From Candidatus Omnitrophota bacterium (lineage in GTDB: Bacteria; Omnitrophota; Gorgyraeia; JAFGHF01): a stretch of DNA of 64,000 nt. The DNA is taken from assembly GCA_020341815.1 (NCBI GenBank), contig CP070837.1, forward strand, positions 892,064-956,063. Direction: 5' to 3'. The notes under the pieces are model-generated. The model saw only the letters and a list, made by a program, of their open reading frames with translations. It was not told where the DNA came from and made no database searches. Below, one piece after another: positions 1 through 64,000 of the stretch (positions within the stretch are counted from its first letter, which is position 1; every line of letters starts with the position of its first letter). The translations under genes were made by a program, and so were the position numbers.

Positions 1-2
1 CC

Positions 3-371
3 TCACCCATACTGGAAAAAATAGGCCTGCGCAATACTGCTCCTTTCATTGCCCTAACTATCAGAAGCTTAAGTGTGAGCGTGGCTCTATTAATAGCATT
101 GACGTGCATGGGTAAAATAAAAGATATCTTCAGTGTCGACGGCAAAACAATGACATTATTTATAGTCAGCGGAATTATGGCGGGACTCTTGGGTATGTGG
201 GCCTATTTTGGCGCGCTAAAGGCGGGTGCCACATCAAAGATAGTGCCCATAGCTGCATCTTACCCCTTAATCACTGCTCTTCTAAGTGTAATCATTCTCA
301 AGGAGGCAGTTACTCCGCTAAGATTAATAGGCACCCTGCTTATTATTGCCGGTATCTGGCTGGTTAAATAA
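3..371 (+). CDS. EamA/DMT-family transporter, C-terminal fragment (5' end lies outside the window)
   Basis: The frame is open from the window start. The hydrophobic C-terminal half carries a typical EamA-domain signature (ASYPLITALLSVIILKE...IIAGIWLV). Confidence 0.6.
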   Translation, partial: SPILEKIGLRNTAPFIALTIRSLSVSVALLIALTCMGKIKDIFSVDGKTMTLFIVSGIMAGLLGMWAYFGALKAGATSKIVPIAASYPLITALLSVIILKEAVTPLRLIGTLLIIAGIWLVK

Positions 372-388
372 TTTTTCATGTTTTTTAC

Positions 389-417
389 TTGACAAACTTT
401 TATCTATATGTTAAAAA
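389..417 (+). promoter_or_regulatory. Sigma70-like promoter upstream of the TIGR04073-like gene (TTGACA, 17 nt spacer, TAAAAA)
   Basis: TTGACA lies at 389-394, with an A/T-rich -10-like hexamer 17 nt downstream. Called by eye only. Confidence 0.35.
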
Positions 418-484
418 ATATAGAAAGGGATAATGTAAGCAATTATTTAAGCTTGCTTGAATGAAAGGGAAAGGGGGTGAAAAG

Positions 485-814
485 ATGCGTAAATTCTTTT
501 TAATTTTGGTAGCTGTCATAATGATTTCTAATTTAATTATAACGCCTTGCTCTGCTGATGATGTCCTGCGCAAGCTGGGAAGAGGCCTGGCAAACACCAC
601 AACAGGTTTCGTAGAGATCCCTAAGAAGGTTTTCCTGATCAGTAAAAATGACAATCCTCTCCTGGGTATGACCTGGGGTTGGGTTAAAGGAGCGGGAGTT
701 GGCCTGCTGCGTACAGCTGCTGGCGTATATGAGACTGTAACTTTTCCTATTCCTGCGCCTGCGAATTATGAACCAATCATACAGCCGGAGTTTGTTTTTG
801 AGGAATGGGACTAA
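485..814 (+). CDS. Small secreted protein resembling the TIGR04073 exosortase-system-associated family
   Basis: Signal peptide (MRKFFLILVAVIMISNLIITPCSA), then KLGRGLANTT...GVYETVTFPIP motifs that I recall from TIGR04073. Start placed at the internal Met after a GGGGTGAAAAG RBS. Confidence 0.55.
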   Translation: MRKFFLILVAVIMISNLIITPCSADDVLRKLGRGLANTTTGFVEIPKKVFLISKNDNPLLGMTWGWVKGAGVGLLRTAAGVYETVTFPIPAPANYEPIIQPEFVFEEWD

Positions 815-832
815 AAATAGTAAAGCGGTCAA

Positions 833-871
833 AAAGGCTCATCTTTATCTAAGAGATGGGCCTTTTAATTT
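833..871 (+). terminator. Rho-independent terminator after the TIGR04073-like gene
   Basis: AGGCTCATCT...AGATGGGCCT stem (one mismatch) followed by TTTTAATTT. Confidence 0.45.
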
Positions 872-910
872 CTGGTAATTTAGGCCGAATATTGCGCAAA
901 AGAAAAAGCT

Positions 911-2209
911 ATGTGGGCACGAAAATATACAAAATGCATAGAATGCGGAACAACAGAAATACCTCACTTTAGTAAAGGGCGCTGCAGAAGATGCTGCCAT
1001 AGGATTAGAGATAATCTGAGGATAGATAGATTAGAAATTAATAAAAGAATCGGCAGAGGTCAAAAGAAAAGATACGCATTGAAAAATAACATCAGAAATC
1101 AAATAACCAAAGATATATTAAGTGATTTATATTGTTATAGAAAAATGTCTTTCGGAGACATAGCAAAGCAATACAACTGCTCAAGAGCGTATATATTAAA
1201 GCTATGTAAATTATATAGTATTCCTATCAGAAATAAGTCCGAAGCAAGATATTTAGCACTAAAACAAGACAAGCTTCCTTTTTGTTACCACAAATTGAAT
1301 GAACAATTCTTTAAGACTTGGACTAAAGAAATGGCATATGTCCTTGGTTTACTTTATGCAGATGGCAATATGCACAAAAACAAGTCAAGCTTTTCTTTAA
1401 GCTTGAAAGAAAAAGATTTTTTAGAGCGGATTAGAAATAGCTTAGAAAGCACACATCCCATAAAGAAGAGCAAAGTCCAGGAACTCTATCATTTAACTAT
1501 CGGAAGCGGCAAAATGATTGAAGATTTGCTGAAATTAGGCTTTATCCCGAGAAAAAGCCTAAAAATCAAGTTCCCAGACATGCCAATTGCCTATATTTCC
1601 CACTTTATAAGAGGGTATTTTGATGGTGACGGAAGTATAATAAAAAAGAATGATAGCAATGTCTATAAGGCCTCTATTGTTACCGGGTCGGAAAAATTCA
1701 TTTCCAGCATAAAAATGCATTTGGAAAGACTTGTGGGTGTAAGCGTACAAAGAATCAATAAACACAAAACAGCAAACGCTTATTTCATTCATTACCACAG
1801 AAGGAGCGATATCGAGAAACTCTATAAATATTTTTATGACGAGTATACAATAAGCAATAAATTATACTTATCTAGGAAACTTTTAAAGTTTCAAGAAGCC
1901 ATTAGCAATTATAAGAAATGGGGCCTTAATCAGCTAAGGTCTTCCAGACACAACGCTAAATATAGCGCTAAGGTAAAACTGGAAAAAAATCAAACAAATG
2001 CCACAATCGAAAAGTTAATCGCCTACTGGTGTTCTTACCGCCAACTTGGCAGCAATATATCTGATTTAGCTAGATATGTCAAAGTCTCAAGGGATACGGC
2101 ATATCGTTGGTTAAACAGGAAAGCTCAGCCTAAGGAGCAAAAATTACAGCTGATTCAAGAATGGTTAAGGCAAAGGCCGAATCATCAACAAACACTTATT
2201 TATAAGTAG
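911..2209 (+). CDS. LAGLIDADG-type (double-motif) homing-endonuclease-like protein with an N-terminal C4 zinc ribbon, an internal HTH and a C-terminal AlpA/Xis-like HTH
   Basis: CxxC-x14-CxxC at the N-terminus. Two LAGLIDADG-like motifs (YVLGLLYADGNM and FIRGYFDGDGSI) about 95 aa apart. The C-terminal VSRDTAYRWLNRK...IQEWL resembles the AlpA/excisionase HTH_17 family. Confidence 0.6.
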   Translation: MWARKYTKCIECGTTEIPHFSKGRCRRCCHRIRDNLRIDRLEINKRIGRGQKKRYALKNNIRNQITKDILSDLYCYRKMSFGDIAKQYNCSRAYILKLCKLYSIPIRNKSEARYLALKQDKLPFCYHKLNEQFFKTWTKEMAYVLGLLYADGNMHKNKSSFSLSLKEKDFLERIRNSLESTHPIKKSKVQELYHLTIGSGKMIEDLLKLGFIPRKSLKIKFPDMPIAYISHFIRGYFDGDGSIIKKNDSNVYKASIVTGSEKFISSIKMHLERLVGVSVQRINKHKTANAYFIHYHRRSDIEKLYKYFYDEYTISNKLYLSRKLLKFQEAISNYKKWGLNQLRSSRHNAKYSAKVKLEKNQTNATIEKLIAYWCSYRQLGSNISDLARYVKVSRDTAYRWLNRKAQPKEQKLQLIQEWLRQRPNHQQTLIYK

Positions 2210-2233
2210 AAAGGGGAGGGTCATCGGCTAAAT

Positions 2234-2449
2234 ATGCCTCAAAATAGCTCAGAATTGGCCATATTTGAACGACTAAGGGAACATTTAGGGTTCTACAAAT
2301 ACGCGGATGTAGAACATCAATCGGTGACTGCTTTAGCCAAATATTGCAGGGTTTCAAGGAGAACTATATATAACTGGTTGAACAGCAAGACAAAGCCAAA
2401 ACAGGCTAAATTGAAGTTGATTAAGGAATGGATAGATAGTCGAATATAG
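2234..2449 (+). CDS. AlpA/Xis-like HTH protein, paralog of the C-terminus of the preceding gene
   Basis: VSRRTIYNWLNSKTKPKQAKLKLIKEWI is about 60% identical to the C-terminal 40 aa of the 432 aa protein. Good RBS (AGGGGAGGG). Confidence 0.6.
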   Translation: MPQNSSELAIFERLREHLGFYKYADVEHQSVTALAKYCRVSRRTIYNWLNSKTKPKQAKLKLIKEWIDSRI

Positions 2450-2459
2450 TATAAGGCTA

Positions 2460-2491
2460 ATAGGGCTAAAAATGGCCCTATTTTTTAATTT
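2460..2491 (+). terminator. Rho-independent terminator ending the short plus-strand gene block
   Basis: ATAGGGC-taaaaatg-GCCCTAT stem followed by TTTTTTAATTT. Confidence 0.5.
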
Positions 2492-2649
2492 CCCCCTATT
2501 TCACAGTCCTATCCATAATATATCTTATGTTAACTTCCCAATATCGGCTAAATAGGCATAACCATAGGAGAAATAGGCAGTTAAGTAATATGTAGGATAT
2601 TCTGTGGATAAACAGTTAAACGGGATATCTTGCCCCAAAAGATAAAAAA

Positions 2650-3010
2650 AGGGCCTCATTTAATTGAGTTTACTTGAACTTACTTTTGGAGGGAAACTTA
2701 CTTCCAATTAACCTTGCTTACTGCTAAAGACCCACTTAATCAGGCTTAACCAAAATTACCGCAAAAGTGTAACTTTTCTCAAGTTAACCTGGCTTACTTT
2801 TGCAAGCCAACTTAACTAAATTTCGTTACACTTACTCAAAGGACCCTATTTTACTTAGTGTTACTTTTTAGGGCTGACTTACTTATCCTTACTCAATGAG
2901 CCACGAATTACCTGTATTTACTTTTTTGAGGAAAGTTACCTGAAGTTACTCGGTGGGTTTGTTTTTACCGGAAGTTACTTGATGGGCCTATTGTTACCTA
3001 GAGTTACCTC
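2650..3010. repeat. Degenerate tandem array of about 25 TTAC(T/C)T / GTTAC(C/T) units (iteron-like) in a convergent intergenic region
   Basis: Direct reading shows GAGTTTACTT, GAACTTACTTTT, GAAACTTACTTCC, AAGTTACCTG, AAGTTACTCGG, AAGTTACTTGATG, GTTACCTAGAGTTACCTC and similar units. No ORF of 60 aa or more on either strand. Confidence 0.65.
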
Positions 3011-3014
3011 TCCC

Positions 3015-3473
3015 CTATCGCAGCGAAAATATCCTTACTCTTTCTGAACCCATATTATCTGAGTAATCGAAATCGCTGACCCAGAGGCGCACCTCTTTTT
3101 CTTGTTTCAAAGTAAAGTCTAAAGTTGCACCCACTTGACCTTCTTTTAAGGCCTGTAAAACCTCGTTTTCGGCATCGGCCTGGGAAGCTACTTTTGGGCT
3201 TGGTTCTACATATAACGTGCCTAAATTAGGCTGGTCTTGTCCGCCCAGGCAATCCGTACCTACGCATAGGCTGTAAAGCCAGCTGTAATTGGGGTGAATG
3301 GGGAAAAATAGCGCCACCGCTCCCCCGGCTGCCTCAGCGCGGTAATTGCCTTTGGGTAAGGTTATGGTTATGCCTTCGGCTTTCTCTGCCGGAACGGTAA
3401 TTGTCTTATCATACGCATAAGCAGCCGTTGAAAGCACAAGATATAACAACAGCGCAAAACTCAAAGTTTTCAT
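3015..3473 (-). CDS. Small secreted hypothetical protein
   Basis: Signal peptide MKTLSFALLLYLVLSTAAYA. RBS AAGGAG. No recognisable family. Confidence 0.6.
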   Translation of the reverse strand: MKTLSFALLLYLVLSTAAYAYDKTITVPAEKAEGITITLPKGNYRAEAAGGAVALFFPIHPNYSWLYSLCVGTDCLGGQDQPNLGTLYVEPSPKVASQADAENEVLQALKEGQVGATLDFTLKQEKEVRLWVSDFDYSDNMGSERVRIFSLR

Positions 3474-3490
3474 CTTTGTTCTCCTTCTTA

Positions 3491-3580
3491 CTCACTGAAA
3501 TCACTGAGATTATTACACTGAAGCCACTGAGACTTTATTCAGTGTTCTCAGTGTTGCTATTCAGTGTTCTCAGTGTCTCT
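3491..3580. repeat. CACTGA-rich hairpin element, copy 1 (second copy at 29101-29188)
   Basis: About 85% identical to the copy at 29101-29188. It contains direct repeats CACTGAGAACACTGAATA and their inverted complements, and overlaps the last 13 codons of the giant gene. Confidence 0.7.
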
Positions 3581-6500
3581 TGATTGATATAGTAAGTCTT
3601 ATCCTCTGTGGTTATTCTCCATACCGGGTAAAATGGTGAAGTGGTAAGCTCAGGTGAATAGACAAGCTCAGCCTTAATTTCAGCGGGCTCTTCTTCACTC
3701 TGGGCCAATACCTTCTCTATGGCTTCCTCTTTGCTAATCTGGATAAACCTTACCGGCTCATCCACCCAGGAGGCCTGTTTAAAGTAGCCCTCTTCCCTAT
3801 CAATGATTATGGCAGCATAGCTTAAGAACTGCCCCTGGAAGAAGTTGTCAAAAGGAACGAGGTAATAGTCCTTGCCTGCCTTATCCAGTCTTTGGACAGG
3901 GATAAAGCTTCTGGCAATAGAGCCCTGGATGCTTTGGGTGAACTTCTCGTCCGTAAGAAGCGAAGGGTCGATTATCTCTTTCCAGTTTATCCGGGAAGTC
4001 GCTTCGTTTTCCGGTTTGAAGATATTTAAGAGGTCTTCCTCTATGGTGTAAGAGATTAGCTCCTGCTCTTCATTAAGATTAACCACCAAGGCCCTGTCTA
4101 AAAGGTGCTTCTTGACAGGGTCGGTACTTTCTCCTGAGAGATAATCAGCTATCCTGACCAGTTCCCGGGTAGATTCATTTATTCGAGGTTCGGCTAAAGA
4201 GACCTCAGCATCACTTGGTTCAGAGGGCGGCTCAGCTACCTGAAGGTATTTGCCCTTATAATCATCTTCGGCCGTAAGAGGCAGTAGCATTGTAGCCTGG
4301 CATTCGCCAGCTGTGAGATAGTTATCCTGGCCTATGCCTTGGCCTTGCGGGTCAGTCAGCCAGAGGCCGTAGACCGTAAAGTTGCTAAGGTCTGAGAGCC
4401 GATGGTAACGGCTATGCGGCTCAAAGGGATAGGGGTTCATATCACAGGCTGCACCGTTTATCACCAGCCAGTGCCCGTATGTTCCGTAGGCAGGCACTGC
4501 AGCTGGCGTGTAGGGCTCTGCTACTAGGTCGGTTTCATCCTGGTAATTGTGCCAATCTTCCTTTGTGACAGGATAGGCTATCCAATGAGTGATGTCTCTT
4601 AGGTATTCCTTGAATTGGTCGGGTTCATACTCCTCAATGCCAAAGTTGTATCCATAGTTAGAACGACCTCCAGCTGGAGCATCACCTTCACCCAAGTTGT
4701 CATAATAATCAAAATGCCCCAAGGCATAGTCTATAGCATGAGGGTCCATTTCATCAAGGGAGGCTTTGTTGTAGGGATGGCCGTATTCATAGATCTCAAG
4801 CTGTGAGGGGGTATCATCTTCAGGACGCATCAGGTCTATAATCATCTGAGCGCTGGCTGCGCCTGATGAGGCAAAGTTATAAGGCTCAGGGAGTAACTCT
4901 TCGGCGTAATACTCAGGCAAGTCTATATGCAGAACCCAGCCTTTAAAGACTGAGATAGAGTCTTCGCCTTCGTTACCTGCTGCGTCTGTAGCAATAACCT
5001 TGACGATATTCCTCTGTCCTTCCCCTTCTATAGTTACGCCGGATGCAGAGAATGTCCCGTCACCCATATTGTCTGCCGATGAGTAATTTGTGTTAGCTCC
5101 TGTTACCTCTATTTCAACAGTTGCAGTATCATCATCTATCGTGCCTGATATGTCTATCAAGACATCATTAACTCCGGAATTATTAGCCGGATTGGTGATG
5201 GTAACCTGAGGTGCGGTCCTGTCAATGGTAAAGGAGACGCTGCCTGAGGAGCTATTGCCGGCCTCATCAGTAGCAGTTAAGGTAATAGTATAGTCTCCTT
5301 CTTCGGTATATGTATAAGTAGGAGGAAGATCATTATCACTGGTAACAACAATCTTATCCCCACTTGAACGGTCATCCTCTACTGTATAAGTTAAGGTAAC
5401 ATCCTGATTGGTCGGAGTAGATACAGGGTCAATACTGATTGTGGGTGGGGCGGTATCCGGTGAGTTCTCTAACTCCACTGTTATGCTCTGCCATGGAGAT
5501 TGATTTCCCGCTGCATCTATTGCCCGGGCTTCAAATGTTAGCGTTGAGCCGGGAGCTAAGGTGTCTGTCTGGACCAGCCCTGCCACAAAAGACCAATTGC
5601 TTATATCTTCTATGGTGACCGACACTCCTGCGTCTTCTCCATTTATCTTCGTCTCTATGGATTCCAATCCTGAATCATCTGTGGCAGTGCCGGAAAAGCT
5701 TAATGAAGTTCCTATTTGAATCTTTGCTCCGTCTTCCGGATAAGTTATAGCAACAACCGGAGGTGCGATATCTACATTGTTTACGGTTATAACGATTGTT
5801 TCCTGATTACTCCTAAGAAGTTCTTTATCGTATGCCCAGCAGGTCAATCGATAGTCTCCTCCTGCCTGGTCATATGTTGGTGTCCAACGAACAACACCTG
5901 CTTCAAACACGGCTCCTATTGGTACATCTACCCCTGCATTTTCCCATCCGTACCATACTTCCTCTCCATCGGGATCGCTGGCGGAAGGCGTAATAACTAA
6001 CTCCTGATTTTCATCTATTGTGCGATTTCCTATAGGATTTAAGATAGGCGCACGATTGACATCATTTACGGTAATCGTTACTTCTTGAGAATCAATAAAA
6101 CTGCCGTCCGAGACTGTAACTGTTACTTTATGCACTCCGGCATCATCGAATGTTGTGACATAGGTTTGCTCAATCATCCATCCAGAATAGCTATAGGTTA
6201 AAATGTCTTCTTCATCGGGGTCGGTAGCAGAAGGCGTAATAGTTATAGTCTGACCCTCAGTTACGGTTATATCGGCTATTTCATTCAGAACCGGCGGATG
6301 ATTATCGGTGAAGATAGCCTTATAATGATATCCCATATCTACCTGGTTTATATCAGGCTGAGCATTTGTACGGGTAGTATAGTTATAATTAAAGCCAAGA
6401 TTAATTGCTGCATCACTTCCTGCATCTACACAGGGTGAATATTTGTCAAGATAATATTGTCCCTGCGGTCCCTCCACAAAAAGCGGGTACATAAAGATGT

Positions 6501-8835
6501 TGCCGTCAGTATAATTACAATTACCATAATTGGCCTCTGTATTATTACAAATATTATTATAAGAAAGAGTGGGGTGGGTATTGGGAGTATAGGCATATAT
6601 CCCCCCGTTATTATTGGTTATGATGTTATTTCTGATGATCGGGCTGAAAGAAGGAGCATCGGCGATACAAACTATTCCTCCTTTACCGCCATTGCCAACA
6701 ATGGTATTATTTTCTATAATCAACTGTCCATCGGCATCAAGACCTCGACAGTAAATTCCTGCATAAGTATTATCTATTAGCAAATTATTGAATAAATTTC
6801 CGTAGGCGTTAATACTGTCAAAACCGCCTTTTTTATTTTCGGAAATTTGACAATCTCTTATCTCAAAATTAATTGAAGGCTTTCCAAAAATATAGATTCC
6901 ATACTCACTATTCTCTCTTACAATACAGTTTTCTATTGTAATTAAACAATTTGAACTACCTTCCACTCTAATGCCATGCCATGCATTTTTGATTATCTTA
7001 CAATCCTTAATAAGCATTGTAGAAGTAAGCTGTTCGTAGACATAGACACCGGACCAGGCACTCTCAGTAATGGTAACACCATCGATCACTACATCGCAGG
7101 CATTATAGAATCCTATTCCACCTTCGATAATGGTTTCGCAGAGCTCGATATTGCGTGTCCAATTAGTTGACTCATATCCGCCTAACAAAATAAATTCCTG
7201 CGGAAAGTGCGGGCTTGTTACATATGTGCCTTGAGCAACACAAATCTTTGTCCCTTTGGTGGTACGCTTCCACAAATCCTTTAAATCTTTGTATGGATTA
7301 TCCTTGCTGCCGTCTGCTTCTACTGAGGCGCTATTGGCATCCACATAAATAATAGGGATTGCCTGTTCCATATCGCTATATGTGCTGTCAATCTCAGATG
7401 TATAATAGGTATGCAGGCGATAGTAATAGACAATGCCTCCTGATTCAGCCACATCATTATCGGTAAACGTAGTAATTGCAGCATCGGATATATCGCTGCC
7501 AAGCTGAACCCAGGAAGCAGGATTTTTCGGAGTTGCAGTGCGATAAATACGGTAGAAACTAAAATCGGGATTGGTTTCCTCATCCCAGTTTAATTCTACG
7601 GAAGCTAAATCCTCTGACCATTTAACTCTTGGCTCATCTAATAACTCTTGGTTGACATTAAAATCATATCCACCATTGTAGGCAGCAATGGAATAAAAAC
7701 TTGTATCGATAAACCTTAACCACCAATCTGCATTAACACCATCCTCAGTCCAGTCTATCCAGCTACCAGTTATACCATTACCATCAGGAACAGTTTGCCA
7801 GAGACCACTTTCTTTAGCCCAAGTAAGGGCAGAATTAAGATATGACTCTTGGCCTATATCAAGCCAACAGAGTGATGCCTGAAAGGAAAACCCGGGAGAC
7901 TTCCTATTTTCCTCTGCGCCGTCATTCCAGACCACAGCCCCATCTTCTTTTTGCAGGGTATTATGTATCCACTCCCCTACCTCTTCTGAATTTACGCCCC
8001 TGCAAGGCAAATCCAGCATCTGAGGAGCATAATTAATCCATTCATGCAATCCGGGGTCTTTGGGTATTCCGTTTTCATCAATCTTTCCGTGCCAGACACC
8101 AAAATCAGAGCTCTCAGGATCATCTATATATAAGTACTCATCAATACCTTCAATTATGCGCTTTGCAGCATAATCGCAGACTTCAGAGAAGTCTGTATCA
8201 CCTTTAATCATTGCCCACTTCTGCGCTGCCTTTAATGCCTGGTAGGCATAGGCATTATCAGAAGCCCAGCGCCAGAAGCGATAAATGCCTGAGGCATCCT
8301 TGCCGCCCCCTAACAATCCGTCATCGTTACCGCCTTTATTTTCGAGTTCCTGGCAAGATATAAGATAGCCCGCACCTTTTTTCATAGAATCATATCTATC
8401 TTCCCTGTAACCCAATTTATAAAAGGCAATCATTACTTCTGCTGTCTGAGTGGGTGACTTAGCCCAATCCACGACTTCAGAGTAGCTATATTGATCGCAC
8501 CAGGCCCCATCGTCTTCTTGTTGAATGCTTATCAAATAATCGGCAGCTAATTGGGCCCTTTCTAAATAGGAAGTATCTTCTAATATATCTGAAGCCATAA
8601 TAAGTCCTAAAATCGCCATGGCATTTTCACGCGGAACTATCCAGGTTGGGCTTCCATAGACGTTATTTATACACCCGTATGCAGAGTCTGCCTGCTCCAT
8701 AAATTGACATTTAAGGATATAATCGGCCTCTGTTTTGACCAACTCTGAATCGGCAAAAGCAATACCGGAGGTGCTTGCCAAGAATAAAACTAAGCAACTC
8801 AACATTATACCTTTTAATAGATTCTTAAGTCTCAT
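3535..8835 (-). CDS. Giant secreted multidomain surface protein (about 1,767 aa): signal peptide, prenyltransferase-like alpha/alpha-toroid repeats, FN3, right-handed parallel beta-helix (PbH1 repeats), cadherin-like/Ig-like repeats and a C-terminal C39-like (Cys->Ser) domain
   Basis: Start placed at the Met of MRLKNLLKG...AFA (8835), which forms an ATGA overlap with the upstream stop. QxxDGxW repeats. FN3 motif (SVELNWDEE...FYRIYR). Many beta-helix turns (NCLITIENCIVRENSEYGIYI, IRDCQISENKKGG, IENNTIVGNGGKGGIV). DPD-rich Ig-like repeats (ITITPSATDPDEEDILTYSY). The C-terminal SSGAASAQMII...GHWLVINGA resembles a peptidase_C39_2 core with Ser in place of Cys. Confidence 0.8.
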   Translation of the reverse strand: MRLKNLLKGIMLSCLVLFLASTSGIAFADSELVKTEADYILKCQFMEQADSAYGCINNVYGSPTWIVPRENAMAILGLIMASDILEDTSYLERAQLAADYLISIQQEDDGAWCDQYSYSEVVDWAKSPTQTAEVMIAFYKLGYREDRYDSMKKGAGYLISCQELENKGGNDDGLLGGGKDASGIYRFWRWASDNAYAYQALKAAQKWAMIKGDTDFSEVCDYAAKRIIEGIDEYLYIDDPESSDFGVWHGKIDENGIPKDPGLHEWINYAPQMLDLPCRGVNSEEVGEWIHNTLQKEDGAVVWNDGAEENRKSPGFSFQASLCWLDIGQESYLNSALTWAKESGLWQTVPDGNGITGSWIDWTEDGVNADWWLRFIDTSFYSIAAYNGGYDFNVNQELLDEPRVKWSEDLASVELNWDEETNPDFSFYRIYRTATPKNPASWVQLGSDISDAAITTFTDNDVAESGGIVYYYRLHTYYTSEIDSTYSDMEQAIPIIYVDANSASVEADGSKDNPYKDLKDLWKRTTKGTKICVAQGTYVTSPHFPQEFILLGGYESTNWTRNIELCETIIEGGIGFYNACDVVIDGVTITESAWSGVYVYEQLTSTMLIKDCKIIKNAWHGIRVEGSSNCLITIENCIVRENSEYGIYIFGKPSINFEIRDCQISENKKGGFDSINAYGNLFNNLLIDNTYAGIYCRGLDADGQLIIENNTIVGNGGKGGIVCIADAPSFSPIIRNNIITNNNGGIYAYTPNTHPTLSYNNICNNTEANYGNCNYTDGNIFMYPLFVEGPQGQYYLDKYSPCVDAGSDAAINLGFNYNYTTRTNAQPDINQVDMGYHYKAIFTDNHPPVLNEIADITVTEGQTITITPSATDPDEEDILTYSYSGWMIEQTYVTTFDDAGVHKVTVTVSDGSFIDSQEVTITVNDVNRAPILNPIGNRTIDENQELVITPSASDPDGEEVWYGWENAGVDVPIGAVFEAGVVRWTPTYDQAGGDYRLTCWAYDKELLRSNQETIVITVNNVDIAPPVVAITYPEDGAKIQIGTSLSFSGTATDDSGLESIETKINGEDAGVSVTIEDISNWSFVAGLVQTDTLAPGSTLTFEARAIDAAGNQSPWQSITVELENSPDTAPPTISIDPVSTPTNQDVTLTYTVEDDRSSGDKIVVTSDNDLPPTYTYTEEGDYTITLTATDEAGNSSSGSVSFTIDRTAPQVTITNPANNSGVNDVLIDISGTIDDDTATVEIEVTGANTNYSSADNMGDGTFSASGVTIEGEGQRNIVKVIATDAAGNEGEDSISVFKGWVLHIDLPEYYAEELLPEPYNFASSGAASAQMIIDLMRPEDDTPSQLEIYEYGHPYNKASLDEMDPHAIDYALGHFDYYDNLGEGDAPAGGRSNYGYNFGIEEYEPDQFKEYLRDITHWIAYPVTKEDWHNYQDETDLVAEPYTPAAVPAYGTYGHWLVINGAACDMNPYPFEPHSRYHRLSDLSNFTVYGLWLTDPQGQGIGQDNYLTAGECQATMLLPLTAEDDYKGKYLQVAEPPSEPSDAEVSLAEPRINESTRELVRIADYLSGESTDPVKKHLLDRALVVNLNEEQELISYTIEEDLLNIFKPENEATSRINWKEIIDPSLLTDEKFTQSIQGSIARSFIPVQRLDKAGKDYYLVPFDNFFQGQFLSYAAIIIDREEGYFKQASWVDEPVRFIQISKEEAIEKVLAQSEEEPAEIKAELVYSPELTTSPFYPVWRITTEDKTYYINQETLRTLNSNTENTE

Positions 8836-9506
8836 TTTTCCTCTCCCATTCCCATTGAAAATGCTTCTTGTGCAATTTTTAACCATCTTTTATCCTTGCT
8901 AATAACGTTAAAATTCTTTAATTCAATATCTGTTGTAATCTCCTCGGCCTCTATAATTTCATTTGGGGTCCTAATGATACAATTGCCTTCGGCCAGAAGG
9001 GTTTTATCTTGATTATTCCATTTTAGTTCATTGCAAGTTAACACTCTTTTATCTTCCGTGGTCAGGGTTGCATTTCCGTAAAGCTCTACACCCTTGCTTA
9101 AGGAATTGACTACAGCTGTGCGGGCGCACGCTGTGGAAACCGCAAGGTTATTTTTATAAAAGGAGATTTTAGGCTTTTCTACTTCCATTACCTTGCCTAC
9201 ATTTATGCGAAAGATCCCGAATTTTGGGCTTTTTGTCTGTAAGCGCTCACCGGATAAGATATAGCTCTTCTCTGCCCTGCTGCTTATTTTTGCATATTCG
9301 GTAAAGCTGAAATTTCCGACATCAAGATTCTCTGCACCGGATGAGGCCCTTGAAGACTGGATGGATTCTAACCCTCTGCGGATAATTACTTCTTTGGACT
9401 TGCTTCTATTTATAATACCAATGCATAAAAGCACAATACCCAAAACAGCAATGGGTAGCACAAATATAGTTATTAGCATTTTCTTGATGTTTTCAGGATT
9501 TGTCAT
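8832..9506 (-). CDS. Membrane-anchored LptC/OstA-like protein, translationally coupled to the giant gene
   Basis: N-terminal TM helix, then a beta-rich domain with LYGNATL / AEGNCII motifs reminiscent of the LptA/LptC OstA fold. Stop TGA overlaps the downstream ATG. Confidence 0.4.
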   Translation of the reverse strand: MTNPENIKKMLITIFVLPIAVLGIVLLCIGIINRSKSKEVIIRRGLESIQSSRASSGAENLDVGNFSFTEYAKISSRAEKSYILSGERLQTKSPKFGIFRINVGKVMEVEKPKISFYKNNLAVSTACARTAVVNSLSKGVELYGNATLTTEDKRVLTCNELKWNNQDKTLLAEGNCIIRTPNEIIEAEEITTDIELKNFNVISKDKRWLKIAQEAFSMGMGEEK

Positions 9507-9531
9507 ATCTTTGTTTGGATTGGCATAGATT

Positions 9532-9582
9532 AATAAAAAGCCACTAAGGGCTCGCCTTTTTCCTCCGCCTAGTGGTTTTTTA
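9532..9582 (-). terminator. Terminator-like hairpin inside the 5' leader of the LptC-like/giant-protein operon (candidate attenuator)
   Basis: AAAAAGCCACTAaGGGC...GCCtAGTGGTTTTTT. There is a U-run on the minus-sense side, and the hairpin sits 20-70 nt upstream of the start codon and downstream of the predicted promoter. Confidence 0.35.
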
Positions 9583-9651
9583 TAAAAGTATGAATAAAGA
9601 CTATCTTGTAGGTCAAGACTTATGCAACTACTTTATAAAGTAATAAAGTAT

Positions 9652-9680
9652 AATATAGCAAAATGCAGGACATCTGTCAA
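9652..9680 (-). promoter_or_regulatory. Sigma70-like promoter (TTGACA, 17 nt spacer, TATATT) for the LptC-like/giant-protein operon
   Basis: Minus-strand TTGACA at 9680-9675 and TATATT at 9657-9652, with exactly 17 nt between them. Confidence 0.5.
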
Positions 9681-9775
9681 GAAAAATTATGAAACAATTT
9701 TTCGCAGACCTCGTGGCGAAGCTTTACGGGTCAAGGATTTTTTTTGACCGTAGAAATGTCCATCGAAAGGCAGTT

Positions 9776-10138
9776 TTAGATGCTTTTTTGGCGGTAATAG
9801 GAATAGACCCGGCCTACATCAAGGGGGTCAATGGTAATGAATTTTATACCAGTTTCATGCAAATTAATGCTTTGACCGGCTCTTTCGATTATTCCATAAG
9901 GCTTGGTCCAGACAACCTCACCCACGCCTCTAATGGCCCTCTGGGGATTGTCCGGAACGGTTATCTCCACTTCCAGTATTGTGCCTGCCTGGAGCTTCTC
10001 GGTTAAACAAACCCCCATTCCCCCGCCTCCGATATTCTGGGGCAGGGTTTCGATCTTTTCTCTATCCCGGCCCTGCACAGCATAGCGCACATTGGCAATA
10101 CCACCAAGCCGATGAAAGACTCTTCTATCTTTAGACAT
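9776..10138 (-). CDS. PilZ-domain protein (c-di-GMP receptor)
   Basis: RRVFHR (RxxxR) and NIGGGGMGV (D/NxSxGG-type) motifs. Confidence 0.8.
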   Translation of the reverse strand: MSKDRRVFHRLGGIANVRYAVQGRDREKIETLPQNIGGGGMGVCLTEKLQAGTILEVEITVPDNPQRAIRGVGEVVWTKPYGIIERAGQSINLHETGIKFITIDPLDVGRVYSYYRQKSI

Positions 10139-10150
10139 AATAACACCTCA

Positions 10151-10495
10151 TTATCTGGTATGGTAAAACTTTACCAGATGGCTGCCTTCAAAAAAAAGAT
10201 GCTGGGTTTCTGCAAGATAATCTACATTTATAGGCAAATTGGGGTAACGACCGTGATAAATCCATTCTTCCTGCACCATGCCCTGGGCATCGCTCTTGAC
10301 TACATTAACTATATCGGGGTCGCCCCACAAGGAGCGCACCTTCTCCTTGGTCATTCCTGTACGTAACGGACTTTCTCCTAATGGCTGGCGCATTATATCT
10401 TCGGGCGTAGGCGGGCTAATTTCGCTGCAGCCGGCAGAAAACAGCGCAAGAGCTAATCCTAAAAAGATTACGAGTTTATTCAGACTAAACCCCAT
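10151..10495 (-). CDS. bamE: BamE/SmpA-OmlA-like outer-membrane lipoprotein
   Basis: Lipobox FSAGC, then a GMTKEKVRSLWGDP motif typical of BamE. Confidence 0.55.
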   Translation of the reverse strand: MGFSLNKLVIFLGLALALFSAGCSEISPPTPEDIMRQPLGESPLRTGMTKEKVRSLWGDPDIVNVVKSDAQGMVQEEWIYHGRYPNLPINVDYLAETQHLFFEGSHLVKFYHTR

Positions 10496-10988
10496 TACCG
10501 CGCTCCCTCCTCTGGTTAATAAAACTGCCTAAGACAGCCTCATCTTGCGGCTCTACTTTAGTAAACTTAATTCCTGCGTTAAATAATTTTTTATCATTTC
10601 CTTCTGCACCAGGATTACCTGAGGCCTCTTTTATCCAGACTATCTCTCCTTGAGCAATGATAGTCTTCTCATTCTGCGGCAGGTTAAACTGAAGTTCCAG
10701 AAGCGTTCCGGGAAACAGCTTCTCAGTCAACCCTATACCTATGCCCCCTAAGCTAATATCCCGGCTTACAGCATCTCGCTTTTTAGCCGCATCATTGGAT
10801 AGAACTTCATAATGAACTTCAATCTCAGCGCTTACACGGGGAGTCTTCCTTCTCTCGGCTCCTTTATCCCAGACACCGTTCAGCGTTGCGCTCTTTTTAG
10901 CCAGCTTTCTTTTTCTGCGGTCGTCCTGATAAACTGCAATTAATATAAGGATTAAAAATACAATTAACCCTACCTGAACTATAATCAT
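10485..10988 (-). CDS. Membrane-anchored PilZ-domain protein
   Basis: N-terminal TM helix. RRKTPR and DISLGGIGIG motifs. Confidence 0.75.
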   Translation of the reverse strand: MIIVQVGLIVFLILILIAVYQDDRRKRKLAKKSATLNGVWDKGAERRKTPRVSAEIEVHYEVLSNDAAKKRDAVSRDISLGGIGIGLTEKLFPGTLLELQFNLPQNEKTIIAQGEIVWIKEASGNPGAEGNDKKLFNAGIKFTKVEPQDEAVLGSFINQRRERGNGV

Positions 10989-10992
10989 ATCT

Positions 10993-11442
10993 TTACTTTT
11001 CTTTGTTTAGGCGTGCAGAGACAATCTGGCTGACCAGCTTTCCATCGGCCTGCCCTTTAAAATGCGCCATGGCTGTTTTCATTACCTTACCGAAATCCGA
11101 TTTATCTTTTGCCCCTGTCTCGGCAATTACTTTATCCACCACTTTGGTAATTTCTTCGGATGAGAGCTGTTCGGGCAGATATTTTTTCAGGATTTGGAGC
11201 TCTTTGGTTTCTTTTTCTACTAGCTCCTGCCTGTTTCCCTTTTTGAATTGCTCGATGGAATCCTGATGCTGCTGCACCTGCTTGGAAATAATCTTAACAA
11301 CCTCTGCCTCCTGGAGCTTCTCGCCCTTCTTCTCAATCTGCTTATTATGGATAGCGGCCTTAAGCATCCGAAGAGTAGAGATAGCAATTGTATCTTTTCT
11401 CTTCAGGGCCTCTTTAAAATCACTTTCTATTTTCTCTATCAT
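10993..11442 (-). CDS. yqeY: GatB/YqeY-domain protein
   Basis: Full-length similarity to YqeY (ALKRKD..ISTLRML..AIHN...KE.EILKKYLP). Confidence 0.8.
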   Translation of the reverse strand: MIEKIESDFKEALKRKDTIAISTLRMLKAAIHNKQIEKKGEKLQEAEVVKIISKQVQQHQDSIEQFKKGNRQELVEKETKELQILKKYLPEQLSSEEITKVVDKVIAETGAKDKSDFGKVMKTAMAHFKGQADGKLVSQIVSARLNKEK

Positions 11443-11448
11443 CTTTGT

Positions 11449-11802
11449 TTAAATGTTTAAGTTTTTTAACTGGCTGTACATAAGATTGCATAAATATTGA
11501 AGAAAATCCTGCTTGGCTTCTTCGGAGATATGAATAAATTCTAAGCCCACGACACAACTATCCTTTCCCTCTCCGCACCAAACAACCTTGGCCTTAATTG
11601 CAACCGCATCAGATCTTGTGGGTATCTTAACATTAATATTTAAGAGGCTGCCTTTAGGTATCTCCTCTTTAACGGGGAAACTTACACCATCCGGGCTGAT
11701 ATCTTTAGTAGTGCTCTTCTGAGGCAAGGCCTCTTTCCCCTCAACAGTATAACTGACTTCTAAAGGAGTGGTCATGCGCACATATTTTCTTCTTTCTCGC
11801 AT
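11449..11802 (-). CDS. PilZ-domain protein
   Basis: RRKYVR and DISPDGVSF motifs. Confidence 0.75.
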   Translation of the reverse strand: MRERRKYVRMTTPLEVSYTVEGKEALPQKSTTKDISPDGVSFPVKEEIPKGSLLNINVKIPTRSDAVAIKAKVVWCGEGKDSCVVGLEFIHISEEAKQDFLQYLCNLMYSQLKNLNI

Positions 11803-11866
11803 TTTATTATCCTTTAGTTAAATATATTACAAAATAAATCCGAAAATCGCAAGATAAATCTTTATT

Positions 11867-12616
11867 TTAAAGAGAAAATTTCATCAAATCACTCGCGACA
11901 ACAATCTCGCCCTTAAAGGCTTTTTTGGCCTGTCTGGTTATTGCATTTGCCTCACAAACCGGATAAAGATGGGAAAGCACAAGTTTTTTACAGTTTGCTG
12001 CTTGAGCAATCTCTGCGGCCTCATAAGGCGTCAGGTGCCCTTTTACTTTCATCTCATCGGGAAAGGAGCAGTCCAAAATCAAGATATCGGCATCGCGCCC
12101 CAGCTTGACTATATTTTCGCACACATCTGTGTCACCGGAATAGACCGCTATTTTTTTACCCGACTCTATTCGGTATCCCAGGCTCTCAAGGCTATGTTGC
12201 ATCTGCGAAGTATATATCTTGTATCCGTCACCTTCAAAGAACGGCTCTTTTATTTCTCTTAAGTTAAGCTTATAAGCCTCAGGGCTTATAACATCCCCAT
12301 AAATATTCAATAATCCGTTGTAAAACTCCTGCAAGCCGCTAGGGCCAGCTAAAAGCAGTTCCTTTGTACGCAAAGATAAGGCATATTTTGCGGCGAATAA
12401 AAAAGTTGCCAGATCCAGCGTGTGGTCGGTGTGAAAATGCGTGTAAAAGATGCAATCCACATCATGATAAGTGACACCCGCCTTTAGCAGGTTCTTAATT
12501 GTTCCGGGACCCGTATCAAAAACTAAAGTCTTATTTTCTATTTTTATCAGCAAACCGGAGGCATTTCTTTTTAACGAAGGAACTCCGGTGCCTGAGCCCA
12601 GAATTGTTATTTCCAA
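11867..12616 (-). CDS. MBL-fold metallo-hydrolase (RNase Z-like)
   Basis: HFHTDH motif and an ILGSGTG..P N-terminus. Confidence 0.7.
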   Translation of the reverse strand: MEITILGSGTGVPSLKRNASGLLIKIENKTLVFDTGPGTIKNLLKAGVTYHDVDCIFYTHFHTDHTLDLATFLFAAKYALSLRTKELLLAGPSGLQEFYNGLLNIYGDVISPEAYKLNLREIKEPFFEGDGYKIYTSQMQHSLESLGYRIESGKKIAVYSGDTDVCENIVKLGRDADILILDCSFPDEMKVKGHLTPYEAAEIAQAANCKKLVLSHLYPVCEANAITRQAKKAFKGEIVVASDLMKFSL

Positions 12617-12619
12617 ATC

Positions 12620-13282
12620 TTAAACTTCCTTATCTATTTCCAAAGGACAAGTACTGCACAGCGGCTTTTTGCGGCAGAACGCTTTAGCCAGGCGCACAAT
12701 CAAGGCATGGTATTCATTGAACAGGCGCAAACTGCGAGGTAGATTTCTTTCGAATAAAGCTTGTATCTGAGCGTAAGTTGCCTGGTGCTTAATTAATTTA
12801 TGACGCGTGAGAAATCTTCTGGTGTAGGCATCTACAACGAAGACCGGCTTATCGGCCGCATACAATAAAATACTATCTGCAGTTTCAGGGCCAATTCCCT
12901 TAATCCCGAGTAATTTCTCTCTTAAAAGCGCCGGCTCCAAAGAAAACATCCGGGATAAGCTGCCCTTAAAGTCGGTAAATAAGGTTTCTAAGAAGCTTTT
13001 GATTCTGGCGGTTTTTATATTGTAATATCCGCAAGGCCTGATAGCTTCAGCTATCCTCTTTACATCGGTATGATATAACTTTTCGGGGCTGAGGAATCTT
13101 TTTTTCTTTAACTGAGAAATTGCCTTTTCTACATTTCCCCAGTTGGTATTTTGCGTAAGAATTGCACCCAGCACTACCTCAAAAGCGCTGTCTGCCGGCC
13201 ACCAATGCTGAGGACCAAAATGCGAATAAAGCTTCTTGTAAGCACCTTTTAAATATCCAGTAATATACTTATCGCGCTGCAT
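12620..13282 (-). CDS. Endonuclease III-like HhH-GPD family DNA glycosylase-related protein
   Basis: GIGPETADSILLYA HhH-GPD motif and a C-terminal Cys cluster. Confidence 0.7.
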   Translation of the reverse strand: MQRDKYITGYLKGAYKKLYSHFGPQHWWPADSAFEVVLGAILTQNTNWGNVEKAISQLKKKRFLSPEKLYHTDVKRIAEAIRPCGYYNIKTARIKSFLETLFTDFKGSLSRMFSLEPALLREKLLGIKGIGPETADSILLYAADKPVFVVDAYTRRFLTRHKLIKHQATYAQIQALFERNLPRSLRLFNEYHALIVRLAKAFCRKKPLCSTCPLEIDKEV

Positions 13283-13292
13283 CGTGCCTAAC

Positions 13293-13700
13293 TCAGGTCT
13301 CTTCCGGTGCCCCTATTTGATTAAGGAGTTCTTCCGTTGTGAAAATGGGGCATTTGGCTCTTAAGGCCAGGGCAATACTGTCACTGGGCCGGGCATCGAT
13401 GACAATCCCCTTGCCATTGTTGCCGTTCAAAACTAATTTGGCGTAAAATGTATTTTTCTGGAGCTTATCTATAATTACCTCTTTTAAACTTGCCCCCAAT
13501 CGCTCGATTGTGTTTTTGAGTAAGTCATGGGTCATCGGGCGCGGTGTGCGGATTCCGCTAATCTTGAGCTTGATGGCGGAGGCCTCAGGGATGCCAATGA
13601 TTATAGGCAGCGTGCGTTTGCCCTTCTTTTCCTTCAAGACCACCATCTGCTCCCCCCTTCTCTCGTTCATCAATATCCTGATTAATTCCATCTCTACCAT
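13293..13700 (-). CDS. Bifunctional nuclease family protein (DUF151)
   Basis: LPIIIGIPEASAI...ARPSDSIALALR signature. Confidence 0.8.
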   Translation of the reverse strand: MVEMELIRILMNERRGEQMVVLKEKKGKRTLPIIIGIPEASAIKLKISGIRTPRPMTHDLLKNTIERLGASLKEVIIDKLQKNTFYAKLVLNGNNGKGIVIDARPSDSIALALRAKCPIFTTEELLNQIGAPEET

Positions 13701-13701
13701 C

Positions 13702-14097
13702 TTAGCATTCCTGCGCTTCCTTATTATTAAAATTAGGGGATTGAAGTATGCATTGCTTAATCTTTTCTTTGTCTTTTTTGGATAAATCGGTAAAGAAAAT
13801 GGCTATATTCTGATAGGCGGTGTCTGCCTCTTTCATAATTACGGGTTCGGACCTTACCACCACTCCGTTGCATTTAACTTTTTCGGTGTTAAGCTTATTT
13901 CTGCGATAGATGGGAAGAAGCAAAATAAGGCTTATTTTGGACATCAGGGGCAGGGGTTTGTCTATGCGGCAATAGACTCCCGAACAGCTTATATTTCTGG
14001 TTTCGGTAATTACGTCTAAGCCTTTTTTGGAAATCTTAAGCGGCAGGATAGTTTGTGTACGCTGATATTTCCTTCTCTCCAGTACTGCTCTAGACAT
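13702..14097 (-). CDS. PilZ-domain protein
   Basis: RRKYQR and NISCSGVYC motifs. Confidence 0.7.
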   Translation of the reverse strand: MSRAVLERRKYQRTQTILPLKISKKGLDVITETRNISCSGVYCRIDKPLPLMSKISLILLLPIYRRNKLNTEKVKCNGVVVRSEPVIMKEADTAYQNIAIFFTDLSKKDKEKIKQCILQSPNFNNKEAQEC

Positions 14098-14127
14098 CTT
14101 TTACCTCCGCGCTTTCCAGAGCTCTCT

Positions 14128-15234
14128 TCACAAGCTCTCTGCTAAATATTTTATCGAACAGACCATCTTCTCTGCCTCTTTATAGGCGGCGGAACTCTTT
14201 CTTATCTTGTAACCGGACATCTCTCCTTGGCTATCGTAAACGCCTCTTAAATGAATAATCAAGCGATTAGCGACCAAAGGGCTAGCTTTTGGCGAATTTC
14301 CTATCTCGACTCTATAATAAAGCTTATTTCTTGTAAAAGGCCCCCACTCCTGCCGAATCTGCTCAAACAGGGAAATATCTTTTTCTTTAAAGGCCTGCAA
14401 ATTATATTTTGCGGGGTCGGCGGAAGTAATAAAACATCCGTGTTTTTTAAACACATCTATAACGGTGGAATGTATAGCTCGTTTGGAGGCGTTGATATCA
14501 ACAATTATGCTTTCCGGCTCAACCCTAACAGCTGCCTCCAGAACTTCTCCGGCCTTCTCCAACATTGCGGAGGCCTCTCTATTTTTGGGATTCAGCTTCA
14601 ATATTTCCTGGAGTTTCTCGGCGGCCAGTTCATATTCCATTTCTTTAGAATATCTCCTGGCCTGGATAAGAAGTTTCTCCACTCTATCGCGCCGGGAGGC
14701 CTTCTCTACCTTATCGAGCAATTCAAGGGCCTCTCTATTGTCCGGATCCAGCCTCAAAACCTCACCAGCCTTTTTTGTAAGCTTTAGATAATCCTTATCC
14801 TTGAAATAATCCTGGGCCTCCTTAAGAAGCTCATCTACCCTATCATGCAGAAGTTCCTTTCTCTGTTCTCGGCCAAGCATGGTCTCTTTTATGAACGGCT
14901 TTACTATATCGCCGACTTTAATAGTCTTATTTTTATAAGTACATTCTATATCGGCTCCGGTAAACTTCTTACGCACTTTCGCTGCCTTAATTTCGGCGAC
15001 TTCTGCACCCTGGCGGTAGACCCTAAAGGAGGAATCCTGCTTGATGCCGTCGTTAGCCCCTAAATCGAATATGACAAAACCCATATTTTTATCGACATAT
15101 ACAACACGCCCCGAAGACCCTTGAGCAAAACCAGATGTGCTTATAAATACAAACACAGAAATTAGCATGACAGATCTTAATAATCTCTTCATTGGTCTAA
15201 TCTCTCCTTTTGTATTCTGTACCCACAACCTCAA
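14128..15234 (-). CDS. Secreted hypothetical protein with TPR-like/coiled-coil repeats
   Basis: Signal peptide. Repeated LRLDPDNREALELL / LKLNPKNREASAML units. Has a 4 nt overlap with the upstream CobA-like gene. Confidence 0.5.
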   Translation of the reverse strand: MRLWVQNTKGEIRPMKRLLRSVMLISVFVFISTSGFAQGSSGRVVYVDKNMGFVIFDLGANDGIKQDSSFRVYRQGAEVAEIKAAKVRKKFTGADIECTYKNKTIKVGDIVKPFIKETMLGREQRKELLHDRVDELLKEAQDYFKDKDYLKLTKKAGEVLRLDPDNREALELLDKVEKASRRDRVEKLLIQARRYSKEMEYELAAEKLQEILKLNPKNREASAMLEKAGEVLEAAVRVEPESIIVDINASKRAIHSTVIDVFKKHGCFITSADPAKYNLQAFKEKDISLFEQIRQEWGPFTRNKLYYRVEIGNSPKASPLVANRLIIHLRGVYDSQGEMSGYKIRKSSAAYKEAEKMVCSIKYLAESL

Positions 15235-15740
15235 TATTCTATTCCCGCCCGGGCAACAATACCACTTTTATAATAATGCTTTAACTCTTTAATATCACTT
15301 ACCAGGTCTGCAATTTCCAAAATCTCAGGATGAGCATCTCTTCCGGTGAGAACTATCTCCAGGCGCTGGGGCCTGTTTTTTAAGATCTTTTTGAGTTCTC
15401 CGAGTTTAAACAGACCGAAGTTAAGGGCGACATTGGCTTCATCTAAAATTACTAAATCGTATTTGTCGCTTTCTATGGCTTCCTGGCTGGCGGCTAATCC
15501 CTTTTGCGCAAGCTGTTTATCTTTTAAGGACACGCTCTCGCGGCAGATTCTTTCCCCGGAGCCTGCCTGCAATATCTTAATTTTACGAAAACGGCGAAGG
15601 GCTTTTATCTCGCCGAGGTCCTTCCCTTCCTTCATAAACTGAACCAGAAAAACTCGCCTTCCCTGCCCCAGGGCCCTTAAGGCAAGCCCTATGGCTGCGG
15701 TGGTTTTGCCCTTACCGTTACCGGTATAAACTTGTAACAT
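15231..15740 (-). CDS. Cob(I)yrinic acid a,c-diamide adenosyltransferase family protein (CobA/CobO/BtuR)
   Basis: VYTGNGKGKTTAA...VQF.KEG...LDEANVAL...TGR..HPEILE.ADLVS similarity across the whole length to BtuR. Confidence 0.8.
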   Translation of the reverse strand: MLQVYTGNGKGKTTAAIGLALRALGQGRRVFLVQFMKEGKDLGEIKALRRFRKIKILQAGSGERICRESVSLKDKQLAQKGLAASQEAIESDKYDLVILDEANVALNFGLFKLGELKKILKNRPQRLEIVLTGRDAHPEILEIADLVSDIKELKHYYKSGIVARAGIEY

Positions 15741-15775
15741 TGTCTTGGGGGTGTTTTTTTATTTTCATAGAAGTT

Positions 15776-15804
15776 ATCATACAAGATAACTATTTCTTTG
15801 TCAA
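15776..15804 (-). promoter_or_regulatory. Sigma70-like promoter (TTGACA, 17 nt spacer, TATGAT) immediately upstream of the CobA-like gene
   Basis: Read from the sequence on the minus strand. Confidence 0.4.
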
Positions 15805-15845
15805 TAAAAAACGGATAAACGCGAAATACTTGCGCTCATCCGTCT
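15805..15845 (-). terminator. Intrinsic terminator hairpin downstream of GEMM riboswitch 1 (likely expression platform)
   Basis: A 12 bp stem (including two G.U pairs) ACGGAUGAGCGC...GCGUUUAUCCGU followed by UUUUUU on the minus-sense strand. Confidence 0.5.
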
Positions 15846-15997
15846 AGTCAATAATGTATGATTCCCACGAGCCGATAAAGCTAGAGGCTTTATCTCACGC
15901 ACCTCCCATGCTCCGGCAGCCCAACTACCATCTCGGAGAATGCCTGTATGTTTATTTCGACAACCTTAAAGGGAGATGTTTTTTTGGCTCCCTTTTC

Positions 15998-16092
15998 TAC
16001 ACGGCGTCCTTTTCATCTACGGCATTTCTTCCGATTTAGGCTTGCGGCTTTGCGTCCCAGCCTTTCGACTGGTTTGCCTTTATCGGCTCTAT
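15998..16092 (-). ncRNA. c-di-GMP-I (GEMM) riboswitch aptamer, copy 1
   Basis: Minus-sense AAGGCAAACCAGUCGAAAGGCUGGGACGCAAAGCCGCAAGCCUAAAUCGG... This matches the GGCAAACC-P2(GNRA GAAA)-GGGACGCAAAGCC-GCCUAAA core of V. cholerae Vc2. Confidence 0.7.
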
Positions 16093-16097
16093 AACAA

Positions 16098-16125
16098 GTA
16101 TATCACAAAAATCTTCTATCGTCAA
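16098..16125 (-). promoter_or_regulatory. Sigma70-like promoter (TTGACG, 16 nt spacer, TATACT) driving the riboswitch 1 leader
   Basis: Lies a few nt upstream of the aptamer 5' end. Confidence 0.45.
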
Positions 16126-16133
16126 GAAAACCG

Positions 16134-17294
16134 CTACTTGCCCATCCCTACCCTTTGGACAACCTGAAAGATCTTGCCCTCGGTCTGAATAGAGGGGGCA
16201 ATGATAATCTCGCTACGGTGCATCTCCTTGATATCTTTGGCCCCTATGCTGCCCATGGAGGTCTGCAGGGCCCCCATCAAGTTCTGCGAACCGTCGTCAA
16301 CCCGTGCCGGCCCAAAGAGTATCTCTTCCAGGCTACCGGCCACCCCCACCTTTATCCGTGTTCCTCGAGGGAGATTAAAATGCGGTGTAGCCATACCCCA
16401 GTGATACCCCCTGCCGGGCGCTTCATAAGTACGGGCAAAGGCCGAACCCACCATTACCGCATCTGCCCCGCAGGCAAAGGCCTTACAGATGTCTCCGCCT
16501 GTACGCATGCCTCCATCGGTAATAATGGGAACATATCTCTTGCTCTTTTTATAATAATCATCCCGGGCAGATGCTGCATCGCAAGTTGCCGTAACCTGAG
16601 GCACGCCAATGCCTAAGACACCCCTGGTCGTGCAGGCCGCCCCCGGGCCTATGCCTACCAGTATAGCACTGGCCCCTGTCTTGGCTAACTCCATGGTCAT
16701 CTCGTAAGTGACGCAGTTGCCTACAATTACGGGCATCTTGGTTTCAGTGCAGAACTTATGCAGATCTAAGGCCTTGTATTCATTGGAGATATGCTTTACG
16801 CTGCAGACAGTAGATTGCACTATGAATATATCGCAGCCTGCTTCCTGGGCAATAGAGGCAAACCTGGCGGCTTTTTGGGGTATGGCACTGACTACTGCCG
16901 GAACCCCGGCCTTTTTCACCTCTTCTATTCTCCTGGAAATAAGCTCTTCTTTTATCGGCTCAACATAAATGCTTTGGACAAGTTTCGTGGCTTCTTCAGG
17001 TTGAGCCTTGGCAATCTTGTCTAAAACCTCATTAGGGTTGTCATACCTGGTCTGCACCCCCTCTAAGTTTAAGACCGCTATACCCCCCAGCTTTCCCATC
17101 TTAATGGCAAAGGCCACATCCACTACCCCATCCATAGCCGCCGCCATAATCGGCACACTGAACTGGCGCTCGGCGATCTTCCATGTAGTATCTACCTCGC
17201 TAGGATTTATGGTCACGGAGCCGGGAACCAAGGCAACTTCATCAAATCCGTAACACCGTCGGGCTTTTCTACCCCTGCCTATAAATAATCCCAT
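16134..17294 (-). CDS. IMP dehydrogenase-family protein lacking a CBS pair (GuaB-related)
   Basis: GIGPGAACTTR catalytic-loop motif and a TIM-barrel IMPDH fold signature. 386 aa. Confidence 0.8.
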   Translation of the reverse strand: MGLFIGRGRKARRCYGFDEVALVPGSVTINPSEVDTTWKIAERQFSVPIMAAAMDGVVDVAFAIKMGKLGGIAVLNLEGVQTRYDNPNEVLDKIAKAQPEEATKLVQSIYVEPIKEELISRRIEEVKKAGVPAVVSAIPQKAARFASIAQEAGCDIFIVQSTVCSVKHISNEYKALDLHKFCTETKMPVIVGNCVTYEMTMELAKTGASAILVGIGPGAACTTRGVLGIGVPQVTATCDAASARDDYYKKSKRYVPIITDGGMRTGGDICKAFACGADAVMVGSAFARTYEAPGRGYHWGMATPHFNLPRGTRIKVGVAGSLEEILFGPARVDDGSQNLMGALQTSMGSIGAKDIKEMHRSEIIIAPSIQTEGKIFQVVQRVGMGK

Positions 17295-17366
17295 TTTTTA
17301 CCTCCATCTCATGTGAAAAATAATTATACAACTTTAACTATATTTTGTAAAGCAAAATTTCGGAGT

Positions 17367-17410
17367 AAAAAAATAAGGCCTCTTGCAGTTTAAGCCGCAA
17401 GAGGCCTTAT
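17367..17410 (-). terminator. Rho-independent terminator of groEL
   Basis: Perfect 12 bp stem AAGGCCTCTTGC/GCAAGAGGCCTT followed by a T-run on the minus strand. Confidence 0.7.
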
Positions 17411-17445
17411 ACTATGAACTATGAACTACGAACAATGAACTTATC

Positions 17446-19107
<1,662 letters not shown>

Positions 19108-19401
19108 TTACTTTATAACTGCCAGGATGTCTTCTTCTTTGACAATCAAATATTCATCGCCCTCTTTAGTAACTACCTCAGTGCCGCTATATTTGGCAAA
19201 GAGGACTTTATCGCCTACCTTTACTTCCAGGGGCTTTATTGCGCCGCCTTCAGAAGCCTTACCTTTACCCACAGCTACCACTTCACCCTCCTGGGGCTTT
19301 TCTTTGGCTGTGTCAGGCAATACTATTCCGCCTTTTGTCTTGGATTCTGCTTCTAGTACCTTAAGTAAAACACGATCTCCTAATGGTTGAATTCCTGCCA
19401 T
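19108..19401 (-). CDS. groES: Co-chaperonin GroES
   Basis: Canonical GroES sequence. Confidence 0.95.
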
Positions 19402-19435
19402 TTACTTACCTCCTTCTACTTTATTTATTTTATCT

Positions 19436-19462
19436 TTAGCACTCTCAAGGTATGAGTGCTAA
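19436..19462. promoter_or_regulatory. CIRCE operator (HrcA binding site) upstream of groES
   Basis: Perfect TTAGCACTC-N9-GAGTGCTAA. Confidence 0.9.
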
Positions 19463-19554
19463 TTTTAACCGATTACCTGCAAAAAAGCAAGTCTTATTTT
19501 GGAATATTATAGACAATTATAGGCCAAAATAGGCAATTATCAGGAAAAATTGGC

Positions 19555-20346
19555 CTATTTTCGCTCTTTTTTAATTATTTTCTCGCTCTTCCTCCCTTCT
19601 AATGCTGCCTCCATCAGGCCTTCCAGGGTTAAATTTTCATTAATCTTATTAATAGAGCGGCAATAAGGCAGCATTAAAGAAGCTCCGCCTCCTGTAGATA
19701 CGACATAAGGGCGCCCTTTTAATCCCTTTTTTAGTTCTTTTAATATCCCCTCTATCATAAAGCTATATCCGTAAACAAGCCCGCTTCTCATGCTGGAAAT
19801 CGTCTGGCGACCTAAAAGCGCCTTGGGGCGGCTTAGCTTTACCTCAGGCAATAAGTCGGCCTTGCCGGTTAAGGCCCTTAAGGAAAGCTCCATTCCGGGA
19901 ACAATCACCCCTCCCAGATAACCTCCTCTTGCCGTTACTACATCAAAGGTAACGGCAGTGCCAAAGTCCACCACAATTACCGGACCCGCATATCTCTTAA
20001 ATGCCGCCGCGGCATTGGCCAGCCTATCCTGACCGACTTCTTTCGGCTTTTTATAAAGATTCTTAATGGGGGCCGGGATATCCTCACCCAAAACCAGAGG
20101 CTTGGTCTTTAGAATAAGAAAAAGGGCCCGTTTAACTATCCTGGTAAGCTTAGGCACCACACTGCAAATGATAACCTCATCTATGGTATCAGCCTTCTGC
20201 TTTGCAAGAAGCTTTCTTAAAAGCTTTGTATAGTACTTAAGATTGGCTGCTTTATTAGTAGCCAGCCTCCAGGTGCGCATAAGCCTCTTTCCTTTAAATA
20301 GGCCCATCTTTATATTGGTGTTGCCGATATCCACTGCCAGAAGCAT
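19555..20346 (-). CDS. coaX: Type III pantothenate kinase
   Basis: MLLAVDIGNTNIKMGLF N-terminus and acetate/sugar-kinase fold motifs. Confidence 0.9.
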   Translation of the reverse strand: MLLAVDIGNTNIKMGLFKGKRLMRTWRLATNKAANLKYYTKLLRKLLAKQKADTIDEVIICSVVPKLTRIVKRALFLILKTKPLVLGEDIPAPIKNLYKKPKEVGQDRLANAAAAFKRYAGPVIVVDFGTAVTFDVVTARGGYLGGVIVPGMELSLRALTGKADLLPEVKLSRPKALLGRQTISSMRSGLVYGYSFMIEGILKELKKGLKGRPYVVSTGGGASLMLPYCRSINKINENLTLEGLMEAALEGRKSEKIIKKERK

Positions 20347-20403
20347 CTGTTTAAGTCCTTTTTAATAGACCTTTTACGAACAGGCGAAGGATTTGCTATG
20401 TGG

Positions 20404-20964
20404 TCACGTTATAATCTTAAGAATTTCATTTATACTAAGACCAAATTCTTTTGCCAAATTTATAAATAAACTTAAGAGTTGAACTACATTTGACACAGAG
20501 CCAAGTGAGCTTTTAAATCTTTGCAAGAAACTTCTTTCTTTACTCCCTTCTCTGTAACTAGGAAGTTTCTCATCAACTTTACTTTGAATATCAAGAAGCA
20601 TTTGAACATAAAAAGATTGGTTTTGCTGCTGACTTTGGCTTATGACTGTATTTGGACCACCACTAAAAGGTGCAGGTTCATTAGCAAAATACTCACCATG
20701 AAGGTTTGTAATTAAACCGCCTAACTTCTGTCGGTATGTAATAAGCGGCAAGGCTTCATTGCCGCTAGGTAAACGTTGAGGGTTAACACAAAAACGGTTA
20801 TAATCTTTTCCCGAAGTCTGGCTAACTAAGCTTACGCAGTTATTATATTGTTCCCATACAGATTTGTCGTATATATAAACATTGGGGTTTTCTGGAATTC
20901 CTGGTGCTTGTGAAAGATATCCTTGCAATTCTGAATATAAAGGTCTTAAGTTTTCTTTTTCCAT
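20404..20964 (-). CDS. Hypothetical protein, AT-rich island gene 2
   Basis: No recognisable family. Markedly lower GC than the flanking genes. Confidence 0.6.
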   Translation of the reverse strand: MEKENLRPLYSELQGYLSQAPGIPENPNVYIYDKSVWEQYNNCVSLVSQTSGKDYNRFCVNPQRLPSGNEALPLITYRQKLGGLITNLHGEYFANEPAPFSGGPNTVISQSQQQNQSFYVQMLLDIQSKVDEKLPSYREGSKERSFLQRFKSSLGSVSNVVQLLSLFINLAKEFGLSINEILKIIT

Positions 20965-21013
20965 GTAATTGTTCTCCTGAACCTAACTAAGGGTTTGCTA
21001 TGCGGACACTATT

Positions 21014-21718
21014 TTACAAATTCTTGAGATATCCAATCAAATTTTGTTGTATAATGGAGCGCCCTTTTAAAAAGCCTTTAAGAATACTATTTAATTGTGA
21101 AAGTCGTATAAATTTTTCTTCGTCGTCAAATTGATGCAAATTTTCTTTCATTATTAATAAATCATATTTTTTATTTGGAAATAAGGCTACTGCAACATAT
21201 GGAGCTCTTGAGTGTAGAAAAAGATTTCGATGTATGTCTAAAATAGCAAACCATTCATACGACTCCCCAGATTCTTCAATCATTTCTTGAATTCTTTTAC
21301 CGACATCTTTTTTTTGTAAGCTTTCACCGGTATGCAAATATATCTGTTGCAGAAACTTCGCCATTAATTCACAGCATGAATTAAATTCAAATAGAAAAGA
21401 ATCGATATCAATCAGTAACTTATATTTAAGTGTGTCATCGACCTTAAATGCATAACCAACTTTAGTCGGTGTTGAAATGTATTTATGATCTATGTTTGCT
21501 ATCTCTTTACATAATTTTCTATATTTTTCATTTATTCTCTTTATAATCCTAGGAAACATATTCGACCTGGTAGAAATAGATAACCCAAGTTGACCAAAAT
21601 CCTGGGGAAATTTTTTAATTTTTCCCCTCTTGAAGGCATCATTGATTGCTGAATAAATTGGTAAAACCCATGGATCACCACCCACTTCCATTATATGCAC
21701 CCACTGATTAATTTTCAT
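21014..21718 (-). CDS. Hypothetical protein, AT-rich island gene 1 (possible HEPN-like Rx4H motif RNLFLH)
   Basis: No recognisable family. AT-rich. An Rx4H motif lies in an alpha-helical-looking C-terminal half. Confidence 0.6.
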   Translation of the reverse strand: MKINQWVHIMEVGGDPWVLPIYSAINDAFKRGKIKKFPQDFGQLGLSISTRSNMFPRIIKRINEKYRKLCKEIANIDHKYISTPTKVGYAFKVDDTLKYKLLIDIDSFLFEFNSCCELMAKFLQQIYLHTGESLQKKDVGKRIQEMIEESGESYEWFAILDIHRNLFLHSRAPYVAVALFPNKKYDLLIMKENLHQFDDEEKFIRLSQLNSILKGFLKGRSIIQQNLIGYLKNL

Positions 21719-21973
21719 TATGCTATTTTTTCCTTCTATGAATTCTTTTCAAATCCTTCTTTTTCAGGCACAATTTTTACAAGTATTGGGGGTTATGGTT
21801 GGCTTGGTATGGTTCAAAGCGGGGTGTGTTTTGGTCGAGCGGGCAAGGTTTCGCTCTGTTTTGGAGCTCTGCGAAGAGCGAGACCAAAACCTCAAGCGAA
21901 GTTTTGCCACGCTGGGGCAAAACAAGCGTCCCCGCGTGAACCATGCCAAGTCAATCATTAACTCTACCTATCT

Positions 21974-23008
21974 TCACCCAGCCCTCCCAATCTCAACCGC
22001 CAGTTTAATCGCCTCTATCATTGAGCCGGGATTGGCCTTGTTCTTTCCTGCTATATTGTAAGCGGTTCCGTGGTCGGGTGAAGTGCGCACAAAAGGAAGC
22101 CCCAGGGTAAGATTTACCCCCTGATGAAAGGCCTGCATCTTCAAAGGAATTAGCCCCTGGTCATGATACATAGCCACCACAGCGTCAAATTTACCCTGCA
22201 GGGCGGAATAAAAAATAGTGTCTGATGGCAAGGGCCCCTCTATAGAAGCTAAAGCTTTTGCCTTTATTACTGCCGGCCGGATAATCTTGATCTCCTCCTG
22301 CCCCAAGGTCCCTTCATCCCCGCTATGGGGATTCAGGCCGCAAACAGCAATACGCGGACGGCGAATTCCAAAGTATTGCTTAAGGTAAGAGGCGCTCAAG
22401 GCTAAGGTCTCATATATCTTCTCTGTGCTTAAAGACCCGGCCACTTCTTTTAAGGGGACGTGCCTGGTTACCAGTACTACTTTAAGAGGCCCTCCTATTA
22501 ACATCATAGCAAACTTTTTGGTTTTTGTGGCCCGGGCAAGATATTCCGTATGTCCCGTAAAGACTTCGTCCACGGGACTACCCCGTGATGCGCAGCATTT
22601 TACGGGGTGCCCTTGGAAGAAAGTTCCTGTCTGGCTGATGGTATGCTTATTCACCGGCGCAGTTACCAGGACATCTATCTTTTTGGCTTTAACCAACCTT
22701 AAAGCCTCATCGATGCAATCCAAGGCCAATCTTCCATAAGCCGGGGTGCCGCGGCCAAAGACTAAACGCGATGTCTCCCCCACATCCGATAAAGCGACAT
22801 CCTTATTTAGCTTTATTCTGCACTTTCTGGCTGTCTGTTCCATTACTGAGGAGTTGCCGATAATCAGGAAGTTCGCTAGTTTCTGGACACTCTTGTCCCT
22901 AAGGGCCTTAAGAATTACTTCCGGCCCGATGCCGGCGGCATCTCCCATGGTAATACCACAGGTCAATTTATCTTTATATAAGCGCTTTGCTTTAATTCTC
23001 CCACCCAT
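21974..23008 (-). CDS. pdxA: 4-hydroxythreonine-4-phosphate dehydrogenase
   Basis: ITMGDAAGIGPEV and HSGDEGTLG motifs. Confidence 0.9.
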   Translation of the reverse strand: MGGRIKAKRLYKDKLTCGITMGDAAGIGPEVILKALRDKSVQKLANFLIIGNSSVMEQTARKCRIKLNKDVALSDVGETSRLVFGRGTPAYGRLALDCIDEALRLVKAKKIDVLVTAPVNKHTISQTGTFFQGHPVKCCASRGSPVDEVFTGHTEYLARATKTKKFAMMLIGGPLKVVLVTRHVPLKEVAGSLSTEKIYETLALSASYLKQYFGIRRPRIAVCGLNPHSGDEGTLGQEEIKIIRPAVIKAKALASIEGPLPSDTIFYSALQGKFDAVVAMYHDQGLIPLKMQAFHQGVNLTLGLPFVRTSPDHGTAYNIAGKNKANPGSMIEAIKLAVEIGRAG

Positions 23009-23889
23009 TCTCTAAACAACTCCACAAACTTTTCTTTATAGAGAAACTCTCTGATTATATCCTGGCTTTCCGAAAAATCCAGAGGCTCAGCGGGTTCTTT
23101 CTTATCCACCTTAAAAATACGATACCCCTGAGGACTCTTTATTACATCGCTAAACTCACCAATCTGCAGGCTAAAAATAGCCTTATCTATCTCTTCAATT
23201 AACTGGTCCTTCTGCACAACACCCAAATCCCGCTCCAATTCCTCAAAGGTTTCGCCATTTCTCAGGCGCTCAAGAATACTCTTGGCCTTTTGCAAGGCCG
23301 CGTATTCACTCTGCTGTTCATCCTTCTGGATAAAGATGCTTTTGACGTGGGCCTTCTCGGGCCGTTTAAGTTCGCTTTTGTGCGACTGATAAAATTTCTC
23401 TATCTCTATGGGGTCAATTTTGATTTTAGACCTTACAAAATAATCAACGGCCTTTTTCATAGTCTCCTGGGCGCTAAATCTATCCCGCAGGTCTCCTAAC
23501 GTAAGGCCCTGGTCTTCGATGGCCCACTCAAAGTCCCGTTCGCTGGGAAAGGTCTGCTTGATTTGCTCTATGCGCGCATCTATCACGCTCTCATCAATCT
23601 TGATATCATATTTTTTGGTCTCACAGAGGATAAGCTTTTCCTCCAGCATCTGACTAATAACGTTTTCTTTTGCCTGAAGAAACTTCTCGCTAAACTCCTC
23701 GGGATCCGTATAAATGATTTTGTATTCGGTCTCAATTGTAGCTAAGACTCTGTCCACATCCGTCTGGGCAATTACTTCATCATTTACAACGGCAACTATT
23801 CTGTCGATTGTCTCTGCCGCCAAAGGCTGCATAAAAAGTAAACCCAAGCTCAAGATCAACAAAATCTGTAATTTATTTTGTCTAGTCAT
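22963..23889 (-). CDS. surA: SurA-like periplasmic chaperone/peptidyl-prolyl isomerase
   Basis: Signal peptide, SurA N-terminal-like domain and PpiC-type PPIase (SPQGYRIFKV). surA-pdxA synteny as in enterics. Confidence 0.7.
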   Translation of the reverse strand: MTRQNKLQILLILSLGLLFMQPLAAETIDRIVAVVNDEVIAQTDVDRVLATIETEYKIIYTDPEEFSEKFLQAKENVISQMLEEKLILCETKKYDIKIDESVIDARIEQIKQTFPSERDFEWAIEDQGLTLGDLRDRFSAQETMKKAVDYFVRSKIKIDPIEIEKFYQSHKSELKRPEKAHVKSIFIQKDEQQSEYAALQKAKSILERLRNGETFEELERDLGVVQKDQLIEEIDKAIFSLQIGEFSDVIKSPQGYRIFKVDKKEPAEPLDFSESQDIIREFLYKEKFVELFREWVGELKQSAYIKIN

Positions 23890-25783
23890 TTTTGGAAACC
23901 TCGCTTATAGTCTCTCTGAGTAAACGGCAGTACAGGTCGAAACCTACAGCCTGAATCCAGCCGTGTTGCTGCGTACCCAGGAGGTTGCCTGCTCCGCGAA
24001 TCTGCAGGTCTTCCAGGGCAATCTTAAATCCCGAACCAAGCGCAGCAAAACGCTCAATTGCCTTAAGCCGCTTTAAGGCAGTCTCTCCCCAGGCATACTT
24101 GCGCGGAATAAGAAAGTAGGCGTAGGCCTTATATTTAAAGCGCCCGACTCTGCCCCTTAACTGGTAAAGCTCAGCCAGGCCAAAGCGGTCGGCGCGGTTG
24201 ACAATAAGTGTGTTGGCATTGGGTATATCGATACCCGACTCTACTATTGTGGTAGAGACCAATACATCGATATTGCCCTTGATAAATGATAGCATAATTT
24301 CTTCAAGCTCTCTCTCGGCCATCTGGCCATGAGCGCTTGCGATTTTTGCCTGCGGGACAATAGTCTCAATTCTTTTGGTAACCTTATCTATATCCTTGAC
24401 CCTGTTATGGATGAAAAAACACTGGCCGTGCCGGGTGAGTTCTTTGTTTATACTCCTTTTGATTAAATCCTCATCATATTCTACGACACGCGTCTCAATA
24501 GGCACTCTGCCCAGGGGCGGCGTATTTATTATGGACATATCACGCGCGCCCATCAGGGACATATATAAGGTGCGCGGGATAGGCGTAGCAGTCAGGGTCA
24601 ATACATCCACCAGGAGCCTGAAGCGTTTCAGGCTCTCTTTGTGCTTTACGCCGAAACGCTGCTCTTCATCGATAATAACCAGCCCTAAATCCTTAAATTT
24701 TATATCCGCCGAAAGCAACCTATGGGTGCCGATGATTATATCTACCTTACCCGCTCTGATCTCAGCAATAATCGCATCCTGCTCTTTAGCGCTTTTGAAT
24801 CTGCTGAGCATCTGCACATTTAGGGGAAAATCCTTCAGCCTCTGGCTGAAGGTATAATAGTGCTGCTCGGCAAGGATAGTGGTGGGCACAAGCATTGCCA
24901 CCTGTTTATTATCCATTACCGCCTTAAAAGCGGCGCGCAGGGCAACCTCTGTTTTTCCGTATCCCACCTCCCCGCAAATCAACCTGTCCATGGGCCGTTC
25001 GGACTCCATATCCCGTTTCACCTGGCGCATAGATTCAGTCTGGTCGGGCGTATCCTGATAAGGAAAAGACTTCTCCAGCTGTCTCTGCCAATCATTGTCG
25101 CGAGCAAAGCGATGTCCCTTTAAGGCATAACGGGCCGCCTGCATCCTTAAAAGTTCCGTAGCCATCGAAACAATACCCTTTTTGGTTCTGTTTTTTATGC
25201 CCTGCCAGGTCTTTGTGCCCAGCTTGGAAAGCTTCAAAGGACGCCTGCCGAGAAAAGCAATATATTTGTTGACCAGGTGCATCTCGCCGGTGGGCACATA
25301 AAGCTTATCCCCATCGGCATATTCAATCAGCATATGGTCAAGGTACTTTCCCCCTGACTTTATCTTTTTTATTCCCTGATACCTGCCGATGCCGTGATTG
25401 ACATGGACCACATAATCGCCCAGCTCCATATCAAGGAAATTATCAATGGGCAGCTTCTGTCCCAGATGGGCATAATTTTTTTTGACCTGGCCGTTTTTGA
25501 AAACATAGCGCGGCAGGATAATCACCAGATTATGCCTGTCCAGGGTTCGGCCGGAAATTACATCAAAACTGCGGATAGAGTTTATCCGCTCACCCATAAA
25601 CTCAAGACGCACCGGCCCTTCAAAGGTTACCGGAAAGATATCCAGTATTCCCCCGCGCAGGCAAAAGTCGCCCTCCTGATTAACCTCTGCAGAGGATTGA
25701 TAATTATATTCCACCAGGGTACGGACTAAGTCTTTAGGCGGGATACTTTCTTTAACATATAGTTTAAGAGAGGAAAACATCAC
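23882..25783 (-). CDS. mfd: Transcription-repair coupling factor Mfd, N-terminally truncated form (633 aa; lacks the D1a/D2 UvrB-homology module)
   Basis: CarD-like RNAP-interaction domain (DYVVHVNHGIGRY) and SF2 helicase motifs (GYGKTEVA, DEEQRFGV, QLRGRVGR). The start abuts the argS stop, so there is no room for the missing N-terminus. Confidence 0.8.
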   Translation of the reverse strand: MMFSSLKLYVKESIPPKDLVRTLVEYNYQSSAEVNQEGDFCLRGGILDIFPVTFEGPVRLEFMGERINSIRSFDVISGRTLDRHNLVIILPRYVFKNGQVKKNYAHLGQKLPIDNFLDMELGDYVVHVNHGIGRYQGIKKIKSGGKYLDHMLIEYADGDKLYVPTGEMHLVNKYIAFLGRRPLKLSKLGTKTWQGIKNRTKKGIVSMATELLRMQAARYALKGHRFARDNDWQRQLEKSFPYQDTPDQTESMRQVKRDMESERPMDRLICGEVGYGKTEVALRAAFKAVMDNKQVAMLVPTTILAEQHYYTFSQRLKDFPLNVQMLSRFKSAKEQDAIIAEIRAGKVDIIIGTHRLLSADIKFKDLGLVIIDEEQRFGVKHKESLKRFRLLVDVLTLTATPIPRTLYMSLMGARDMSIINTPPLGRVPIETRVVEYDEDLIKRSINKELTRHGQCFFIHNRVKDIDKVTKRIETIVPQAKIASAHGQMAERELEEIMLSFIKGNIDVLVSTTIVESGIDIPNANTLIVNRADRFGLAELYQLRGRVGRFKYKAYAYFLIPRKYAWGETALKRLKAIERFAALGSGFKIALEDLQIRGAGNLLGTQQHGWIQAVGFDLYCRLLRETISEVSKND

Positions 25784-27462
25784 ATCTTCTCTGGCGTCGA
25801 GACGGATAAAAGGCGCAATCCATTATTAAGAACAATCCTTGCCGCATCCGCCAATACTAATCTGGCGGAAGTAAGCTGCGCCTCATCCGTGACTACCTTA
25901 TGTTTCTCATAATAATGATGAAAGGCCCGGGCAAGCTCCTGTAAATAAGCAGTAATTCCGTGCGGCTCGAGATTAAGCGCGCAGGAAGCTACCATAGTCG
26001 AAAACTTGCCCAATACCTGAACAAGATTCAATTCCTCCGGTTTATTCAGTAAGGACAAATCCACTTTTTTATCGATAACTCTTTTGTAACCTTCGGCGCT
26101 TTTTGCAAACTTTAAGATATTTACGATGCGGGCATGGGCATACTGAATATAATAGACCGGGTTCTCCAGCGAGTGCTTCTTAGCCAGCTCTAAATCAAAC
26201 TGCAGGTGCGAGTCTCGTTTTCTCATCAGAAAGAAAAACCTGGCCATATCCTTGCCCACCGCCTGAATAATATCGCGCAGGCTGACAAATTGTCCCTGCC
26301 TTGTAGACATGGGGATAATTTTATCGGCGGAAGACAAACTAACAAGCTGAACTATTAAAACTTCCAAACACTTAACATCGTGCCCCAGGGCGCTGACTAC
26401 GGCCTTGATTCGAGGGATATAGCCGTGGTGGTCGGGCCCCCAGACATTGAGCATTTTGGAAAAACGGCGTTTGTATTTAGTCTGGTGATAAGCGATATCG
26501 GGAGCTATATAAGTAAGCGTAGAGTCGCTTTTAATCGCTACCCTGTCTTTATCATCTCCGAATCTGCTGGTAGCCAGCCACCAGGCGCCTTCTTTTTGAT
26601 AGAGAAAGCCTTTTTTCTTCAGGAACTCCAAGACGTTAGCAATCTTGCCTGTTTTGTTTAGATGCCTCTGGCTAAACCAACAATCGTATTCTACTCCGAA
26701 CTCTTTTAATTCTTCTTTTATTTCTTTTAGTATCTTGCTGTAAGCAAAGCGGGAAAAAAAGGATAGGTTTTTATCGGCATCTTTGGTGAGTTTGCGGCCG
26801 TATTTTTGCACAAGCTCACCTGCCAAGTCATCAATATATTTTCCCCTGTATCCTGCCTGAGGGAACTCTGCCGCCAACCCCAGAAGCTGAAAATATTTAG
26901 CGCGAACCGAAGCGCCCAAAATATCTATCTGCACCCCTTCGTCGTTCAGGTAATACTCCCTGAACACCCTGTATCCTGAAAACTGCAAAATATTTGCCAG
27001 GGTATCGCCAAATGCCGCCTGGCGAGCGTGGGCTACATTAAGGGGGCCTGTGGGATTGGCGCTGACAAACTCCAGATGAACCTTTTTGCCCTTGCCGAGT
27101 GATGTCCGGCCGAAATTACTTTTTTTCTTTCTTATCTCCAGGAGAACCCGATACAGATAGTCCTTGCTCAGGAAGAAATTCAGAAAACCTCCCCCGGCAA
27201 CCTCAACCCTTTCGATCTCCCCGCCAAGCATTGAACGCTTTAGCTCCTCTTCGAGCGCCTGGCGCATCTTGCGGGCAATTTCTAAAGGGGGTTTGCCCGT
27301 TTTTTGGGCAATACTTAAGGCAATATTACAAGAGATATCTCCAAATTTCTTAAGCCTGGGGCGGGATAGCGTTATAGAAAGAACTTCCTTCAATAGGCTA
27401 AACTCCTCGCTCTTTTTTATTACTTTTTTAAGCAGTTCTTCTATTCTTTTCTCGATATCCAT
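25780..27462 (-). CDS. argS: Arginine--tRNA ligase
   Basis: Full-length ArgS with an anticodon-binding DALR C-terminus. Confidence 0.95.
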   Translation of the reverse strand: MDIEKRIEELLKKVIKKSEEFSLLKEVLSITLSRPRLKKFGDISCNIALSIAQKTGKPPLEIARKMRQALEEELKRSMLGGEIERVEVAGGGFLNFFLSKDYLYRVLLEIRKKKSNFGRTSLGKGKKVHLEFVSANPTGPLNVAHARQAAFGDTLANILQFSGYRVFREYYLNDEGVQIDILGASVRAKYFQLLGLAAEFPQAGYRGKYIDDLAGELVQKYGRKLTKDADKNLSFFSRFAYSKILKEIKEELKEFGVEYDCWFSQRHLNKTGKIANVLEFLKKKGFLYQKEGAWWLATSRFGDDKDRVAIKSDSTLTYIAPDIAYHQTKYKRRFSKMLNVWGPDHHGYIPRIKAVVSALGHDVKCLEVLIVQLVSLSSADKIIPMSTRQGQFVSLRDIIQAVGKDMARFFFLMRKRDSHLQFDLELAKKHSLENPVYYIQYAHARIVNILKFAKSAEGYKRVIDKKVDLSLLNKPEELNLVQVLGKFSTMVASCALNLEPHGITAYLQELARAFHHYYEKHKVVTDEAQLTSARLVLADAARIVLNNGLRLLSVSTPEKM

Positions 27463-27495
27463 GTTATGAACACCCGGAGAGTGAATTTTTTAGGA

Positions 27496-28584
27496 TTATT
27501 GGGGTAGCGCAAGCCCCTGCGCCTTCAAAAAGGCATTAACGACTCTGGGATCAAATTGCGTGCCGGAACACCTTTTTAATTCGCTACAGGCCTCTTCGCT
27601 GGAAAAAGCTTTGCGGTAGGGACGGCGGGAAACCATAGCTTCATAGGCATCGGCCACAGCCAAAATTCGCGAGCCGATAGGAATCTTTCTATATCTCATA
27701 TTTTTATCGGGATATCCACCGCCTGCGTAACGGGCATGGTGATGCAAAATTATGGGCACCAGATTACTTAAGCTGCCGATATTATTGATTATTTTCGCAC
27801 CTACCCGGGGATGTCTATAGATACTCCTCCACTCGGTTTTACTGAGCTTCCCGGGCTTTCTTAGTGTATTGATATCAACGCAGACTTTACCTAAATCGTG
27901 AAGATAGCCCGCATATTGCAGGGCGTCTTTCTGTAGCTCAGACAGCCTCAATTCAGAGGCAATCTCCAAAGCCAGGGCCGCTACTTTTTCTGAGTGGCCG
28001 GCGGTGCAGGAGTCTTTGGCATCCAGGGCATTTGCCAGAAATTTTATGGCGCCGATATAATTCTCGCGCGCCTTTTCATATAATCTGGCATTAGAAATAG
28101 AAACTGAAGCACCCGCGGCAAAAATGGAAAGAAGCTTGACGTCCTCTTTATGAAAATGATGAGGAGCTTCGCTGTAAACACTCAAGACCCCGAAGGCCTT
28201 ACCTCTGTCCACCAAAGGCACCGATAGAAGCGAACGCAAATTTTCCTTCTGAGCAATAAAGGCATGTTGATAGCGGGAATCTTTAAATAAGTCCTTGACG
28301 ATATAGTAGTGATTTTCCTTTACTACCCTGCCGGCAATACTTTCACCGACTTTTATGCCGCCCTTACGCAGGTGAGAACGCTTATCTAACCCATAATGAG
28401 CCTTGAGAATTAATTCCTTCTTATTTCTATGAAGTAATCTTAAGGAACACCCTTCAGCCTGCATAATTTGGCAGGCCTTTTTGGTTATCAGCTTCAATAC
28501 CTGACTCAACTTCAAGCTTGAGGTGATAGATTTATTTATCTCATAAAGCGCTGTAAACTCTTCAGTCTGATTATTTCGAGCCAT
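27496..28584 (-). CDS. GAF-domain HD-GYP phosphodiesterase (c-di-GMP hydrolase family)
   Basis: N-terminal GAF. HD motifs (HSEKVA, LHDLGKV) and HHHARYAGGGYPD. Confidence 0.8.
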   Translation of the reverse strand: MARNNQTEEFTALYEINKSITSSLKLSQVLKLITKKACQIMQAEGCSLRLLHRNKKELILKAHYGLDKRSHLRKGGIKVGESIAGRVVKENHYYIVKDLFKDSRYQHAFIAQKENLRSLLSVPLVDRGKAFGVLSVYSEAPHHFHKEDVKLLSIFAAGASVSISNARLYEKARENYIGAIKFLANALDAKDSCTAGHSEKVAALALEIASELRLSELQKDALQYAGYLHDLGKVCVDINTLRKPGKLSKTEWRSIYRHPRVGAKIINNIGSLSNLVPIILHHHARYAGGGYPDKNMRYRKIPIGSRILAVADAYEAMVSRRPYRKAFSSEEACSELKRCSGTQFDPRVVNAFLKAQGLALPQ

Positions 28585-28990
28585 GGTCTTTTAAAGTTAT
28601 CTGCGGGACATCCCCCCACAAGCGTTCCAGATCGTAAAAATCTCTAACGGGAGCGTGGAAAACATGTACCACTATATCGCCGCAATCCAATAATACCCAA
28701 AGCGCGTGGTTATATCCCTCGATATGTCCGGCTCTTTGCCCTTGCTCTTTTAGCCTCTCAATAATATGATCGGATATAGCTTTAACCTGGCGGGCCGAAG
28801 TGCCGCTACAGATAATAAAAAAATCTGTAATGCCGGAGGCCTTCCTTATATCCAATATTACTATATCCTGCGCCTTTTTGTCCTGGGCAGTTTTAGCGAT
28901 AAACAGCGCTTTGGAACGGGACTTTATTTTGCCACCCCTTCCAGTTAACCCTTCATAATCCTGAAAAGAGAGGTCCCGCATACGGGGCAT
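28571..28990 (-). CDS. rsfS: Ribosome silencing factor RsfS (Iojap)
   Basis: DIVILDIRK...FFIICSG signature. The 5' end overlaps the small zinc-ribbon ORF, so the true start is uncertain. Confidence 0.8.
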   Translation of the reverse strand: MPRMRDLSFQDYEGLTGRGGKIKSRSKALFIAKTAQDKKAQDIVILDIRKASGITDFFIICSGTSARQVKAISDHIIERLKEQGQRAGHIEGYNHALWVLLDCGDIVVHVFHAPVRDFYDLERLWGDVPQITLKDHGSK

Positions 28991-29085
28991 TTGCCCTTCA
29001 TTGCCTTGCGACCGTTCTTCAAGGTCACCTCTTTGGCATCCTTCATTTCCTTCTTGGCTTTACACTTGACACAATATGCTTGCAT
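28945..29085 (-). CDS. Unannotated 46 aa zinc-ribbon protein (DUF5679-like: MQAYCVKCKAKKEMKDAKEVTLKNGRKAMKGKCPVCGTSLFRIMKG)
   Basis: Strong RBS AAAAGGAGGTGTAAG-ATG. CxxC...CxxC motif. Not in the ORF track because it is shorter than 60 aa. Confidence 0.6.
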   Translation of the reverse strand: MQAYCVKCKAKKEMKDAKEVTLKNGRKAMKGKCPVCGTSLFRIMKG

Positions 29086-29100
29086 CTTACACCTCCTTTT

Positions 29101-29188
29101 ACCACTGAAATCACTGAAATTGTTACACTGAAACCACTGAAGTTTTATTCAGTGTTCTCAGTATTATTTACTCAGTGCTCTCAGTGTT
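29101..29188. repeat. CACTGA-rich hairpin element, copy 2
   Basis: About 85% identical to 3491-3580. It supplies the stop codon and last codons of nadD and precedes the RBS of the zinc-ribbon ORF. Confidence 0.7.
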
Positions 29189-29786
29189 TCTTTATTTTAA
29201 CATGATATAGTCTTTTTTTCAATATGTATTTTCTAACTCGTTCGGGAACAAGATAGCGGATAGATTCACCGCGCTTCAGGCGCCTGCGGATATCGCTGGA
29301 TGAAATATCCAGCGACACAGTCGGTATCCTTATTGCCTGCATCTTCGCAAGGGGCTTCTTAAACGGAAAACCGGGACGCTCGGCAATCGCAAATTTGCAG
29401 ATTTTACTGAGTTTATCTACATCCTTCCACCGGGAAAACTCTTTCAAGAAATCCGAGCCCACAATAAAATATAGATTAGCCTCAGGAAAAATAGATTTGA
29501 GCTCTCTCACCGTCTGAAGCGAATAAGATATGCCACCTCGAGCAAGCTCTAAGCTGCAGGCCTCAAAATAGGGATTGGACTTTAAGGCCTGGGCAACCAT
29601 ATAATATCTCTTTTTCGCCAACTCAAGCCTCTTTTGCCTTCTTTTATGCGGACTGATATTGGTGGGAATAAATATCACCTTATCTAAGCGCAGATGCTCC
29701 CTGGCCTGCTCTGCCAGGACCAAATGGCCCATATGTATAGGATTAAAGGTCCCTCCCAATATGCCAATTTTCCTGGACTTAGACAT
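29181..29786 (-). CDS. nadD: Nicotinate-nucleotide adenylyltransferase
   Basis: GILGGTFNPIHMGHL motif. Confidence 0.9.
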   Translation of the reverse strand: MSKSRKIGILGGTFNPIHMGHLVLAEQAREHLRLDKVIFIPTNISPHKRRQKRLELAKKRYYMVAQALKSNPYFEACSLELARGGISYSLQTVRELKSIFPEANLYFIVGSDFLKEFSRWKDVDKLSKICKFAIAERPGFPFKKPLAKMQAIRIPTVSLDISSSDIRRRLKRGESIRYLVPERVRKYILKKRLYHVKIKKH

Positions 29787-29788
29787 TA

Positions 29789-31045
29789 CTAACTCCTGAT
29801 TTGGCCGCGGCCGAATATTTCATACTTGTAGGTGGTCAGCTCCTCCAAACCCATTGGTCCGCGGGCATGCAGCTTATCTGTGCTAATACCCATCTCCGCA
29901 CCCAAACCAAATTCGTATCCATCGGTAAATCTCGTGGAGGCATTGACGTAGACGCAGGCGCTGTCTACTTTAGTCAAAAACTCCTTTGCCTTTGTGCGAT
30001 TCTCTGTAATTATGGCGTCGGAGTGCCCCGAGCCGTAGCGGCTAATGTGCTCTAAGGCCTCTTTTAAGTCGCGCACAACCTTTACGGATAAAATTAAATC
30101 AAGGTATTCCGTTGACCAATCCCTTTCTGTAGCTCTTTTTGCTGCCTTATTCATCTTGCACACCTGCGCGTCTGCTCTTATCTCTACGCCGGCAGCTTGT
30201 AAGTCGTTGAGCATAATCGGCAAAAATTCTCTGACCAGCGCCTGATGCACAAGGAGCGTCTCCATAGCGTTGCAAACTCCTGGACGCTGGACTTTTGCAT
30301 TAAAGACCACCTTGCGGGCAAGGGATAAGTCTGCCTGGTTATCCACATAGATATGGCAGATGCCTTTATAGTGCTTAATCACCGGAATCATGGACTTTCT
30401 CTCAACCAGCTCGATAAGGCCCTGGCCCCCGCGCGGTATAACCAAATCAATAAACTCTTTTAAGCTCAAAAGGATATCTATGGCCTTCCTGTCGGTAGAC
30501 TTTACTAAATTAATTGCTGCGGGAGGCAACTTATATTTAACTAAACACCTGCGAAGAATATTGAAGATGGCAATATTTGAATTGATGGCTTCTCTGCCTC
30601 CGCGCAGGATTACGGCATTGCCTGATTTCAAGCACAGCCCGATACTGTCGCTGGTAACACCCGGGCGGGCCTCATAAATAATGGCCACTACCCCTATAGG
30701 CACCCTGACTTTTTTTATTAATAGCCCGTTCGGACGTCTGGTGCTTTTAATTACTTCGCCCACGGGGTCCTTCAAGGTAGCAACACTCTTAAGGGATTCG
30801 CTCATCTGGGCGATACGTTTTTCATTAAGTACTAATCTATCTAAAAAGGCTGAAGGCTTCCCCCGTCTCTTCGCCTGATGAAGGTCCTTTTCATTTGCCC
30901 GGATTAAACCGGCGGTATTTTTAATCAAACTATCGGCCATGCATAATAATGTCTTATTCTTTACCGTCTCAGACACAACCGCCAGGACCCGGGAAGCCTT
31001 TTTAGCTTTTTTTGCTATGTTCAGAATTTCTTGTTTGTTATCCAT
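29789..31045 (-). CDS. proA: Glutamate-5-semialdehyde dehydrogenase
   Basis: Full-length ProA. Confidence 0.95.
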   Translation of the reverse strand: MDNKQEILNIAKKAKKASRVLAVVSETVKNKTLLCMADSLIKNTAGLIRANEKDLHQAKRRGKPSAFLDRLVLNEKRIAQMSESLKSVATLKDPVGEVIKSTRRPNGLLIKKVRVPIGVVAIIYEARPGVTSDSIGLCLKSGNAVILRGGREAINSNIAIFNILRRCLVKYKLPPAAINLVKSTDRKAIDILLSLKEFIDLVIPRGGQGLIELVERKSMIPVIKHYKGICHIYVDNQADLSLARKVVFNAKVQRPGVCNAMETLLVHQALVREFLPIMLNDLQAAGVEIRADAQVCKMNKAAKRATERDWSTEYLDLILSVKVVRDLKEALEHISRYGSGHSDAIITENRTKAKEFLTKVDSACVYVNASTRFTDGYEFGLGAEMGISTDKLHARGPMGLEELTTYKYEIFGRGQIRS

Positions 31046-31057
31046 TTTTCTTTCAAG

Positions 31058-32164
31058 TTAAAGTATGACTAAGTTATTGCGATGAATTACCTCATCATAA
31101 TATTTATAGCCCAGGATTGCCTCAATACGGCTGCTGCTTTCGCCTTTGATTTTATTCAGCTCTTCCGAAGAATAGTTAATTAATCCGCGGGCAAATTCGC
31201 AATTTTTGCTATCTAAAACGCTTACCATATCCCCCGCGGCAAAATTTCCATTCAGATTGACTATCCCCTTGGCAAGCAGGCTTTTTTTCATTTTTACTAA
31301 TGCCTGTTTTGCCCCTTCGTCTACAACAATCTTACCCGCAGCCTTAGCGCTGAACCCAATCCACCTCTTCCTGGCCACAAGCCTCTGCTGTTTTCCGGGA
31401 AGAAACAAGGTGCCCACATCCTGCTCGTCTAATATTTTATCTAAAATATTTCCCGTTTTGCCGTTGGCAACAATACAGGCAATACCCGCTGCAGCACATA
31501 TTTTCGCCGCCTGCACTTTACTGGCCATGCCTCCGGTACCTAAAGCACCCCTCTTTGAGGCCCCGGCCAACTTTTCAATCTCACTGGTGATTTTTTCCAC
31601 TTTGCGGATGACTTCACCCGCCTGATCATAAAGGCCGTCGACATCGGAAAGGATAATCAATAACTCCGCCTGCGCAAGGGCTGCCACCTCGGCCGACAAC
31701 CTGTCATTATCGCCGAACTTTATCTCATCTACGGAAACAGTATCGTTTTCATTAATCACAGGCACTACCTTGTAACTCAGCAGGGTAAAAAGGGTGTTCT
31801 TGGCATTGAGATATCTTCTGCGATTATTCAAATCCTCGCGCGTCAGGAGAATTTGCGCGCAAAGAAGCTCATGTTCCCTGAAAAGGGTATCATATATCTT
31901 CATTAGCTGGCTCTGGCCGATAGCGGCTGTGGCCTGCTGTTGAGGCAGGAGCTTGGGCCTTGACTTCAAACCCAGCATGCCCATGCCTGAGGCAATGGCT
32001 CCGGAAGTAACCAAAATCACTTCCATATTTTTATTGATTAAAGCGGCAATCTGCGCCAGGAACTTTTTAATCCAGGTTTTGTTGAGGCGATAACCGTCCG
32101 TGAGAATGCCGCTGCCTACCTTAACTACAATTCTTTTAGGTCTAAGCGGCAAGCTTCTCTTCAT
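31058..32164 (-). CDS. proB: Glutamate 5-kinase (with PUA domain)
   Basis: Full-length ProB. Confidence 0.95.
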   Translation of the reverse strand: MKRSLPLRPKRIVVKVGSGILTDGYRLNKTWIKKFLAQIAALINKNMEVILVTSGAIASGMGMLGLKSRPKLLPQQQATAAIGQSQLMKIYDTLFREHELLCAQILLTREDLNNRRRYLNAKNTLFTLLSYKVVPVINENDTVSVDEIKFGDNDRLSAEVAALAQAELLIILSDVDGLYDQAGEVIRKVEKITSEIEKLAGASKRGALGTGGMASKVQAAKICAAAGIACIVANGKTGNILDKILDEQDVGTLFLPGKQQRLVARKRWIGFSAKAAGKIVVDEGAKQALVKMKKSLLAKGIVNLNGNFAAGDMVSVLDSKNCEFARGLINYSSEELNKIKGESSSRIEAILGYKYYDEVIHRNNLVIL

Positions 32165-32178
32165 CGCAATAACCTCCT

Positions 32179-33135
32179 CTAAAGTAATCCTCTTATGCCC
32201 TCAAGCACTTCTTCAATCCCCAGCGAACCTTTTGCAGAAACAGGATAAATCTTTTCCTTGATTTTAAAAGAAAACTTCTTTAAATTGTTTTCGGCCTCAG
32301 GCAAATCCATCTTATTGGCAATAAGGAGTTGCGGCTTAGCGCAAAGCCCCCTATCATAATCTTTAAGCTCCTGGTTTAGATTATGATAATCTTCACAGGG
32401 GTCTCTTCCCTCTGAACCTGCCATATCGATTAAATGGAGTAAGAGCTTAGCCCTTTCGGCATGACGCAAGAATTGTGCGCCCAGGCCCTTACCTTGATTT
32501 GAGCCCTTGATTAATCCGGGAATCTCTACTGCAGTCAAGAGAGGCAACTCTTCTGAAAGTTCCAGAGGCCCCAAGATGGGAGAGGTAGTCGTAAAGGGGT
32601 AGGCGGCAATCTTTGGAGAACATGAGGATATTTTGGTAAGAAATGTGGATTTGCCGCTGTTAGGATATCCGATTAGTGCTATCTCGGCAACAAGCTTCAG
32701 CTCCAGTGAAAGTTCTTTTTCTTCTCCGGGTAAGCCGCGTGTTGCCGCTTGAGTTTTCGTATTCGCCCTGCCACCCTCTCCTGCTTTGGCCGCCAGCAAT
32801 TCCTGATCCGGCTCTGTAAGCTCCCCCAGAAGAAGATTGTTTCCTACATCGCGAATAATTGTTCCCGGGGGCACTCTAATAATACAGGGGCGACTGTCCG
32901 CCCCTTTTTTCTTGTTTCCCGAGCCGTCTTTGCCCTTTTCGGCCCGAAAATGCTGTTTGCCCCGAAACTCCTTAAGCTCCCGAATATTCTTATCCACCCT
33001 GATGAGCACATCGGCACCCCTGCCTCCGCTTCCGCCATCAGGATGATGTGATCTTGTAAATTTTACCCCTTTAAAACTGTTGCAGCCGCTGCCTCCGTCT
33101 CCGGCCTTTACGTATATCCTTGCCCTGTCAATCAT
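32179..33135 (-). CDS. obg: GTPase Obg/CgtA (short form)
   Basis: Obg-fold glycine-rich N-terminus plus GYPNSGKST G-domain. Confidence 0.9.
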   Translation of the reverse strand: MIDRARIYVKAGDGGSGCNSFKGVKFTRSHHPDGGSGGRGADVLIRVDKNIRELKEFRGKQHFRAEKGKDGSGNKKKGADSRPCIIRVPPGTIIRDVGNNLLLGELTEPDQELLAAKAGEGGRANTKTQAATRGLPGEEKELSLELKLVAEIALIGYPNSGKSTFLTKISSCSPKIAAYPFTTTSPILGPLELSEELPLLTAVEIPGLIKGSNQGKGLGAQFLRHAERAKLLLHLIDMAGSEGRDPCEDYHNLNQELKDYDRGLCAKPQLLIANKMDLPEAENNLKKFSFKIKEKIYPVSAKGSLGIEEVLEGIRGLL

Positions 33136-33141
33136 TACCGC

Positions 33142-33381
33142 TTAAGGTAACACGCTAATCACACGGGACTTATTAAAGGCAACTTTCCCTCGAATTTTGG
33201 CAAAAAGCGTATGGTCTCTTCCCATACCCACATTCAGTCCGGGGAAAAATTTTGTCCCCTTCTGCCTGATGAGAATACTGCCGGCACTGACAAGCTCTCC
33301 GGCAAAGCGCTTGAGGCCTAATCGTTGCGAACGGCTGTCACGGCCGTTACGCGAGCTGCCCATTCCTTTCTTATGCGCCAT
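33142..33381 (-). CDS. rpmA: 50S ribosomal protein L27
   Basis: [16 protein letters not shown]-terminus. Confidence 0.95.
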
Positions 33382-33403
33382 TTTTTACTTCCTCCGTATC
33401 AGA

Positions 33404-33724
33404 TTATGCACTCTTGGTAACTATCTCTTTTACTTTTATCAATACCTGCTTCTGCCGATGCCCTCTCTTGGATTGAGAGCTTTTTCTGCGGCGAAACTTA
33501 AAAGCAATCTTCTTTTTATCTTTCGTATGAGCAAGCACCTCGCACTCAAGCTTGGCATTTTTTACATATGGGTTGCCGACCTTGACATCTTTGCCCTTGG
33601 CAGTCAGCAACACCTTATCCAAAACCAACTTGTGTGTGCGGGCAGGGACTGCCTTTTCTATCAGAATTTCGTCTTTTTCGGCAACCTTATATTGCCTGCT
33701 TCCTACTTCTACTATAGCATACAT
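33404..33724 (-). CDS. rplU: 50S ribosomal protein L21
   Basis: MYAIVEVGSRQYKV start. Start codon moved to the internal Met. Confidence 0.9.
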   Translation of the reverse strand: MYAIVEVGSRQYKVAEKDEILIEKAVPARTHKLVLDKVLLTAKGKDVKVGNPYVKNAKLECEVLAHTKDKKKIAFKFRRRKSSQSKRGHRQKQVLIKVKEIVTKSA

Positions 33725-33784
33725 AGCACACTCCATCTATTTTGTCCTGACATAGTAGCACAATCACGGCATACTGTCAAGCCT

Positions 33785-35299
33785 TTAGACTACTTCTATC
33801 TTGAACTCCTCTATATGCAGCCTGGGGTTGTCTCTGACTAAAATCTTGGTCTTAAACTTGGCTTCCAGGTTATGAATGGCCTGCCTATCCTCGTTTACAA
33901 CCTGAGTTACTACATTCGGATGGGCAAAGACAAGGATTGTTTTCTTATTTGCCTTCTGCAGTCTCTTTCTTATCTCCCTCAAAACCAAAATAGCCATGGT
34001 AGCGGGCGACTTCACCAGGCCTCTTCCCTGGCAATATGCGCAAGACTGATAAGCCACGCTCTCCAGGCTTCTCCTGACCCTTTGCCTGGTCATCTCTATC
34101 AATCCCAGTTCAGATACGGTTGAGATATCCGTCTTGGCATGATCGCGCCTCAAAGCCTCATTTAAGGCATCAAATACCCGCTGGCGGTGTCTAGCCCGCT
34201 TCATATCGATAAAATCGATTATAATTATCCCTCCTATATCCCGCAGTCTCATTTGCCTGGCAATCTCCCTGGCCGCCTCTAAATTGACCTGACAGGCGGT
34301 TTCTTCAGGGTCTTTCTTGCGCGTAAACTTGCCGCTGTTTACATCAATGGCCACCAGACCCTCGGTGGGCTCTATCATTATATAGCCTCCGGAGGGTAAA
34401 GATACCTTGCGGTCATAGATTTTAATAATCTCATCCTCCACGCCCCTCCTCTCAAACATAGGCACGTCGGAGCGATAAAGCTGAACCCGGGAGCGCAGAT
34501 TTGGCGAGATAATACTTAAGAATCGCATAATTCTTTTATATTCTTCTTTTGAATCTATCCATAATTTATTGGCCTGAAGAGTAAAATTGTCTCTGATTGT
34601 GCGCAGGATAAGGTCATACTCCTCATGAATCAAGGCCGGTGCGTGCTTTCTGTGCGCAGACACTCTTATTCTGCGCCATAGATTGGTCAAATAACGTAAA
34701 TCCTGCAAAAATTCCCTTTTTGTGCCACCGGCGCCGGCAGTACGCACTATCAAACCCATATTACGGGGAATATTTAAGCTTTTAAGCAGCTCTTTCAGGC
34801 GAGCCCTTTCTTTAACGTCTTTAATCCGGCGGGAAATACCCAGGTGGCTATCGCAGGGCATCAGCACGAGGTAGCGTCCGGGCAAGGCGATGTGTGTAGT
34901 CAGGCGCGCGCCTTTTGTCCCCAGGGGTTCTTTGACAATCTGCACCAGAATCTCCTGGCCAACCTTGAGCTTATCTTTAATTTCGGTATGGGCCTGAACG
35001 TGATTGTTGTCGCTGACTGTGCCTTCATAGGCATAAGGCTTATCTATAATTTCGGCCATCTTTTCATAATCCGGACGCTCTAAGTCCTGGACATATAAAA
35101 ATCCGTTTTTGGGCAAACCTATCTTTACAAAGGCTGCCCCTATAGCCGGCACAAGTGTCTCCACTACTCCTTTATAAATATTTCCTACCAGTCTCTGGGC
35201 GCCCTGCCTTTCTACATAGAACTCTTCCAAACTTCTTCCTTCGGTAATGGCTACCCTTTTCTCCTGAAGCTCTACATTAATCAGTATTTCTTGATACAT
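33785..35299 (-). CDS. rng: Ribonuclease G/E family (RNase G-length, 504 aa)
   Basis: S1 domain plus RNase E/G catalytic domain motifs. Confidence 0.85.
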   Translation of the reverse strand: MYQEILINVELQEKRVAITEGRSLEEFYVERQGAQRLVGNIYKGVVETLVPAIGAAFVKIGLPKNGFLYVQDLERPDYEKMAEIIDKPYAYEGTVSDNNHVQAHTEIKDKLKVGQEILVQIVKEPLGTKGARLTTHIALPGRYLVLMPCDSHLGISRRIKDVKERARLKELLKSLNIPRNMGLIVRTAGAGGTKREFLQDLRYLTNLWRRIRVSAHRKHAPALIHEEYDLILRTIRDNFTLQANKLWIDSKEEYKRIMRFLSIISPNLRSRVQLYRSDVPMFERRGVEDEIIKIYDRKVSLPSGGYIMIEPTEGLVAIDVNSGKFTRKKDPEETACQVNLEAAREIARQMRLRDIGGIIIIDFIDMKRARHRQRVFDALNEALRRDHAKTDISTVSELGLIEMTRQRVRRSLESVAYQSCAYCQGRGLVKSPATMAILVLREIRKRLQKANKKTILVFAHPNVVTQVVNEDRQAIHNLEAKFKTKILVRDNPRLHIEEFKIEVV

Positions 35300-36695
35300 T
35301 CATCTCTGCCTGTTCTTCTAATTCCTGTAATTCCGGAACTCCTGAATCATCCAGGAGTCTTACCGTAACGAAAATAATTAAATCGGTTGTATCTACATCT
35401 TTCTCCGTCTTGCTAAATACATATTTTAATAAAGGCAAATCACCCAAAATAGGGACCTTCTTTACATAGTTCACAGTTTCTTCCTTGATTAATCCGCCGA
35501 TAACTATGGTCTGGCCATCCTTAACCATAACCTGCGTGCTTGACTGGCGGGAAGCAAACCTGGGCGCCTGGATTGTTCCTGTGCCGGTAGTAAAATAATC
35601 CCAGCCGCTGAAAGAGCTCACCTCGGGACTCAGGTCTATAACGATGTAGCCCTCCGGATTGACATGGGGCGTTACCGTTAATTTAACCCCAATGTCCTTT
35701 TCGCTATACCCGGATACCACCAGGCGTCCCGTATCGGAATCCACTTCGTATTTGGGTATATTAAAGGTCTCGGTAACACCGATCACCGCCTCCTGGTTAT
35801 TCAAAGTGGTAATTCGCGGATTGGAAAGGGTCTTTGTATCACTGCGGGATTTCAGAATCTCAAGCGCAAATTGCAATTGTGTAAAATCCAAGGTACCGAA
35901 TGTAAAATCATCTTTTACCGCAAAGGGAAAACCCTGCTGCAGGCTATCCGTAAAATCGGATTGAGTGGTATCTACCCTGGGGAAATATTCTATGCCGGTT
36001 TTGCCGTAAGTTTTTTGGGTGGAAAAAGGCACAACCATCGGTCGTTGTGAGCCCGACCCGGCACTCTCCAGGGTCCAGTCAATCCCCAGGTCTTCGTTCT
36101 CGTCAAGAACCGTTTCGATAATCTTGGCCTCAATCACTACCTGATTAGTCTTTTTATCCAATTTCTCAATCACCTTACTGATTTTGTATAAATTGGTAGG
36201 GATGTCGGTAACCACCACCTGATTTGTGCGGTCGTCGAACTTCACTTTACCCCTATCGGAAATTATCTCGCCAATGGCCTCGGAAACTTCTTCGGCCTTA
36301 GCGTAATTTAAGATGAATACCTGAGTGGAAACCTCTTCTTTGCTTAAGTTTTCCACCGTGGTAACCCTGATAATATCTTCCTCTCTTTCATAAACAAAAC
36401 CGTTATTTTTCAGGATAACATCCAGCGCGCGTTCCCAGGGTACATCCACCAACCTTATGGTTACTGCCCCTGAGACATCCCTGCCGGCAACTATATTAAC
36501 TCCGCTTTTATAAGAAATAATCTTTAAAACACTGTGTATATCGGCCTCCTTGAAATCCACAGTGATATTACCTGCATCCGTCACCTCTTCTTCACCAGCG
36601 ATTTCCTGAGTAAGCGCAACATCATGAAAAGAAAAAATAAAAATTCCCAATAAAAGCATAAGCGGTAATTTCATCCATCCGGTCTTTCTCTGCAT
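35277..36695 (-). CDS. pilQ: Type IV pilus secretin PilQ
   Basis: Secretin C-domain in the context of pilNOP. Confidence 0.8.
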   Translation of the reverse strand: MQRKTGWMKLPLMLLLGIFIFSFHDVALTQEIAGEEEVTDAGNITVDFKEADIHSVLKIISYKSGVNIVAGRDVSGAVTIRLVDVPWERALDVILKNNGFVYEREEDIIRVTTVENLSKEEVSTQVFILNYAKAEEVSEAIGEIISDRGKVKFDDRTNQVVVTDIPTNLYKISKVIEKLDKKTNQVVIEAKIIETVLDENEDLGIDWTLESAGSGSQRPMVVPFSTQKTYGKTGIEYFPRVDTTQSDFTDSLQQGFPFAVKDDFTFGTLDFTQLQFALEILKSRSDTKTLSNPRITTLNNQEAVIGVTETFNIPKYEVDSDTGRLVVSGYSEKDIGVKLTVTPHVNPEGYIVIDLSPEVSSFSGWDYFTTGTGTIQAPRFASRQSSTQVMVKDGQTIVIGGLIKEETVNYVKKVPILGDLPLLKYVFSKTEKDVDTTDLIIFVTVRLLDDSGVPELQELEEQAEMNVSRNTD

Positions 36696-36696
36696 A

Positions 36697-37068
36697 TTAT
36701 TGCTCCTTTTTTTCTTCTTCTATAGATAGTCTCATGATATATTCTTTTCCATTCTTATAGATAACAACCTTATCTTTGCTTATATCCTGCACCATAAATC
36801 CGGAGATTGATTCTCCAACCCTTAATACCTCATCGTTAATCAACGCAGAGCTTTTCCCTTCGGGATCCCATAAAATACCAAATAGCTTAAGCTCATCGAA
36901 AGAATAAAGCGTGCCTATATCCAGTAAATAATGCCCATCTTTATCCACAAGAGGGACAAAAGGGTCCCTTTTTCCTTTATCATCATAGATAAAGGGCTCC
37001 TCCGCCGCCAGAGGTGCCAAGCTGAACATAAAGATTAAAAGTACCGACAATCGGACAAAATTATTCAT
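36697..37068 (-). CDS. pilP: Pilus assembly lipoprotein PilP-like
   Basis: Signal peptide, KRDPFVPL motif, position between pilO and pilQ. Confidence 0.6.
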   Translation of the reverse strand: MNNFVRLSVLLIFMFSLAPLAAEEPFIYDDKGKRDPFVPLVDKDGHYLLDIGTLYSFDELKLFGILWDPEGKSSALINDEVLRVGESISGFMVQDISKDKVVIYKNGKEYIMRLSIEEEKKEQ

Positions 37069-37652
37069 TTAGTCATCACATAGGTTACCACGATAAGTTC
37101 CACATTATGAATGCCTACTTTTTCGGGATCGGCTTCTATTTTAATATTATCTATTCTCATAAATCTATCGGCATTTTCCAGCTTGTTTAAAAAACGGCCC
37201 AATTGATGGTATCCGCATTCGGCCTTTAGCAAAATAGGCGCTTTATAATATATGGAAGGGGTAGCAGCCTTATCTTTCTCTTCTATGACAGGCCTGATTT
37301 CGGTTATTCTCACCTTTAATTCTTTGGCCGCATCGGAAAGATATTCCAATATAGCGGGTATCTCTTTTTCCCCGGGTAGACTTTTTTCGTAAGCAGCCAA
37401 TTTTTCATCCGAACGTGCAATCTGCTCATTAAAGGAATCGATATTTGCCCATTCTTTCTCTATATTAGTAATCTGCGATTTTAATTGTGAGGCCTCCGGC
37501 AAGAGACGAAATGTATTTCTTATTGCGGGAAATACCAATAGAATTAGATAAAAGAGCATAAGTAAAAAAGGAACCAGGGGCATAAAACTGCTGAATTTCT
37601 TAAATTGGGGGACTTTTTGAAAAAGCTCTTTAATTTTTTGCAAATCTTGCAT
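37065..37652 (-). CDS. pilO: Type IV pilus assembly protein PilO
   Basis: TM helix plus coiled-coil plus periplasmic domain. Synteny. Confidence 0.65.
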   Translation of the reverse strand: MQDLQKIKELFQKVPQFKKFSSFMPLVPFLLMLFYLILLVFPAIRNTFRLLPEASQLKSQITNIEKEWANIDSFNEQIARSDEKLAAYEKSLPGEKEIPAILEYLSDAAKELKVRITEIRPVIEEKDKAATPSIYYKAPILLKAECGYHQLGRFLNKLENADRFMRIDNIKIEADPEKVGIHNVELIVVTYVMTK

Positions 37653-37666
37653 AAATAGGCCTTCTG

Positions 37667-38311
37667 TTATTTTTTAAACCGGCCGGTCAGGATAAAATCC
37701 ATCACCTCTATCTGCTCTATTCGTCTCTCTTTAATGGGCCCTAACTCGATACCCGTAAAATCGGAAGAAAACGAAGCATCGCTTTTCAGGTTTTGCATAA
37801 ACCTGCCGATGAGGGCAGGTTCATCCTTGCCCCGCGAGGCACAGCTTCCTTCAATTATCAGATATTTTAAAACTTTGGGTTTGGCGGCCGGGGGTTTTAC
37901 CTTTGTTCTGGCAATTGCCCGGGGTTGCGCCTCTTCTTTTATTTCCAAAGAAAGCTCATTTAACCATACCCCCGGAACTGCCAGTTCGCTGATTTGATTT
38001 AATTTTTTTGACCAGAGTATCCTCTCTCTCATCAATTGCTCAATCAAAGGAATCTTCGCGTTAATCTCCTTCAGCTGGGCCTTTATTTGGTTAAGTTTTT
38101 CTCTTTTTAAAGCAATGCTTTGCCAGCTCTTCTTAAGGCTCTTCAGGCGGATTTTAGTTATGGCATTTAGGGAAATAAAAAGCAGATGAAATAACACCAG
38201 CCCTCCAAAGACCACTAGCGGTATTTTTTTATTAAAACTGAATTCGAAAGAAGGCGCCTTCTTTTTTTTCTTTTTTTGTAATTCTACAGGTAAAAGATTA
38301 ATCTCTATCAT
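37667..38311 (-). CDS. pilN: Type IV pilus assembly protein PilN
   Basis: MIEINLLP start, TM helix, coiled coil. Confidence 0.7.
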   Translation of the reverse strand: MIEINLLPVELQKKKKKKAPSFEFSFNKKIPLVVFGGLVLFHLLFISLNAITKIRLKSLKKSWQSIALKREKLNQIKAQLKEINAKIPLIEQLMRERILWSKKLNQISELAVPGVWLNELSLEIKEEAQPRAIARTKVKPPAAKPKVLKYLIIEGSCASRGKDEPALIGRFMQNLKSDASFSSDFTGIELGPIKERRIEQIEVMDFILTGRFKK

Positions 38312-38319
38312 CTTAAAAT

Positions 38320-38634
38320 TTATTTGCCTTTGCTTTTAAGTAAGGCCAGCAGCTTCTTTCCGAAAGTAATTGCTACAATAATCAGGATTATGGCAATCGT
38401 TACCTCTCTGGCAACACTGGTTGAGGGTCCTTTGGCTGCTTCAGGCAGAGAAAGCGCAGGTATTTCTTCTTTCCCTGTGAGCGGACGGCCTTCTTCGAAT
38501 GTCAGCTTCTCTCTGAGTGCTTCTCTTTCTTTTTCCTCCTGCCTAATTTTTATCTTTTCTCTTTCTTGCTCGGCCCACTTCTTAACTTCCTCCGGACTGG
38601 CATCGTCCCTATAGAGAACGAAAAGATCGTTCAT
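38320..38634 (-). CDS. Small Lys/Glu-rich tail-anchored membrane protein, unknown function
   Basis: C-terminal TM helix (VTIAIILIIVAITFG). Encoded within the pilus operon. Confidence 0.5.
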   Translation of the reverse strand: MNDLFVLYRDDASPEEVKKWAEQEREKIKIRQEEKEREALREKLTFEEGRPLTGKEEIPALSLPEAAKGPSTSVAREVTIAIILIIVAITFGKKLLALLKSKGK

Positions 38635-38635
38635 C

Positions 38636-40351
38636 TCAATCCTCCCTCCAGCTTATTGTTTCAGGCGGAGACAATTCTATCAAGACCGGTAAATATAAAC
38701 GATCGCGTTCGGTCTTTGCCCGAAGATCATGATTCATTATAATCTTACTGGTATAGATAATGGCTTCGTCCCGGCAGACAATATTGCCATTTACGGTGAA
38801 CTTCCCAACCCTTCCGGTAAAAGCGTGATTGTTATAGCTGACCGCATCCAGCGTAGTAATCTTGTTAGATGCCTCGGATATACTATCGATAAGCTCATCC
38901 GACAAAGATGATTCGTAATATTTTCTGGGCTCTTCCCCTCCCGTGCCGTCATCTTTCGCTCCTCCGTCAGCGTTTGTATAGATTCCGTCAAAATAGGGGT
39001 TGCCTTCTGCGTCATAGCCGGTGACATAACCGATATCCGCATCTTCAGCTTCAACGGTATAAGCACTGGTAAAAGGCGGCTGGAGATAATTTCCCACCGT
39101 CGACTGCCAGTCGGAAGTAGTGTAGTTGCCAAGAACCAGATTGCCTCGGCTGGCCAGACCAATAAAGTCTTTTTCGGCATTGGTCTCATCGGTCGTATCG
39201 GGGTTAACATCGGGCTTGGGCCAGGCCGGCGGATCTGCATAGGTAATATTGCCTACCACGTGGGTATTTCTGCCGCTATAGATTGTCCCCTGACCCGTTA
39301 CCACTCCTCTGATTACCACATCTCTTTCTATAACCACAGGCCCGCTAATCTCTATGGGCTCATCCTCTGTGCCGATTAAAACAACGCATCCGTCATCGGG
39401 AGTCCCCTCGATGCCATCAGGCCCTGCCTCACTGGCGTCATCGCCATAGACGGCATTTACTATCGTATCCCCTCCCTGAGAAAGGGTTCCGCCTTCGGCC
39501 ACAGCCAGGTCTCTATAGCTCTGCAGGTCACTCAGATAAGGCATTACTATTAAAGGCTGGCCGGGAAAACGCTCGCTGTCTCCGTCATAGCCATCGGGAT
39601 AACTGTAATCACCCGGCCCATCGGCAGTAGGATTGGTAGGCCGGGCCTGAAGATCGGCGCCAGCCCGATAAGCAGCTATGCTATCATTTTTGGTAACACC
39701 TGAAATATCTCCGTCGACTCCCAGTTCAGGATTTGCCGAAGCGTAAATATCGCCGTTTACCGTAGGGCTGCCATTGAAAGAAAAATCACCGTTAGAGCGG
39801 ATATTACCGTTTGCTATAATTCCCGTTCCCCAGAACCAACCCAGGTTATTAACGAAATAAGGATAGTCAAAGACCTCTGCGGGCCGCGAACCATAGCGAA
39901 GCACGGTTCTGACAGTGCGAGAGACGTTGGTGGCGCCAATAGTTCCTGTTGATTCCAAGACAACATCTGCGCCCCCTGCAGCATCTACGGTTGCAGAAAC
40001 AATGGTTACCGTATATGTCCCATCACCTAAAGAAGCGTCTGTCGGAGGACCGTCGTAATGTGGCTCAGGGGGGTTATCACCGCGAGGCTCGTTAAGTAGG
40101 TTAAACCAGTTAAAATCATCGGGTTGGGGATTAGGAAAGTTACCTGCAAACGTAACATATATTCCTCTGGCTGCATCATCTATTCCTGCCTCGGCCAGGT
40201 AAAGGGCCTTAATGGTATCTCTTTCTCTTTCGGCAATCCTCTTCTCCCCCACGCTTCGGATCAAAAAGGCGCTCCCTAAAATCGAAAGGACCACAACTAC
40301 AAGGTAGCAGGCGATAAGCATTATACCTTTTTTATCTTTTAAGGGCATCAT
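38636..40351 (-). CDS. Large PilX_N-family pilus-associated protein (571 aa; possible tip/adhesin component)
   Basis: N-terminal hydrophobic helix plus ERDTIKALYLAEAGID (PilX N-terminal domain pattern). Gly/Asp-rich beta region. Confidence 0.6.
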   Translation of the reverse strand: MMPLKDKKGIMLIACYLVVVVLSILGSAFLIRSVGEKRIAERERDTIKALYLAEAGIDDAARGIYVTFAGNFPNPQPDDFNWFNLLNEPRGDNPPEPHYDGPPTDASLGDGTYTVTIVSATVDAAGGADVVLESTGTIGATNVSRTVRTVLRYGSRPAEVFDYPYFVNNLGWFWGTGIIANGNIRSNGDFSFNGSPTVNGDIYASANPELGVDGDISGVTKNDSIAAYRAGADLQARPTNPTADGPGDYSYPDGYDGDSERFPGQPLIVMPYLSDLQSYRDLAVAEGGTLSQGGDTIVNAVYGDDASEAGPDGIEGTPDDGCVVLIGTEDEPIEISGPVVIERDVVIRGVVTGQGTIYSGRNTHVVGNITYADPPAWPKPDVNPDTTDETNAEKDFIGLASRGNLVLGNYTTSDWQSTVGNYLQPPFTSAYTVEAEDADIGYVTGYDAEGNPYFDGIYTNADGGAKDDGTGGEEPRKYYESSLSDELIDSISEASNKITTLDAVSYNNHAFTGRVGKFTVNGNIVCRDEAIIYTSKIIMNHDLRAKTERDRLYLPVLIELSPPETISWRED

Positions 40352-40360
40352 CCTCTCCTC

Positions 40361-40879
40361 CTAATTCCTCAAAGTAACCTGGAAATTCAGACTTGATTGT
40401 ATGGTCCGGCCCTGAAGAATATCCTTTTGGGCAGTAATATCTATTCTTATTTCCGAGGCAGAGACAGCGGTAAAGGAAAGCGCGCTGACATTATTAGTCA
40501 AAGCCCGTTCAAGATTTACCTGTTCGACATCGGCTCCATCAAAAACTTCCCTCAAGACCTCTCCATTACTCAACGAGTATTTAATATACCAGCCTGCGTT
40601 ACCTTCGGCCCCCCAGTCAGGATTGTCATTGATAGCAACCTGCAAGGTAAGGCTACCGTCTGGAGCAATGTTCACTTGGCTAGAGCCGGATCGGCGCAAC
40701 TCCCTGCTCATCCAATCCATCGCCCTTCTTACCTCCTGCTGCAGTTCAACTTCGGCCGTGTTCGTAAACCAGGACTGTCTGCCTGCGGTTAAAACTCCAT
40801 ATATTGCCCCCAAGACAACCGCGAAAGTGAATATGACAACCATCACTTCTACTAAGGTTAACCCCGCCCTTCTTTTCAT
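40361..40879 (-). CDS. Minor (pseudo)pilin with a prepilin-type N-terminal cleavage/methylation motif
   Basis: MKRRAG|LTLVEVMVV. Start relocated to the ATG inside the repeat element, with a good RBS. Confidence 0.7.
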   Translation of the reverse strand: MKRRAGLTLVEVMVVIFTFAVVLGAIYGVLTAGRQSWFTNTAEVELQQEVRRAMDWMSRELRRSGSSQVNIAPDGSLTLQVAINDNPDWGAEGNAGWYIKYSLSNGEVLREVFDGADVEQVNLERALTNNVSALSFTAVSASEIRIDITAQKDILQGRTIQSSLNFQVTLRN

Positions 40880-40930
40880 TACCTTCACCCTTAACTCTTG
40901 TGTAAGGCCTGGTTTTAAGAAGGGCGGGGT
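40861..40930. repeat. CCCCGCCCTTC...GAAGGGCGGGG hairpin element, copy A (embeds the RBS and start of minor pilin 1)
   Basis: One of four copies. Spacer subfamily shared with copy B. Confidence 0.7.
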
Positions 40931-40953
40931 AAATCCTTTTGAAAAATAGCTTC

Positions 40954-41493
40954 TCACCGCTCTGTCACCAATGTGGTTATCTGGGCCGGAGAGCTCAAAA
41001 CTCCATCATTGTTATCGTCCTCGCCGGCATCTAATATGCCGTCTAAATCGGTATCTTCGCCGATTTGACGGCCGCCTTTCTGAAACCAGGTAACTACAAT
41101 CCTCACCTGATAAATATCGGCATCGGGGGGCGCACCGAAGGGCGAAATGAACATTGCCCCGGCGCCATTAAGCGGAGAATCCAAAACTCCATTACCGTTA
41201 TCATCCTCACCGGCATCCAATACACCGTCTAAATCATCGTCTTCTCCGGCGGGATCAAAGAGATTAGGGGAGCCATTGACGAAAAAGTCATTAGCAATCA
41301 TATCAAAATCATCATAATTGCGAATTACCTCCAGCTGCTCCTGGGCTCCATACATGGCAATGGTGAGATTTCTTGAGGTCTCATTCAAGTTAGCGCAACC
41401 GATAAATACCCCTAAAAGACCCAGGAGCACCGCGACCAAGAGCGCCACCGCAACCATAAGTTCAACCAGGGTAAACCCCGCCCTTCTTTTCAC
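40954..41493 (-). CDS. Minor pilin with an Asp-rich DxDxDG calcium-binding-like repeat region
   Basis: (V/M)KRRAG|FTLVELMVAV. Four D-x-D-(L)-D-G-(I/V)-L-D-A-G-E-D-D-N-x-(D/N)-G-V-L repeats. Putative GTG start inside the repeat element. Confidence 0.65.
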   Translation of the reverse strand: MKRRAGFTLVELMVAVALLVAVLLGLLGVFIGCANLNETSRNLTIAMYGAQEQLEVIRNYDDFDMIANDFFVNGSPNLFDPAGEDDDLDGVLDAGEDDNGNGVLDSPLNGAGAMFISPFGAPPDADIYQVRIVVTWFQKGGRQIGEDTDLDGILDAGEDDNNDGVLSSPAQITTLVTER

Positions 41494-41544
41494 TGCCTTC
41501 GCCCTTATCTCTCGCACAAGGCCTGATTTTAGGAAGGGCGGGGT
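41475..41544. repeat. CCCCGCCCTTC...GAAGGGCGGGG hairpin element, copy B (embeds the RBS and start of minor pilin 2)
   Basis: See copy A. Confidence 0.7.
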
Positions 41545-41558
41545 AAATGCGCCTTTTT

Positions 41559-42569
41559 TCACTTATTGCTTACCCCTCTTAAAGCCAGACCGCAACCTAC
41601 CGCCAGCGTCGGAGAAACCTCATTCAACTTGGCGCTGTCGATGCCTGTAGAGTTGCCAAGCAATTTCTCCAGAGGATTCCATGTCTTAATCTCTCTGCCT
41701 AACTCGGCTTTAAAGAACTCAAGCAACCCAGGGATTTGAGCCCCTTCGCCGCTAATATAAACTACGCCTACCTGTCTTTCGAATTCACTTTCATAATAAT
41801 CAATAGAAACCCTTATCTCGCGAATTAGATTTGTCAAAAGCGGCTTTATCGTCTCAAAAAGCCCTTTTTCTTTGTTTTCCTCCTGCTGCTGCTGTTGTTG
41901 TAACAGTAGGAAATCTTCCAAGACAGAGAGGTCGCGGCTAAAAAATGGCATCTCTCCCTGAAGGATGCCTATATTCACCAAATCGAATTCCAGATTAATC
42001 AGGGCCGCCACATCCTCTTCTTTTAGCTGTGGGCCATTTACCTGAAAACAGTTTATTAAAGAAAAGATATTTACGTCGATAATATTGGGCTCAAGCCCGG
42101 CCTCGTGAATAAGCTCGACGAACTCCATTATTGCCTGCTTTTTAGCGGCCACCAGGAAAACTTTCATCCTATTGGAAGAACTCGCCACCCGAGGCGTAAG
42201 GATATGGTAATCCAGAACCACCTCTTCCATCTTAAAAGGGATATATTGTTGTGCTTCGTATGCCAGGGCCTGCCCGAGTTCCTCTCGACTCATCTTGGGT
42301 AAATTGATATACCTGACGATAACCGATTCACCCGAAACACCGATATTTACGGGATGAGCGGAAATCCCTTTTTCCTGGGCAATCTTTTTCAATGCCTCAA
42401 GCTTTTCTTCTCTGTTCTGTGGGGATTTAAGCGCAACACTGGCAAAATCAACAAGCTTAGGCCCGCCGGCAGAAGCGGTTAATTTCACCATATTGATTCG
42501 CCGCTTGCCTATATCTAACCCTATAGAAATAGCGGCCTTTCTCTTGAATATCAGATCTATCGCTTTCAA
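41559..42569 (-). CDS. pilM: Type IV pilus assembly protein PilM (actin-like ATPase fold)
   Basis: ISIGLDIGKRRINMVKL start motif and an FtsA/actin-like fold. Confidence 0.85.
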   Translation of the reverse strand: MKAIDLIFKRKAAISIGLDIGKRRINMVKLTASAGGPKLVDFASVALKSPQNREEKLEALKKIAQEKGISAHPVNIGVSGESVIVRYINLPKMSREELGQALAYEAQQYIPFKMEEVVLDYHILTPRVASSSNRMKVFLVAAKKQAIMEFVELIHEAGLEPNIIDVNIFSLINCFQVNGPQLKEEDVAALINLEFDLVNIGILQGEMPFFSRDLSVLEDFLLLQQQQQQEENKEKGLFETIKPLLTNLIREIRVSIDYYESEFERQVGVVYISGEGAQIPGLLEFFKAELGREIKTWNPLEKLLGNSTGIDSAKLNEVSPTLAVGCGLALRGVSNK

Positions 42570-42594
42570 ATTTACTTATCCTTACTTATTTTAG

Positions 42595-42623
42595 AATATA
42601 GCATAAAATAATTACTCTGTCAA
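42595..42623 (-). promoter_or_regulatory. Sigma70-like promoter (TTGACA, 17 nt spacer, TATATT) upstream of pilM
   Basis: Consensus -35 and near-consensus -10 with optimal spacing. Confidence 0.5.
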
Positions 42624-42674
42624 CACCTTTTGCTATCTTTCCTTTGCGGGCTTCTGAAGATGAATAAGGATTTT

Positions 42675-43157
42675 TCAATATGGTGCGGGCGGGCTGCTTG
42701 CGTCAGGTTCCTCTGCGTTGGTAGCGGTATAAGTGAGCTGGCCCGTTTCCATTATAAAGAAATTCTTGGCCCCCGTGCGGCCAAAAGAGCTTGGCCAGGC
42801 AACTATGGTAAAAGACTCATTGTCTGCTCCCAGCGTGTAAACATAATAATACCCCTGCATCGCCGTATTGGCTGTGATGGCATTGGCTAAGGGAATGGAA
42901 ATAAAAGGCGGGTCGGAGATGGGCAAGGTCAAATCGGTTAAGGCATTCGGATAGGTATGCGGAATGTTGGCACCATAATATCCCAGGCAGGCCTTATAAA
43001 GCGTGCGCATATTGCCGACTGCGGCCACTTCATTGGCATTTACTCTTGAACGAGCCATCTGAGGAATGGTGATAGTAGCTAAAAGCGCAATCAAGGCAGC
43101 TATTATCATTATCTCGACTAAAGTAAAGCCCCTATGTCTAGTTATAAATATTTTCAT
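42675..43157 (-). CDS. Type IV major-pilin-like protein, paralog of PilA
   Basis: MKIFITRHRG|FTLVEIMIIAALIALLA, and ...IPQMARSRVNANE parallels PilA. Confidence 0.8.
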   Translation of the reverse strand: MKIFITRHRGFTLVEIMIIAALIALLATITIPQMARSRVNANEVAAVGNMRTLYKACLGYYGANIPHTYPNALTDLTLPISDPPFISIPLANAITANTAMQGYYYVYTLGADNESFTIVAWPSSFGRTGAKNFFIMETGQLTYTATNAEEPDASSPPAPY

Positions 43158-43202
43158 TAAGCTACTCCCCCTATCCTTTTCCCCTTATTTTATTATCTTA
43201 TT

Positions 43203-43235
43203 ATAATATAATACACGAAATTTTTCAAACGTCAA
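43203..43235 (-). promoter_or_regulatory. Promoter-like region (TTGACG...TATATT/TATAAT) for the second major-pilin paralog
   Basis: By-eye match. Spacing is ambiguous. Confidence 0.35.
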
Positions 43236-43295
43236 GAAAAATCTGCTCGCGGAAGAAGCTAACCTATTATGCCGACGAGGAATGTCCTGTAGAAA

Positions 43296-43331
43296 TAAAA
43301 AAGCCCTGTACCGTACGGTACAGGGCTTTTT
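43296..43331 (-). terminator. Strong bidirectional Rho-independent terminator after pilA
   Basis: AAAAAAGCCCTGTACCGTACGGTACAGGGCTTTTTC. Perfect 12 bp stem with A-run and T-run flanks. Confidence 0.85.
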
Positions 43332-43360
43332 CAACAATCTCTGATTGTCTCGTATCCGCC

Positions 43361-43921
43361 TTATTCGGCTACCACCCAACCTGCGGCTATCAGCGCTGCA
43401 GCGCCATAGGCACCTGCAGGCACATCAAGTGTATCCAGACCATAGACTACGCCTTGTTCGTCAATATAAAAACAGCGTACGCCTGAGGTCTGGTATGCAA
43501 GCGGAGTAGCATCTATCCAGAACCGCTCAATTATAGCGTCACCGTCTGAGTCCTGAGGGTTGTAGGTAAAATCATAACCCGACCTTCTCGGTGGGTTATT
43601 AGGACCTGCAATCTCACTCCACTGCAACTCAAGATACGGCGGCTCAGGGGGAGCAATCGAATTTGAAGTCAAGGCATCAAACCCGGCTCCGGCTGCTCCT
43701 GCTGCACCCGGATAGGTAGGTACGCCCTGAGTGATATTAGCTCCGGCAAATGAATTGAGACCAGCACAAAGGGTCTTCAAAGTATTTACCGTAGCGTTCT
43801 CATTGGCGTTAAGCCTGGCTCTGAGCAAGTTCGGGATAGCAATCGCGGCTAATAAAGCTATGATAGCAACGACAATCATGATTTCTACTAACGTAAAGCC
43901 TTTGCGATTTAGCTTAGACAT
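43361..43921 (-). CDS. pilA: Type IV major pilin PilA
   Basis: MSKLNRKG|FTLVEIMIVVAIIALLAAIAIPNLLRAR. Own terminator. Confidence 0.85.
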   Translation of the reverse strand: MSKLNRKGFTLVEIMIVVAIIALLAAIAIPNLLRARLNANENATVNTLKTLCAGLNSFAGANITQGVPTYPGAAGAAGAGFDALTSNSIAPPEPPYLELQWSEIAGPNNPPRRSGYDFTYNPQDSDGDAIIERFWIDATPLAYQTSGVRCFYIDEQGVVYGLDTLDVPAGAYGAAALIAAGWVVAE

Positions 43922-44040
43922 CCTCGTTTACCTCCTTCCTTCCCAAATGGGTTACACTGGATGCCGCCTTCTCGAGAATTTGACGCCAAAAGCCTATTTA
44001 TTATAACCCGCATCTCGTTCACGCCCTACGGCAACTCAGC

Positions 44041-44066
44041 GTAGAAGGACACACCCGTCCTTCTAC
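44041..44066 (-). promoter_or_regulatory. Perfect 10 bp stem hairpin in the pilC-pilA intergenic / pilA leader
   Basis: GTAGAAGGAC-acaccc-GTCCTTCTAC. No U-tract, so it is not a canonical terminator. Confidence 0.3.
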
Positions 44067-44143
44067 CATAGAGTGTATCACCCAATATTTCCTCTGTCAA
44101 GGACTTTTTAAGGTCGTGATCTATTATATAATTATATAATATA

Positions 44144-45337
44144 TTATAACAACCTGCTAATCGTAAGGATAGGCAGAAACATCGCCGCCACAATACCCCC
44201 TACCACTACGCCTAAAAACACAATAACTATCGGCTCGATCAGGGAGGTTAAGCTGCTAACGGCAGTATCTACCTGCTCTTCGTAAAACTCGGAAATCTTG
44301 GTCAACATCTTCTCCAATTCCCCTGTCTGCTCACCCACCCCGATCATCCGGGTAACCATCGGCGGAAAGACCCCGCTTCTGGCTAAGGGCTCGGCGATAT
44401 TTTCTCCCTCACGGATATTTGTACGCACCGCATTCACCGCCGTCTCAATCACCTTATTTCCTGATGTCCTGGCGGTAATCTCCAAAGCATTGAGAATGGG
44501 CACCCCGCTCCTGACCAGCGTGGATAAGGTGCGGGAAAACCGGGCAATAGCTACTTTTCGCAAAAGGATACCGACGACGGGTAGCCGCAACATTGTCTTA
44601 TCCAGCTGTATCCGCGCCTTTTCAGTGCGAATAATTCTTGAAAGAAGGAAGCCGAAGAAAAACAGACCTCCGAAAAGAACAGGCGCACTGCGTCGGGCGA
44701 AATTACTAACGGCGATCAGTGCCTGCGTAATCTTAGGCAACTCTCCCCCTAAGGTGTCAAATATTCCTTTAAACGTGGGCACTACTTTAAAAATCAAGAT
44801 ACCGGTAATAAGCGCTGCCATTGAAACAACCAGAGCCGGATAAATAAAGCTTGACTTTACCTTATGCACAAGCGCGCTGCTTTTCTCTAAATAGCTGGCT
44901 AATCTCTCCAGGATATCGTCGAGCGTTCCACTGGACTCACCAGCCCTGACCATATGCACAAAAAGTTCGGAAAAGATTTGCGGATGGTGCGACAAGGCCT
45001 CGGACAGGCTGCTGCCTGTCTCTATATTATCTCTCAAACTGGCAATCACTGCCCGAAAATCGGGCTTTTGAATTTGCTCAACCAAAACATCCAGAGCCTG
45101 AACCAAGGGGATACCGCTATCCACCATTGTAGCCAACTGCCGGGAAAAAATCACCAAATCATCTATCTTTACCTTTGCCTTGGAGGCCAGCTTCAAGGTT
45201 TTTGTCTCTGTCACCGAAATAACAATCAGGCCCTTTTTGCGCAGCAAATCAATCAGGGTAGCCTGATCTTTACATTGCAGGGTGGCGATAATGGTTCTTG
45301 CTCGCTGGTCTTTGGCTACATATTTGAAATTCGGCAT
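44144..45337 (-). CDS. pilC: Type IV pilus inner-membrane platform protein PilC (GspF family)
   Basis: Full-length GspF/PilC. Confidence 0.9.
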   Translation of the reverse strand: MPNFKYVAKDQRARTIIATLQCKDQATLIDLLRKKGLIVISVTETKTLKLASKAKVKIDDLVIFSRQLATMVDSGIPLVQALDVLVEQIQKPDFRAVIASLRDNIETGSSLSEALSHHPQIFSELFVHMVRAGESSGTLDDILERLASYLEKSSALVHKVKSSFIYPALVVSMAALITGILIFKVVPTFKGIFDTLGGELPKITQALIAVSNFARRSAPVLFGGLFFFGFLLSRIIRTEKARIQLDKTMLRLPVVGILLRKVAIARFSRTLSTLVRSGVPILNALEITARTSGNKVIETAVNAVRTNIREGENIAEPLARSGVFPPMVTRMIGVGEQTGELEKMLTKISEFYEEQVDTAVSSLTSLIEPIVIVFLGVVVGGIVAAMFLPILTISRLL

Positions 45338-45357
45338 TTTTTCAGCCCCCCTAAAAA

Positions 45358-47055
45358 TTACTCATCGGCAGTCATTCGCAATACCTCTTCCAGGGTTGTC
45401 TCACCCCGAATGAATTTCTCTAATCCGTTCTCACGCAGAACCTTCATCCCCTGTCTACGGGCATAATCTTTAATCTGGTTACTGGGGGCACCTTTGATGA
45501 TCATTTCACGAAGCTTATCGTCCATAACCAGGACTTCCAATGTACCCATACGGCCGTAATAACCCGTCTGATTACACCTGGCGCATCCCTTTCCGTGATA
45601 GAATTTACTATCCTTTGCCACTTTCACTCCCAGCTTATCCAGCGTTGCCCGGGGTACATCGACAGGCTCTTTGCAATTCGGACATATGCGCCGGCAGAGC
45701 CGCTGTGCGGCTATCAGAATTACCGATGAGGCAATCAAAAAAGGCTCCACCCCCATATCGATTAAGCGGGTAACTGCCGAGGCGGCATCATTTGTATGTA
45801 ATGTACTTAAGACCAGCTCCCCCGTTAAGGCGGCTTTCACGGCAATATCCGCAGTTTCTCCATCGCGAATCTCCCCCACCATAATCACGTCCGGGCTCTG
45901 TCTCAAAAGTGCGCGCAGACCATTGGCAAAGGTAAGGCCGATTTCCGGCTTGGTCTGGATTTGGGTAACCCTCTCCACCTGGTATTCCACGGGGTCCTCT
46001 ATGGTAATGATATTCTTATCTGTAGTATTCAATTGGCTGAGGACCGAATAAAGGGTGGTTGATTTCCCGCAACCCGTAGGCCCAGTCAAAAGAATCATTC
46101 CGTATGGCTTGGCAATAGCATCCTTAAAAGCCTCAAGAGAAGCGGGCAGAAATCCCAAATTATCAAGCCCCAGAGATAAATTTGACTTATCCAGCGCCCT
46201 TAAAACACATTTGCCGCCAAAGCTTGTGGGTAAAAATGAGACACGAAAATCGATTTCTTTCTGGCCCATGCTAACCTTAAAGCGGCCGTCCTGAGGAAGG
46301 CGCTTCTGGGTAATATCCAGATTGGACATAATTTTCAGCCTGGTAATAAGGGCATTTTGCAGCTTTTTGGGTAGAGCATAAAACTCATGTAAAATGCCAT
46401 CGATGCGGTAACGAATACGCAGCCTGTCCTCAAAGGGTTCAAGATGAATATCGCTGGCCCGGCTCTTCAAGGCCTCATTGATAATTACATCTACCAATTT
46501 TATAATCGGGGCCTCTTTACCATCTTTGGTCATCTCAGCCAAATCGGCAATATTCAATCCCGCTACGGTTTTTTTTCGCTCTTTCTTTACTATGTCGGCC
46601 ATCTCCTCCATGCCCGGCGCATAATACCTCTCGATAGCCTGGAGAATATCATCGGCGGTGGTAACCATAGTCTGCACTTCCGATTTGGTCAATGCCTTAA
46701 CATCATCCAGGGCAAAGATATTTAAGGGGTCACTCATTGCCACGCTGACTACATTTTTAATCTTAGAAACAGGTATCACCAGATAATGGCGCGCTACGCG
46801 TTCGGGAATAAGCTTAACCACCGCAGGATCTATTTTGTACCTGGAGAGATTTATCGGAGGGATGCCCAATTGCGCGCCCAGACAAACCATCAAGTCCTTC
46901 TGGGATACCATCTTTTGCTCAATCAAGATTTTGCTTAGACTGCCTCCTTCTTCCTTCTGAATCTTTAAGGCCTTCTTGAGATCTTTCTCGCTAAGCAGGT
47001 TATTCTTCAGAAGCACTTCATTAATTTTCTTCTTTAGAGCAATTAGCTTGGGCAT
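45358..47055 (-). CDS. pilB: Type IV pilus assembly ATPase PilB (GspE family, N-terminal MshEN domain)
   Basis: Walker A GPTGCGKSTT, Asp/His boxes, tetracysteine. N-terminal LxxxxLxxxxLxxALxxQ repeats. Confidence 0.9.
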   Translation of the reverse strand: MPKLIALKKKINEVLLKNNLLSEKDLKKALKIQKEEGGSLSKILIEQKMVSQKDLMVCLGAQLGIPPINLSRYKIDPAVVKLIPERVARHYLVIPVSKIKNVVSVAMSDPLNIFALDDVKALTKSEVQTMVTTADDILQAIERYYAPGMEEMADIVKKERKKTVAGLNIADLAEMTKDGKEAPIIKLVDVIINEALKSRASDIHLEPFEDRLRIRYRIDGILHEFYALPKKLQNALITRLKIMSNLDITQKRLPQDGRFKVSMGQKEIDFRVSFLPTSFGGKCVLRALDKSNLSLGLDNLGFLPASLEAFKDAIAKPYGMILLTGPTGCGKSTTLYSVLSQLNTTDKNIITIEDPVEYQVERVTQIQTKPEIGLTFANGLRALLRQSPDVIMVGEIRDGETADIAVKAALTGELVLSTLHTNDAASAVTRLIDMGVEPFLIASSVILIAAQRLCRRICPNCKEPVDVPRATLDKLGVKVAKDSKFYHGKGCARCNQTGYYGRMGTLEVLVMDDKLREMIIKGAPSNQIKDYARRQGMKVLRENGLEKFIRGETTLEEVLRMTADE

Positions 47056-47072
47056 CTTTAAACCTCTCCTCT

Positions 47073-48794
47073 TTAAGATAATTTCTCATCCGGCACAGTA
47101 ACCCTGAGCACCTCTTCTAAAGAGGTCTCACCCCTGATTACTTTGGCCAGGCCGTTTTCCCGCAATGTGGTCATTCCTTCCCGGCGAGCGGCGTTCTTTA
47201 TCTGTACCTCAGGCGCCTTTTGAGCAATCAAGTCCTTTATCTTAGGCGTTATTCTTAAGATTTCCATAATCGCTATGCGGCCTTTGTAGCCTGTGTTATT
47301 ACACTTAGGGCAACCCTTGGGGCGATAGAACGTCAATTCTTTATTATCCTTTAAATTCAACTTTTCTTTTAAGGCCGGCGAGACTTTATAGGCCTCTTTG
47401 CAGTCGGGACAGAGAAGCCTTACCAGCCTTTGCGCCCCAACCATAAGGACTGAGGCGGTAATCAAAAAAGGCTCTACCCCCATATTGGCCAGGCGCACCA
47501 AAGAACCGGCGGCATCGGTGGTGTGCAAGGTACTTAACACCAGGTGCCCCGTGAGCGCTGATTTGATGGCGATATCTACTGTATCGTAATCACGAATCTC
47601 TCCTATCATAATTACATCGGGATCCTGACGTAAGATTGAACGTAAAGCATTGGCAAAAGTCAACCCAATTTCCGGAAGAGCAGTTACCTGATTTATACCG
47701 TCCAGCTGATATTCGATGGGGTCTTCTACGGTTACCAAATTCTTTTCTATGGAATCCACGCGCTTAAGGATAGAATATAACGTGGTGGTTTTGCCGCATC
47801 CGGTCGGACCGCAAATCAATATCATTCCATGCGGACGAAGGGTACATTCTTTTAATACCTTAAGCGGCGTCTCTTCGAAGCCGAGTTTTTCCAGATCAAG
47901 GAGCAACGTGCTTTTATCCAGAATACGTAAGGCAAGCTTCTCTCCAAAGCTGGAGGGAAGCACCGAAACGCGAAAATCCACTTCTTGTTTTCTGGCTGAG
48001 CCGTATTTAAATCTTCCGTCTTGAGGCAACCTGTGTTCGGCCACATTAAGCCTGGACATTACCTTTATTCTGGTAACAATGGCCTCATGCATACTCTTTG
48101 GCGGAGCCTGGCCCATCTGGAGAACCCCATCCACGCGGTAACGCACCTGCATAATCTTCTCTAAGGGTTCAATGAGAATATCGCTCGCCCGGCGTTTAAT
48201 TCCTTCCTCTAAAATCATATTGGTTATCTTTACCAGAGGAGCCCCTTTAACCAGCTCCATAAGGCTTTCTGTATCCAATTCCTCTTCTTTCTTCTTGGAA
48301 GGCTCTGTTACTACTGCGGTCCTGCGCTCAATTGCATCTTTGATGATTTCCTGGGCATCTGCGGAATAATATCGGCGAATAGCCTCTTTGATATCTACCT
48401 CGGTACTAAGGACGGTTTTGACTTTATATTTGGTAAGGGCGCGAATATCGTCCAGGGCCACGATATTTAAAGGGTCACTTACAGCAACAGTTAGGTTATC
48501 CCCAATCCTGGAGACCGGAATCAACTGATAATGCTGGGCTACCTGCTGAGGGATAAGCTTTATTACTTCCGGCTTAATCTTTAATTTTTCCAGGTTTACG
48601 GGCGGAATGTGCAAACTTTTACTTAGCGCTATCATCAAATCCCTCTCATCCACCAGGTTTAGGGACACCAAAATACTGCTTAGCCTTCCCCCTTTTTGCT
48701 TTTGAATATCCAATGCCTTATCCAACTCATCAGGAGTAAGGAGCTTATTTTCCGTAAGAATATTAACCAACTGTTCTTTAAGTGACTTAGCCAT
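47073..48794 (-). CDS. Second PilB/GspE-family ATPase paralog (N-terminal MshEN domain)
   Basis: Same motif set (GPTGCGKTTT, CPKC). About 50% identity by eye to the adjacent PilB. Confidence 0.85.
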   Translation of the reverse strand: MAKSLKEQLVNILTENKLLTPDELDKALDIQKQKGGRLSSILVSLNLVDERDLMIALSKSLHIPPVNLEKLKIKPEVIKLIPQQVAQHYQLIPVSRIGDNLTVAVSDPLNIVALDDIRALTKYKVKTVLSTEVDIKEAIRRYYSADAQEIIKDAIERRTAVVTEPSKKKEEELDTESLMELVKGAPLVKITNMILEEGIKRRASDILIEPLEKIMQVRYRVDGVLQMGQAPPKSMHEAIVTRIKVMSRLNVAEHRLPQDGRFKYGSARKQEVDFRVSVLPSSFGEKLALRILDKSTLLLDLEKLGFEETPLKVLKECTLRPHGMILICGPTGCGKTTTLYSILKRVDSIEKNLVTVEDPIEYQLDGINQVTALPEIGLTFANALRSILRQDPDVIMIGEIRDYDTVDIAIKSALTGHLVLSTLHTTDAAGSLVRLANMGVEPFLITASVLMVGAQRLVRLLCPDCKEAYKVSPALKEKLNLKDNKELTFYRPKGCPKCNNTGYKGRIAIMEILRITPKIKDLIAQKAPEVQIKNAARREGMTTLRENGLAKVIRGETSLEEVLRVTVPDEKLS

Positions 48795-48798
48795 TTTA

Positions 48799-49263
48799 TT
48801 ATTTATCGGCCTTTCCCTGGGTATAAATACGTTCGATCGCTTCTTTTATTTCGGTAGAGGTACCCAGAAAGACCTCTATCTTGCATTTAGTCAATGCCTC
48901 GATTTCCTTAATTGCCTCTTCATCCAGAGGATTGGCCATAACCACGGTTAAGATATCGCTCATTTTATCCACAGCTAAAACGTGATATTTACTGGCTAAA
49001 CTCTCCGGAATTAATTTTGCTACTTCAAAATCGATTTCATAATTGGCCAAAGGCAAATAAGGTAAATCGTGCTGAAGAGCCAGAATTTGAACTATATCCT
49101 CCTCCGTAACAAAACCCAGTTTTACCAAGGCCTCTCCCATGAGAATCCCTTCTTTTTTCTGAAGCTGCAAGGCCTGCTCTAACTGTTCGGGGGTAATCTT
49201 ACCCCTTTGAATCAAGAGTTGGCCTATCTGTTCTTTTGGCGTATTTTTCTTAAATGGAGTCAT
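48799..49263 (-). CDS. Standalone MshEN / T2SSE_N-domain protein (putative c-di-GMP binding)
   Basis: LEQALQLQKKEG...GEALVKLGFVTEEDI motif organisation like the PilB/MshE N-domain, with no ATPase domain. Confidence 0.65.
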   Translation of the reverse strand: MTPFKKNTPKEQIGQLLIQRGKITPEQLEQALQLQKKEGILMGEALVKLGFVTEEDIVQILALQHDLPYLPLANYEIDFEVAKLIPESLASKYHVLAVDKMSDILTVVMANPLDEEAIKEIEALTKCKIEVFLGTSTEIKEAIERIYTQGKADK

Positions 49264-49267
49264 CTTA

Positions 49268-50332
49268 TTATGCCTTTTTAAATAGCCTCTGTAAGTCCTG
49301 AACTTCTGTGGTATAGCCTAAGGCTTCCTCTTCTGTAATAATACCTCTCTGGCAAAGCTCATAAAGCGCCTGATTCATTGTGCGCATACCTTCTTTCTGC
49401 CCTGTCTGTATTGCCGAATAGACCTGATGCGCCTTTCCTTCCCGAATTAAACTGCGCACAGCATGATTGGCAGACAATACTTCCGTAGCCAGGACTCTTC
49501 CGCCTTTCTTACTGGGAATCAACTGCTGCGATAAAACACCCAGGAGAACAAAAGATAACTGCGCGCGCACCTGCTGCTGCTGGTGAGCCGGAAAGACATC
49601 CACCACCCTGTTGATTGTCTGCACGCTGTCGGAGGTATGCAGGGTAGCAAAGACCAGATGCCCTGTCTCGGCAATATTTAAAGCGGCCTGAATAGTCTCC
49701 AAGTCTCTCATTTCCCCGATAAGAATTACATTGGGGTCCTCCCTCAATATGTGCCTGAGGGCCTGGGAAAAAGAACGGGTGTCAGCCCCCACCTCCCGCT
49801 GTTCTATAACAGCCTTGATATTTTTAAAAGTGTATTCGATGGGGTCCTCAACGGTAATAATATGACAATGCCTTTCCTGATTAATCATATTTATCATCGC
49901 CGCTAAGCTTGTAGACTTTCCGCTCCCCGTTGCCCCGGTAACTAAAACCAGACCCTTGGACCTGCGGCAGAAGTCCTTAACTGCCTTCAGCGGCAAACCG
50001 CATTCATCAGGCGTCATAATCTGATAAGGAATCCTTCTTATGGCGCAGCCCACAGCCCCTCTCTGCTGATAAACATTCAGACGAAAGCGGCTTAACCCTT
50101 CGATTCCGAAGGACATATCCAATTCTAAATTTTCCTCAAATTCTTTTATCGCCTCTTTGCTCAACAGGCCGTAAGTCAATTCTTTCGCCCTTTGAGCCGT
50201 AAGGACCTTTTCTTCGGCATTAACCAGCTTGCCGTCTATGCGTAATTGGGGCGGCGCCCCGGCAGTAATATGCAAATCGGACGCCTTTTTTTCGACCATT
50301 ACCTTTAATAGCTTCTCCATAGCTTCAATCAT
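49268..50332 (-). CDS. pilT: Twitching-motility retraction ATPase PilT
   Basis: GATGSGKSTSLAAMI Walker A, PilT-length (354 aa). Confidence 0.9.
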   Translation of the reverse strand: MIEAMEKLLKVMVEKKASDLHITAGAPPQLRIDGKLVNAEEKVLTAQRAKELTYGLLSKEAIKEFEENLELDMSFGIEGLSRFRLNVYQQRGAVGCAIRRIPYQIMTPDECGLPLKAVKDFCRRSKGLVLVTGATGSGKSTSLAAMINMINQERHCHIITVEDPIEYTFKNIKAVIEQREVGADTRSFSQALRHILREDPNVILIGEMRDLETIQAALNIAETGHLVFATLHTSDSVQTINRVVDVFPAHQQQQVRAQLSFVLLGVLSQQLIPSKKGGRVLATEVLSANHAVRSLIREGKAHQVYSAIQTGQKEGMRTMNQALYELCQRGIITEEEALGYTTEVQDLQRLFKKA

Positions 50333-50344
50333 ATTCTGGCTCCT

Positions 50345-51766
50345 TTAAGAAAGGACAATTTTATTTTGTCCTCCGTTCTTGGATTTTTCGGTATAATGCA
50401 ATGCCCTGTTGATCAATTCTACCGCCGTCCTTCCGTCCACAGGAACAGCGCTGATGCCTGCACTTAACGTAAGAGAAATGCCGCCTTTAAGGGCAGCCTG
50501 CGTTAGCTTGCGTCTTTTCATCTCGCTGCATACACCTTCGGCAACATTCAATGACTGCTCTTTATTTTTCTCCGGCAGAAGCACAGCAAACTGGTGGTCG
50601 GAAAATCTGGCTGCTTTATCGATGTCTCCAGTAGCATCTTTTAAAGTCTGGGCCATTTTCTTTAAAGTGACCTCGGCTGCTTGCGCCCCCGCAACATCGC
50701 GATAGCGTTCAAAGTTAGCCACCTCAAAAATAAGAAAAGAACACGGTCTCTGGTAGGAAATCGCCCTTCTGATCTCCTCTTCTAAGCGGGTGCGTATATA
50801 GTTTTCGTTATAGAGCCCGGTAAGCTCATCGCGCACGTTTAACTCTTCTGTCTTGCGCAAAAGGATATCGTTTTCTACGGCCACAGCTACCTGTTTGGCA
50901 AAGACCCCTATCAACTCTTTCTCATCTTTGGCAAAGACAAAGTTCTCCGTGTTATTGCCCACCCCTAAAAGGCCGATGATGGTGCCAAAAGAAGTAACTG
51001 GCACAAGCAGCATATTCTTTGTTTGTAAAAGTTTTCTCAAATCTCCATCTGCGGCCTTCAGTTTATTCTGCTTATCTATAACTAAAGGCGTGGGATGGGC
51101 AAACAGCTTACCCAGGGGCCCCTGGCCGACTTTAACCTTGATGCGTCCTATCTCGGTGGCCTCTATGTTTACCTTCGCGCGCATAAGCAATTCGCCTGAT
51201 TCCTCCTCCCGAAACACAATAAAGGCACCTCCGGACTCCAGTTGAGAAAGCTTCTCTACAATTAAGCCAAAGACCTCGTCTAATTTAGCGTTGGCGGTCA
51301 TAAGGTTACCGATCTGCAATAGCGCAGAAAGGGCAAAGACCTTTTTATTGATTTCCATATTTATCTGCTTAATCTTCTCTCCGTAGGAATGAAGCTCGGA
51401 CATATTTTCCTTAAGTCTTCTGGAGAGCCGGTTTAAGGAACCGCTCAGCTCACCCACTTCATCCTCTGCCTCTATAGTTGCCTCTTCAACCAGTCTTCCT
51501 TCGGCAATCCCCTTGGCATAGGCACTGATGCTGGCAACAGGATAAACAATCTTTCTGGTCAGGTAGTAGCCCATGAGCATAAGGAAAATAGTAATGATAA
51601 AAATTAAGGAAATATTCCACAGGCTATCTATCGTAGGGAAGATATAATAGATAATCAGATAGCCGCAAACCAGCATCGGGATAACAGACATAAGAGCAAA
51701 GGCCACAACCAGCTTATGTTTTATACCCCTGCGTGTTAAGGATAGGTTTTTAAGTAGGTCTCTCAT
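50345..51766 (-). CDS. Membrane HAMP-GAF protein with a degenerate GGDEF domain (GGDEF replaced by SDHQF; likely non-catalytic)
   Basis: TM helices, HAMP, GAF, then a GGDEF-fold (DELTGLYNENY...RFSDHQFAVLLPE). Confidence 0.75.
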   Translation of the reverse strand: MRDLLKNLSLTRRGIKHKLVVAFALMSVIPMLVCGYLIIYYIFPTIDSLWNISLIFIITIFLMLMGYYLTRKIVYPVASISAYAKGIAEGRLVEEATIEAEDEVGELSGSLNRLSRRLKENMSELHSYGEKIKQINMEINKKVFALSALLQIGNLMTANAKLDEVFGLIVEKLSQLESGGAFIVFREEESGELLMRAKVNIEATEIGRIKVKVGQGPLGKLFAHPTPLVIDKQNKLKAADGDLRKLLQTKNMLLVPVTSFGTIIGLLGVGNNTENFVFAKDEKELIGVFAKQVAVAVENDILLRKTEELNVRDELTGLYNENYIRTRLEEEIRRAISYQRPCSFLIFEVANFERYRDVAGAQAAEVTLKKMAQTLKDATGDIDKAARFSDHQFAVLLPEKNKEQSLNVAEGVCSEMKRRKLTQAALKGGISLTLSAGISAVPVDGRTAVELINRALHYTEKSKNGGQNKIVLS

Positions 51767-52043
51767 TTTCCCCCTCTACTTTCTTTTGTTTTTTCATTGC
51801 CTCCATGGCCCTCTTTTCCAGCTCTTTCTTGGAATGCAGGCCTGTGCCGTCAATGCCTAATTTCCGCATTACGTTGACTATTGCCGAAATTATCTTGCTT
51901 CTTGAGAGCTTAGTCCCTGCACTAAAGAGGGCATCCTTGCCAATCTTATCCAGGAAGTCCACCTCATCCCTGGTAAGAAAGGTAATCACACGATGGGCAT
52001 TATTGCCCTGATTATCTGATTGCGTATGCGGCCTTTTGCTCAC
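51750..52043 (-). CDS. Small ribbon-helix-helix-like protein, first gene downstream of GEMM riboswitch 2
   Basis: GTG start with RBS AGAAGGAG. RVITFLTRDEVDFLDKI beta-strand/helix pattern. The longer ORF-track version would run into the riboswitch terminator. Confidence 0.5.
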   Translation of the reverse strand: MSKRPHTQSDNQGNNAHRVITFLTRDEVDFLDKIGKDALFSAGTKLSRSKIISAIVNVMRKLGIDGTGLHSKKELEKRAMEAMKKQKKVEGENERPT

Positions 52044-52060
52044 CTGGTGCTCCTTCTGGC

Positions 52061-52100
52061 AATAAAAAAGCCTTTGGCGCCTGTTACAAGCCAAAGGCCA
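52061..52100 (-). terminator. Intrinsic terminator forming the expression platform of GEMM riboswitch 2
   Basis: GGCCUUUGGC-uuguaacaggc-GCCAAAGGC followed by UUUUUUAUU, about 20 nt after the aptamer. Confidence 0.55.
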
Positions 52101-52117
52101 TAAACTCTCTTTTTATT

Positions 52118-52200
52118 CGTCTGGCAACCCAGCCATCCCTAACTCTAAGGACCTGTTGGCTTTGCGCCCCCCGACTTTCGCCGGGGTTTGCCTTTTTCAA
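52118..52200 (-). ncRNA. c-di-GMP-I (GEMM) riboswitch aptamer, copy 2
   Basis: Minus-sense GGCAAACC-CCGGC-GAAA-GUCGGGG-GGCGCAAAGCC-...-GGGUUGCC. P1 closing GGCAA/UUGCC and P2 with GNRA loop match GEMM-I. Confidence 0.7.
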
Positions 52201-52228
52201 ACGTATTTTGTTACTTTGTACAACCAGA

Positions 52229-52277
52229 AGTATAGCACAAAAAGCAGCATTTGTCAACTTGACAAATGTGCTTTTTT
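52229..52277 (-). promoter_or_regulatory. Promoter (TTGACA, 17 nt spacer, TATACT) overlapped by a 10 bp perfect palindrome CATTTGTCAA-G-TTGACAAATG; also a rodA terminator-like hairpin
   Basis: The -35 hexamer lies inside the palindrome. A-run and T-run flanks give it terminator character for rodA. Confidence 0.5.
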
Positions 52278-53382
52278 ACCTCCTCATCCCCACGTTCAGG
52301 ACCAGGGCTACGGCAACCATGGTGCTGACCAAAGAGGACCCCCCATAGCTTATCAGGGGAAGCGGCAGCCCCACCACAGGCAGCAGGCCCATGGTCATAG
52401 CAATATTTATCACGACCTGGAAAGAAAGCAGGGCAATTATGCCGTAGACGAGCAGTCTTCCCGATGAGTTTAAGGTCTGCTGGATGCAGGAAAAAGCCCG
52501 CCAGATTAAGGCAAAATACAGGGCCAGGAGCAAGGTAGCCCCCAAAAAGCCCCATTCCTCACCCACTACCGAAAAGATAAAGTCTGTGTGGCGTTCAGGC
52601 AGGAAATTCAGCTGGTTTTGCGTGCCGGCTAACCAGCCCTTCCCAAGCAGGCCCCCCGAACCAATGGCAATTTTAGACTGAATTACGGTATATCCTGCGC
52701 CCAAAGGGTCCATATTGGGGTTAATAAATACCAGTATTCTCCTCTTTTGGTAGTCCTTGAGCAGCTGCCACAAGAAAGGTGTGGTTAGTCCGAAACCCAG
52801 AAAGATTAAGATTAAGGTCCGCAGACGCGCCCCCCACCCATAAAGCACGCCGAAAAGAATGGGAACCAAAATCAGGGCAGTGCCCAAATCCGGCTGCTTA
52901 ACAATTAAAAGAAAGGGCAGGCCGATTATTAAAAAAGAGGCTATCAGGTCCTTTGCAGAAACATTCTCTTTTTGCCCCAGATACCGCGCCAGGGTCAAAA
53001 TAATCACAAGTTTGCTGAATTCCGAAGGCTGAAAGGCTATGCCGCCAAAAGTAATCCACCTTTGAGCGCCTAACCTGGTAGCCCCTGAAACCAAGACAAA
53101 AAGTAAAAGAATAAAATTTATTGCGTATAAGGGATAGGCCAGCTCCAGCCATTTTTGATACTCTACCTTAAGGACAACTACTCCAATTAAAAGAGCCAGC
53201 ATAAACCAGACAATCTGCCTCAGAAGAAAACTCTGCGGTAAGCTTCCACTATACTTATAAGCATGATGGTAAGTTGCACTATAGAGAAAGGTAAGTCCTA
53301 TAGCAAAGATAATAAGCACTATAAAAAGCAATGCAAAATCGAAGTTTCTTAATCTATTGTAGCTGAGCATAAAAATCCACAA
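52276..53382 (-). CDS. rodA: Rod shape-determining protein RodA (SEDS family)
   Basis: FtsW/RodA fold, adjacent to mrdA. Confidence 0.9.
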   Translation of the reverse strand: MWIFMLSYNRLRNFDFALLFIVLIIFAIGLTFLYSATYHHAYKYSGSLPQSFLLRQIVWFMLALLIGVVVLKVEYQKWLELAYPLYAINFILLLFVLVSGATRLGAQRWITFGGIAFQPSEFSKLVIILTLARYLGQKENVSAKDLIASFLIIGLPFLLIVKQPDLGTALILVPILFGVLYGWGARLRTLILIFLGFGLTTPFLWQLLKDYQKRRILVFINPNMDPLGAGYTVIQSKIAIGSGGLLGKGWLAGTQNQLNFLPERHTDFIFSVVGEEWGFLGATLLLALYFALIWRAFSCIQQTLNSSGRLLVYGIIALLSFQVVINIAMTMGLLPVVGLPLPLISYGGSSLVSTMVAVALVLNVGMRR

Positions 53383-55084
53383 TCTGTTTGGCCATCACGG
53401 CCGGTACATCTCCCCCGCTTCCCCCGTATTCCAAAAATACCAGCACCGAAATACGCGGCTCGTCAAAGGGGTAAAAGGCTCCGAACCATCCGTGGGCAGG
53501 ACGAGACTCCAGGGCTTGGGCGGTTCCGGTTTTGGCTGCCCACTCGACTCCGGCAATCCTCGCCCTGTGGCCCGTTCCCCGTTCATCGCCAATAACCCGG
53601 CGCATACCTTCTTTAATTATCTCTAAGGTCTCTTCCTTTAAACCTATCTTTTTCCGCGAAACAGCAGCTTCTTCCTCCCCTATCCTTTTTACTATATGCG
53701 GCCGCACAAGGTAACCTCCGTTTGCTACCGCAGAAATCAATTGCGTAATCTGTAAAGGAGTAACCAAAAGATATCCCTGCCCGATAGAAAAATTGGCCGT
53801 CTCTCCATCATACCATTTTTCCTTCTTGACTTTATACTTCCAGCTCTTGGAAGGAACAAGCCCTGTTGACTCATATGGCAAATCTACGCCTGTAGCAGAG
53901 CCTAATCCGAATCTGCGGGCAAAAGAGGATATTTTATCCGGGCCAACGGCCAATCCTAATCTATAAAAGAAGACGTTGCAGGAATGGCAAAGCGCAGAGT
54001 GTATATCTTCATTTCCGTGGCCGTCAAGATTCCAGCAGAAAAATTCGCGCCTGCCCACTTTAAAGCAACCTGGACAGTTAAACTTTTCATCAATAGTAAT
54101 CTTGCCTGTTTCCAATGCTGCTGCGGCTACCACAATCTTAAAGATTGAACCGGGAGGGTAAGTCCCTGAGATAGCTCGATTAACTAAAGGCGCCTCTTTG
54201 GAAGTAAGCAGCTCACTTATCTGTCTGCCGGCCTTAAGGTTTCCATTAAGGGCTGTAATAAACATATTGGGATCGAAATCGGGCTTGCTCACCATGGATA
54301 AAATTTCGCCACGCTCTACATCCATCACGATACAGACGCCTTTTTTTTCCTCCAGGAGACCTTCAACATACCTCTGCAGGTCTGCGTCAATGGTCAAATA
54401 AAGCTTCTCACCCGAAAGAGGCTCCCGCAGGCCCAGAACCTTGACCAGATGACCCCGGCTATCTACTTCTACCTGCTTCCCGCCCCTTTCGCCTCTTAAA
54501 TAAGCATCGAAGGCCTCCTCCACACCACTTCTGCCCACCAAGTCCTCAATCCCTCCCAAACCATATGTCTTAACTCTTTTCAATTCCTCTTCTCTGAGTC
54601 TGCCTAAATATCCAAGAATATGAGAGAAGCTCCTCCGGCTCCGATAATCCCTGAGAGACTCGGTGCGAACAACCAGTCCCGGAATGTCCGATTCCCTGCA
54701 TTCCAAGACAACAGCCTTTTCTTTAGGAATATCGCAGGCAAGGACTACCGGAATAAAGGGGGCGGAAAAGTTTCTCTTAAATTGGCGTAAGAGTCTCTGT
54801 TCGGAGATGTTTAAGATAGGGCTTAAAGCTTTGATGCTCTTTTCGATATTTCTGGTTTCCTGGGGAAGCACAGCCGCATTGAAAATAAGCCTGCGCCCGG
54901 CCAGAATCTTTCCCTTGCGGTCATAAATCTCACCGCGCGCAGCACTCAGCTTAACGAGCTTAATTCTATTATTCTGGCTTAATCTAAAATAGTAAGATTC
55001 TTTGATGAGCTGGTTATAGGCGCAAGCCGCACACAAGAGAAGGAAAAAGATAAAAATTATTTTTTTTAATAACTGGGCGCGCAT
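53354..55084 (-). CDS. mrdA: Penicillin-binding protein 2
   Basis: Transpeptidase SxxK, SxN and KTG motifs. Signal anchor. Confidence 0.9.
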   Translation of the reverse strand: MRAQLLKKIIFIFFLLLCAACAYNQLIKESYYFRLSQNNRIKLVKLSAARGEIYDRKGKILAGRRLIFNAAVLPQETRNIEKSIKALSPILNISEQRLLRQFKRNFSAPFIPVVLACDIPKEKAVVLECRESDIPGLVVRTESLRDYRSRRSFSHILGYLGRLREEELKRVKTYGLGGIEDLVGRSGVEEAFDAYLRGERGGKQVEVDSRGHLVKVLGLREPLSGEKLYLTIDADLQRYVEGLLEEKKGVCIVMDVERGEILSMVSKPDFDPNMFITALNGNLKAGRQISELLTSKEAPLVNRAISGTYPPGSIFKIVVAAAALETGKITIDEKFNCPGCFKVGRREFFCWNLDGHGNEDIHSALCHSCNVFFYRLGLAVGPDKISSFARRFGLGSATGVDLPYESTGLVPSKSWKYKVKKEKWYDGETANFSIGQGYLLVTPLQITQLISAVANGGYLVRPHIVKRIGEEEAAVSRKKIGLKEETLEIIKEGMRRVIGDERGTGHRARIAGVEWAAKTGTAQALESRPAHGWFGAFYPFDEPRISVLVFLEYGGSGGDVPAVMAKQIVDFYAQLQ

Positions 55085-55090
55085 AATGGC

Positions 55091-55576
55091 TTATTGTATA
55101 TAAAAAACCGTTTTCAAAAAATAAAATAAAACAGGTGAAACGGCTGCAGTATAAAAAGAGGCGGGTAAAATGACGGATATCAAACTGTTAAATATAGATA
55201 GATTTGCGCCGGAGGCCTGCAAAAGAAAAAATAGAAAAAAATAAATTACAAAACTAAAAATAAAAGATATGCTCATCTGGCCTAAGGCCCGCAGGCCTAA
55301 AACCCATCTGCCAAGCTGACCTAAGATGAACCCCCCGAAAGAATAGAGAAATACTACCGCAGCCGTAGGCACCGCAGACGTTGCTTCGCTGAAAAGCCCG
55401 CAAAGGGCCCCTACCACCAGGCCATAAATCCGGCCGTAATAGAAACTGAAAAAAATTACCAAAAGAAGCAGGATGTCAGGTTTGATTCTGAAAATCCGGA
55501 TATAATTAAGCAATGTAGCCTGCAAAACTGCAAATAAAATAACCAAAGAGAGAATTAATAGCTTGTTTGGCTTCAC
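55091..55576 (-). CDS. mreD: Rod shape-determining protein MreD
   Basis: Polytopic small membrane protein downstream of mreC. GTG start. Confidence 0.7.
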   Translation of the reverse strand: MKPNKLLILSLVILFAVLQATLLNYIRIFRIKPDILLLLVIFFSFYYGRIYGLVVGALCGLFSEATSAVPTAAVVFLYSFGGFILGQLGRWVLGLRALGQMSISFIFSFVIYFFLFFLLQASGANLSIFNSLISVILPASFYTAAVSPVLFYFLKTVFYIQ

Positions 55577-55646
55577 CCCGCCCTTCCTTTTCTATTACCC
55601 TCGCCCATATCTCTTATGCAAAGCTTAGTGTCTGGAAGGGCGGGGT
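55575..55646. repeat. CCCCGCCCTTC...GAAGGGCGGGG hairpin element, copy C (between mreC stop and mreD start)
   Basis: See copy A. Spacer subfamily shared with copy D. Confidence 0.7.
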
Positions 55647-56447
55647 TCATTGGTTGGTGATAATCATGAGCTCTTCTAAACTTGAGAAGTCAACTGCCGG
55701 GGTAATCTCGGCTATTTTATAGAGCTCGTCTTTATCCTCTTCCACGGCAGAAACTTTTCCAATCGAAAGACCCTTGGGATAAATTTCGCCCAGGCCTGAT
55801 GAAATAATTTCATCGCCTATCTCTACTGTGCCTTGAAGGTATTTCATCTTGCAAATCGCGCGGCCACCTTCGACAGTTCCAAAGACTATACCTTCTTCGC
55901 GGCTGCGTAAAATTTTAGCAGGAATCTTGGAATTACAATCGACAATCAAGGCAACCTTGCTGACGAAAGGATGGGCCTCGATGACTCTACCTGCTAAATT
56001 TGCTCCCAAGACCGCAGGCATACCTCTTTTTATGCCGCTCGATGTTCCTTTATTAATTATGGCAACCTGGGTCCAGTTGGAAGAATCCTTACCGATTAAA
56101 AGAGCTGCCTCTGCATCGTAAAGCTCCTGTTGCGGCAGAGATAAAAGAGCCCTCAGGCGCTGATTTTCCAAGTGCGCCTCCTCTAATCGACGCAACTCTA
56201 CCTTCAACAAATCAAGTTCGACGTTAAGTCTTTTATTTTCTCCGGATAGATCCTGGAATTTCAGGAATTGTCTGGCGCTGGCAGATACGCCTTCGCAAAG
56301 CCTCAAAGGCGGTAAGATGAGAGACGCTACTGCAGGTTTTATATATTTAGAAAGGGAGATGTAGAGAGTTAAAGAAAGGAATATTCCTCCTGATAAAACA
56401 AGAGTTTGAATAGTGGGCTTTAAATTTTTGAACCACCCTAGCCTCAC
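55647..56447 (-). CDS. mreC: Rod shape-determining protein MreC
   Basis: Coiled-coil plus beta domain typical of MreC. Confidence 0.85.
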
Positions 56448-57520
56448 GACTCTACCTTTGTGGGAACAAGGAGCTTCTTGAGGTAATGTATCTCGTCCAA
56501 GACTTTCCCTGTTCCCAAGGCCACAGAAGTTATAGGGTCTTCGGTCACATGAACAGGAAGCCCCGTCTCCTCAGAAAGCAATTTATCGATACCGCGCAGA
56601 AGCGAACCGCCCCCGGCCATGACTATTCCCCGCTCAATCAAATCCGCGGAAAGTTCAGGCGGAGTTCTCTCCAGGGCAACCCGGGCCGCCTCCACAATGG
56701 CATTAATGGGAGTGGATAAGGCCTCTCTTACTTCTTCGGAAGAAATACTGATTAATTTGGGAAGTCCCGCTACCAGGTCCCGGCCCCTGACTTCCATGGT
56801 CAGCTCTTCATCCAAAGGAAATGCCGAGCCGATTTTTATTTTTATTTCTTCTGCGGTTCTTTCTCCAACCATAAGGTTGTAGGTCTTCTTCAGATGTTCG
56901 ATAATGGCCTCATCCATCTCGTCGCCGCCAATCCTGATGCATTTGGCATAGACGATACCGGCCAAAGAAATCACCGCCATCTCCGTTGTGCCGCCGCCGA
57001 TATCGACAATCATATTACCCGCCGGCTCCTGAATAGGCATACCCACGCCTACCGCAGCGGCAATAGGCTCTTCCACCAAAAACACTTCACGCGCACCGGC
57101 GTGCTCTGCGGAATCTTTTACTGCGCGCTTCTCCACTTCCGTAATCCCCGAAGGAACGGCAATAATCATTCGCGGGCGCACAAGGACTCGTCGGTGATGG
57201 ACCTTTTTTATAAAGTAACGCAACATATTTTCCGTAATTTCGAAATCGGCTATCACGCCGTCTTTCATCGGCCGGATGGCTACGATACTGCCCGGTGTGC
57301 GTCCCAGCATTCTCTTGGCCTCCTCCCCTACCGCCAAGACACGGGAAGAGCCTTTTTGTATAGCTACTACCGAAGGTTCGCAAAGCACGATACCTTCGTC
57401 TTTAACAAAAACTAAAGTTGAAGCCGTACCCAAGTCAATGCCCATATCATTAGAAAACAACCCCATTAAATAATTTACTCCCTTAACCAGTTGTTTCCAT
57501 ATCTTTAATAAAATGTTCAT
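56444..57520 (-). CDS. mreB: Rod shape-determining protein MreB
   Basis: Canonical MreB. Confidence 0.95.
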
Positions 57521-57612
57521 TGCCTTTTCACTCCTTGAGTTTGGGTTTTGCTTATTCTATCAAACCTAAGGTCTATTGTCAAGTTAAGGATTTAATATTG
57601 AGTAAAAAATTA

Positions 57613-58917
57613 TTACAGCTTTGAAAGCTCTTCAAAGAAGTTGGGATATGAAGTAAAAACACAATCCGTATTTTTGATGGTCGTGCGACCAGAGGCGCAA
57701 AGAGCGGCAACAGCCATACACATAGCCGTGCGATGGTCGCCGAAACTTTCGACAATACTGCCGCTCAGTTTCGAAGGACCGCGGATAATTATATCATTGC
57801 CGCGACTTTCAATATCCGCTTTCATCCTGGTTAAATTAGAAATCATGGAATTAATTCTATCTGTCTCTTTAACTCTCAATTCATCTGCGCCGGCAATTAT
57901 ACTCTCGCCTTCCGCCTGCGTTGCCGCTACCATTAGAATAGGAAGTTCATCGATAAGGGAAGGAATTTCATCGGAACCGATAGTAAAAGCCTTGAGAGAG
58001 CTATACTTTGCCGTTATCTCTCCCTTTAATTCCTGGCTATAATCGCCGGAGGCGGCCTTATCATTTTCATAATTCCAGCGGATAGAGGCCCCCATTTTTT
58101 GCAATACATTTAAAAAAGCTGTGCGCGTGGGATTAAGGCCTACCGATTTTATCGAGACTCTTGAGCCTTTAGAAATGCAGGCTGCTACCAGAAAAAAACT
58201 TGCGCCAGAGGCGTCCCCCGGGATGTCTACGTCTTTAGCGATTAAATCGGCCCTGCCACTTACGGAAACCGAAAGCCCCTCCGGAGAAATATCCGCGCCG
58301 AATTTTTTCAGCATCCTCTCCGTATGGTCTCTGGATTTGGCGGACTCGATTACTTTTGTAATACCCTCGGCATAAAGGCCGGCTAAAAGGATAGCGGATT
58401 TTACCTGCGCGCTGGCTATGGGCATTTCATAAGAAATCGGTTTTAATGTTCGTCCCCGCACGGTCAAAGGGGCAAACTCATTCCCTTGGCGGCCTTTAAT
58501 TTCTGCTCCCATTAAGGACAACGGCTCAATTACCCTTTTCATCGGCCTCTTGGAAAGCGAGGCATCTCCTTCCAGTTCACTGCTAAATCGCTGAGCTGCC
58601 AGGATTCCCAACAAAAGGCGCATAGAAGTGCCGGAGTTACCCAAGTAAAGCTTACCCTTGGGTTTATGCAGACCAATTAATCCTCTTCCTTCGATATAAG
58701 AAAACTCTCCCGACTTAGTTACGGCAATGCCCATATTTTTAAAGGCATCTATGGTGCGCAGGCAGTCTTCGCAACTGGAGAGATTTTTTATTTGTGTCTT
58801 GCCGGAGGCAATAGATGCAATAATAACTGCCCGGTGGGAAATAGATTTGTCGGCAGGAGGCGTAATTTGACCGGATATTTTTTTGGCTTCAATGGTAATA
58901 TTGGACATTTTTTTCAC
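57613..58917 (-). CDS. aroA: 3-phosphoshikimate 1-carboxyvinyltransferase (EPSP synthase)
   Basis: Full-length AroA. Confidence 0.95.
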   Translation of the reverse strand: MKKMSNITIEAKKISGQITPPADKSISHRAVIIASIASGKTQIKNLSSCEDCLRTIDAFKNMGIAVTKSGEFSYIEGRGLIGLHKPKGKLYLGNSGTSMRLLLGILAAQRFSSELEGDASLSKRPMKRVIEPLSLMGAEIKGRQGNEFAPLTVRGRTLKPISYEMPIASAQVKSAILLAGLYAEGITKVIESAKSRDHTERMLKKFGADISPEGLSVSVSGRADLIAKDVDIPGDASGASFFLVAACISKGSRVSIKSVGLNPTRTAFLNVLQKMGASIRWNYENDKAASGDYSQELKGEITAKYSSLKAFTIGSDEIPSLIDELPILMVAATQAEGESIIAGADELRVKETDRINSMISNLTRMKADIESRGNDIIIRGPSKLSGSIVESFGDHRTAMCMAVAALCASGRTTIKNTDCVFTSYPNFFEELSKL

Positions 58918-59834
58918 TTATGAGAGCAGTATAACATAAAATTCTCGGGAACGCCAGATTGAAATTCAACAAATTTCCCTGTGCGAGGATGCTGAAAACC
59001 CAATACCTTTGCATGTAGCGCCAGGCGTTCGAAGTCGCCTCCTCTGCCATAGCGGGTATCTCCCAGAATTGGGTGGCCGTGAAATTTCAAATGAACCCTT
59101 AACTGATGCGTGCGGCCGGTGTGCGGGATAAGCTCAAGCAAGGTTGCACTTTTAAGCCTTTTTAGAACTTTATATCTGGTTAAGGCCGGGCGGCTTTTTT
59201 TATGAAAGCTTACCGCCATCTTCTGGCGATGGTGGGGGTCCCTGGCGATAGGCATCTCTATCTGCCCTTCATCATGGGCAACCTTTCCTTTGACCAGGGC
59301 TATATATTTGCGCCTAACAGTATGGCTGCGAAACTGCTTGGCCAGGCCCAAATGAGCAAAATCGTTTTTGGCAATAACCAAAAGCCCTGTTGTATCTTTA
59401 TCCAGGCGATGCACTATCCCCGGCCTTAAAGGGCCGTTGACCGTAGAAAGCGGACATCCGTAATGCAATAAGGCATTTACTAAAGTCCCGGAATAACACC
59501 CTGCGGCCGGATGCGTAACCATACCCGAAGGCTTATTTATTACCAGGATATCCTCATCCTCAAAGACGATATCCAGCGGTATCTCCTCAGGTGAAACTTG
59601 CATGCTGGGCTGAACCGGAGGAATATTGACGCGCAGCGCGTCATTTTCTCTAACCTTATAATGGGCCTTGGCGGGCTTTTCGTTTACGAAAACCATTCCC
59701 GTCTTTATCAGCCGCTGGATTCGCGAACGGGAGATAGGAAGTTCCAGGTTTTTGATTATAAAGTGGTCCAGCCTTAACCCCTTATCTGCGCTGCTTACTT
59801 TGAAAGTAACCTCTTGCATATTTGCACCAGGCAC
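58914..59834 (-). CDS. rluD: RluA-family 23S rRNA pseudouridine synthase (RluD-like, S4 domain)
   Basis: HRLDKDTTG motif and N-terminal S4. Confidence 0.85.
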   Translation of the reverse strand: MPGANMQEVTFKVSSADKGLRLDHFIIKNLELPISRSRIQRLIKTGMVFVNEKPAKAHYKVRENDALRVNIPPVQPSMQVSPEEIPLDIVFEDEDILVINKPSGMVTHPAAGCYSGTLVNALLHYGCPLSTVNGPLRPGIVHRLDKDTTGLLVIAKNDFAHLGLAKQFRSHTVRRKYIALVKGKVAHDEGQIEMPIARDPHHRQKMAVSFHKKSRPALTRYKVLKRLKSATLLELIPHTGRTHQLRVHLKFHGHPILGDTRYGRGGDFERLALHAKVLGFQHPRTGKFVEFQSGVPENFMLYCSHK

Positions 59835-59846
59835 GTAAAGACGCCT

Positions 59847-60641
59847 TCAGCGTCCACGTGCCAGTCTCGTGATGCGAAGCATTTTACGAGACCAGATTAA
59901 AGATGAGACTATAAAAATTACTGCGCTAATCAATTGATGCAGAGTCAAATTTGCCCATAACGGCAAATTATCACCGCGTAAATATTCCATAAAAAATCGC
60001 GATACGCTATAAAGCAGGCAGTATAAAAGAAAGACCTCGCCCGGAAAATATGCCTTTTCCTTTTTTCTCTTCGCCTGAAACATTCTTAAAATAACAAAAA
60101 TTACCAACAGATTAAACGAAGCATAAAGCTGCACGGGATGACGGCCTATATTTTCTGCGGGCCTTCCGTAACAGCAGCCGTTTAGAAAACAGCCAATTCT
60201 GCCGATTGCCTGAGCCAGGGCCAGATAAGGACAAACTATATCGAATATCTTTATGACGGAAAGTCTTTGCCTCTTCAAAAAAATGACTGCGGAAATTGTC
60301 GCCAGGATGAGCCCGCCATAAAAACTTAAGCCCCCTCTCTGAAGCATAAATATGGCGCCGGGATATTCAATATAAAACTTTAGATTCTGCAATACATAAA
60401 GCGCTCGCGCCCCTAATATTGCCGAAATCGCCAGCACCAAAGAAAGGTTTACTATTACATCGGGCTCCACATCTTGCCTTGCTGCCTCAAGGCGCGCTAA
60501 ATATGCGCCGAGGATAAAGGCAACGGCCACCATAAAGCCGTAGGAATATATTTTAAGAGGGCCTATTTCGAAAAGGATAGGGTGCATAGCTAACTTAATG
60601 TTTATGTTTGAGTATGTGTAATACCAATAAGGCCGTGCCAA
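59847..60641 (-). CDS. lgt: Prolipoprotein diacylglyceryl transferase
   Basis: Lgt signature (GRIGCFLNGCCYG). Confidence 0.9.
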   Translation of the reverse strand: MARPYWYYTYSNINIKLAMHPILFEIGPLKIYSYGFMVAVAFILGAYLARLEAARQDVEPDVIVNLSLVLAISAILGARALYVLQNLKFYIEYPGAIFMLQRGGLSFYGGLILATISAVIFLKRQRLSVIKIFDIVCPYLALAQAIGRIGCFLNGCCYGRPAENIGRHPVQLYASFNLLVIFVILRMFQAKRKKEKAYFPGEVFLLYCLLYSVSRFFMEYLRGDNLPLWANLTLHQLISAVIFIVSSLIWSRKMLRITRLARGR

Positions 60642-61065
60642 TGGTAATAGCGCTATCGGCTATATTAAAAACCGGCCAGATACGAAAATCCAGAAAATCG
60701 ATTACGAAACCAAAACGTATCCGGTCAATCAGATTACCCACTGCCCCGGCCAAAATCAGGGATAGAAAAATCTGCCTCAACTGCCGGGGGCCTTTAGCCG
60801 TCCCTTTGCCAAAAAACTCCTTATAGAAAAAAAGGGTAAAGGCAATTATTACAATGGAGACGTAGATAATCCATGCAAAGGAAGATCTTGAGTTTCCAGA
60901 GAACAGACCGAAGGCCAAGCCCTTGTTGCAGACAAGGCTGATATGAAAAATATTCTTGATTACGGGGAAAGATTGAAAAGGCTGGAAGTTCTTAAGGATA
61001 ATAAACTTGCTTAGCTGATCAAGAATTAATATCCCAAAGAAAAAGGAAACGGCCCTTTTCTTCAT
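60595..61065 (-). CDS. lspA: Lipoprotein signal peptidase II
   Basis: Canonical LspA (NIADSAITIG). Confidence 0.9.
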   Translation of the reverse strand: MKKRAVSFFFGILILDQLSKFIILKNFQPFQSFPVIKNIFHISLVCNKGLAFGLFSGNSRSSFAWIIYVSIVIIAFTLFFYKEFFGKGTAKGPRQLRQIFLSLILAGAVGNLIDRIRFGFVIDFLDFRIWPVFNIADSAITIGTALLVLHILKHKH

Positions 61066-61071
61066 AAATTT

Positions 61072-61140
61072 ACCCCGCCCTTCTTTTTATTGCCTCCGCC
61101 CATATCTATTTATACAAAGCAGGTATTAGGAAGGGCGGGG
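61072..61140. repeat. CCCCGCCCTTC...GAAGGGCGGGG hairpin element, copy D (between dksA-like stop and lspA start)
   Basis: See copy A. Confidence 0.7.
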
Positions 61141-61551
61141 CTAAGAGGCCTTCGGCTTAGCCTCTTCCTTTCTCTGGCAATCTATGCAGAGCACAGCATA
61201 GGGTACGGCCTGCAGGCGCTTGCGGGTGATAGCCTTATTACATTTCGAGCATCGGCCGTAACTCTTATCCTTTATTCTTCCCAGGGCCTCATCGATTGCA
61301 AAAATCACCTTTTGATTGTCGCTTGCCAGGTTTAAAGAAAACTCCCGGTCGTAATTATCTGAGGCCTGATCGGCCATATGGAAAGAATACCCCGAGAGGT
61401 CTCCGGAGGCCTCTCTTTGCGACTTGCTTAATGTGTCTTTGGTGATATTATTCATTTCCGAAATCAGGTCTTCTCTTTTCTTCAGAAGAATCTTTTTGAA
61501 TTTCTCCAAATCCCTTTTATTCATCTTGACTGCCTTTGCCATCTTATTCAT
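61141..61551 (-). CDS. dksA: DksA/TraR-family C4 zinc-finger protein
   Basis: C-terminal CSKCNKAI...CIDCQ zinc finger and a coiled-coil N-terminus. Confidence 0.75.
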   Translation of the reverse strand: MNKMAKAVKMNKRDLEKFKKILLKKREDLISEMNNITKDTLSKSQREASGDLSGYSFHMADQASDNYDREFSLNLASDNQKVIFAIDEALGRIKDKSYGRCSKCNKAITRKRLQAVPYAVLCIDCQRKEEAKPKAS

Positions 61552-64000
61552 CTCCTTTTTCTATAACTTCTACGCACCTCTGGCACAATGAAGGGTGCGT
61601 ATTGCTTTTCCCTACCGAAGACCGGTAATTCCAGCAACGCTGGCATTTGGGATAATTTATCTTTTCTATCCTTATTTCCAAATTCGCAATATCTCCGGAG
61701 GCATCCGAGTGAGATTCTGCGGAAGAAACCTCTGGACGCCCTACGGAAACATCGGAAACTATAAAGATTGAAATAAGCAACCCCTGGCTTGCCTTTAAGA
61801 ATTGAAATAATTCATCTGTGCGGGCAAAAAGCAGGACTCTGGCCTCCAGGGCGCTATGAATTAAGCCCTTTTCTCTTTCGTTTTCAATTGCCTTAAGCAC
61901 CGCTTCGCGCAACTTGACCAATCTCTTCATTTTCTCATCCAAAGCCGGATTAACCCACCTGCGCCCTATCTCGGGCCAGCGATGCAGCATGATTGACTCT
62001 ATTTTCTCTTCCCTCAGCACCTTGGAAAGACGCCCCCAGATTTCCTCAGCGGTGAAACTAAGTATAGGGGCAAGCATCTTTGTAAGCGCGCTAAGAATCT
62101 CACAAATTGCAGTCTGCGCCGAACGGCGCGGGAGGCTATTTCTGCCAAATGTATAGAGCCTGTCTTTGAGGACATCCAGATAAAAAGAAGACATCTCGGT
62201 TACGCAAAAATTATGCAGCCTTCGGAATATCTTATAATAACCGAAGTCGTCAAAGTCATCGCTTACGCCCTTCACTAATCTTGCCAGAGAAGACAGGGCC
62301 CATTTGTCCAGCTCCTCAAGTTCCCCGTATTTTACTTTTTTATCGGGCGTGAAGTCACAAAGGTTACCTATAAGGAAACGCAAGGTGTTACGAACCTTGC
62401 GGTAGGCATCGGAGACGCCGGATAAAATGCGGGGGGAAATCCTGACATCCTCACCATAATAGCAAGAAGCAACCCAGAGCCTTAATATCTCTGCGCCGAA
62501 TTTTTCGGTTATCTCCTCAGGCGTTATTACATTGCCCCTGGACTTGGACATCTTCTTACCCTCTCCGTCCATAACAAAGCCGTGGGTTAGCACATTAAGA
62601 TATGGGGCCTTGCCGGTTAAAGGCACAGAGGTCAAAAGCGCGGTCTGAAACCACCCGCGATGCTGGTCGCTCCCTTCAAGATAGAGCGAAGCCGGAAAAG
62701 CTAATTCCTTAGAGTTAGCCAAAACCGCCTGATGGCTGACGCCGGAGTCAAACCAGACATCGATAATATCTTCTTCCTTTGTAAACTCTTCTTCCTTGCA
62801 GCTAGGACAATGCGCCTTCCCACCCAGAAGCTCATCTACGCTTTTGCTAAACCAGGCGTCTGTCCCCTCCTCTGAAACAATTCCGGCAACCCGCTCCATT
62901 ATATCCATCTGCAAGAGTTCTTTTCCGCAGCTTTTACAATAAAATACGGGGATAGGCACGCCCCAGAATCTCTGGCGGGAAAGACACCAGTCAGGACGCA
63001 TTTGGAGCATACTCAAGATGCGCCTCTGGCTCCCTTCAGGGATCCAGCGGACTTTTCTTACCTGCTTTAATGCCTTTTCCCTTAGCTGCTTGTGCTCAAC
63101 ATTAATAAACCACTGCTTGGTGCTTCTGGTAATCAAGGGGGTTTTGCATCTCCAGCAATGAGGGTAAGAATGCAGCGTCTCTGATGCATGAAGCAGGGAC
63201 TTGTTCTTCCTCATTTTATCTATAATTAATTCATTGGCCTCAAAGACCTTCGAGCCTGCAAACTCTGTGCAGGTTTTGTCAAACCTGCCTTTCTCATCCA
63301 CCGGCATTATTACAGGCAGCTTGTATTTTAAGCCGGTCAGGTAATCCTCTTGCCCGTGTCCGGGAGCGGTATGCACACAACCCGTCCCCTCATCATTAGA
63401 AACATAATCTGCCAGGACCAGGTGCGACCGACGCTCAAGGAACGGATGAACTGCCTCTATATTTTCTAAAGCACGCCCTTTTACCTCGCCTATTTTTCTG
63501 TAATCTTTAATTCCTGTCTCATGCATTACCTTCTCTGCCAGCTCCTCAGCCAAAATCATAATTTCTTTAAGTCCATTGGGCGCAGAGGTCTCTACCAGAG
63601 AATACTTAAACTTAGGATGCACGGCAACAGCCACATTAGACATAAGGGTCCAGGGCGTAGTAGTCCAGATGAGAAAATAGACCTTATCCGGTATTTCGTA
63701 TCCCTTATCTTTTATCCAGGGCCTTACAATCTCTTTCGCATTTAAAAGGGGGAACTTTACATAAATGGATGGGGAGCGGCGGTCTTCATACTCCACCTCC
63801 GCCTCAGCCAGGGCAGTCTCACATCCTATACACCAGTTAATCGGCTTAAGACCGTGATAGATATATTTGCCCTTGGCAAGCCTGGCAAAAGCGCGGATAA
63901 TTTCCGCCTCATAAGCAAAGTCCAGGGTTAAATACGGCTTTTGCCAGTCGGCAACCAGACCCAGTTTTTTGAACTGCTCTCTCTGGATGTTTACAAACTT
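61544..64000 (-). CDS. ileS: Isoleucine--tRNA ligase (3' two-thirds; 5' end beyond the window)
   Basis: KMSKS motif. The frame stays open to the window edge and encodes ...KPINWCIGCETALAEAEVEY. The C-terminal zinc-binding tail is present. Confidence 0.95.
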   Translation of the reverse strand, partial: KFVNIQREQFKKLGLVADWQKPYLTLDFAYEAEIIRAFARLAKGKYIYHGLKPINWCIGCETALAEAEVEYEDRRSPSIYVKFPLLNAKEIVRPWIKDKGYEIPDKVYFLIWTTTPWTLMSNVAVAVHPKFKYSLVETSAPNGLKEIMILAEELAEKVMHETGIKDYRKIGEVKGRALENIEAVHPFLERRSHLVLADYVSNDEGTGCVHTAPGHGQEDYLTGLKYKLPVIMPVDEKGRFDKTCTEFAGSKVFEANELIIDKMRKNKSLLHASETLHSYPHCWRCKTPLITRSTKQWFINVEHKQLREKALKQVRKVRWIPEGSQRRILSMLQMRPDWCLSRQRFWGVPIPVFYCKSCGKELLQMDIMERVAGIVSEEGTDAWFSKSVDELLGGKAHCPSCKEEEFTKEEDIIDVWFDSGVSHQAVLANSKELAFPASLYLEGSDQHRGWFQTALLTSVPLTGKAPYLNVLTHGFVMDGEGKKMSKSRGNVITPEEITEKFGAEILRLWVASCYYGEDVRISPRILSGVSDAYRKVRNTLRFLIGNLCDFTPDKKVKYGELEELDKWALSSLARLVKGVSDDFDDFGYYKIFRRLHNFCVTEMSSFYLDVLKDRLYTFGRNSLPRRSAQTAICEILSALTKMLAPILSFTAEEIWGRLSKVLREEKIESIMLHRWPEIGRRWVNPALDEKMKRLVKLREAVLKAIENEREKGLIHSALEARVLLFARTDELFQFLKASQGLLISIFIVSDVSVGRPEVSSAESHSDASGDIANLEIRIEKINYPKCQRCWNYRSSVGKSNTHPSLCQRCVEVIEKGDE

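Follow-up and report, generated by a model that had tools for sequence, protein, structure and literature searches.

A putative dif locus and replication terminus of Omnitrophota chromosomes, with a linked HTH gene, a LAGLIDADG gene and a helically phased TTAC/TTAA array

Except in a few model groups, little is known of what governs events at the terminus; Tus and RTP each have a narrow taxonomic range, and for most phyla FtsK control of Xer recombination is an assumption without demonstration. The Omnitrophota are uncultivated and often ultra-small. The proteins that bind the accessory arms of tyrosine-recombinase sites are small, cooperative binders that wrap DNA (PMC7498355, PMC3936717, PMC5009727). 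Recombination directionality factors bind to direct repeats that are spaced by one helical turn (PMC7498355), and P2 Cox filaments wrap DNA (PMC3936717, PMC5009727). R1 parC is a plasmid centromere of short phased direct repeats (PMC2241845), and TP228 parH is composed of tetramer boxes in phased direct repeats (PMC3130281). Insertion sequences of the IS1202 subgroup abut XerCD sites (bioRxiv 10.1101/2022.12.17.520857).

The window, as the whole 64-kb stretch of DNA that was analysed is called here, consists of chromosomal housekeeping DNA of an Omnitrophota bacterium. Its flagged genes and TTAC repeats are read here, with moderate confidence, as a replication terminus around a dif site, built in three layers: a resident core of HTH gene and dif, a LAGLIDADG gene and a clade-specific array. 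Because a search of genome contigs with the 432-aa LAGLIDADG protein gave only two loci, most of the comparative loci (designated by L numbers) were drawn from homologues of the HTH and LAGLIDADG proteins.

The dif-like site and the HTH gene ahead of it

The core of the locus and its immediate surroundings comprise the following features:

2234-2449, plus strand: 71-aa paralogous HTH ORF, the recognition helix of which is changed (VSRRTIYNWL instead of VSRDTVYRWL)
2459-2482, plus strand: intrinsic-terminator-like hairpin, predicted to end plus-strand transcription ahead of dif
2508-2535, plus strand: dif-like XerC/D site of 28 bp (CCTATCCATAA / TATATC / TTATGTTAACT), between the 71-aa HTH gene and the array
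2603-2611, plus strand: DnaA-box-like 9-mer (TGTGGATAA), at a conserved distance from dif

The dif-like site consists of two 11-bp arms and a 6-bp centre (11-6-11), and it is identical to E. coli dif, the reference sequence of which was taken from PMC3325230, at 20 of 28 positions, including 10 of 11 in the XerD arm. It is the best match to E. coli dif within the window; the other near-match, at 20272, reaches 19/28 and lies inside coaX. A score of 20/28 was also reached by 12 of 200 shuffles, so that the match is weak and marginal taken alone; the assignment rests on conservation and position. The string ATAA-N6-TTATGTNAA has its sole exact occurrence in the 64-kb window at this site, and the dif core is kept in 15 loci whose HTH proteins share only ~45-77% identity. 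Gene orientation converges on the site, with plus-strand genes for at least 10 kb leftward and minus-strand genes for 61 kb rightward, and the GC skew of the window changes sign there, from positive on the left to negative on the right. Genes also converge at the related loci tested, and the skew is likewise higher on the left than on the right in 7/7 of those tested for it, with the right flank of L016 close to zero. A block equivalent to the terminator hairpin (GGCC...T-run) is also found in related loci. No recombinase was present among the 19 scanned of the window's 56 ORFs of at least 150 aa.

The original prediction had placed the window's sole plus-strand block at a strand switch; the switch point stands, whereas the block also takes in 75-814 and at least 10 kb leftward. 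The dif site and the terminus context had been missed, and they reframe the whole locus.

Other identities were considered for this region and rejected. The perfect DnaA-box-like 9-mer had prompted a replication origin as a candidate, which is at odds with genes that converge and a skew that runs from plus to minus. An iteron-type origin was discarded given the lack of a Rep gene and a gene orientation that is convergent, not divergent, and an IMEX or prophage integrated at dif was set aside when no second dif-like site was found in the window.

In all 14 distinct related loci examined, the gene that immediately precedes dif encodes an XRE-like HTH protein of ~70 aa, and a dif-like site lies 40-640 nt past the HTH stop codon in 14 of 14 distinct HTH loci; synteny between the window and L003 is kept on both flanks. 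This comparison shows, at the sequence level, a resident core that consists of the ~70-aa XRE-type HTH gene and a putative 28-bp dif. The HTH family is small, and its named members come nearly all from Omnitrophota. The HTH model has four helices and no wing, with XRE/Cro-type proteins as its top structural matches. The C-terminal region of the 432-aa protein had been described as an AlpA/excisionase-like HTH; the domain is real (residues ~356-422), whereas AlpA/excisionase identity was rejected for these HTHs, as Pfam HTH_17 reaches 20-23.9 bits against a cut-off of 27 and the predicted XRE/Cro-type fold is not a winged helix. The excisionase model TIGR01764 ('excise') was rejected at 17 bits against a cut-off of 28.8. 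XafT/VC1465 identity was dismissed as well, since NF040522 matches the 71-aa paralogue only, and a score of 17.7 bits against a cut-off of 70 makes this match a lead only.

The 71-aa protein, described earlier as a copy ~60% identical to the C-terminal domain of the 432-aa protein, is a paralogue of it, with an identity of 37% overall and ~59% over a 34-residue core only (hand count). Its orthologues come after the fusion gene in L017 and L018. In related loci, dif is usually flanked by TGTGGA(T/A)AA on the XerD side and by ATCTGACAC, a conserved motif that adjoins the XerC arm, on the other. ATCTGACAC is degenerate or missing in exactly those loci (the window, L016, L017 and L018) that no longer have a stand-alone canonical HTH, through loss or fusion, and it may be the true binding site of the dif-linked HTH, rather than TTAC. 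The recognition helix of the HTH is the same in array-bearing and array-less lineages.

The LAGLIDADG gene at the dif flank

The gene upstream of the 71-aa ORF and its domains are laid out as follows:

911-2209, plus strand: 432-aa LAGLIDADG homing-endonuclease ORF, fused to the resident dif-linked HTH (Pfam, PHROG, AF2/Foldseek)
935-1000, plus strand: zinc-ribbon-like CxxC...CxxC (C9, C12, C25, C28), a Cys pattern found in 10 of 12 aligned homologues
1091-1264, plus strand: N-terminal HTH, residues ~61-118 (model helices 67-76, 81-87 and 92-101)
1298-1915, plus strand: double LAGLIDADG core, residues ~130-335 (evidence including an alignment to 2dch)
1976-2176, plus strand: C-terminal domain, residues 356-422, orthologous to the stand-alone dif-linked HTH of related genomes

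The 432-aa ORF is matched in two stretches by Pfam LAGLIDADG_3 (E=5e-14, 52.7 bits, cut-off 22.5) and over residues 52-333 by PHROG phrog_4645 'endonuclease' (E=5.6e-51). Its AF2 model (pLDDT 89) is matched by Foldseek to I-Tsp061I (E=1e-8, TM 0.67); further top PDB matches include intein endonucleases, I-GzeII, WhiA, I-AniI and I-OnuI, with many meganucleases among them, and the predicted fold is the pseudo-dimeric alpha-beta-beta-alpha-beta-beta-alpha one. The two motifs, YVLGLLYADG at residues 143-152 (with D151) and FIRGYFDGDG at residues 232-241 (with D240), lie ~90 residues apart. D151, G152, D238, G239, D240 and G241 show little or no variation in sets of 12 and 62 homologues; catalytic D240 is invariant, and D151 invariant or nearly so. 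The N-terminal Cys motif has no matching Pfam model, and the N-terminal HTH gives weak Pfam matches to HTH_6, MarR and Sigma70_r4 at residues 64-100; this HTH region is conserved in phage homologues, aligned over residues 63-333. The original prediction of a free-standing, single-chain LAGLIDADG protein with two motifs is borne out by the Pfam match, the AF2/Foldseek result and the motif conservation, and that of a zinc ribbon and an HTH at its N-terminus by the Cys pattern and the model helices. Both Asp residues proved to be retained when the catalytic positions were checked, which argues against the inactivated, purely DNA-binding scaffold that a domesticated endonuclease would be.

The C-terminal domain shares 66% identity with the 70-aa gene of L003, and 61-72% in the identity matrix. 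The fusion junction aligns with the RBS and start codon of the resident HTH gene, where ATG has become CTG in the window and GTG in L018, and the LAGLIDADG-HTH fusion is common to three lineages (the window, L017 and L018, at 62-65% identity). In the window's clade, loss of the stop codon has let the LAGLIDADG reading frame continue across the RBS and start codon of the resident gene, giving rise to the fusion, with a diverged second HTH copy behind it. The locus illustrates how a selfish nuclease can gain a host DNA-binding domain via read-through.

In 7/14 loci, a LAGLIDADG gene borders the HTH gene on its 5' side, behind three different upstream neighbours, and it is absent at the syntenic position in L003, L012, L013, L014 and L019. 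LAGLIDADG genes also occur away from dif, in L015 and L002, and that of L006/L007 aligns in two frames, as decaying selfish genes do. By comparison of these loci, the LAGLIDADG gene, which is of phage type, is shown as a selfish layer at the dif flank, with a presumptive endonuclease activity. A mobile element had been among the possibilities raised earlier; presence and absence at one syntenic position bear this out for the LAGLIDADG part, whereas the array is not part of the module.

The TTAC/TTAA array and its possible role

Past the XerD arm, the array is made up of two parts and a boundary motif:

2660-2841, plus strand: proximal array of five TTA[C/A] triplets, with spacings of 10, 10 and 18, a 38-bp period and a layout shared with L003 and L011
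2851-3010, plus strand: distal array of six TTAC doublets, with spacings of 10 and 18/19 and a 28.5-bp period
3008-3020, plus strand: distal boundary motif CTCTCCCCTATCG, identical in L003

The array that had been noticed in the sequence is genuine: 2660-3010 holds 26 TTA[C/A] motifs on the plus strand against one on the opposite strand, and the motifs fit a lattice of 9.52 bp with R=0.89, compared with a null maximum of 0.65. The window as a whole has eight TTAC-N6-TTAC pairs, where 1.5 are expected, and all but one of the eight lie inside the array. Arrays are carried by six genomes (the window, L003, L011, L012, L013 and L018), always in a single orientation and on the XerD-arm side, 125-220 bp from the dif core. 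All five complete arrays have a best-fit period of 9.46-9.52 bp and run from triplets to doublets on a 9.5-bp lattice with vacant positions; of the TTAC motifs that they contain together, 159 are on one strand and 6 on the opposite one, and their pair distances take lattice values only. The window has 26 sites, and relatives with a complete array have 32-62, over lengths of 350-700 bp. T-runs are in phase with the lattice, and L011 and L013 likewise have a CCTCTCCCC motif where the array ends or close to that point. Array-less L005 and L006 have one TTAC-N6-TTAC doublet each, at +109/+110 from dif, and a search of the array-less loci for an alternative repeat motif found none. Arrays break metagenome assemblies at the terminus.

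The HTH gene, dif and array occur without a LAGLIDADG gene in L003, L011, L012 and L013, and the LAGLIDADG gene occurs without an array in L005, L006, L009, L016 and L020. With four of the six array genomes devoid of a LAGLIDADG gene, the array is not a LAGLIDADG feature, and since most HTH-dif lineages have no array, it is dispensable for dif function. The array is a clade-specific layer, with an anatomy that is shown and a function that is presumptive. A functional link between endonuclease and array, as first proposed, does not survive these counts. A single module that unites the LAGLIDADG protein and its HTH domains with the duplicated HTH and the iterons, be it a domesticated endonuclease for recombination directionality or a partition/replication locus, is scarcely credible: the parts are physically adjacent, the fusion is kept in three lineages and the architecture is WhiA-like (Foldseek rank 5), but the presence/absence pattern contradicts it, array and HTH being found without LAGLIDADG, and LAGLIDADG without the array and also away from dif. 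The invariant catalytic Asp and the two-frame alignment of L006/L007 speak against it too, as does the absence of a Rep gene or partition NTPase nearby.

Non-core identity is 0.380 within arrays and 0.376 between genomes, and this equality points to selection on core and spacing, not on unit copies. It is very improbable that the array has no protein-binding role, as an RNA (a UUAC/GUAA-repeat sponge), curved spacer DNA or a hitch-hiking neutral minisatellite would not. Such an array would fit with the HTH being no more than a candidate binder and with the phasing of T-runs with the lattice, and read-through transcripts of minus-strand genes could cross the convergent intergenic array. However, core (4 nt) and lattice are strictly maintained while units are no more alike within a genome than between genomes, the opposite of what a neutral minisatellite predicts, and genomes with as little as 61-77% identity between their HTH proteins share the triplet-then-doublet layout. 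The RNA version is further opposed by the terminator ahead of dif, by a scan that found no promoter-like site within the array and by an Rfam E-value search of 1-5000 that returned only chance-level miRNA-type matches outside the array.

Further candidate explanations were tried and rejected: recent tandem amplification on the equality of within-array and between-genome identity, a transcribed array on the plus-strand terminator and the promoter scan, and a KOPS-like role of TTACYT on its distribution, as this word is barely skewed outside the array (68 vs 46) and the truly skewed words are of the GAAGAGG type.

The array is best read as DNA wrapped in a protein complex next to dif, with the dif-linked HTH as its possible builder. 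Small DNA-binding proteins would sit head-to-tail along the lattice in groups of three and two, the leading candidate being the dif-linked HTH encoded in cis. As a step of 9.5 bp falls short of one helical repeat of DNA, the sites would spiral round the helix about once per 100 bp, so that the DNA would be wrapped into a compact particle. Such a particle beside dif would have an accessory or architectural part in dimer resolution by Xer/FtsK, much as the accessory arms do at cer/psi or at phage att sites. Binding in threes and twos, DNA wrapping and an accessory role for Xer/FtsK are put forward together, with low confidence, as a tentative mechanism. To our knowledge, the chromosomal dif sites studied so far require no accessory DNA, which counts against an accessory role, and the accessory sequences of cer/psi lie on the XerC side over ~180 bp, which counts against the comparison.

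A polar barrier to replication forks or translocases, a functional analogue of RTP-Ter or Tus-Ter with its binder encoded alongside, is an unlikely alternative to the wrapped complex; a tightly bound, one-directional protein array would halt a fork that has passed dif, so that replication would terminate beside dif. The array is located at the terminus, its sites have a uniform orientation fixed relative to the replichores in six genomes, the rtp gene of B. subtilis adjoins the Ter sites, and forks stall at arrays to which repressors are tightly bound. A single orientation on a single side of dif would make at best half a trap, and the RTP and Tus Pfam families are not listed at E<=1 for the C-terminal domain or the 71-aa paralogue. 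The array is, moreover, missing from most lineages that keep HTH and dif, and the conserved order of triplets and then doublets suggests a defined particle over a simple roadblock.

The array could also be a terminus 'centromere' of parC/parH-like build that anchors the surroundings of dif to the machinery of division or segregation, in a MatP/matS- or ZapT-like role, and this is improbable. Phased direct repeats of short degenerate boxes typify plasmid centromeres, and the neighbourhood of dif is a locus required at the septum. Against these points, no gene for ParA, ParM, TubZ or another partner was found among the called neighbours in eight loci, and the candidate binder is an XRE-type HTH, not a ribbon-helix-helix protein, with no adaptor known.

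Taken as a whole, the locus is possibly a terminus-organising system of Omnitrophota that had gone unrecognised, a proposal that we consider doubtful at present. A phylum-conserved HTH would act at dif; one clade would, in addition, wrap a lattice of 26-62 sites (350-700 bp) as a particle that controls dif events (Xer activation or topological filtering, or arrest of forks or FtsK); and a LAGLIDADG lineage specialised for the flank of dif would, in the window's clade, have captured the HTH as a targeting domain. The phylum-wide dif-linked HTH gene and the phased array of 26-62 sites are cloneable parts with which replication finishing and dimer resolution can be tested.

Comparison with known systems

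The dif-like site shares with E. coli dif (GGTGCGCATAATGTATATTATGTTAAAT) the 11-6-11 layout, an XerC arm with ATAA at its inner end and an XerD arm that is almost perfect (TTATGTTAACT), and with chromosomal dif sites in general a single copy (here within 64 kb) at the switch of gene orientation and GC skew. In contrast to model dif sites, a dedicated small HTH gene always lies ahead of it, and one clade adds the 350-700-bp phased array. We know of no dif flanks with an HTH gene, motifs or array of this type for model dif sites, nor were any described in the literature searched, and the helically phased TTAC/TTAA array beside dif is previously undescribed.

Like cer/psi (PepA/ArgR/ArcA) and the P2 Cox and 186 Apl arms, the array consists of direct repeats spaced by roughly one helical turn and lies beside the core site of a tyrosine recombinase. 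It differs from these accessory arms in having 26-62 sites rather than 3-7, a position on the XerD side, a chromosomal setting and, as candidate binder, a four-helix XRE protein instead of a winged helix. With the plasmid centromeres R1 parC/ParR and TP228 parH/ParG it has in common short degenerate boxes, direct orientation and regular spacing (PMC2241845, PMC3130281), whereas here there is no partition NTPase, the location is a chromosome terminus and the 9.5-bp lattice has vacancies and is several-fold longer. RTP-Ter of B. subtilis and Tus-Ter share the terminus location, oriented sites and, nearby, a gene for a small DNA-binding protein; in contrast, the present locus has no detectable homology to them and gathers tens of sites in one cluster and one orientation, in one clade.

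Elements that target Xer sites (IMEX phages and the IS1202 subgroup) resemble the LAGLIDADG gene in the repeated presence of a selfish element beside dif, while here no second dif copy flanks the insert and there is no transposase. Free-standing or phage LAGLIDADG homing endonucleases (I-Tsp061I fold; PHROG 4645 endonucleases of Staphylococcus, Brevibacillus and Alicyclobacillus phages) share the two motifs, the catalytic Asp and the fold, and the phage homologues the N-terminal HTH as well; presence/absence polymorphism at a fixed site and an apparently decaying copy in L006/L007 add to the likeness. Unlike in these endonucleases, the home of the gene is an intergenic slot by a chromosomal dif, not an intron, intein or phage gene, and the protein has an N-terminal zinc ribbon and, in the window's clade, a captured host HTH as its C-terminal domain. 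As far as could be found, it would be the first homing-endonuclease gene to have the flank of a chromosomal dif as its home.

WhiA has the same domain order, and full-length 3hyi is the rank-5 structural match of the 432-aa model. Membership of the WhiA family was rejected, with Pfam LAGLIDADG_WhiA at 22.5 against a cut-off of 23.2 and no match to HTH_WhiA. WhiA has lost its catalytic Asp, whereas the protein described here retains it and has gained its HTH by a recent read-through fusion.

The dif-like site and its resident HTH gene

The window comes from a Candidatus Omnitrophota MAG, from a complete contig of 1.55 Mb (NCBI locus tag JSV30_04755), and the housekeeping genes encoded in the window include those for IleRS, ArgRS, Mfd, GroEL, PBP2, and pilus/secretion ATPases. 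Near the left end, gene strands converge, with all genes on the plus strand to the left and all on the minus strand over 61 kb to the right, and the GC skew flips from positive to negative at the same point; together these are the signature of a replication terminus, not an origin. The features found at this point are on the plus strand, as originally described, but the plus-strand block is not limited to them, since it extends over 75..814 and through at least 10 kb more to the left, read on a Logan contig with the same genes.

Features at the convergence point (window coordinates)
911..2209, plus strand: LAGLIDADG–HTH fusion ORF, 432 aa; Pfam LAGLIDADG_3, E=5e-14, two stretches
2234..2449, plus strand: 71-aa HTH ORF, a paralogue of the C-terminal domain of the fusion
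2508-2535: dif-like site, CCTATCCATAA-TATATC-TTATGTTAACT, with the 11-6-11 architecture of dif
2660-3010, plus strand: array of 26 TTA[C/A] motifs, with one on the other strand

The dif-like site emerged as a conserved block when the DNA downstream of the small HTH gene was aligned among six related loci. It matches E. coli dif (sequence taken from PMC3325230) at 20/28 positions, including 10/11 in the XerD arm, and no other stretch of the window matches better; the same score is reached by 12 of 200 shuffles, so that the match alone is only marginally better than chance. The weight therefore lies on other evidence: 2508-2535 is the window's sole exact match to the dif core pattern, it sits where gene orientation and skew switch, and it is conserved in 15 loci of diverged genomes, at the convergence point wherever the flank suffices. 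In all seven related loci tested, the left flank has the higher GC skew (the right flank of one, L016, is close to zero). The assignment of 2508-2535 as the dif-like site of a terminus locus is well supported by these sequence comparisons. A second candidate at 20272-20299, GGTGCGCATAAGCCTCTTTCCTTTAAAT, matches the E. coli XerC arm at 11/11 positions and dif at 19/28 overall, but was rejected, as it lies inside a type III pantothenate kinase gene and the match is almost certainly due to chance.

The last gene before the site encodes an HTH protein of approximately 70 aa. A profile of this protein recovers 147 clusters, nearly all of about 70 aa and, where named, almost all from Omnitrophota; an exhaustive search returned only 36 representatives at E<=1e-10. 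The dif-like site follows the HTH gene in 14 of 14 distinct readable loci (the window and related metagenomic loci L003, L005, L006, L008, L009, L011–L014, and L017–L020; L004 is a duplicate of L003, and L007 of L006), and the gap is 40–115 nt in 13 of them, the exception being L014, in which a RelB/YafQ module intervenes. Synteny between the window and L003 extends to either side of the locus, and the HTH–dif arrangement is therefore resident in the chromosome, not part of an island. L003 (CAZEQA010000044.1) is labelled "uncultured Planctomycetia bacterium"; this bin label looks wrong, since the locus is gene-for-gene syntenic with the Omnitrophota window at 65–80% protein identity. The HTH proteins had been called AlpA-like, an identity that is rejected, as HTH_17 and TIGR01764 both score under their cut-offs and the predicted model is a four-helix XRE/Cro fold.

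Two short motifs flank the site. The first, ATCTGACAC, adjoins the XerC arm in 11 of 15 loci (L003 1634-1642 and equivalents). It is degenerate in the three loci with the endonuclease–HTH fusion (the window, where 2497-2505 reads ATTTCACAG, L017, and L018) and absent from L016, which carries no HTH gene, a weak hint that ATCTGACAC, rather than TTAC, may be the cognate site of the dif-linked HTH protein. The second is a perfect or near-perfect DnaA-box, TGTGGA(T/A)AA, found in 9 of 15 loci on the XerD side, +76 to +110 from dif. The window carries a perfect DnaA-box-like 9-mer, TGTGGATAA (alternative form TGTGGAAAA), at 2603-2611; the 9-mer occurs in two copies 11 bp apart in L008, L014, and L020, and once, followed by a near-copy, in L019. 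Four copies are found in the window against 0.4 expected.

Window positions 3015-9775 encode a secreted protein of 152 aa that matches no Pfam family, a surface protein of 1783 aa with beta-helix, PKD, and Big domains, and an LptC-like protein, and synteny resumes at the PilZ gene (9775-10144). Short CACTGAG / TTCAGTGTTCTCAGTGT repeats lie at 3489-3579, with the 152-aa gene on one side and the stop codon of the 1783-aa gene on the other, a stretch in which Rfam yields only chance-level miRNA-type matches. Accessory cassettes gather to the left of the dif-linked HTH gene or between it and dif (L011 3535-5020, L012 1164-3241, L013 2904-4966, L014 5267-5802, and L017 3-1813); they comprise PhdYeFM/PIN, YhaV, and RelB/YafQ toxin–antitoxin pairs, and LexA with a small ORF and a DinB-type polymerase, and the terminus flank looks like an insertion hot spot. 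Across 3100-64000, a sample of the right replichore, the minus strand has 26 copies of GAAGAGG and the plus strand none, and for AGAAGAGG the counts are 12 and 0; the skew may reflect a KOPS/SRS-like polar motif or the purine bias of coding strands.

A homing-endonuclease gene inserted beside the HTH gene

The 432-aa ORF is a genuine double-motif LAGLIDADG protein, as originally predicted, with the motifs YVLGLLYADG (D151) and FIRGYFDGDG (D240). Both acidic residues show little or no variation across 12 and 62 aligned homologues, and the N-terminal CxxC...CxxC is kept in 10 of 12. The nearest solved sequence is 2dch, an I-Tsp061I-type enzyme, with which both motifs align. The fold is likewise borne out, as the AlphaFold model (pLDDT 89, from 62 sequences) finds LAGLIDADG enzymes as its best PDB matches, with full-length WhiA at rank 5. 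The family is large (1764 hits); residues 52-333 match PHROG 4645 "endonuclease" at E=5.6e-51, and residues 63-333 share 28–30% identity with endonucleases of Staphylococcus, Brevibacillus, and Alicyclobacillus phages.

Relative to L003, the LAGLIDADG part is an insertion in the window. In 7 of 14 loci, the gene immediately precedes the HTH gene, and three different genes are found ahead of it, one for a small secreted protein in the window, dinB in L017, and one for a signal peptidase in L020; the same genes adjoin the HTH gene directly in the endonuclease-free relatives (L003, L012/L013, and L014/L019, respectively). In L016, the LAGLIDADG gene is followed by dif 47 nt further on and the HTH gene is absent, and L015 and L002 carry LAGLIDADG relatives at other genome positions. 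The gene upstream of HTH at L006 834-1578 (L007 1154-1898) aligns in two reading frames and is probably a frameshifted, decaying copy. This pattern of presence and absence points to a homing-endonuclease gene whose home would be the 5′ edge of the HTH–dif block; we infer both the endonuclease activity of the protein and its target site.

The fusion itself can be read from the junctions. The LAGLIDADG and HTH ORFs adjoin with zero spacer in L005, and in the window, L017, and L018 the endonuclease ORF reads across the RBS and start codon of the resident gene, where CTG or GTG replaces ATG; the C-terminal domain is therefore the host's own dif-linked HTH, and it is 61–72% identical to the L003 HTH protein. 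The gene after the fusion (71–80 aa) is a diverged paralogue with a changed recognition helix, kept in all three fusion lineages. It had been described as a copy about 60% identical to the C-terminal HTH; the paralogy stands, but the identity is 37% overall and reaches about 59%, by hand count, only over a 34-residue core.

The phased TTAC array

The repeats noted originally are real and confined almost entirely to one strand, but far more regular than the "degenerate units" first described. The array is present in the window, L003, L011, L012, L013, and L018, and is absent from L005–L009, L014, L016, L019, and L020. LAGLIDADG is absent from four of the six array loci, which contradicts the original proposal that endonuclease, HTH genes, and repeats form a single functional module and leaves that idea with very little credence. 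All compared relatives are metagenomic, and several of their contigs stop within the array; the comparison covers five complete arrays and a partial one (L018, cut by the contig end). Contig breaks fall inside the array in L018 (2496 bp), about 30 nt past dif in L017 (3564 bp), and about 140 nt past the array in L004 (1270 bp), and many family matches are on contigs of less than 3 kb; metagenome assemblies of the terminus are probably broken up by the array.

The array always lies on the XerD-arm side of dif, starts 125–220 bp away, and has TTAC on the HTH-coding strand; the five complete arrays together have 159 TTAC there and 6 on the opposite strand. That the array is a polar barrier to replication forks or translocases is a reading we consider unlikely. 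TTAC–TTAC distances in the five complete arrays are confined to 10, 18/19, 28/29, 38/39, 46–48, 56–58 bp, and so on, and the best-fit lattice is 9.46–9.52 bp, with R of 0.71–0.95 against a null maximum of 0.65. A common occupancy plan is seen in the window, L003, and L011, in which triplets (XXX.) next to dif are followed by doublets (XX.), with five triplets and six doublets in the window and six and twelve in L003; the same analysis did not resolve a pattern in the L012 and L013 arrays. In four of the five arrays, the end coincides with or lies close to CCTCTCCCC, and the distal boundary in the window (3008-3016) reads GGGGAGAGG on the minus strand, towards dif.

Away from the TTAC cores, the similarity of units is no higher within a genome (0.380) than between genomes (0.376), which rejects a young minisatellite and marks the array as an old structure in which selection keeps a 4–6-nt core and its spacing, as expected for a protein-binding lattice; a role that does not involve protein binding is accordingly given little chance. 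The array-less L005 and L006 each carry a single TTAC-N6-TTAC doublet at +109/+110 from dif, which may represent the seed of an array. The only such doublet outside the array in the window, at 42572-42585 (TTACTTATCCTTAC, identical to array unit 2879-2892), immediately precedes a PilM-like gene (41559..42569, minus strand), where it overlaps the probable ribosome-binding site; a single pair of this kind is expected by chance.

Possible role of the array and comparison with known systems

Taken together, the region is well supported as a dif/terminus locus with a resident HTH gene, a homing-endonuclease gene that was inserted and became fused to it, and a phased array restricted to one clade. 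The binder of the array and its action we infer: the sole locus-linked candidate binder is the HTH protein, whose recognition helix is identical with and without arrays, and which may recognise ATCTGACAC instead. On 10.5-bp DNA, a 9.5-bp lattice would rotate by about −34 degrees per site, and the sites would therefore complete one turn in about 100 bp; if proteins on successive sites touched one another, the DNA would be driven into a tight superhelix. Tethering of the terminus by an array that resembles a plasmid centromere (PMC2241845, PMC3130281) is a further reading, judged improbable.

Both the dif site and the endonuclease belong to known types. The literature searched, in a search that was incomplete and does not prove novelty, held no description of a small HTH gene that keeps its place beside dif throughout a phylum, of a dif-side homing-endonuclease lineage that captured this HTH, or of a 350–700-bp array on a 9.5-bp lattice adjoining dif. 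The reading to which we tentatively commit is that the array, wrapped into an accessory complex, would aid or filter Xer recombination at dif, because the HTH gene is tied to dif phylum-wide and because small proteins bound to direct repeats one turn apart are the mode in which accessory factors of tyrosine recombinases act (PMC7498355, PMC3936717, PMC5009727).

What the first reader, a model, noticed from the sequence alone, without database searches (positions are those of the whole stretch)
2650..3010. About 360 bp degenerate TTAC(T/C)T / GTTACC tandem array in a convergent intergenic region
More than 25 copies of a short motif (consensus roughly A-A-G-T-T-A-C-Y-T) recur every 10-20 nt with no ORF. 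Some are direct repeats (GAGTTTACTT...GAACTTACTT...GAAACTTACTT) and some inverted (GTAAC...GTTAC).

The region lies between two convergent gene ends, so it is not a classical promoter. The density resembles iterons, arm-type sites or a centromere-like array, but it could also be a slippage-prone simple-sequence tract. It is not CRISPR-like: the units are too short and there are no unique spacers.
Basis: seen in the sequence. Interest (0 to 1): 0.5.

Follow-up and report, generated by a model that had tools for sequence, protein, structure and literature searches.

The report
One-directional TTAC repeat array beside dif
The repeat tract is real: about 20 TTAC motifs, all pointing one way, lie right next to the site (dif) where this Omnitrophota bacterium separates its chromosome copies at the end of replication, and relatives have the same layout, which suggests an undescribed DNA-protein structure at the replication terminus.

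Summary
The array is real (window 2667-3010). It has 20 TTAC on the + strand against 1 GTAA. Dinucleotide shuffles give 6.3±2.1. It is ordered, not a loose tract: TTAC pairs 10 bp apart, six 28-29-bp units (2848-3010), and a 5' part of ~38-bp units.

A canonical 28-bp dif site (2508-2535) lies 134 bp to the left, at a gene-strand and GC-skew switch, so this is the replication terminus of an Omnitrophota chromosome.

In many Omnitrophota loci the order is fixed: small HTH gene, dif, a DnaA-box-like TGTGGAWAA 65-68 bp from the XerD arm, then TTACYN5TTACY 21 bp after the box start. One subclade (ten loci here) expanded that pair into arrays of 15-63 TTAC (290-971 bp), always on the same side and strand. 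Both TTAC cores are intact in 111 of 115 unit slots, while the bases between them vary.

I found no RNA structure, Rfam match, ORF, phage or plasmid match, second dif, or genome-wide strand skew of the motif.

Best reading: a dif-linked array of protein-binding direct repeats that forms a nucleoprotein filament on the XerD side of dif. It probably acts as a barrier or platform for DNA translocases, or as a Xer accessory element. The binding protein and the function are inferred, not shown.

The parts
2234..2449 (+). Small (71 aa) helix-turn-helix gene, the last + strand gene before dif. It is conserved in this position in the array-bearing clade.
   Evidence: Pfam gives only weak HTH_3/HTH_23/HTH_17 matches. 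Homologues sit 42-90 bp upstream of dif in L021, L035, L059, L121, L173 and others. A profile search finds 491 proteins, the 120 listed all 60-100 aa, and every named one is from Omnitrophota. All six loci picked only by this protein have dif just downstream. The AF2 model (pLDDT 80) has four helices and only weak Cro/C1/XRE-type matches.
2459..2482 (+). Terminator-like hairpin plus T-run that ends the HTH gene.
   Evidence: Terminator scan: 10-pair stem AATAGGGC...GCCCTATT followed by TTTTAATTT.
2508..2535 (+). dif, the chromosome dimer resolution site: CCTATCCATAA / TATATC / TTATGTTAACT. XerC arm 2508-2518, centre 2519-2524, XerD arm 2525-2535.
   Evidence: By my comparison with the sequences quoted in PMC3025954, it matches B. 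subtilis dif at 21 of 28 positions and E. coli dif at 20 of 28. It is the only such site in the 64 kb, allowing up to 5 mismatches in the 21-mer. It lies at the switch from + genes (10 kb on the left, from L001) to - genes (61 kb on the right) and at the cumulative GC-skew peak. In 125 loci that share the 21-mer, genes are mostly + on the left in 48 of 58 and mostly - on the right in 70 of 79. GC skew is positive on the left in 87% and negative on the right in 77%.
2558..2584 (.). Conserved ATAAC ... GTTAA inverted-repeat element between dif and the box.
   Evidence: TAA...TTA is conserved at fixed columns in 66 non-redundant dif flanks. Only one arm position shows weak pairing excess (44 of 66 paired against 33.8 expected), so a hairpin is not supported.
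2603..2611 (-). TGTGGATAA, which is a perfect DnaA-box consensus (TTATCCACA) on the - strand, 67 bp from the end of the XerD arm.
   Evidence: A TGTGGAWAA-like 9-mer starts 65-68 bp after dif in 72 of 125 loci. It is also present in 8 of 9 loci picked by protein homology; L242 has the variant TGTGCAAAA. That this matches the DnaA-box consensus is from established knowledge; DnaA binding was not tested.
2670..2684 (+). First TTAC pair (TTACTTGAACTTACT). It corresponds to the conserved TTACYN5TTACY element of array-less relatives.
   Evidence: In 40 of the 72 box-bearing loci the pair starts exactly 21 bp after the box start, which is +88/89 from dif. In the window it is displaced to +134.
2698..2837 (+). 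5' part of the array: irregular units of about 38 bp (TTACY-N12-CTTAAY-N4-STTAACC). It holds 6 TTAC and 5 TTAAC/TTAAT variants.
   Evidence: Positions are. The same spacing signature (10, 18, 20, 38, 38 ...) occurs in L021, L035, L059, L121, L139 and L243-L247.
2848..3010 (+). 3' part of the array: six tandem units of 28-29 bp, each rAAyTTACyNRNANTTACTyNNNGGG, with the two TTAC exactly 10 bp apart.
   Evidence: Tandem Repeats Finder reports period 29. The number of such units differs between genomes: 3 to 27 slots.

Best explanation
The tract is a one-directional array of protein-binding direct repeats that belongs to the dif locus at the replication terminus of an Omnitrophota chromosome.

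Shown:
- It lies 134 bp from the XerD arm of a canonical dif site.
- It is the expanded form of a TTAC-N6-TTAC element. In many Omnitrophota loci that element sits at a fixed distance from dif, behind a DnaA-box-like 9-mer.
- A subclade carries arrays of 15-63 copies, always on the same side and strand.
- The TTAC cores are conserved while the bases between them are not.

Inferred mechanism:
- A small sequence-specific DNA-binding protein occupies each TTAC, two protomers head-to-tail per helical turn, and spreads along the 0.3-1 kb array.
- The candidate protein is the HTH encoded just across dif. In array-less relatives a DUF134 protein occupies that gene slot.
- The resulting asymmetric filament sits on the XerD side of dif, which is the side FtsK needs.
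- It most likely acts as a barrier or platform that stops, unloads or positions DNA translocases (replisome, SMC complexes, FtsK) at dif. That would fix where termination and dimer resolution take place.

Likelihoods:
- Functional DNA-level binding array coupled to dif: about 0.65.
- The barrier/platform role specifically: about 0.35.
- A stereospecific Xer accessory role: about 0.2.

The confidence value given for this explanation (0.55) refers to the general claim with the barrier/platform role as the leading sub-hypothesis.
For: - Enrichment and strand bias: TTAC 20 against 6.3±2.1 in shuffles; GTAA 1.
- Geometry: pairs exactly 10 bp apart (one helical turn) and units of 28-29 bp.
- dif identity and terminus position.
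- Fixed architecture, dif, 65-68 bp, TGTGGAWAA, TTACYN5TTACY starting 21 bp after the box start: box in 72 of 125 loci and pair in 40. All three DUF134-picked loci show it too.
- All nine loci picked only by protein homology have dif at a gene convergence. Four of the six HTH-picked loci carry arrays of 21-63 TTAC with 0-2 GTAA.
- Selection on the motif: both TTAC are intact in 111 of 115 regular unit slots across ten genomes. Their flanking 117-aa protein is only about 61-82% identical to the window's. Information content is 2 bits at the cores and at most 1 bit elsewhere, except T at +14 with 1.43 bits.
- The paired motif is nearly confined to this locus: one other match in 64 kb.
- Precedents: the dif-surrounding intergenic DNA of Thermococcus kodakarensis, between convergent genes, is an SMC boundary made by a TrmBL2 filament and does not depend on Xer or dif. 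XerD at dif-like XDS sites unloads SMC in bacteria (PMC11840125). FtsK needs the DNA next to the XerD site (PMC2673442). Accessory sequences and proteins flank the plasmid Xer sites cer and psi.
Against: - No binding protein is identified.
- The neighbouring HTH is predicted to be a four-helix Cro/XRE-like fold (best Foldseek E about 0.4). That fold usually reads inverted repeats.
- One array locus (L139) has no homologue of the HTH gene upstream of dif.
- Most Omnitrophota manage with 2-4 TTAC copies, so the large array is not needed for dif to work.
- In the array clade the dif-to-array distance is not fixed (118-262 bp). This argues against a stereospecific role with the Xer core.
- All copies point one way and lie on one side of dif, unlike the two opposed groups of a classical fork trap.
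- The + strand folds somewhat better than mononucleotide shuffles (z = -3.4), so transcription is not excluded.
- Copy numbers come mostly from short-read MAGs, which can mis-size tandem arrays.
- There are no experimental data of any kind.
Confidence: 0.55

Rival explanations
1. Xer accessory (arm-type) element. The TTAC repeats, the DnaA-box-like site and the inverted repeat bind accessory proteins that wrap the DNA next to dif into a defined synapse. That synapse activates XerCD recombination or gives it direction, as PepA with ArgR or ArcA does at the plasmid sites cer and psi.
For: - In array-less relatives the box and the TTAC pair sit within ±1-2 bp of a fixed distance from the dif core. 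Such rigidity is typical of stereospecific recombination complexes.
- The conserved non-coding module right of dif in those relatives is about 160-200 bp. That is the size I recall for cer/psi accessory sequences.
- Direct repeats one helical turn apart are the site type of OmpR-family regulators such as ArcA, the psi accessory factor (own knowledge; the cer/psi proteins are cited).
- A small DNA-binding protein gene is always encoded beside dif.
Against: - In this window and the whole array clade the fixed distance is lost (118-262 bp), and the array is 290-971 bp, far longer than any known accessory region.
- The module lies on the XerD side. By my recollection, cer and psi accessory sequences lie on the XerC side.
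- Chromosomal dif sites are not known to use accessory sequences.
- No PepA, ArgR or ArcA link was tested.
Confidence: 0.2
2. Only the ancestral TTAC pair is functional. The long array is a by-product of replication slippage or unequal exchange at the terminus and adds no function.
For: - The number of 3' units varies widely between genomes: 3-27 slots.
- Most Omnitrophota have only 2-4 copies.
- Tandem units of 28-29 bp are prone to slippage (established knowledge).
Against: - Both TTAC are intact in 111 of 115 slots while neighbouring positions differ between adjacent units. Homogenisation by gene conversion therefore cannot explain the conserved cores.
- The array is present, on the same side and strand, in all ten loci of the clade even though much of the surrounding intergenic DNA is too diverged to align.
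- The 5' part keeps the same unit order in all of them.
Confidence: 0.1
3. Non-coding RNA gene. A transcript carrying many UUACYU motifs acts as a sponge for an RNA-binding protein, or is processed into short units.
For: - dif contains a TATAAT hexamer, and TGGTATAAT in L035, L059 and L121, which could fire rightwards.
- The + strand folds more stably than mononucleotide shuffles (z = -3.4, against -1.8 for the - strand).
- The motif is strictly strand-specific.
Against: - No Rfam match at E up to 10 that means anything.
- No promoter-like site is predicted in 2200-3600.
- RNAalifold finds no consensus structure in 66 non-redundant dif flanks.
- There is no helix-like covariation within 61 units.
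- Exact 10-bp pairing, and fixed distances to dif in relatives, are DNA-helix features.
- The genes to the right differ between loci.
Confidence: 0.07
4. Array that orients or loads FtsK (KOPS-like) and steers FtsK towards the XerD side of dif.
For: - The array is polar and always on the XerD side, where FtsK must contact XerD.
- Read on the - strand, ARGTAA points towards dif.
Against: - The motif shows no chromosome-wide strand skew. Left replichore: TTAC 42, GTAA 40. Right replichore: 267 against 301. Pooled relatives: 165 against 153 on the left and 153 against 151 on the right.
- The motif differs from all known KOPS/SRS motifs, which are G-rich 8-mers (own knowledge).
Confidence: 0.05
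5. Remnant of a mobile replicon or a Xer-exploiting integrative element (iterons plus DnaA box plus a dif-like attachment site).
For: - A DnaA-box-like 9-mer next to direct repeats resembles a theta-replicon origin (own knowledge).
- Variable cassettes (LAGLIDADG-HTH, or LexA with a Y-family polymerase) sit beside dif.
Against: - There is only one dif-like site per locus, so no flanking pair.
- No rep, par or phage genes are present.
- Flanking genes are syntenic housekeeping genes.
- No similarity in plasmid or phage collections.
- The array type is absent from viral contigs.
- The locus is a terminus by skew and gene orientation.
Confidence: 0.03

Closest known systems
Accessory sequences of the plasmid Xer sites cer (ColE1) and psi (pSC101), bound by PepA with ArgR or ArcA
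   Same: Non-coding DNA directly beside a XerCD core site. In array-less relatives it carries protein-type motifs at fixed distances from the core, in a module of about 160-200 bp. Direct repeats one helical turn apart are the site type of OmpR-family proteins such as ArcA.
   Different: This is a chromosomal dif. The module lies on the XerD side rather than the XerC side (the latter from memory). The window's array is 344 bp (up to 971 bp in relatives) and its distance to dif is variable. There are no ARG or ArcA boxes, and the accessory proteins are unknown.
dif-surrounding boundary element of Thermococcus kodakarensis (TrmBL2 filament stalls Smc-ScpAB), and the XerD/XDS SMC-unloading sites of Bacillus subtilis (PMC11840125)
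   Same: A large intergenic region between convergent genes that contains dif. The sequence around dif, not dif itself, builds a nucleoprotein roadblock at the terminus. An artificial XDS array blocks SMC translocation.
   Different: The archaeal element has no reported repeat motif and is bound by a non-specific nucleoid protein. XDS sites are dispersed dif-like half-sites. Here there is a dense, one-directional array of a specific 4-bp core. No Hi-C or ChIP data exist for Omnitrophota.
Replication terminator sites (Tus-Ter in E. coli, RTP-Ter in B. subtilis)
   Same: Located at the terminus. The sites are asymmetric and therefore potentially polar. A small DNA-binding protein gene lies beside them, as tus lies beside TerB and rtp beside TerI (own knowledge).
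   Different: No similarity to the Ter consensus sequences. All copies are on one side and in one orientation, instead of two opposed groups. There are tens of contiguous copies rather than dispersed single sites.
Tandem OmpR/PhoB-type operators (e.g. ompF F1-F2-F3, PhoB/PhoP boxes)
   Same: Head-to-tail half-sites 10-11 bp apart. The OmpR F1 site TTTACTTTTGGTTACATATT (from memory) itself contains TTAC-N6-TTAC.
   Different: Those are promoter-proximal and have 2-6 half-sites. This array is at a gene convergence with no downstream gene, has up to 63 half-sites and a 28-29-bp superperiod.
Plasmid iterons and centromere arrays (parC of R1, pSK41)
   Same: Arrays of short direct repeats that build a large nucleoprotein complex. 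A DnaA-box-like site is nearby, as in iteron origins.
   Different: No rep or par genes. The context is a chromosomal terminus. The unit is composite (two cores plus a G-rich tail).

Membership tests
dif (XerCD chromosome dimer resolution site), for window 2508-2535 | 28 bp made of two 11-bp imperfectly palindromic arms around a 6-bp centre, similar to experimentally confirmed dif sites | tested here: met
   CCTATCCATAA-TATATC-TTATGTTAACT. By my count it matches B. subtilis dif at 21 of 28 positions and E. coli dif at 20 of 28, using the sequences quoted in PMC3025954.
dif (XerCD chromosome dimer resolution site), for window 2508-2535 | Single copy, located at the replication terminus (GC-skew switch and convergence of gene orientation) | tested here: met
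   Unique in the 64 kb. It lies at the skew peak and the +/- gene switch. The same holds across 125 loci. The position opposite oriC could not be checked.
dif (XerCD chromosome dimer resolution site), for window 2508-2535 | XerC/XerD (and FtsK) encoded in the genome, and recombination at the site | not tested
   None of the window's annotated ORFs has a Phage_integrase or FtsK domain. The rest of the 1.55-Mb genome was not available.
Xer accessory sequences (cer/psi type) | Binding motifs at a fixed distance and helical phase from the core site | tested here: inconclusive
   Met in array-less relatives: box at +65-68, pair at +88/89. Not met in the window and the array clade, where the first pair lies at +118 to +262.
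Xer accessory sequences (cer/psi type) | About 180 bp on the XerC side, bound by PepA with ArgR or ArcA | tested here: not met
   The module is on the XerD side and the array is 344 bp. The side rule is from memory. Protein binding cannot be tested with these tools.
Plasmid/phage iteron origin | Direct repeats beside a rep gene in a replicon origin, often with a DnaA box | tested here: not met
   A DnaA-box-like 9-mer is present (2603-2611). There is no rep gene, the context is a terminus, and there is no plasmid or phage similarity.
Centromere-like par site | Repeat array adjacent to parA/parM and adaptor genes | tested here: not met
   No par genes in the window or in relatives' flanks.
Replication fork trap (Ter sites) | Asymmetric sites at the terminus arranged in two opposed groups, and a match to a known Ter consensus | tested here: not met
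   Terminus location is met. All copies are in one orientation on one side (GTAA 0-2 per array). No Ter-like consensus was seen on reading. Fork arrest itself cannot be tested with these tools.
KOPS / FtsK-orienting polar sequences | Strong chromosome-wide strand skew that switches at dif | tested here: not met
   TTAC against GTAA: 42/40 on the left and 267/301 on the right. Pooled relatives: 165/153 and 153/151.
CRISPR array | Repeats of 23-50 bp separated by unique spacers of similar length; cas genes | tested here: not met
   Units are 28-29 bp in total with no spacers, and no cas domains are nearby.
Structured non-coding RNA | Conserved secondary structure with covariation, promoter and terminator, or an Rfam match | tested here: not met
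   No meaningful Rfam match. RNAalifold gives an empty consensus on 66 sequences. No helix-like covariation in the units. No promoter-like site.
XDS-type XerD half-sites | Sequence resembling the XerD arm of dif | tested here: inconclusive
   The 5' variants [GC]TTAAC[CT] share 6-7 nt with the outer XerD arm GTTAACT. The main core, TTACY, lacks one base, and relatives have TTAAT. The original XDS paper was not available.

The most novel reading that the evidence does not exclude
Omnitrophota have a dedicated terminus-organising module that has not been described before. It consists of a small HTH gene (DUF134 or a Cro-like 70-aa protein), dif, a DnaA-box-like site and TTAC direct repeats. In one clade the repeats have grown into a polar nucleoprotein array of up to 1 kb. 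That array acts as a natural roadblock or unloading pad for replisomes, SMC complexes or FtsK exactly at the dimer-resolution site. It would be a bacterial counterpart of the archaeal TrmBL2/dif boundary, and a third type of terminus barrier besides Tus-Ter and RTP-Ter.
Probability: 0.3. Interest if true: 0.8.

Novelty: new variant of a known kind. Interest (0 to 1): 0.62.

Why it matters
Little is known about how bacteria outside the model phyla organise the replication terminus. Fork traps are characterised only in enterobacteria (Tus) and Bacillus (RTP). SMC exclusion from ter is known for MatP and XerD/XDS. Accessory DNA for Xer recombination is known only for plasmid sites.

This locus gives a sequence-defined handle in an uncultured, ultra-small-celled phylum. 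It has a 28-bp dif with conserved flanking motifs at fixed distances and a candidate binding-protein gene next door. One clade also has a natural array of up to 63 sites.

Because the parts are short and defined, they can be tested outside the organism. Options include EMSA or DAP-seq with recombinant proteins, fork-pause and Hi-C assays after transplanting the array, and in vitro Xer reactions.

The result also gives annotators a practical marker for the terminus in Omnitrophota MAGs. It warns that these arrays break or distort short-read assemblies.

Tried and rejected
- Rfam at gathering thresholds on the whole window, and at E up to 10 on 2400-3100: only two c-di-GMP riboswitches elsewhere, and noise in the region.
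- Structured RNA: RNAalifold on 66 non-redundant dif flanks gave an empty structure. A unit-level pairing scan showed no nested helix. Fold z-scores were modest.
- Hairpin at the ATAAC/GTTAA inverted repeat: only one of eight arm positions shows weak pairing excess.
- Other TTACYT-rich bins in the window (about 19000 and 40500): these are coding sequence (groES/EL, a pilin-like gene), so chance.
- The three-unit pattern scan of 185,579 genomes mostly returned 5- and 10-bp microsatellites. Only L020, L021, L035, L059 and L121 are homologous arrays.
- A second class, three 29-bp repeats upstream of a P-loop ATPase gene in Firmicutes and Bacteroidota, shares the geometry but not the context.
- KOPS-like genome-wide skew: absent.
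- IMEX or integrated element: no second dif-like site.
- Plasmid and phage BLAST: no match.
- Viral contigs: unrelated tandem repeats only.
- Xis/excisionase-like winged helix for the HTH: the model is all-helical and Cro/XRE-like, with no significant PDB match by sequence or fold.
- Strain polymorphism from L020 against L139: the difference is an N-gap scaffolding artefact.
- Literature searches for dif-adjacent arrays, for DUF134 with dif, and for XDS details found no description of this module. The XDS paper was not held.
Full report
OBSERVATION

The tract exists where stated. Between the stop of a + strand gene (2234-2449) and the stop of a - strand gene (3015-3473) lies 565 bp of non-coding DNA.

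Positions 2667-3010 carry 20 TTAC on the + strand and a single GTAA. In 2000 dinucleotide-preserving shuffles of 2660-3014 the TTAC count is 6.3±2.1 (maximum 14). Seven TTAC-N6-TTAC pairs are present, against 0.11 expected. The bin holding the array has 19 TTAC, against a window mean of 2.3 per 500 bp.

- The 3' half (2848-3010) is six units of 28-29 bp, each with two TTACY exactly 10 bp apart.
- The 5' half (2670-2837) has spacings 10, 18, 20, 38, 38, 32 and six TTAAC/TTAAT variants.
- Only one copy is inverted.

An independent assembly (L001) is identical over the array.

WHAT SURROUNDS IT

L001 extends the window to the left. About 10 kb of genes lie on the + strand to the left of the array, and 61 kb lie on the - strand to the right. 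The cumulative GC skew peaks at 2000-3000. The right arm carries housekeeping genes: groESL, argS, mfd, proBA, obg, a type IV pilus operon, mreBCD-rodA and ileS. This is therefore a chromosome, not a mobile element. The small HTH protein is recorded at NCBI from a Candidatus Omnitrophota MAG on a 1.55-Mb contig.

THE KEY NEIGHBOUR: dif

A genome-wide pattern scan returned mostly microsatellites. It also returned four (with L020, five) loci from Omnitrophota-type MAGs with the same spacing signature as the window. Aligning their flanks exposed one invariant site: NNNNNNNATAATATATCTTATGTTAACT. In the window it is CCTATCCATAATATATCTTATGTTAACT at 2508-2535.

The site has the 11-6-11 layout of dif. 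By my count it matches the confirmed B. subtilis dif at 21 of 28 positions and the E. coli dif at 20 of 28 (sequences from PMC3025954). It is unique in the window.

A metagenome scan with its 21-mer gave 120 further loci. Oriented by the site:
- Genes are mostly + on the left in 48 of 58 loci and mostly - on the right in 70 of 79.
- GC skew is positive on the left in 87% and negative on the right in 77%.

I conclude that the site is dif and that the locus is the replication terminus.

A CONSERVED MODULE

In 72 of 125 dif loci a TGTGGAWAA 9-mer starts 65-68 bp after the XerD arm. In the window this is 2603-2611, a perfect DnaA-box consensus on the - strand. In 40 of those 72 loci, TTACYN5TTACY starts exactly 21 bp after the box start, with further TTAC at +119 and +139 in many.

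The gene just left of dif is always a small DNA-binding protein:
- In roughly 50 loci it is a DUF134 protein (PF02001, E = 6e-27).
- In 13 loci it belongs to the ~70-aa HTH family of window 2234-2449.

Named members of both families are all from Omnitrophota.

An independent test picked nine loci by protein homology alone. All nine have dif at a gene convergence. Eight have the box, and L242 has a variant of it.

RNAalifold finds no consensus structure in 66 non-redundant flanks. The small inverted repeat between dif and the box shows almost no pairing covariation. The module therefore looks like a set of protein sites on DNA.

THE ARRAY IS AN EXPANSION OF THAT ELEMENT

Ten loci carry arrays: the window, L021, L035, L059, L121, L139 (the same genome as L020), L243, L244, L245 and L247.
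- The arrays are 290-971 bp long, with 15-63 TTAC and 0-2 GTAA.
- They are always on the XerD side and on the same strand.
- The order of 5' units is the same in all, and the number of regular 28-29-bp units varies from 3 to 27 slots.
- The flanking 117-aa protein is only about 61-82% identical to the window's in five of these loci, and the HTH about 42-57%.
- Both TTAC cores are intact in 111 of 115 regular slots. Information content is 2 bits at the cores and at most 1 bit elsewhere, except T at +14 (1.43 bits).

Adjacent units differ in their non-core bases, so homogenisation cannot explain the conserved cores. Selection on the motif can. (The units were anchored on TTAC pairs, so the 2-bit values are partly by construction. 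The slot count is the less biased measure.)

In this clade the distance from dif to the first pair is no longer fixed (118-262 bp), although the box stays at about +67.

MECHANISM (INFERENCE)

The following features fit a sequence-specific protein that binds head-to-tail and coats 0.3-1 kb next to the XerD arm:
- Half-sites one helical turn apart.
- A single orientation.
- Near-restriction of the paired motif to this locus: one other match in 64 kb.
- A fixed relation to dif in relatives.

The XerD side is where FtsK needs adjacent DNA to activate recombination (PMC2673442).

Two kinds of precedent exist. Accessory proteins on DNA beside the Xer cores of cer and psi control recombination. In Thermococcus kodakarensis the intergenic DNA around dif, between convergent genes, forms an SMC boundary through a TrmBL2 filament independently of Xer and dif. 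In bacteria XerD at XDS sites unloads SMC, and an artificial XDS array blocks SMC translocation (PMC11840125).

The array clade has lost the fixed spacing to the core and gained length. I therefore favour a barrier or platform for translocases (replisome, SMC, FtsK) at about 0.35, over a stereospecific Xer accessory role at about 0.2. The ancestral 2-4-copy element may well have the accessory role.

The binder is unknown. The HTH next door is the obvious candidate, but its model (pLDDT 80) is a four-helix Cro/XRE-like fold with only weak matches. L139 also has no homologue of it upstream of dif.

RIVALS TESTED
- KOPS-like motif: no genome-wide strand skew.
- Integrated element or iterons: a single dif, no rep or par genes, no plasmid, phage or viral similarity.
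- Non-coding RNA: no structure, promoter or family match, though transcription cannot be excluded.
- Neutral slippage: contradicted by the conserved cores.

COMPARISON AND NOVELTY

The array works like an accessory, architectural or barrier array at a recombination site or terminus. It fails the membership tests for cer/psi accessory sequences (side, length, spacing), Ter sites (no opposed groups, no consensus), iterons and par sites (no partner genes), KOPS, CRISPR and structured RNAs.

My literature searches found no description of a dif-adjacent repeat array, or of the module of HTH gene, dif, box and TTAC repeats.

I rate it a new variant of a known kind. It is a real, conserved and probably functional element whose protein partner and role are still to be shown.

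CAVEATS
- Everything functional is inference.
- Most relatives are short-read MAGs or metagenome contigs, where arrays can be mis-sized.
- The 125-locus sample was selected on an exact dif 21-mer.
- Several statements rest on my own knowledge, not on a tool result: the side of the cer/psi accessory sequences, the OmpR site sequence, and the adjacency of tus and rtp to their Ter sites.

Noticed in passing
window 911-2209 (+); also L242 4169-5213 and L254 3311-4209: The window ORF is a LAGLIDADG_3 homing-endonuclease-like protein of low GC (0.33). Its C-terminus is a copy of the small HTH encoded next door. LAGLIDADG plus small-HTH cassettes also sit between a DUF134 gene and dif in two other Omnitrophota genomes. 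This suggests a homing cassette that targets the conserved dif flank, and that the standalone HTH may derive from it.
   Followed up: partly
window 2603-2611: A perfect DnaA-box consensus (TTATCCACA on the - strand) lies 67 bp from the XerD arm of dif, at the terminus. The position is conserved (65-68 bp) in 72 of 125 dif loci. Why a DnaA-type box would sit at a fixed distance from dif is unexplained.
   Followed up: partly
L035, L121, L244 (left of dif, + strand); L130, L147, L209, L235, L254, L256 (right of dif, - strand): A cassette of a LexA-like repressor, a ~100-aa protein (weak DUF6504 match) and a Y-family polymerase (IMS domains) abuts dif in many Omnitrophota genomes, on either side. 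It is absent from the window.
   Followed up: partly
L006, L007, L026, L033, L075, L079 and about 25 other genome-contig loci: Firmicutes and Bacteroidota genomes carry exactly three 29-bp direct repeats directly upstream of a ~350-aa P-loop ATPase gene (N-terminus MxNPYxLxFGKxP). Each repeat has two TTTAC 10 bp apart plus about 9 bp. The unit geometry matches the Omnitrophota array, but the context is unrelated. It is probably an operator.
   Followed up: partly
window 15912-16088 (-) and 52120-52202 (-): Two c-di-GMP-I riboswitches (69.8 and 59.7 bits). The window also has several PilZ genes (9776-10138, 10485-10988, 13702-14097), a GGDEF protein (50345-51766) and an HD-GYP-like protein (27496-28584).
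   Followed up: no
window 3493-3577: Between the start of the 152-aa gene and the stop of the 1783-aa beta-helix/Ig-domain gene there are four CACTGA followed by four TCAGTG. Together they form a long imperfect inverted repeat.
   Followed up: no
window 42572-42586: TTACTTATCCTTACT, identical to 2879-2893, is the only other TTACYN5TTACY match in the window. It lies just upstream of the pilM-like ORF 41559-42569. One match is within chance expectation (0.45 per window).
   Followed up: no
window 19436-19462: CIRCE element (TTAGCACTC-N9-GAGTGCTAA) upstream of groES/groEL (groEL is 17446-19089).
   Followed up: no
window 3008-3016; distal array ends in L021, L139, L243, L247: The array ends in a conserved CTCTCCCCT. 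In the window this overlaps the stop codon of the convergent gene. In L243 and L121 a similar C-rich run forms half of a terminator-like hairpin.
   Followed up: no
L250-L253 (IMG/VR contigs): The exact dif 21-mer occurs in four contigs classed as viral, near the ends of the fetched stretches. They lack the box and the TTAC pair. They could be prophage calls that end at dif, or elements that use Xer.
   Followed up: no
L020 vs L139: Two records of the same genome differ inside the array only by a run of N with duplicated flanks. This is a scaffolding artefact, and it shows that short-read assemblies break or mis-size these arrays.
   Followed up: yes

Follow-up and report, generated by a model that had tools for sequence, protein, structure and literature searches.

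The window, a 64-kb stretch of an Omnitrophota genome, contains two copies of a small palindromic repeat. These belong to an apparently undescribed family of small palindromic repeats at gene junctions in several bacterial phyla, and the family is probably mobile. On balance, we favor the view that the copies are a non-autonomous, palindromic dispersed repeat that is similar to REP/REPINs or MITEs but differs from them in its modules: an array of four CACTGA hexamers with a spacing of about 9 nt leads into a short loop, and four inverted hexamers follow.

Two copies of a modular palindrome

Both copies are on the minus strand, which is the sense strand of the neighboring genes (Table 1). On this strand, each copy has two blocks of CACTGA-nnn-CACTGA, an 8-nt loop, and two blocks of TCAGTG-nnn-TCAGTG. 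One unit in copy 2 is TACTGA instead of CACTGA (29158-29163, sense strand). The cores are identical at 72/84 positions (86%; other measures give 85-89%). A sequence-only reading of this DNA had described two elements, about 85% identical, with direct and then inverted CACTGA repeats; these are real, with 4+4 units each.

Table 1. The two elements and the genes next to them
Feature	Position	Strand	Details
Copy 1 element (core)	3493..3575	minus	5' arm 3575-3539, loop 3538-3531, 3' arm 3530-3493
Copy 1, sense-strand 5' arm units	3570-3575, 3561-3566, 3548-3553, 3539-3544	minus	
Gene for 1783-aa beta-helix/PKD/Ig surface protein	3535..8886	minus	stop 3535-3537 supplied by copy 1
Gene for 152-aa signal-peptide protein	3015..3473	minus	downstream of copy 1; SD GGAG 3481-3484
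Copy 2 element (core)	29103..29186	minus	5' arm 29186-29149, loop 29148-29141, 3' arm 29140-29103
nadD (nicotinate-nucleotide adenylyltransferase)	29181..29786	minus	stop 29181-29183
Gene for 46-aa DUF5679 zinc-ribbon protein	28945..29085	minus	downstream of copy 2; SD GGAGG 29092-29096

Since the units are short and there are just two copies in the window (no third copy was found within the 64 kb), the similarity might be ascribed to chance, to simple sequence, or to an assembly artifact. This has essentially no chance of being correct. With up to one mismatch allowed, CACTGARnnCACTGA matches the window 8 times, always within the two elements, versus a shuffle expectation of 0.03. The 86% identity extends over 84 nt and includes the spacers. 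Also, copy 1 recurs with 100% identity in L120, a Logan contig that was assembled independently, and many other genomes contain the same architecture. The Logan assembly of the source genome breaks inside the loop of copy 2.

Each copy reaches into the gene upstream of it. The giant surface protein ends with ...INQ ETLRTLNSNTENTE, and copy 1 provides the final 13-14 codons of its gene (about 3538-3579); 13 of them are read from the direct repeats of the 5' arm, as had been noticed from the sequence, and the TAA stop codon is in the loop. Similarly, the stop codon of nadD was recognized as the TGA of a CACTGA unit, and this unit is the first one of copy 2. Another TAA lies immediately 3' of copy 1 (3488-3490), and the old stop codon of nadD, also TAA, persists just 3' of copy 2 (29099-29101). 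The Shine-Dalgarno sequences of the downstream genes are closer to the elements than the 10-15 nt that was initially given: the gap after the last unit is 8 nt for copy 1 and 6 nt for copy 2.

Empty sites in relatives

Relatives of the source genome lack the element at both sites. In L146, whose NadD is 95% identical and which has 92-95% nucleotide identity over 20 kb, nadD and the zinc-ribbon gene are separated by just 12 nt. The same 12-nt junction is found in L147 and L148 (66%). The empty junction in L146 reads ...GTTAAAATAAA-ACACACT-TAAAGGAGGTGTAAGATG, while the filled junction in the window reads ...GTTAAAATAAA-GAAA[CACTGA...TCAGTG]G-TAAAAGGAGGTGTAAGATG. As for copy 1, L149 has the gene pair for the surface protein and a 153-aa protein (about 64-65% identical) with a 27-nt gap and no element. 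About 40 homologs of the surface protein retain a GEVI tail (...YFVTQxGEVIxxx), which the protein in the window lacks. In both upstream genes, the native C-terminal codons have been replaced by the element.

The comparison of filled and empty sites establishes that copy 2 was gained in the lineage that led to the source genome; copy 1 very probably was as well. Both copies went into the very last part of a gene at its 3' end, in the tight stop/start junction of a co-directional pair. The original proposal of a mobile miniature element that inserts into the 3' ends of genes thus gains support from the empty sites at both loci, from the replaced C-terminal codons, and from the existence of a multi-copy family. 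The comparison that it had called for, with the orthologous giant-protein and nadD genes of relatives, gave junctions that carry no element.

We did not find a target-site duplication when comparing the filled and empty sites for copy 2; instead, 7 nt of the target (ACACACT) were replaced. Nor is there a consistent target-site duplication in the flanks of the other copies. We considered TA, TAAA, and AAGA as duplications and rejected them, as both "duplicates" are already present in the empty site. Because the copies in the window are only 86% identical to each other, yet copy 2 arose after the split from a relative with 92-95% identity, there must be further source copies.

Related elements in other genomes

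We scanned with patterns for four direct units only or for the central 2+2 units only, and full 4+4 hairpins came back. At least 39 distinct elements have the 4+4 architecture. Their hosts include Omnitrophota, Verrucomicrobia, Chlamydiales, and Chloroflexota, and some elements are on metagenome contigs that are unclassified. Many of the elements share terminal extensions (GAAYCACTGA...TCAGTGRTTC). Some genomes or contigs contain several copies: there are 10 unit clusters on 6 contigs of Omnitrophica MZGK01, three copies in L052, and two in L130. Some elements are half elements, and some lie in divergent or large gaps. The subfamily from the window has no member among the metagenome scan matches listed, and a protein search for further copies, using the antisense peptide encoded by the element, gave no matches. 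In viral contigs, there were no hairpin-type matches, and all 27 direct-repeat matches were one-directional tandem repeats of 9 nt (the coding type). Most of the 42-nt matches from the genome scan were likewise unrelated one-directional tandem repeats. We found nothing relevant in the literature on the CACTGA motif or on Omnitrophota repeats.

The GC content of the flanking sequence ranges from 0.35 to 0.68, and the GC content of the non-unit positions (0.12-0.75) tracks it, while the hexamers stay constant. A hexamer that stays the same at 35-68% GC suggests a putative recognition protein, with the proviso that CACTGA was the only hexamer searched, so that its apparent universality is partly an ascertainment effect. 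The elements also form genome-specific subfamilies with common spacers and loops, which implies copying from a master rather than the independent evolution of each site.

The only long version among the matches listed is in L034, where a '>>>>' arm and a '<<<<' arm bracket a 1.8-kb cargo of toxin-antitoxin pairs (HepT/MNT and DUF433/DUF5615). Among 148 ORFs that flank elements, none encodes a transposase or an HUH-type protein. A neighboring LAGLIDADG/HTH gene was considered as the mobilizing enzyme and set aside: it has no PDB relative, and we found no supporting evidence.

Preference for tight junctions between co-directional genes

Using conservative gene calls, 9 of 15 low-GC elements are in gaps of at most 40 nt between co-directional genes. 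Such gaps account for 4.4% of non-coding bases (P = 2e-9). The neighbors are housekeeping genes, as at the remA/gmk and rplB/rpsS junctions or next to panC, gpsA, and fmt. That the elements in the window precede genes for small secreted or zinc-ribbon proteins, as was first pointed out, is a coincidence, as the downstream genes in other genomes are gmk, fmt, panC, gpsA, rpsS, and others. The general rule is a tight junction between co-directional genes.

At the rplB/rpsS junction (in the S10 operon), the elements of two species differ at 2/84 positions, as compared to differences of about 9% in the coding flanks and 21% in the adjacent spacer. Such low divergence may reflect selection or concerted evolution, and is less expected of pure junk. 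In a subtype with CACTGAT units, the last unit and the downstream ATG are 0-5 nt apart in 7/10 cases.

Hairpins and alternative roles

Each copy is predicted to form one long interrupted hairpin, with minimum free energies of -38.0 and -39.8 kcal/mol for the sense RNAs (z = -5.8 and -8.6; 0/200 shuffles were equally stable). The direct repeats also permit alternative pairings in a shifted register. A strong hairpin right after a stop codon, with register-shifted pairings, could terminate transcription intrinsically or act as a terminator/antiterminator switch for two cistrons; the sequence-only reading had offered a terminator-antiterminator module as an alternative. We consider both very improbable, while a role in transcript processing, which that reading had also named, is possible. 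The sense-strand sequence 3' of the stem has no U-tract (the tails are AGUAAGAAGGAG / AGUAAGAAGG and GUAAAAGGAGG), and a terminator scan found no terminator-like site at either element. Searching the Rfam 15 covariance models gave no family match, just sub-threshold, generic scores of 22 bits or less that resemble miRNA precursors. Also, just past each element, the downstream gene has an intact Shine-Dalgarno sequence and start site, and these genes are in conserved operons such as nadD-DUF5679-rsfS.

Another alternative is that the hairpin is a cis-acting RNA "punctuation" mark that is selected by the host to set the stability or the translational coupling of the cistrons. The recognizer would be a sequence-specific factor or a double-strand RNase, and mobility would be secondary. 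The very strong concentration of elements where one co-directional gene stops and the next one starts, the conserved copy in the S10 operon, and the invariance of the hexamers across GC backgrounds all fit this idea, and in the CACTGAT subtype, a folded stem would bring the stop and start codons together. The sense RNA is more stable than the antisense RNA in 11/15 elements, but this is not significant (sign test, P about 0.06, and the pairs are not independent); the G-U asymmetry and the folding energies amount to a trend, so we do not take them as strand-specific selection on RNA. The orientation of the subtype relative to genes is mixed as well (about 6:3). Other observations fit poorly with RNA punctuation: the spacers do not covary, paired units decay without compensation, close relatives have the same junctions without the element, and there are the half elements and the copies in divergent or large gaps. 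Overall, we view a primarily host-selected RNA as unlikely, if worth keeping in mind.

A further alternative, which fits the lack of a significant strand bias, is that the hairpin is incidental: the eight hexamers, all on the same face of the DNA, could be bound by a chromosomal protein involved in nucleoid organization, segregation, recombination, or replication. An invariant hexamer with a 9-10 nt period, direct and then inverted, is typical of multimeric DNA-binding sites, and its conservation is independent of GC content. But a DNA-level array offers no reason for placement exactly at stop/start junctions within operons, and it does not account for presence or absence among close relatives or for subfamilies that were copied from a master. 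We judge it to be quite improbable.

A broader possibility is that these elements are more than selfish DNA and form a phylum-spanning intercistronic punctuation that is positioned precisely between stop and start codons in operons, including ribosomal protein operons, with one protein or RNase that reads the eight hexamers (for processing, stability, or re-initiation) and also copies the element to new junctions. This combined scheme is rather speculative and we doubt it, albeit less than the DNA-level array.

A proposed mechanism

Returning to the dispersed repeat that we favor, the hexamer arrays are putative binding modules for a hypothetical trans-acting enzyme (a transposase or a domesticated relative) that would be encoded elsewhere in the genome. 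Binding by such an enzyme would explain why the hexamers are constant at 35-68% GC while the spacers drift with the composition of the host, and why two arms flank the toxin-antitoxin cargo in one genome. The element would survive at operon junctions because its leading arm has stop codons in all three frames (all sense-strand frames are closed within 39 nt in copy 1 and 21 nt in copy 2), so the upstream protein changes by just a few residues, and because the downstream gene, a few nt past the 3' arm, keeps its original Shine-Dalgarno sequence and its start codon.

The element would be co-transcribed, and the polycistronic mRNA is predicted to contain it as an interrupted duplex with a length of about 30-40 bp. 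Judging from the predicted fold, the likely side effects would be to separate the cistrons, to block 3' exonucleases, or to offer a site for double-strand RNases. Such effects are probably weak or neutral, although one old copy looks constrained, and a selected RNA role for the element is possible.

Significance

Among the small palindromic repeats that bacteria carry, these make up a structurally distinctive and apparently undescribed family. To our knowledge, there has been very little work on such elements in the phyla concerned: Omnitrophota, other PVC groups, Chloroflexota, and Latescibacterota. About 96% of the source genome is coding, and in such a genome, the repeats persist only at the stop/start joints inside operons, where they rewrite C-termini and donate stop codons. 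This bears on how streamlined genomes tolerate selfish DNA. There are practical consequences too: the repeats lead to spurious protein tails and shifted stops in annotations, and a de Bruijn assembly of the source genome is broken in the hairpin loop.

Comparison with known repeats

The REP/BIME elements and REPINs of Proteobacteria, which are associated with RAYTs, are also dispersed palindromes of about 80-100 nt with a long imperfect hairpin and genome-specific subfamilies. They too occupy transcribed extragenic spots within operons or after their genes, lack target-site duplications, and can persist at orthologous sites. REP hairpins stabilize upstream mRNA, as for malE-malF. Like them, the CACTGA elements are dispersed in multiple copies, lie at co-directional gene junctions, and form hairpins. 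On the other hand, REPs have a GTAG-like 5' head on an imperfect palindrome of 20-40 nt, while the CACTGA arms have no head and are not self-palindromic. The hosts differ as well: Omnitrophota, other PVC phyla, Chloroflexota, and others instead of Proteobacteria. Genomes with REPs or REPINs contain a Y1 (IS200-like) RAYT gene, which is usually flanked by the repeats; we found no RAYT gene among the 148 flanking ORFs of elements at other loci.

Bacterial MITEs, such as Correia/NEMIS in Neisseria, ERIC/IRU in Yersinia, and RUP and BOX in pneumococci, are small, non-coding, and polymorphic, with terminal inverted repeats. They insert next to or in gene ends, can supply stop codons, and fold in mRNA. 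Transcripts of Correia and ERIC are substrates of RNase III or RNase E, which alters the stability of the flanking cistrons. The CACTGA element is similar in that it is 83-84 nt long, consists wholly of an inverted repeat, is non-coding on the sense strand, and is present or absent at orthologous sites (empty in L146, L147, L148, and L149). Those MITEs differ in having TA or other duplications, simple terminal inverted repeats of about 26 nt, an IHF site, or modular boxes, whereas the CACTGA element is made up entirely of repeated hexamers, has no duplication at the one resolved junction, and has no related full-length IS among the flanking ORFs.

The ends of Tn7- and Mu-type elements, and the hexamer repeats of plant Ac/Ds, contain multiple subterminal repeats that bind the transposase. 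Several short direct repeats at each end, inverted between the ends, are reminiscent of the CACTGA arms, especially those that bracket the cargo in L034. There is no sequence similarity to known ends, no transposase was found among the flanking ORFs, and the 9-nt period and the size of the CACTGA element are much smaller. Finally, the Rickettsia palindromic elements (RPEs) are also palindromic repeats that invade coding sequences and add residues. Insertion of RPEs is in frame, and translation continues through them, while the CACTGA element ends the reading frame and rewrites only the C-terminal tail.

Architecture of the two elements

On the minus strand, which is the sense strand of the surrounding genes, the 5' half of either copy reads CACTGA-nnn-CACTGA, a spacer of 7–8 nt, and CACTGA-nnn-CACTGA. 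After an A-rich loop of 8 nt, the 3' half is the mirror image (TCAGTG-nnn-TCAGTG, spacer, TCAGTG-nnn-TCAGTG). Both copies start with GARACACTGA, and copy 2 has TACTGA in place of CACTGA at one unit. The cores are the same at 72 of 84 positions (86%). The double-unit pattern has eight matches in the window, all of them within these two copies, while 0.03 were expected, which confirms the sequence-only reading's observation of two similar CACTGA-rich structured elements. A search of the 64-kb window for a third copy found none. Each copy is predicted to fold as a single long interrupted hairpin, with sense-strand minimum free energies of −38.0 kcal/mol (copy 1) and −39.8 kcal/mol (copy 2) and z-scores of −5.8 and −8.6; no shuffled sequence was as stable. 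A chance origin seems extremely improbable.

Location of features in the window and in related loci
Feature	Sequence	Coordinates	Strand	Remarks
CACTGA hairpin element, copy 1	window	3493–3575	minus
CACTGA hairpin element, copy 2	window	29103–29186	minus
Former nadD stop (TAA)	window	29099–29101
Contig overlap in copy 2 loop	window	29132–29159		28 nt
Longest rsfS ORF	window	28571–28990	minus	139 aa
Two extra genes between pdxA and pantothenate kinase gene	window	20404–21718	minus	186 and 234 aa; no Pfam match on record
Same interval, genes missing	L146	17682–17688
c-di-GMP-I riboswitch aptamer	window	15912–16088	minus	Rfam, 69.8 bits, over gathering threshold
c-di-GMP-I riboswitch aptamer	window	52120–52202	minus	Rfam, 59.7 bits, over gathering threshold
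BtuR/CobO-type corrinoid adenosyltransferase ORF	window	15231–15740
Second repeat family	window	40837–40934; 41451–41548; 55589–55646; 61048–61145	minus	also L120 (Logan contig of this genome) 4963–5028
432-aa ORF	window	911–2209	plus	N-terminal Cys-rich motif, LAGLIDADG_3 domain, C-terminal transposase/resolvase-like HTH
71-aa ORF	window	2234–2449	plus	similar to C-terminal HTH of 432-aa ORF
Largest non-coding gap	window	2450–3014		565 nt, after 71-aa ORF
Cargo-bearing locus	L034	4943–6851		forward arm 5005–5042; inverted arm 6814–6851
rplB stop retained	L139	1725–1771
rplB stop deleted	L124	5183–5210
Nested GC-rich hairpins	L033; L070; L026	3315–3403; 709–790; 3918–3990

The genes flanking the two copies all lie on the minus strand. 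Copy 1 follows the gene of a 1783-aa beta-helix/PKD/Ig surface protein. As had been claimed from the sequence, its last 13 codons come from the repeats: TLRTLNSNTENTE is translated from the 5' arm, and the TAA stop is within the loop. The nadD stop is, also as claimed, the TGA of the first unit of copy 2. Downstream are, for copy 1, a 152-aa signal-peptide protein and, for copy 2, a 46-aa DUF5679 zinc-ribbon gene and then rsfS. The last unit ends 8 nt (copy 1) and 6 nt (copy 2) before the GGAG of these genes, not 10–15 nt as first estimated. On the sense strand, all three frames are closed within 39 nt (copy 1) or 21 nt (copy 2); on the antisense strand of both copies, one frame is open across the entire element. 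Each copy sits in a junction no longer than 30 nt, and such junctions account for about 12% of the window's 2.6 kb of non-coding DNA.

The hairpins had also been read as a terminator/antiterminator module. A scan for terminator-like sites found none at either copy, and no Rfam family matches the element, so this proposal is unsupported, and we consider a terminator switch very unlikely.

The longest rsfS ORF and the zinc-ribbon gene share 46 nt. RsfS in relatives is called as 94 aa, with a start further downstream, and the true start in the window is probably near 28855.

Empty sites in relatives

Copy 2 is an insertion, and copy 1 very probably is one too. The relative L146 (from SRR24270831), whose NadD is 95% identical to the window's, is collinear with the window across 20 kb at 92–95% nucleotide identity. 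It has 12 nt between nadD and the zinc-ribbon gene and no element. The empty junction is ...GTTAAAATAAA ACACACT TAAAGGAGGTGTAAGATG, and the filled junction in the window is ...GTTAAAATAAA GAAA[CACTGA ... TCAGTG]G TAAAAGGAGGTGTAAGATG. Two independent assemblies of a 66% relative (L147 and L148) have the identical junction length, so copy 2 was gained in the window's lineage. It lies directly 5' of the former nadD stop, which is still present. Comparison of the filled and empty sites shows that 7 nt of the target are gone and that there is no target-site duplication. We rejected the flanking TAAA motifs as a candidate duplication, as they are already in the empty site.

As for copy 1, the surface protein's C-terminal domain has about 40 homologs that end in ...YFVTQxGEVIxxx, and the window's protein has no tail of this type after INQ. 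A 64–67% relative (L149) has the same surface-protein/secreted-protein gene pair, 27 nt apart, without the element. The sequence-only reading had asked if relatives' C-termini are free of the element, and at both junctions they are.

The split at 92–95% identity predates copy 2, yet this copy is just 86% identical to copy 1, so copy 1 would not be its direct parent. Other source copies would then have to exist in the window's genome.

This genome is also found in run SRR14739666 of Logan, an independent assembly collection. Two Logan contigs (L118 and L119) end inside the copy 2 loop, where they overlap, and copy 1 was assembled through. Such breaks are a practical nuisance of these palindromes.

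Two genes between pdxA and the pantothenate kinase gene are missing from L146, and they appear to be a second lineage-specific insertion within the same 20 kb.

Related elements in other genomes

The window copies belong to a larger family. We scanned one genome per species, with four direct units as the sole requirement, and this also yielded complete clusters of four forward and four inverted units in Omnitrophota MAGs, in Chloroflexota, and in Verrucomicrobia and Chlamydiales MAGs. Among Omnitrophota MAGs, MZGK01 has 10 unit clusters on 6 contigs and DAOWIN01 has at least 4. Two Latescibacterota MAGs have related four-unit arm clusters. A metagenome scan that required only the central 2+2 units found 25 loci, and 22 of these have hairpin-type unit clusters, frequently with shared terminal extensions (GAAYCACTGA...TCAGTGRTTC) and several per contig. 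Altogether, the family numbers at least 39 distinct hairpin-type elements, with flanking GC of 35%–68%. A scan of viral contigs found none.

The GC content of the non-unit positions (0.12–0.75) tracks that of the host and the hexamer is constant at CACTGA, but only CACTGA was searched for, and the hexamer looks universal partly through ascertainment. A constant hexamer might point to a DNA-binding array, which we think improbable. Spacers and loops are common to the copies of one genome, a pattern characteristic of copying from a master.

Many matches of the genome scan were tandem repeats of 9 nt that run in one direction and have no relation to the hairpin elements. Long one-directional CACTGA arrays with a 9-nt period are found in many bacteria and in giant-virus and phage contigs (L134, L141, L144, and many of L001–L117 and L150–L176), and they make up most of what any search for directly repeated CACTGA returns. 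These arrays resemble satellites or repeats that encode tri-peptides. Also, in Omnitrophota MAGs, some CACTGAT arms contain, or are directly followed by, small GC-rich hairpins (e.g., CCCGCCTGAGGCGGG and GTCCGAAGtttcgCTTCGGAC). These may represent another very small palindromic insert, one that targets parts of the element or takes their place.

Preference for operon junctions

We judged placement in low-GC genomes, in which ORFs can be called reliably. There, the elements sit between co-directional housekeeping genes: between remA and gmk, 5' of fmt, panC, and gpsA, between pilin genes, and between rplB and rpsS of the S10 operon. Typically, the upstream gene's stop is in unit 1, unit 3, or a spacer of the 5' arm, and the downstream ATG is 0–21 nt beyond the last unit. 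With the element removed and with genes called conservatively, co-directional gaps of at most 40 nt contain 9 of 15 elements; such gaps comprise 4.4% of non-coding bases (enrichment p = 2e-9). No transposase family recurs among the 148 ORFs flanking elements.

On contig L034, 1.8 kb of cargo lies between a forward CACTGAT arm and an inverted one, so the arms can behave like transposon ends. This segment has two toxin-antitoxin pairs (HepT/MNT and DUF433/DUF5615-PIN) and a strong sigma-70-like promoter-like site; an extra lone inverted arm lies 27 nt upstream. The locus resembles a version of the element that carries cargo.

Constraint or passenger

The rplB-rpsS element is present at orthologous loci of two species (L124 and L139; 87% identical across 4.9 kb). 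It differs at 2 of 84 positions, versus ~9% of the flanking coding sequence and 5 of 24 positions in the 3' spacer. This comparison indicates either constraint or homogenization by other copies. L139 retains rplB's own stop and 23 further nt. In L124, 23 nt, including that stop, were lost between short AAAAAGG direct repeats, and rplB (ribosomal protein L2) ends at CAC TGA, the first unit. Gene ends can therefore also be "overwritten" through deletion after insertion.

Constraint would be expected of a selected intercistronic RNA element, and the more stable RNA strand is the sense strand in 11 of 15 elements. However, orientation subtypes relative to genes are mixed, and paired units decay with no compensation. 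We view a selected RNA as unlikely, though we rank it first among the alternatives, ahead of the DNA-binding array, the terminator switch, and chance. If co-transcribed, the hairpin would have at most a modest effect on mRNA stability, processing, or coupling.

Other features of the window

The c-di-GMP-I aptamer at 15912–16088 is 5' of the corrinoid adenosyltransferase ORF, which seemed an unusual partner, and the one at 52120–52202 is followed by a 114-aa ORF without a Pfam match.

In the second repeat family, AAGAAGGGCGGGGT pairs with an arm, ACCCCGCCCTTCTT, located ~45 nt upstream. In the first two copies listed in the table, AAGAAGGGCGGGGT codes for the K-R-R-A-G with which prepilin-like genes start (N_methyl motif), and both the SD and the ATG fall inside the hairpin. 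This could provide translational control of pseudopilin genes.

The 432-aa LAGLIDADG_3 ORF may be a homing-endonuclease-like mobile gene. It has no relative in PDB by sequence, and we found no link between it and the CACTGA elements.

Comparison with known palindromic repeats

The sequence-only reading's mobile miniature element is supported by insertion at empty sites and by family membership. We lean towards viewing the CACTGA elements as REP/MITE-like palindromic repeats that are non-autonomous and form a new family. The hexamer arrays would be recognition modules for a putative enzyme, and copies would be retained at operon junctions because they supply stop codons and leave the SD and start of the next gene intact. 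This would be an undescribed, modular, and widely distributed repeat family with a marked preference for intra-operon stop/start joints. REP/REPIN sequences have a GTAG-headed palindromic unit and classical MITEs have a target-site duplication; the CACTGA element has neither, so it seems to work like the REP, REPIN, and MITE families and yet to be a distinct variant.
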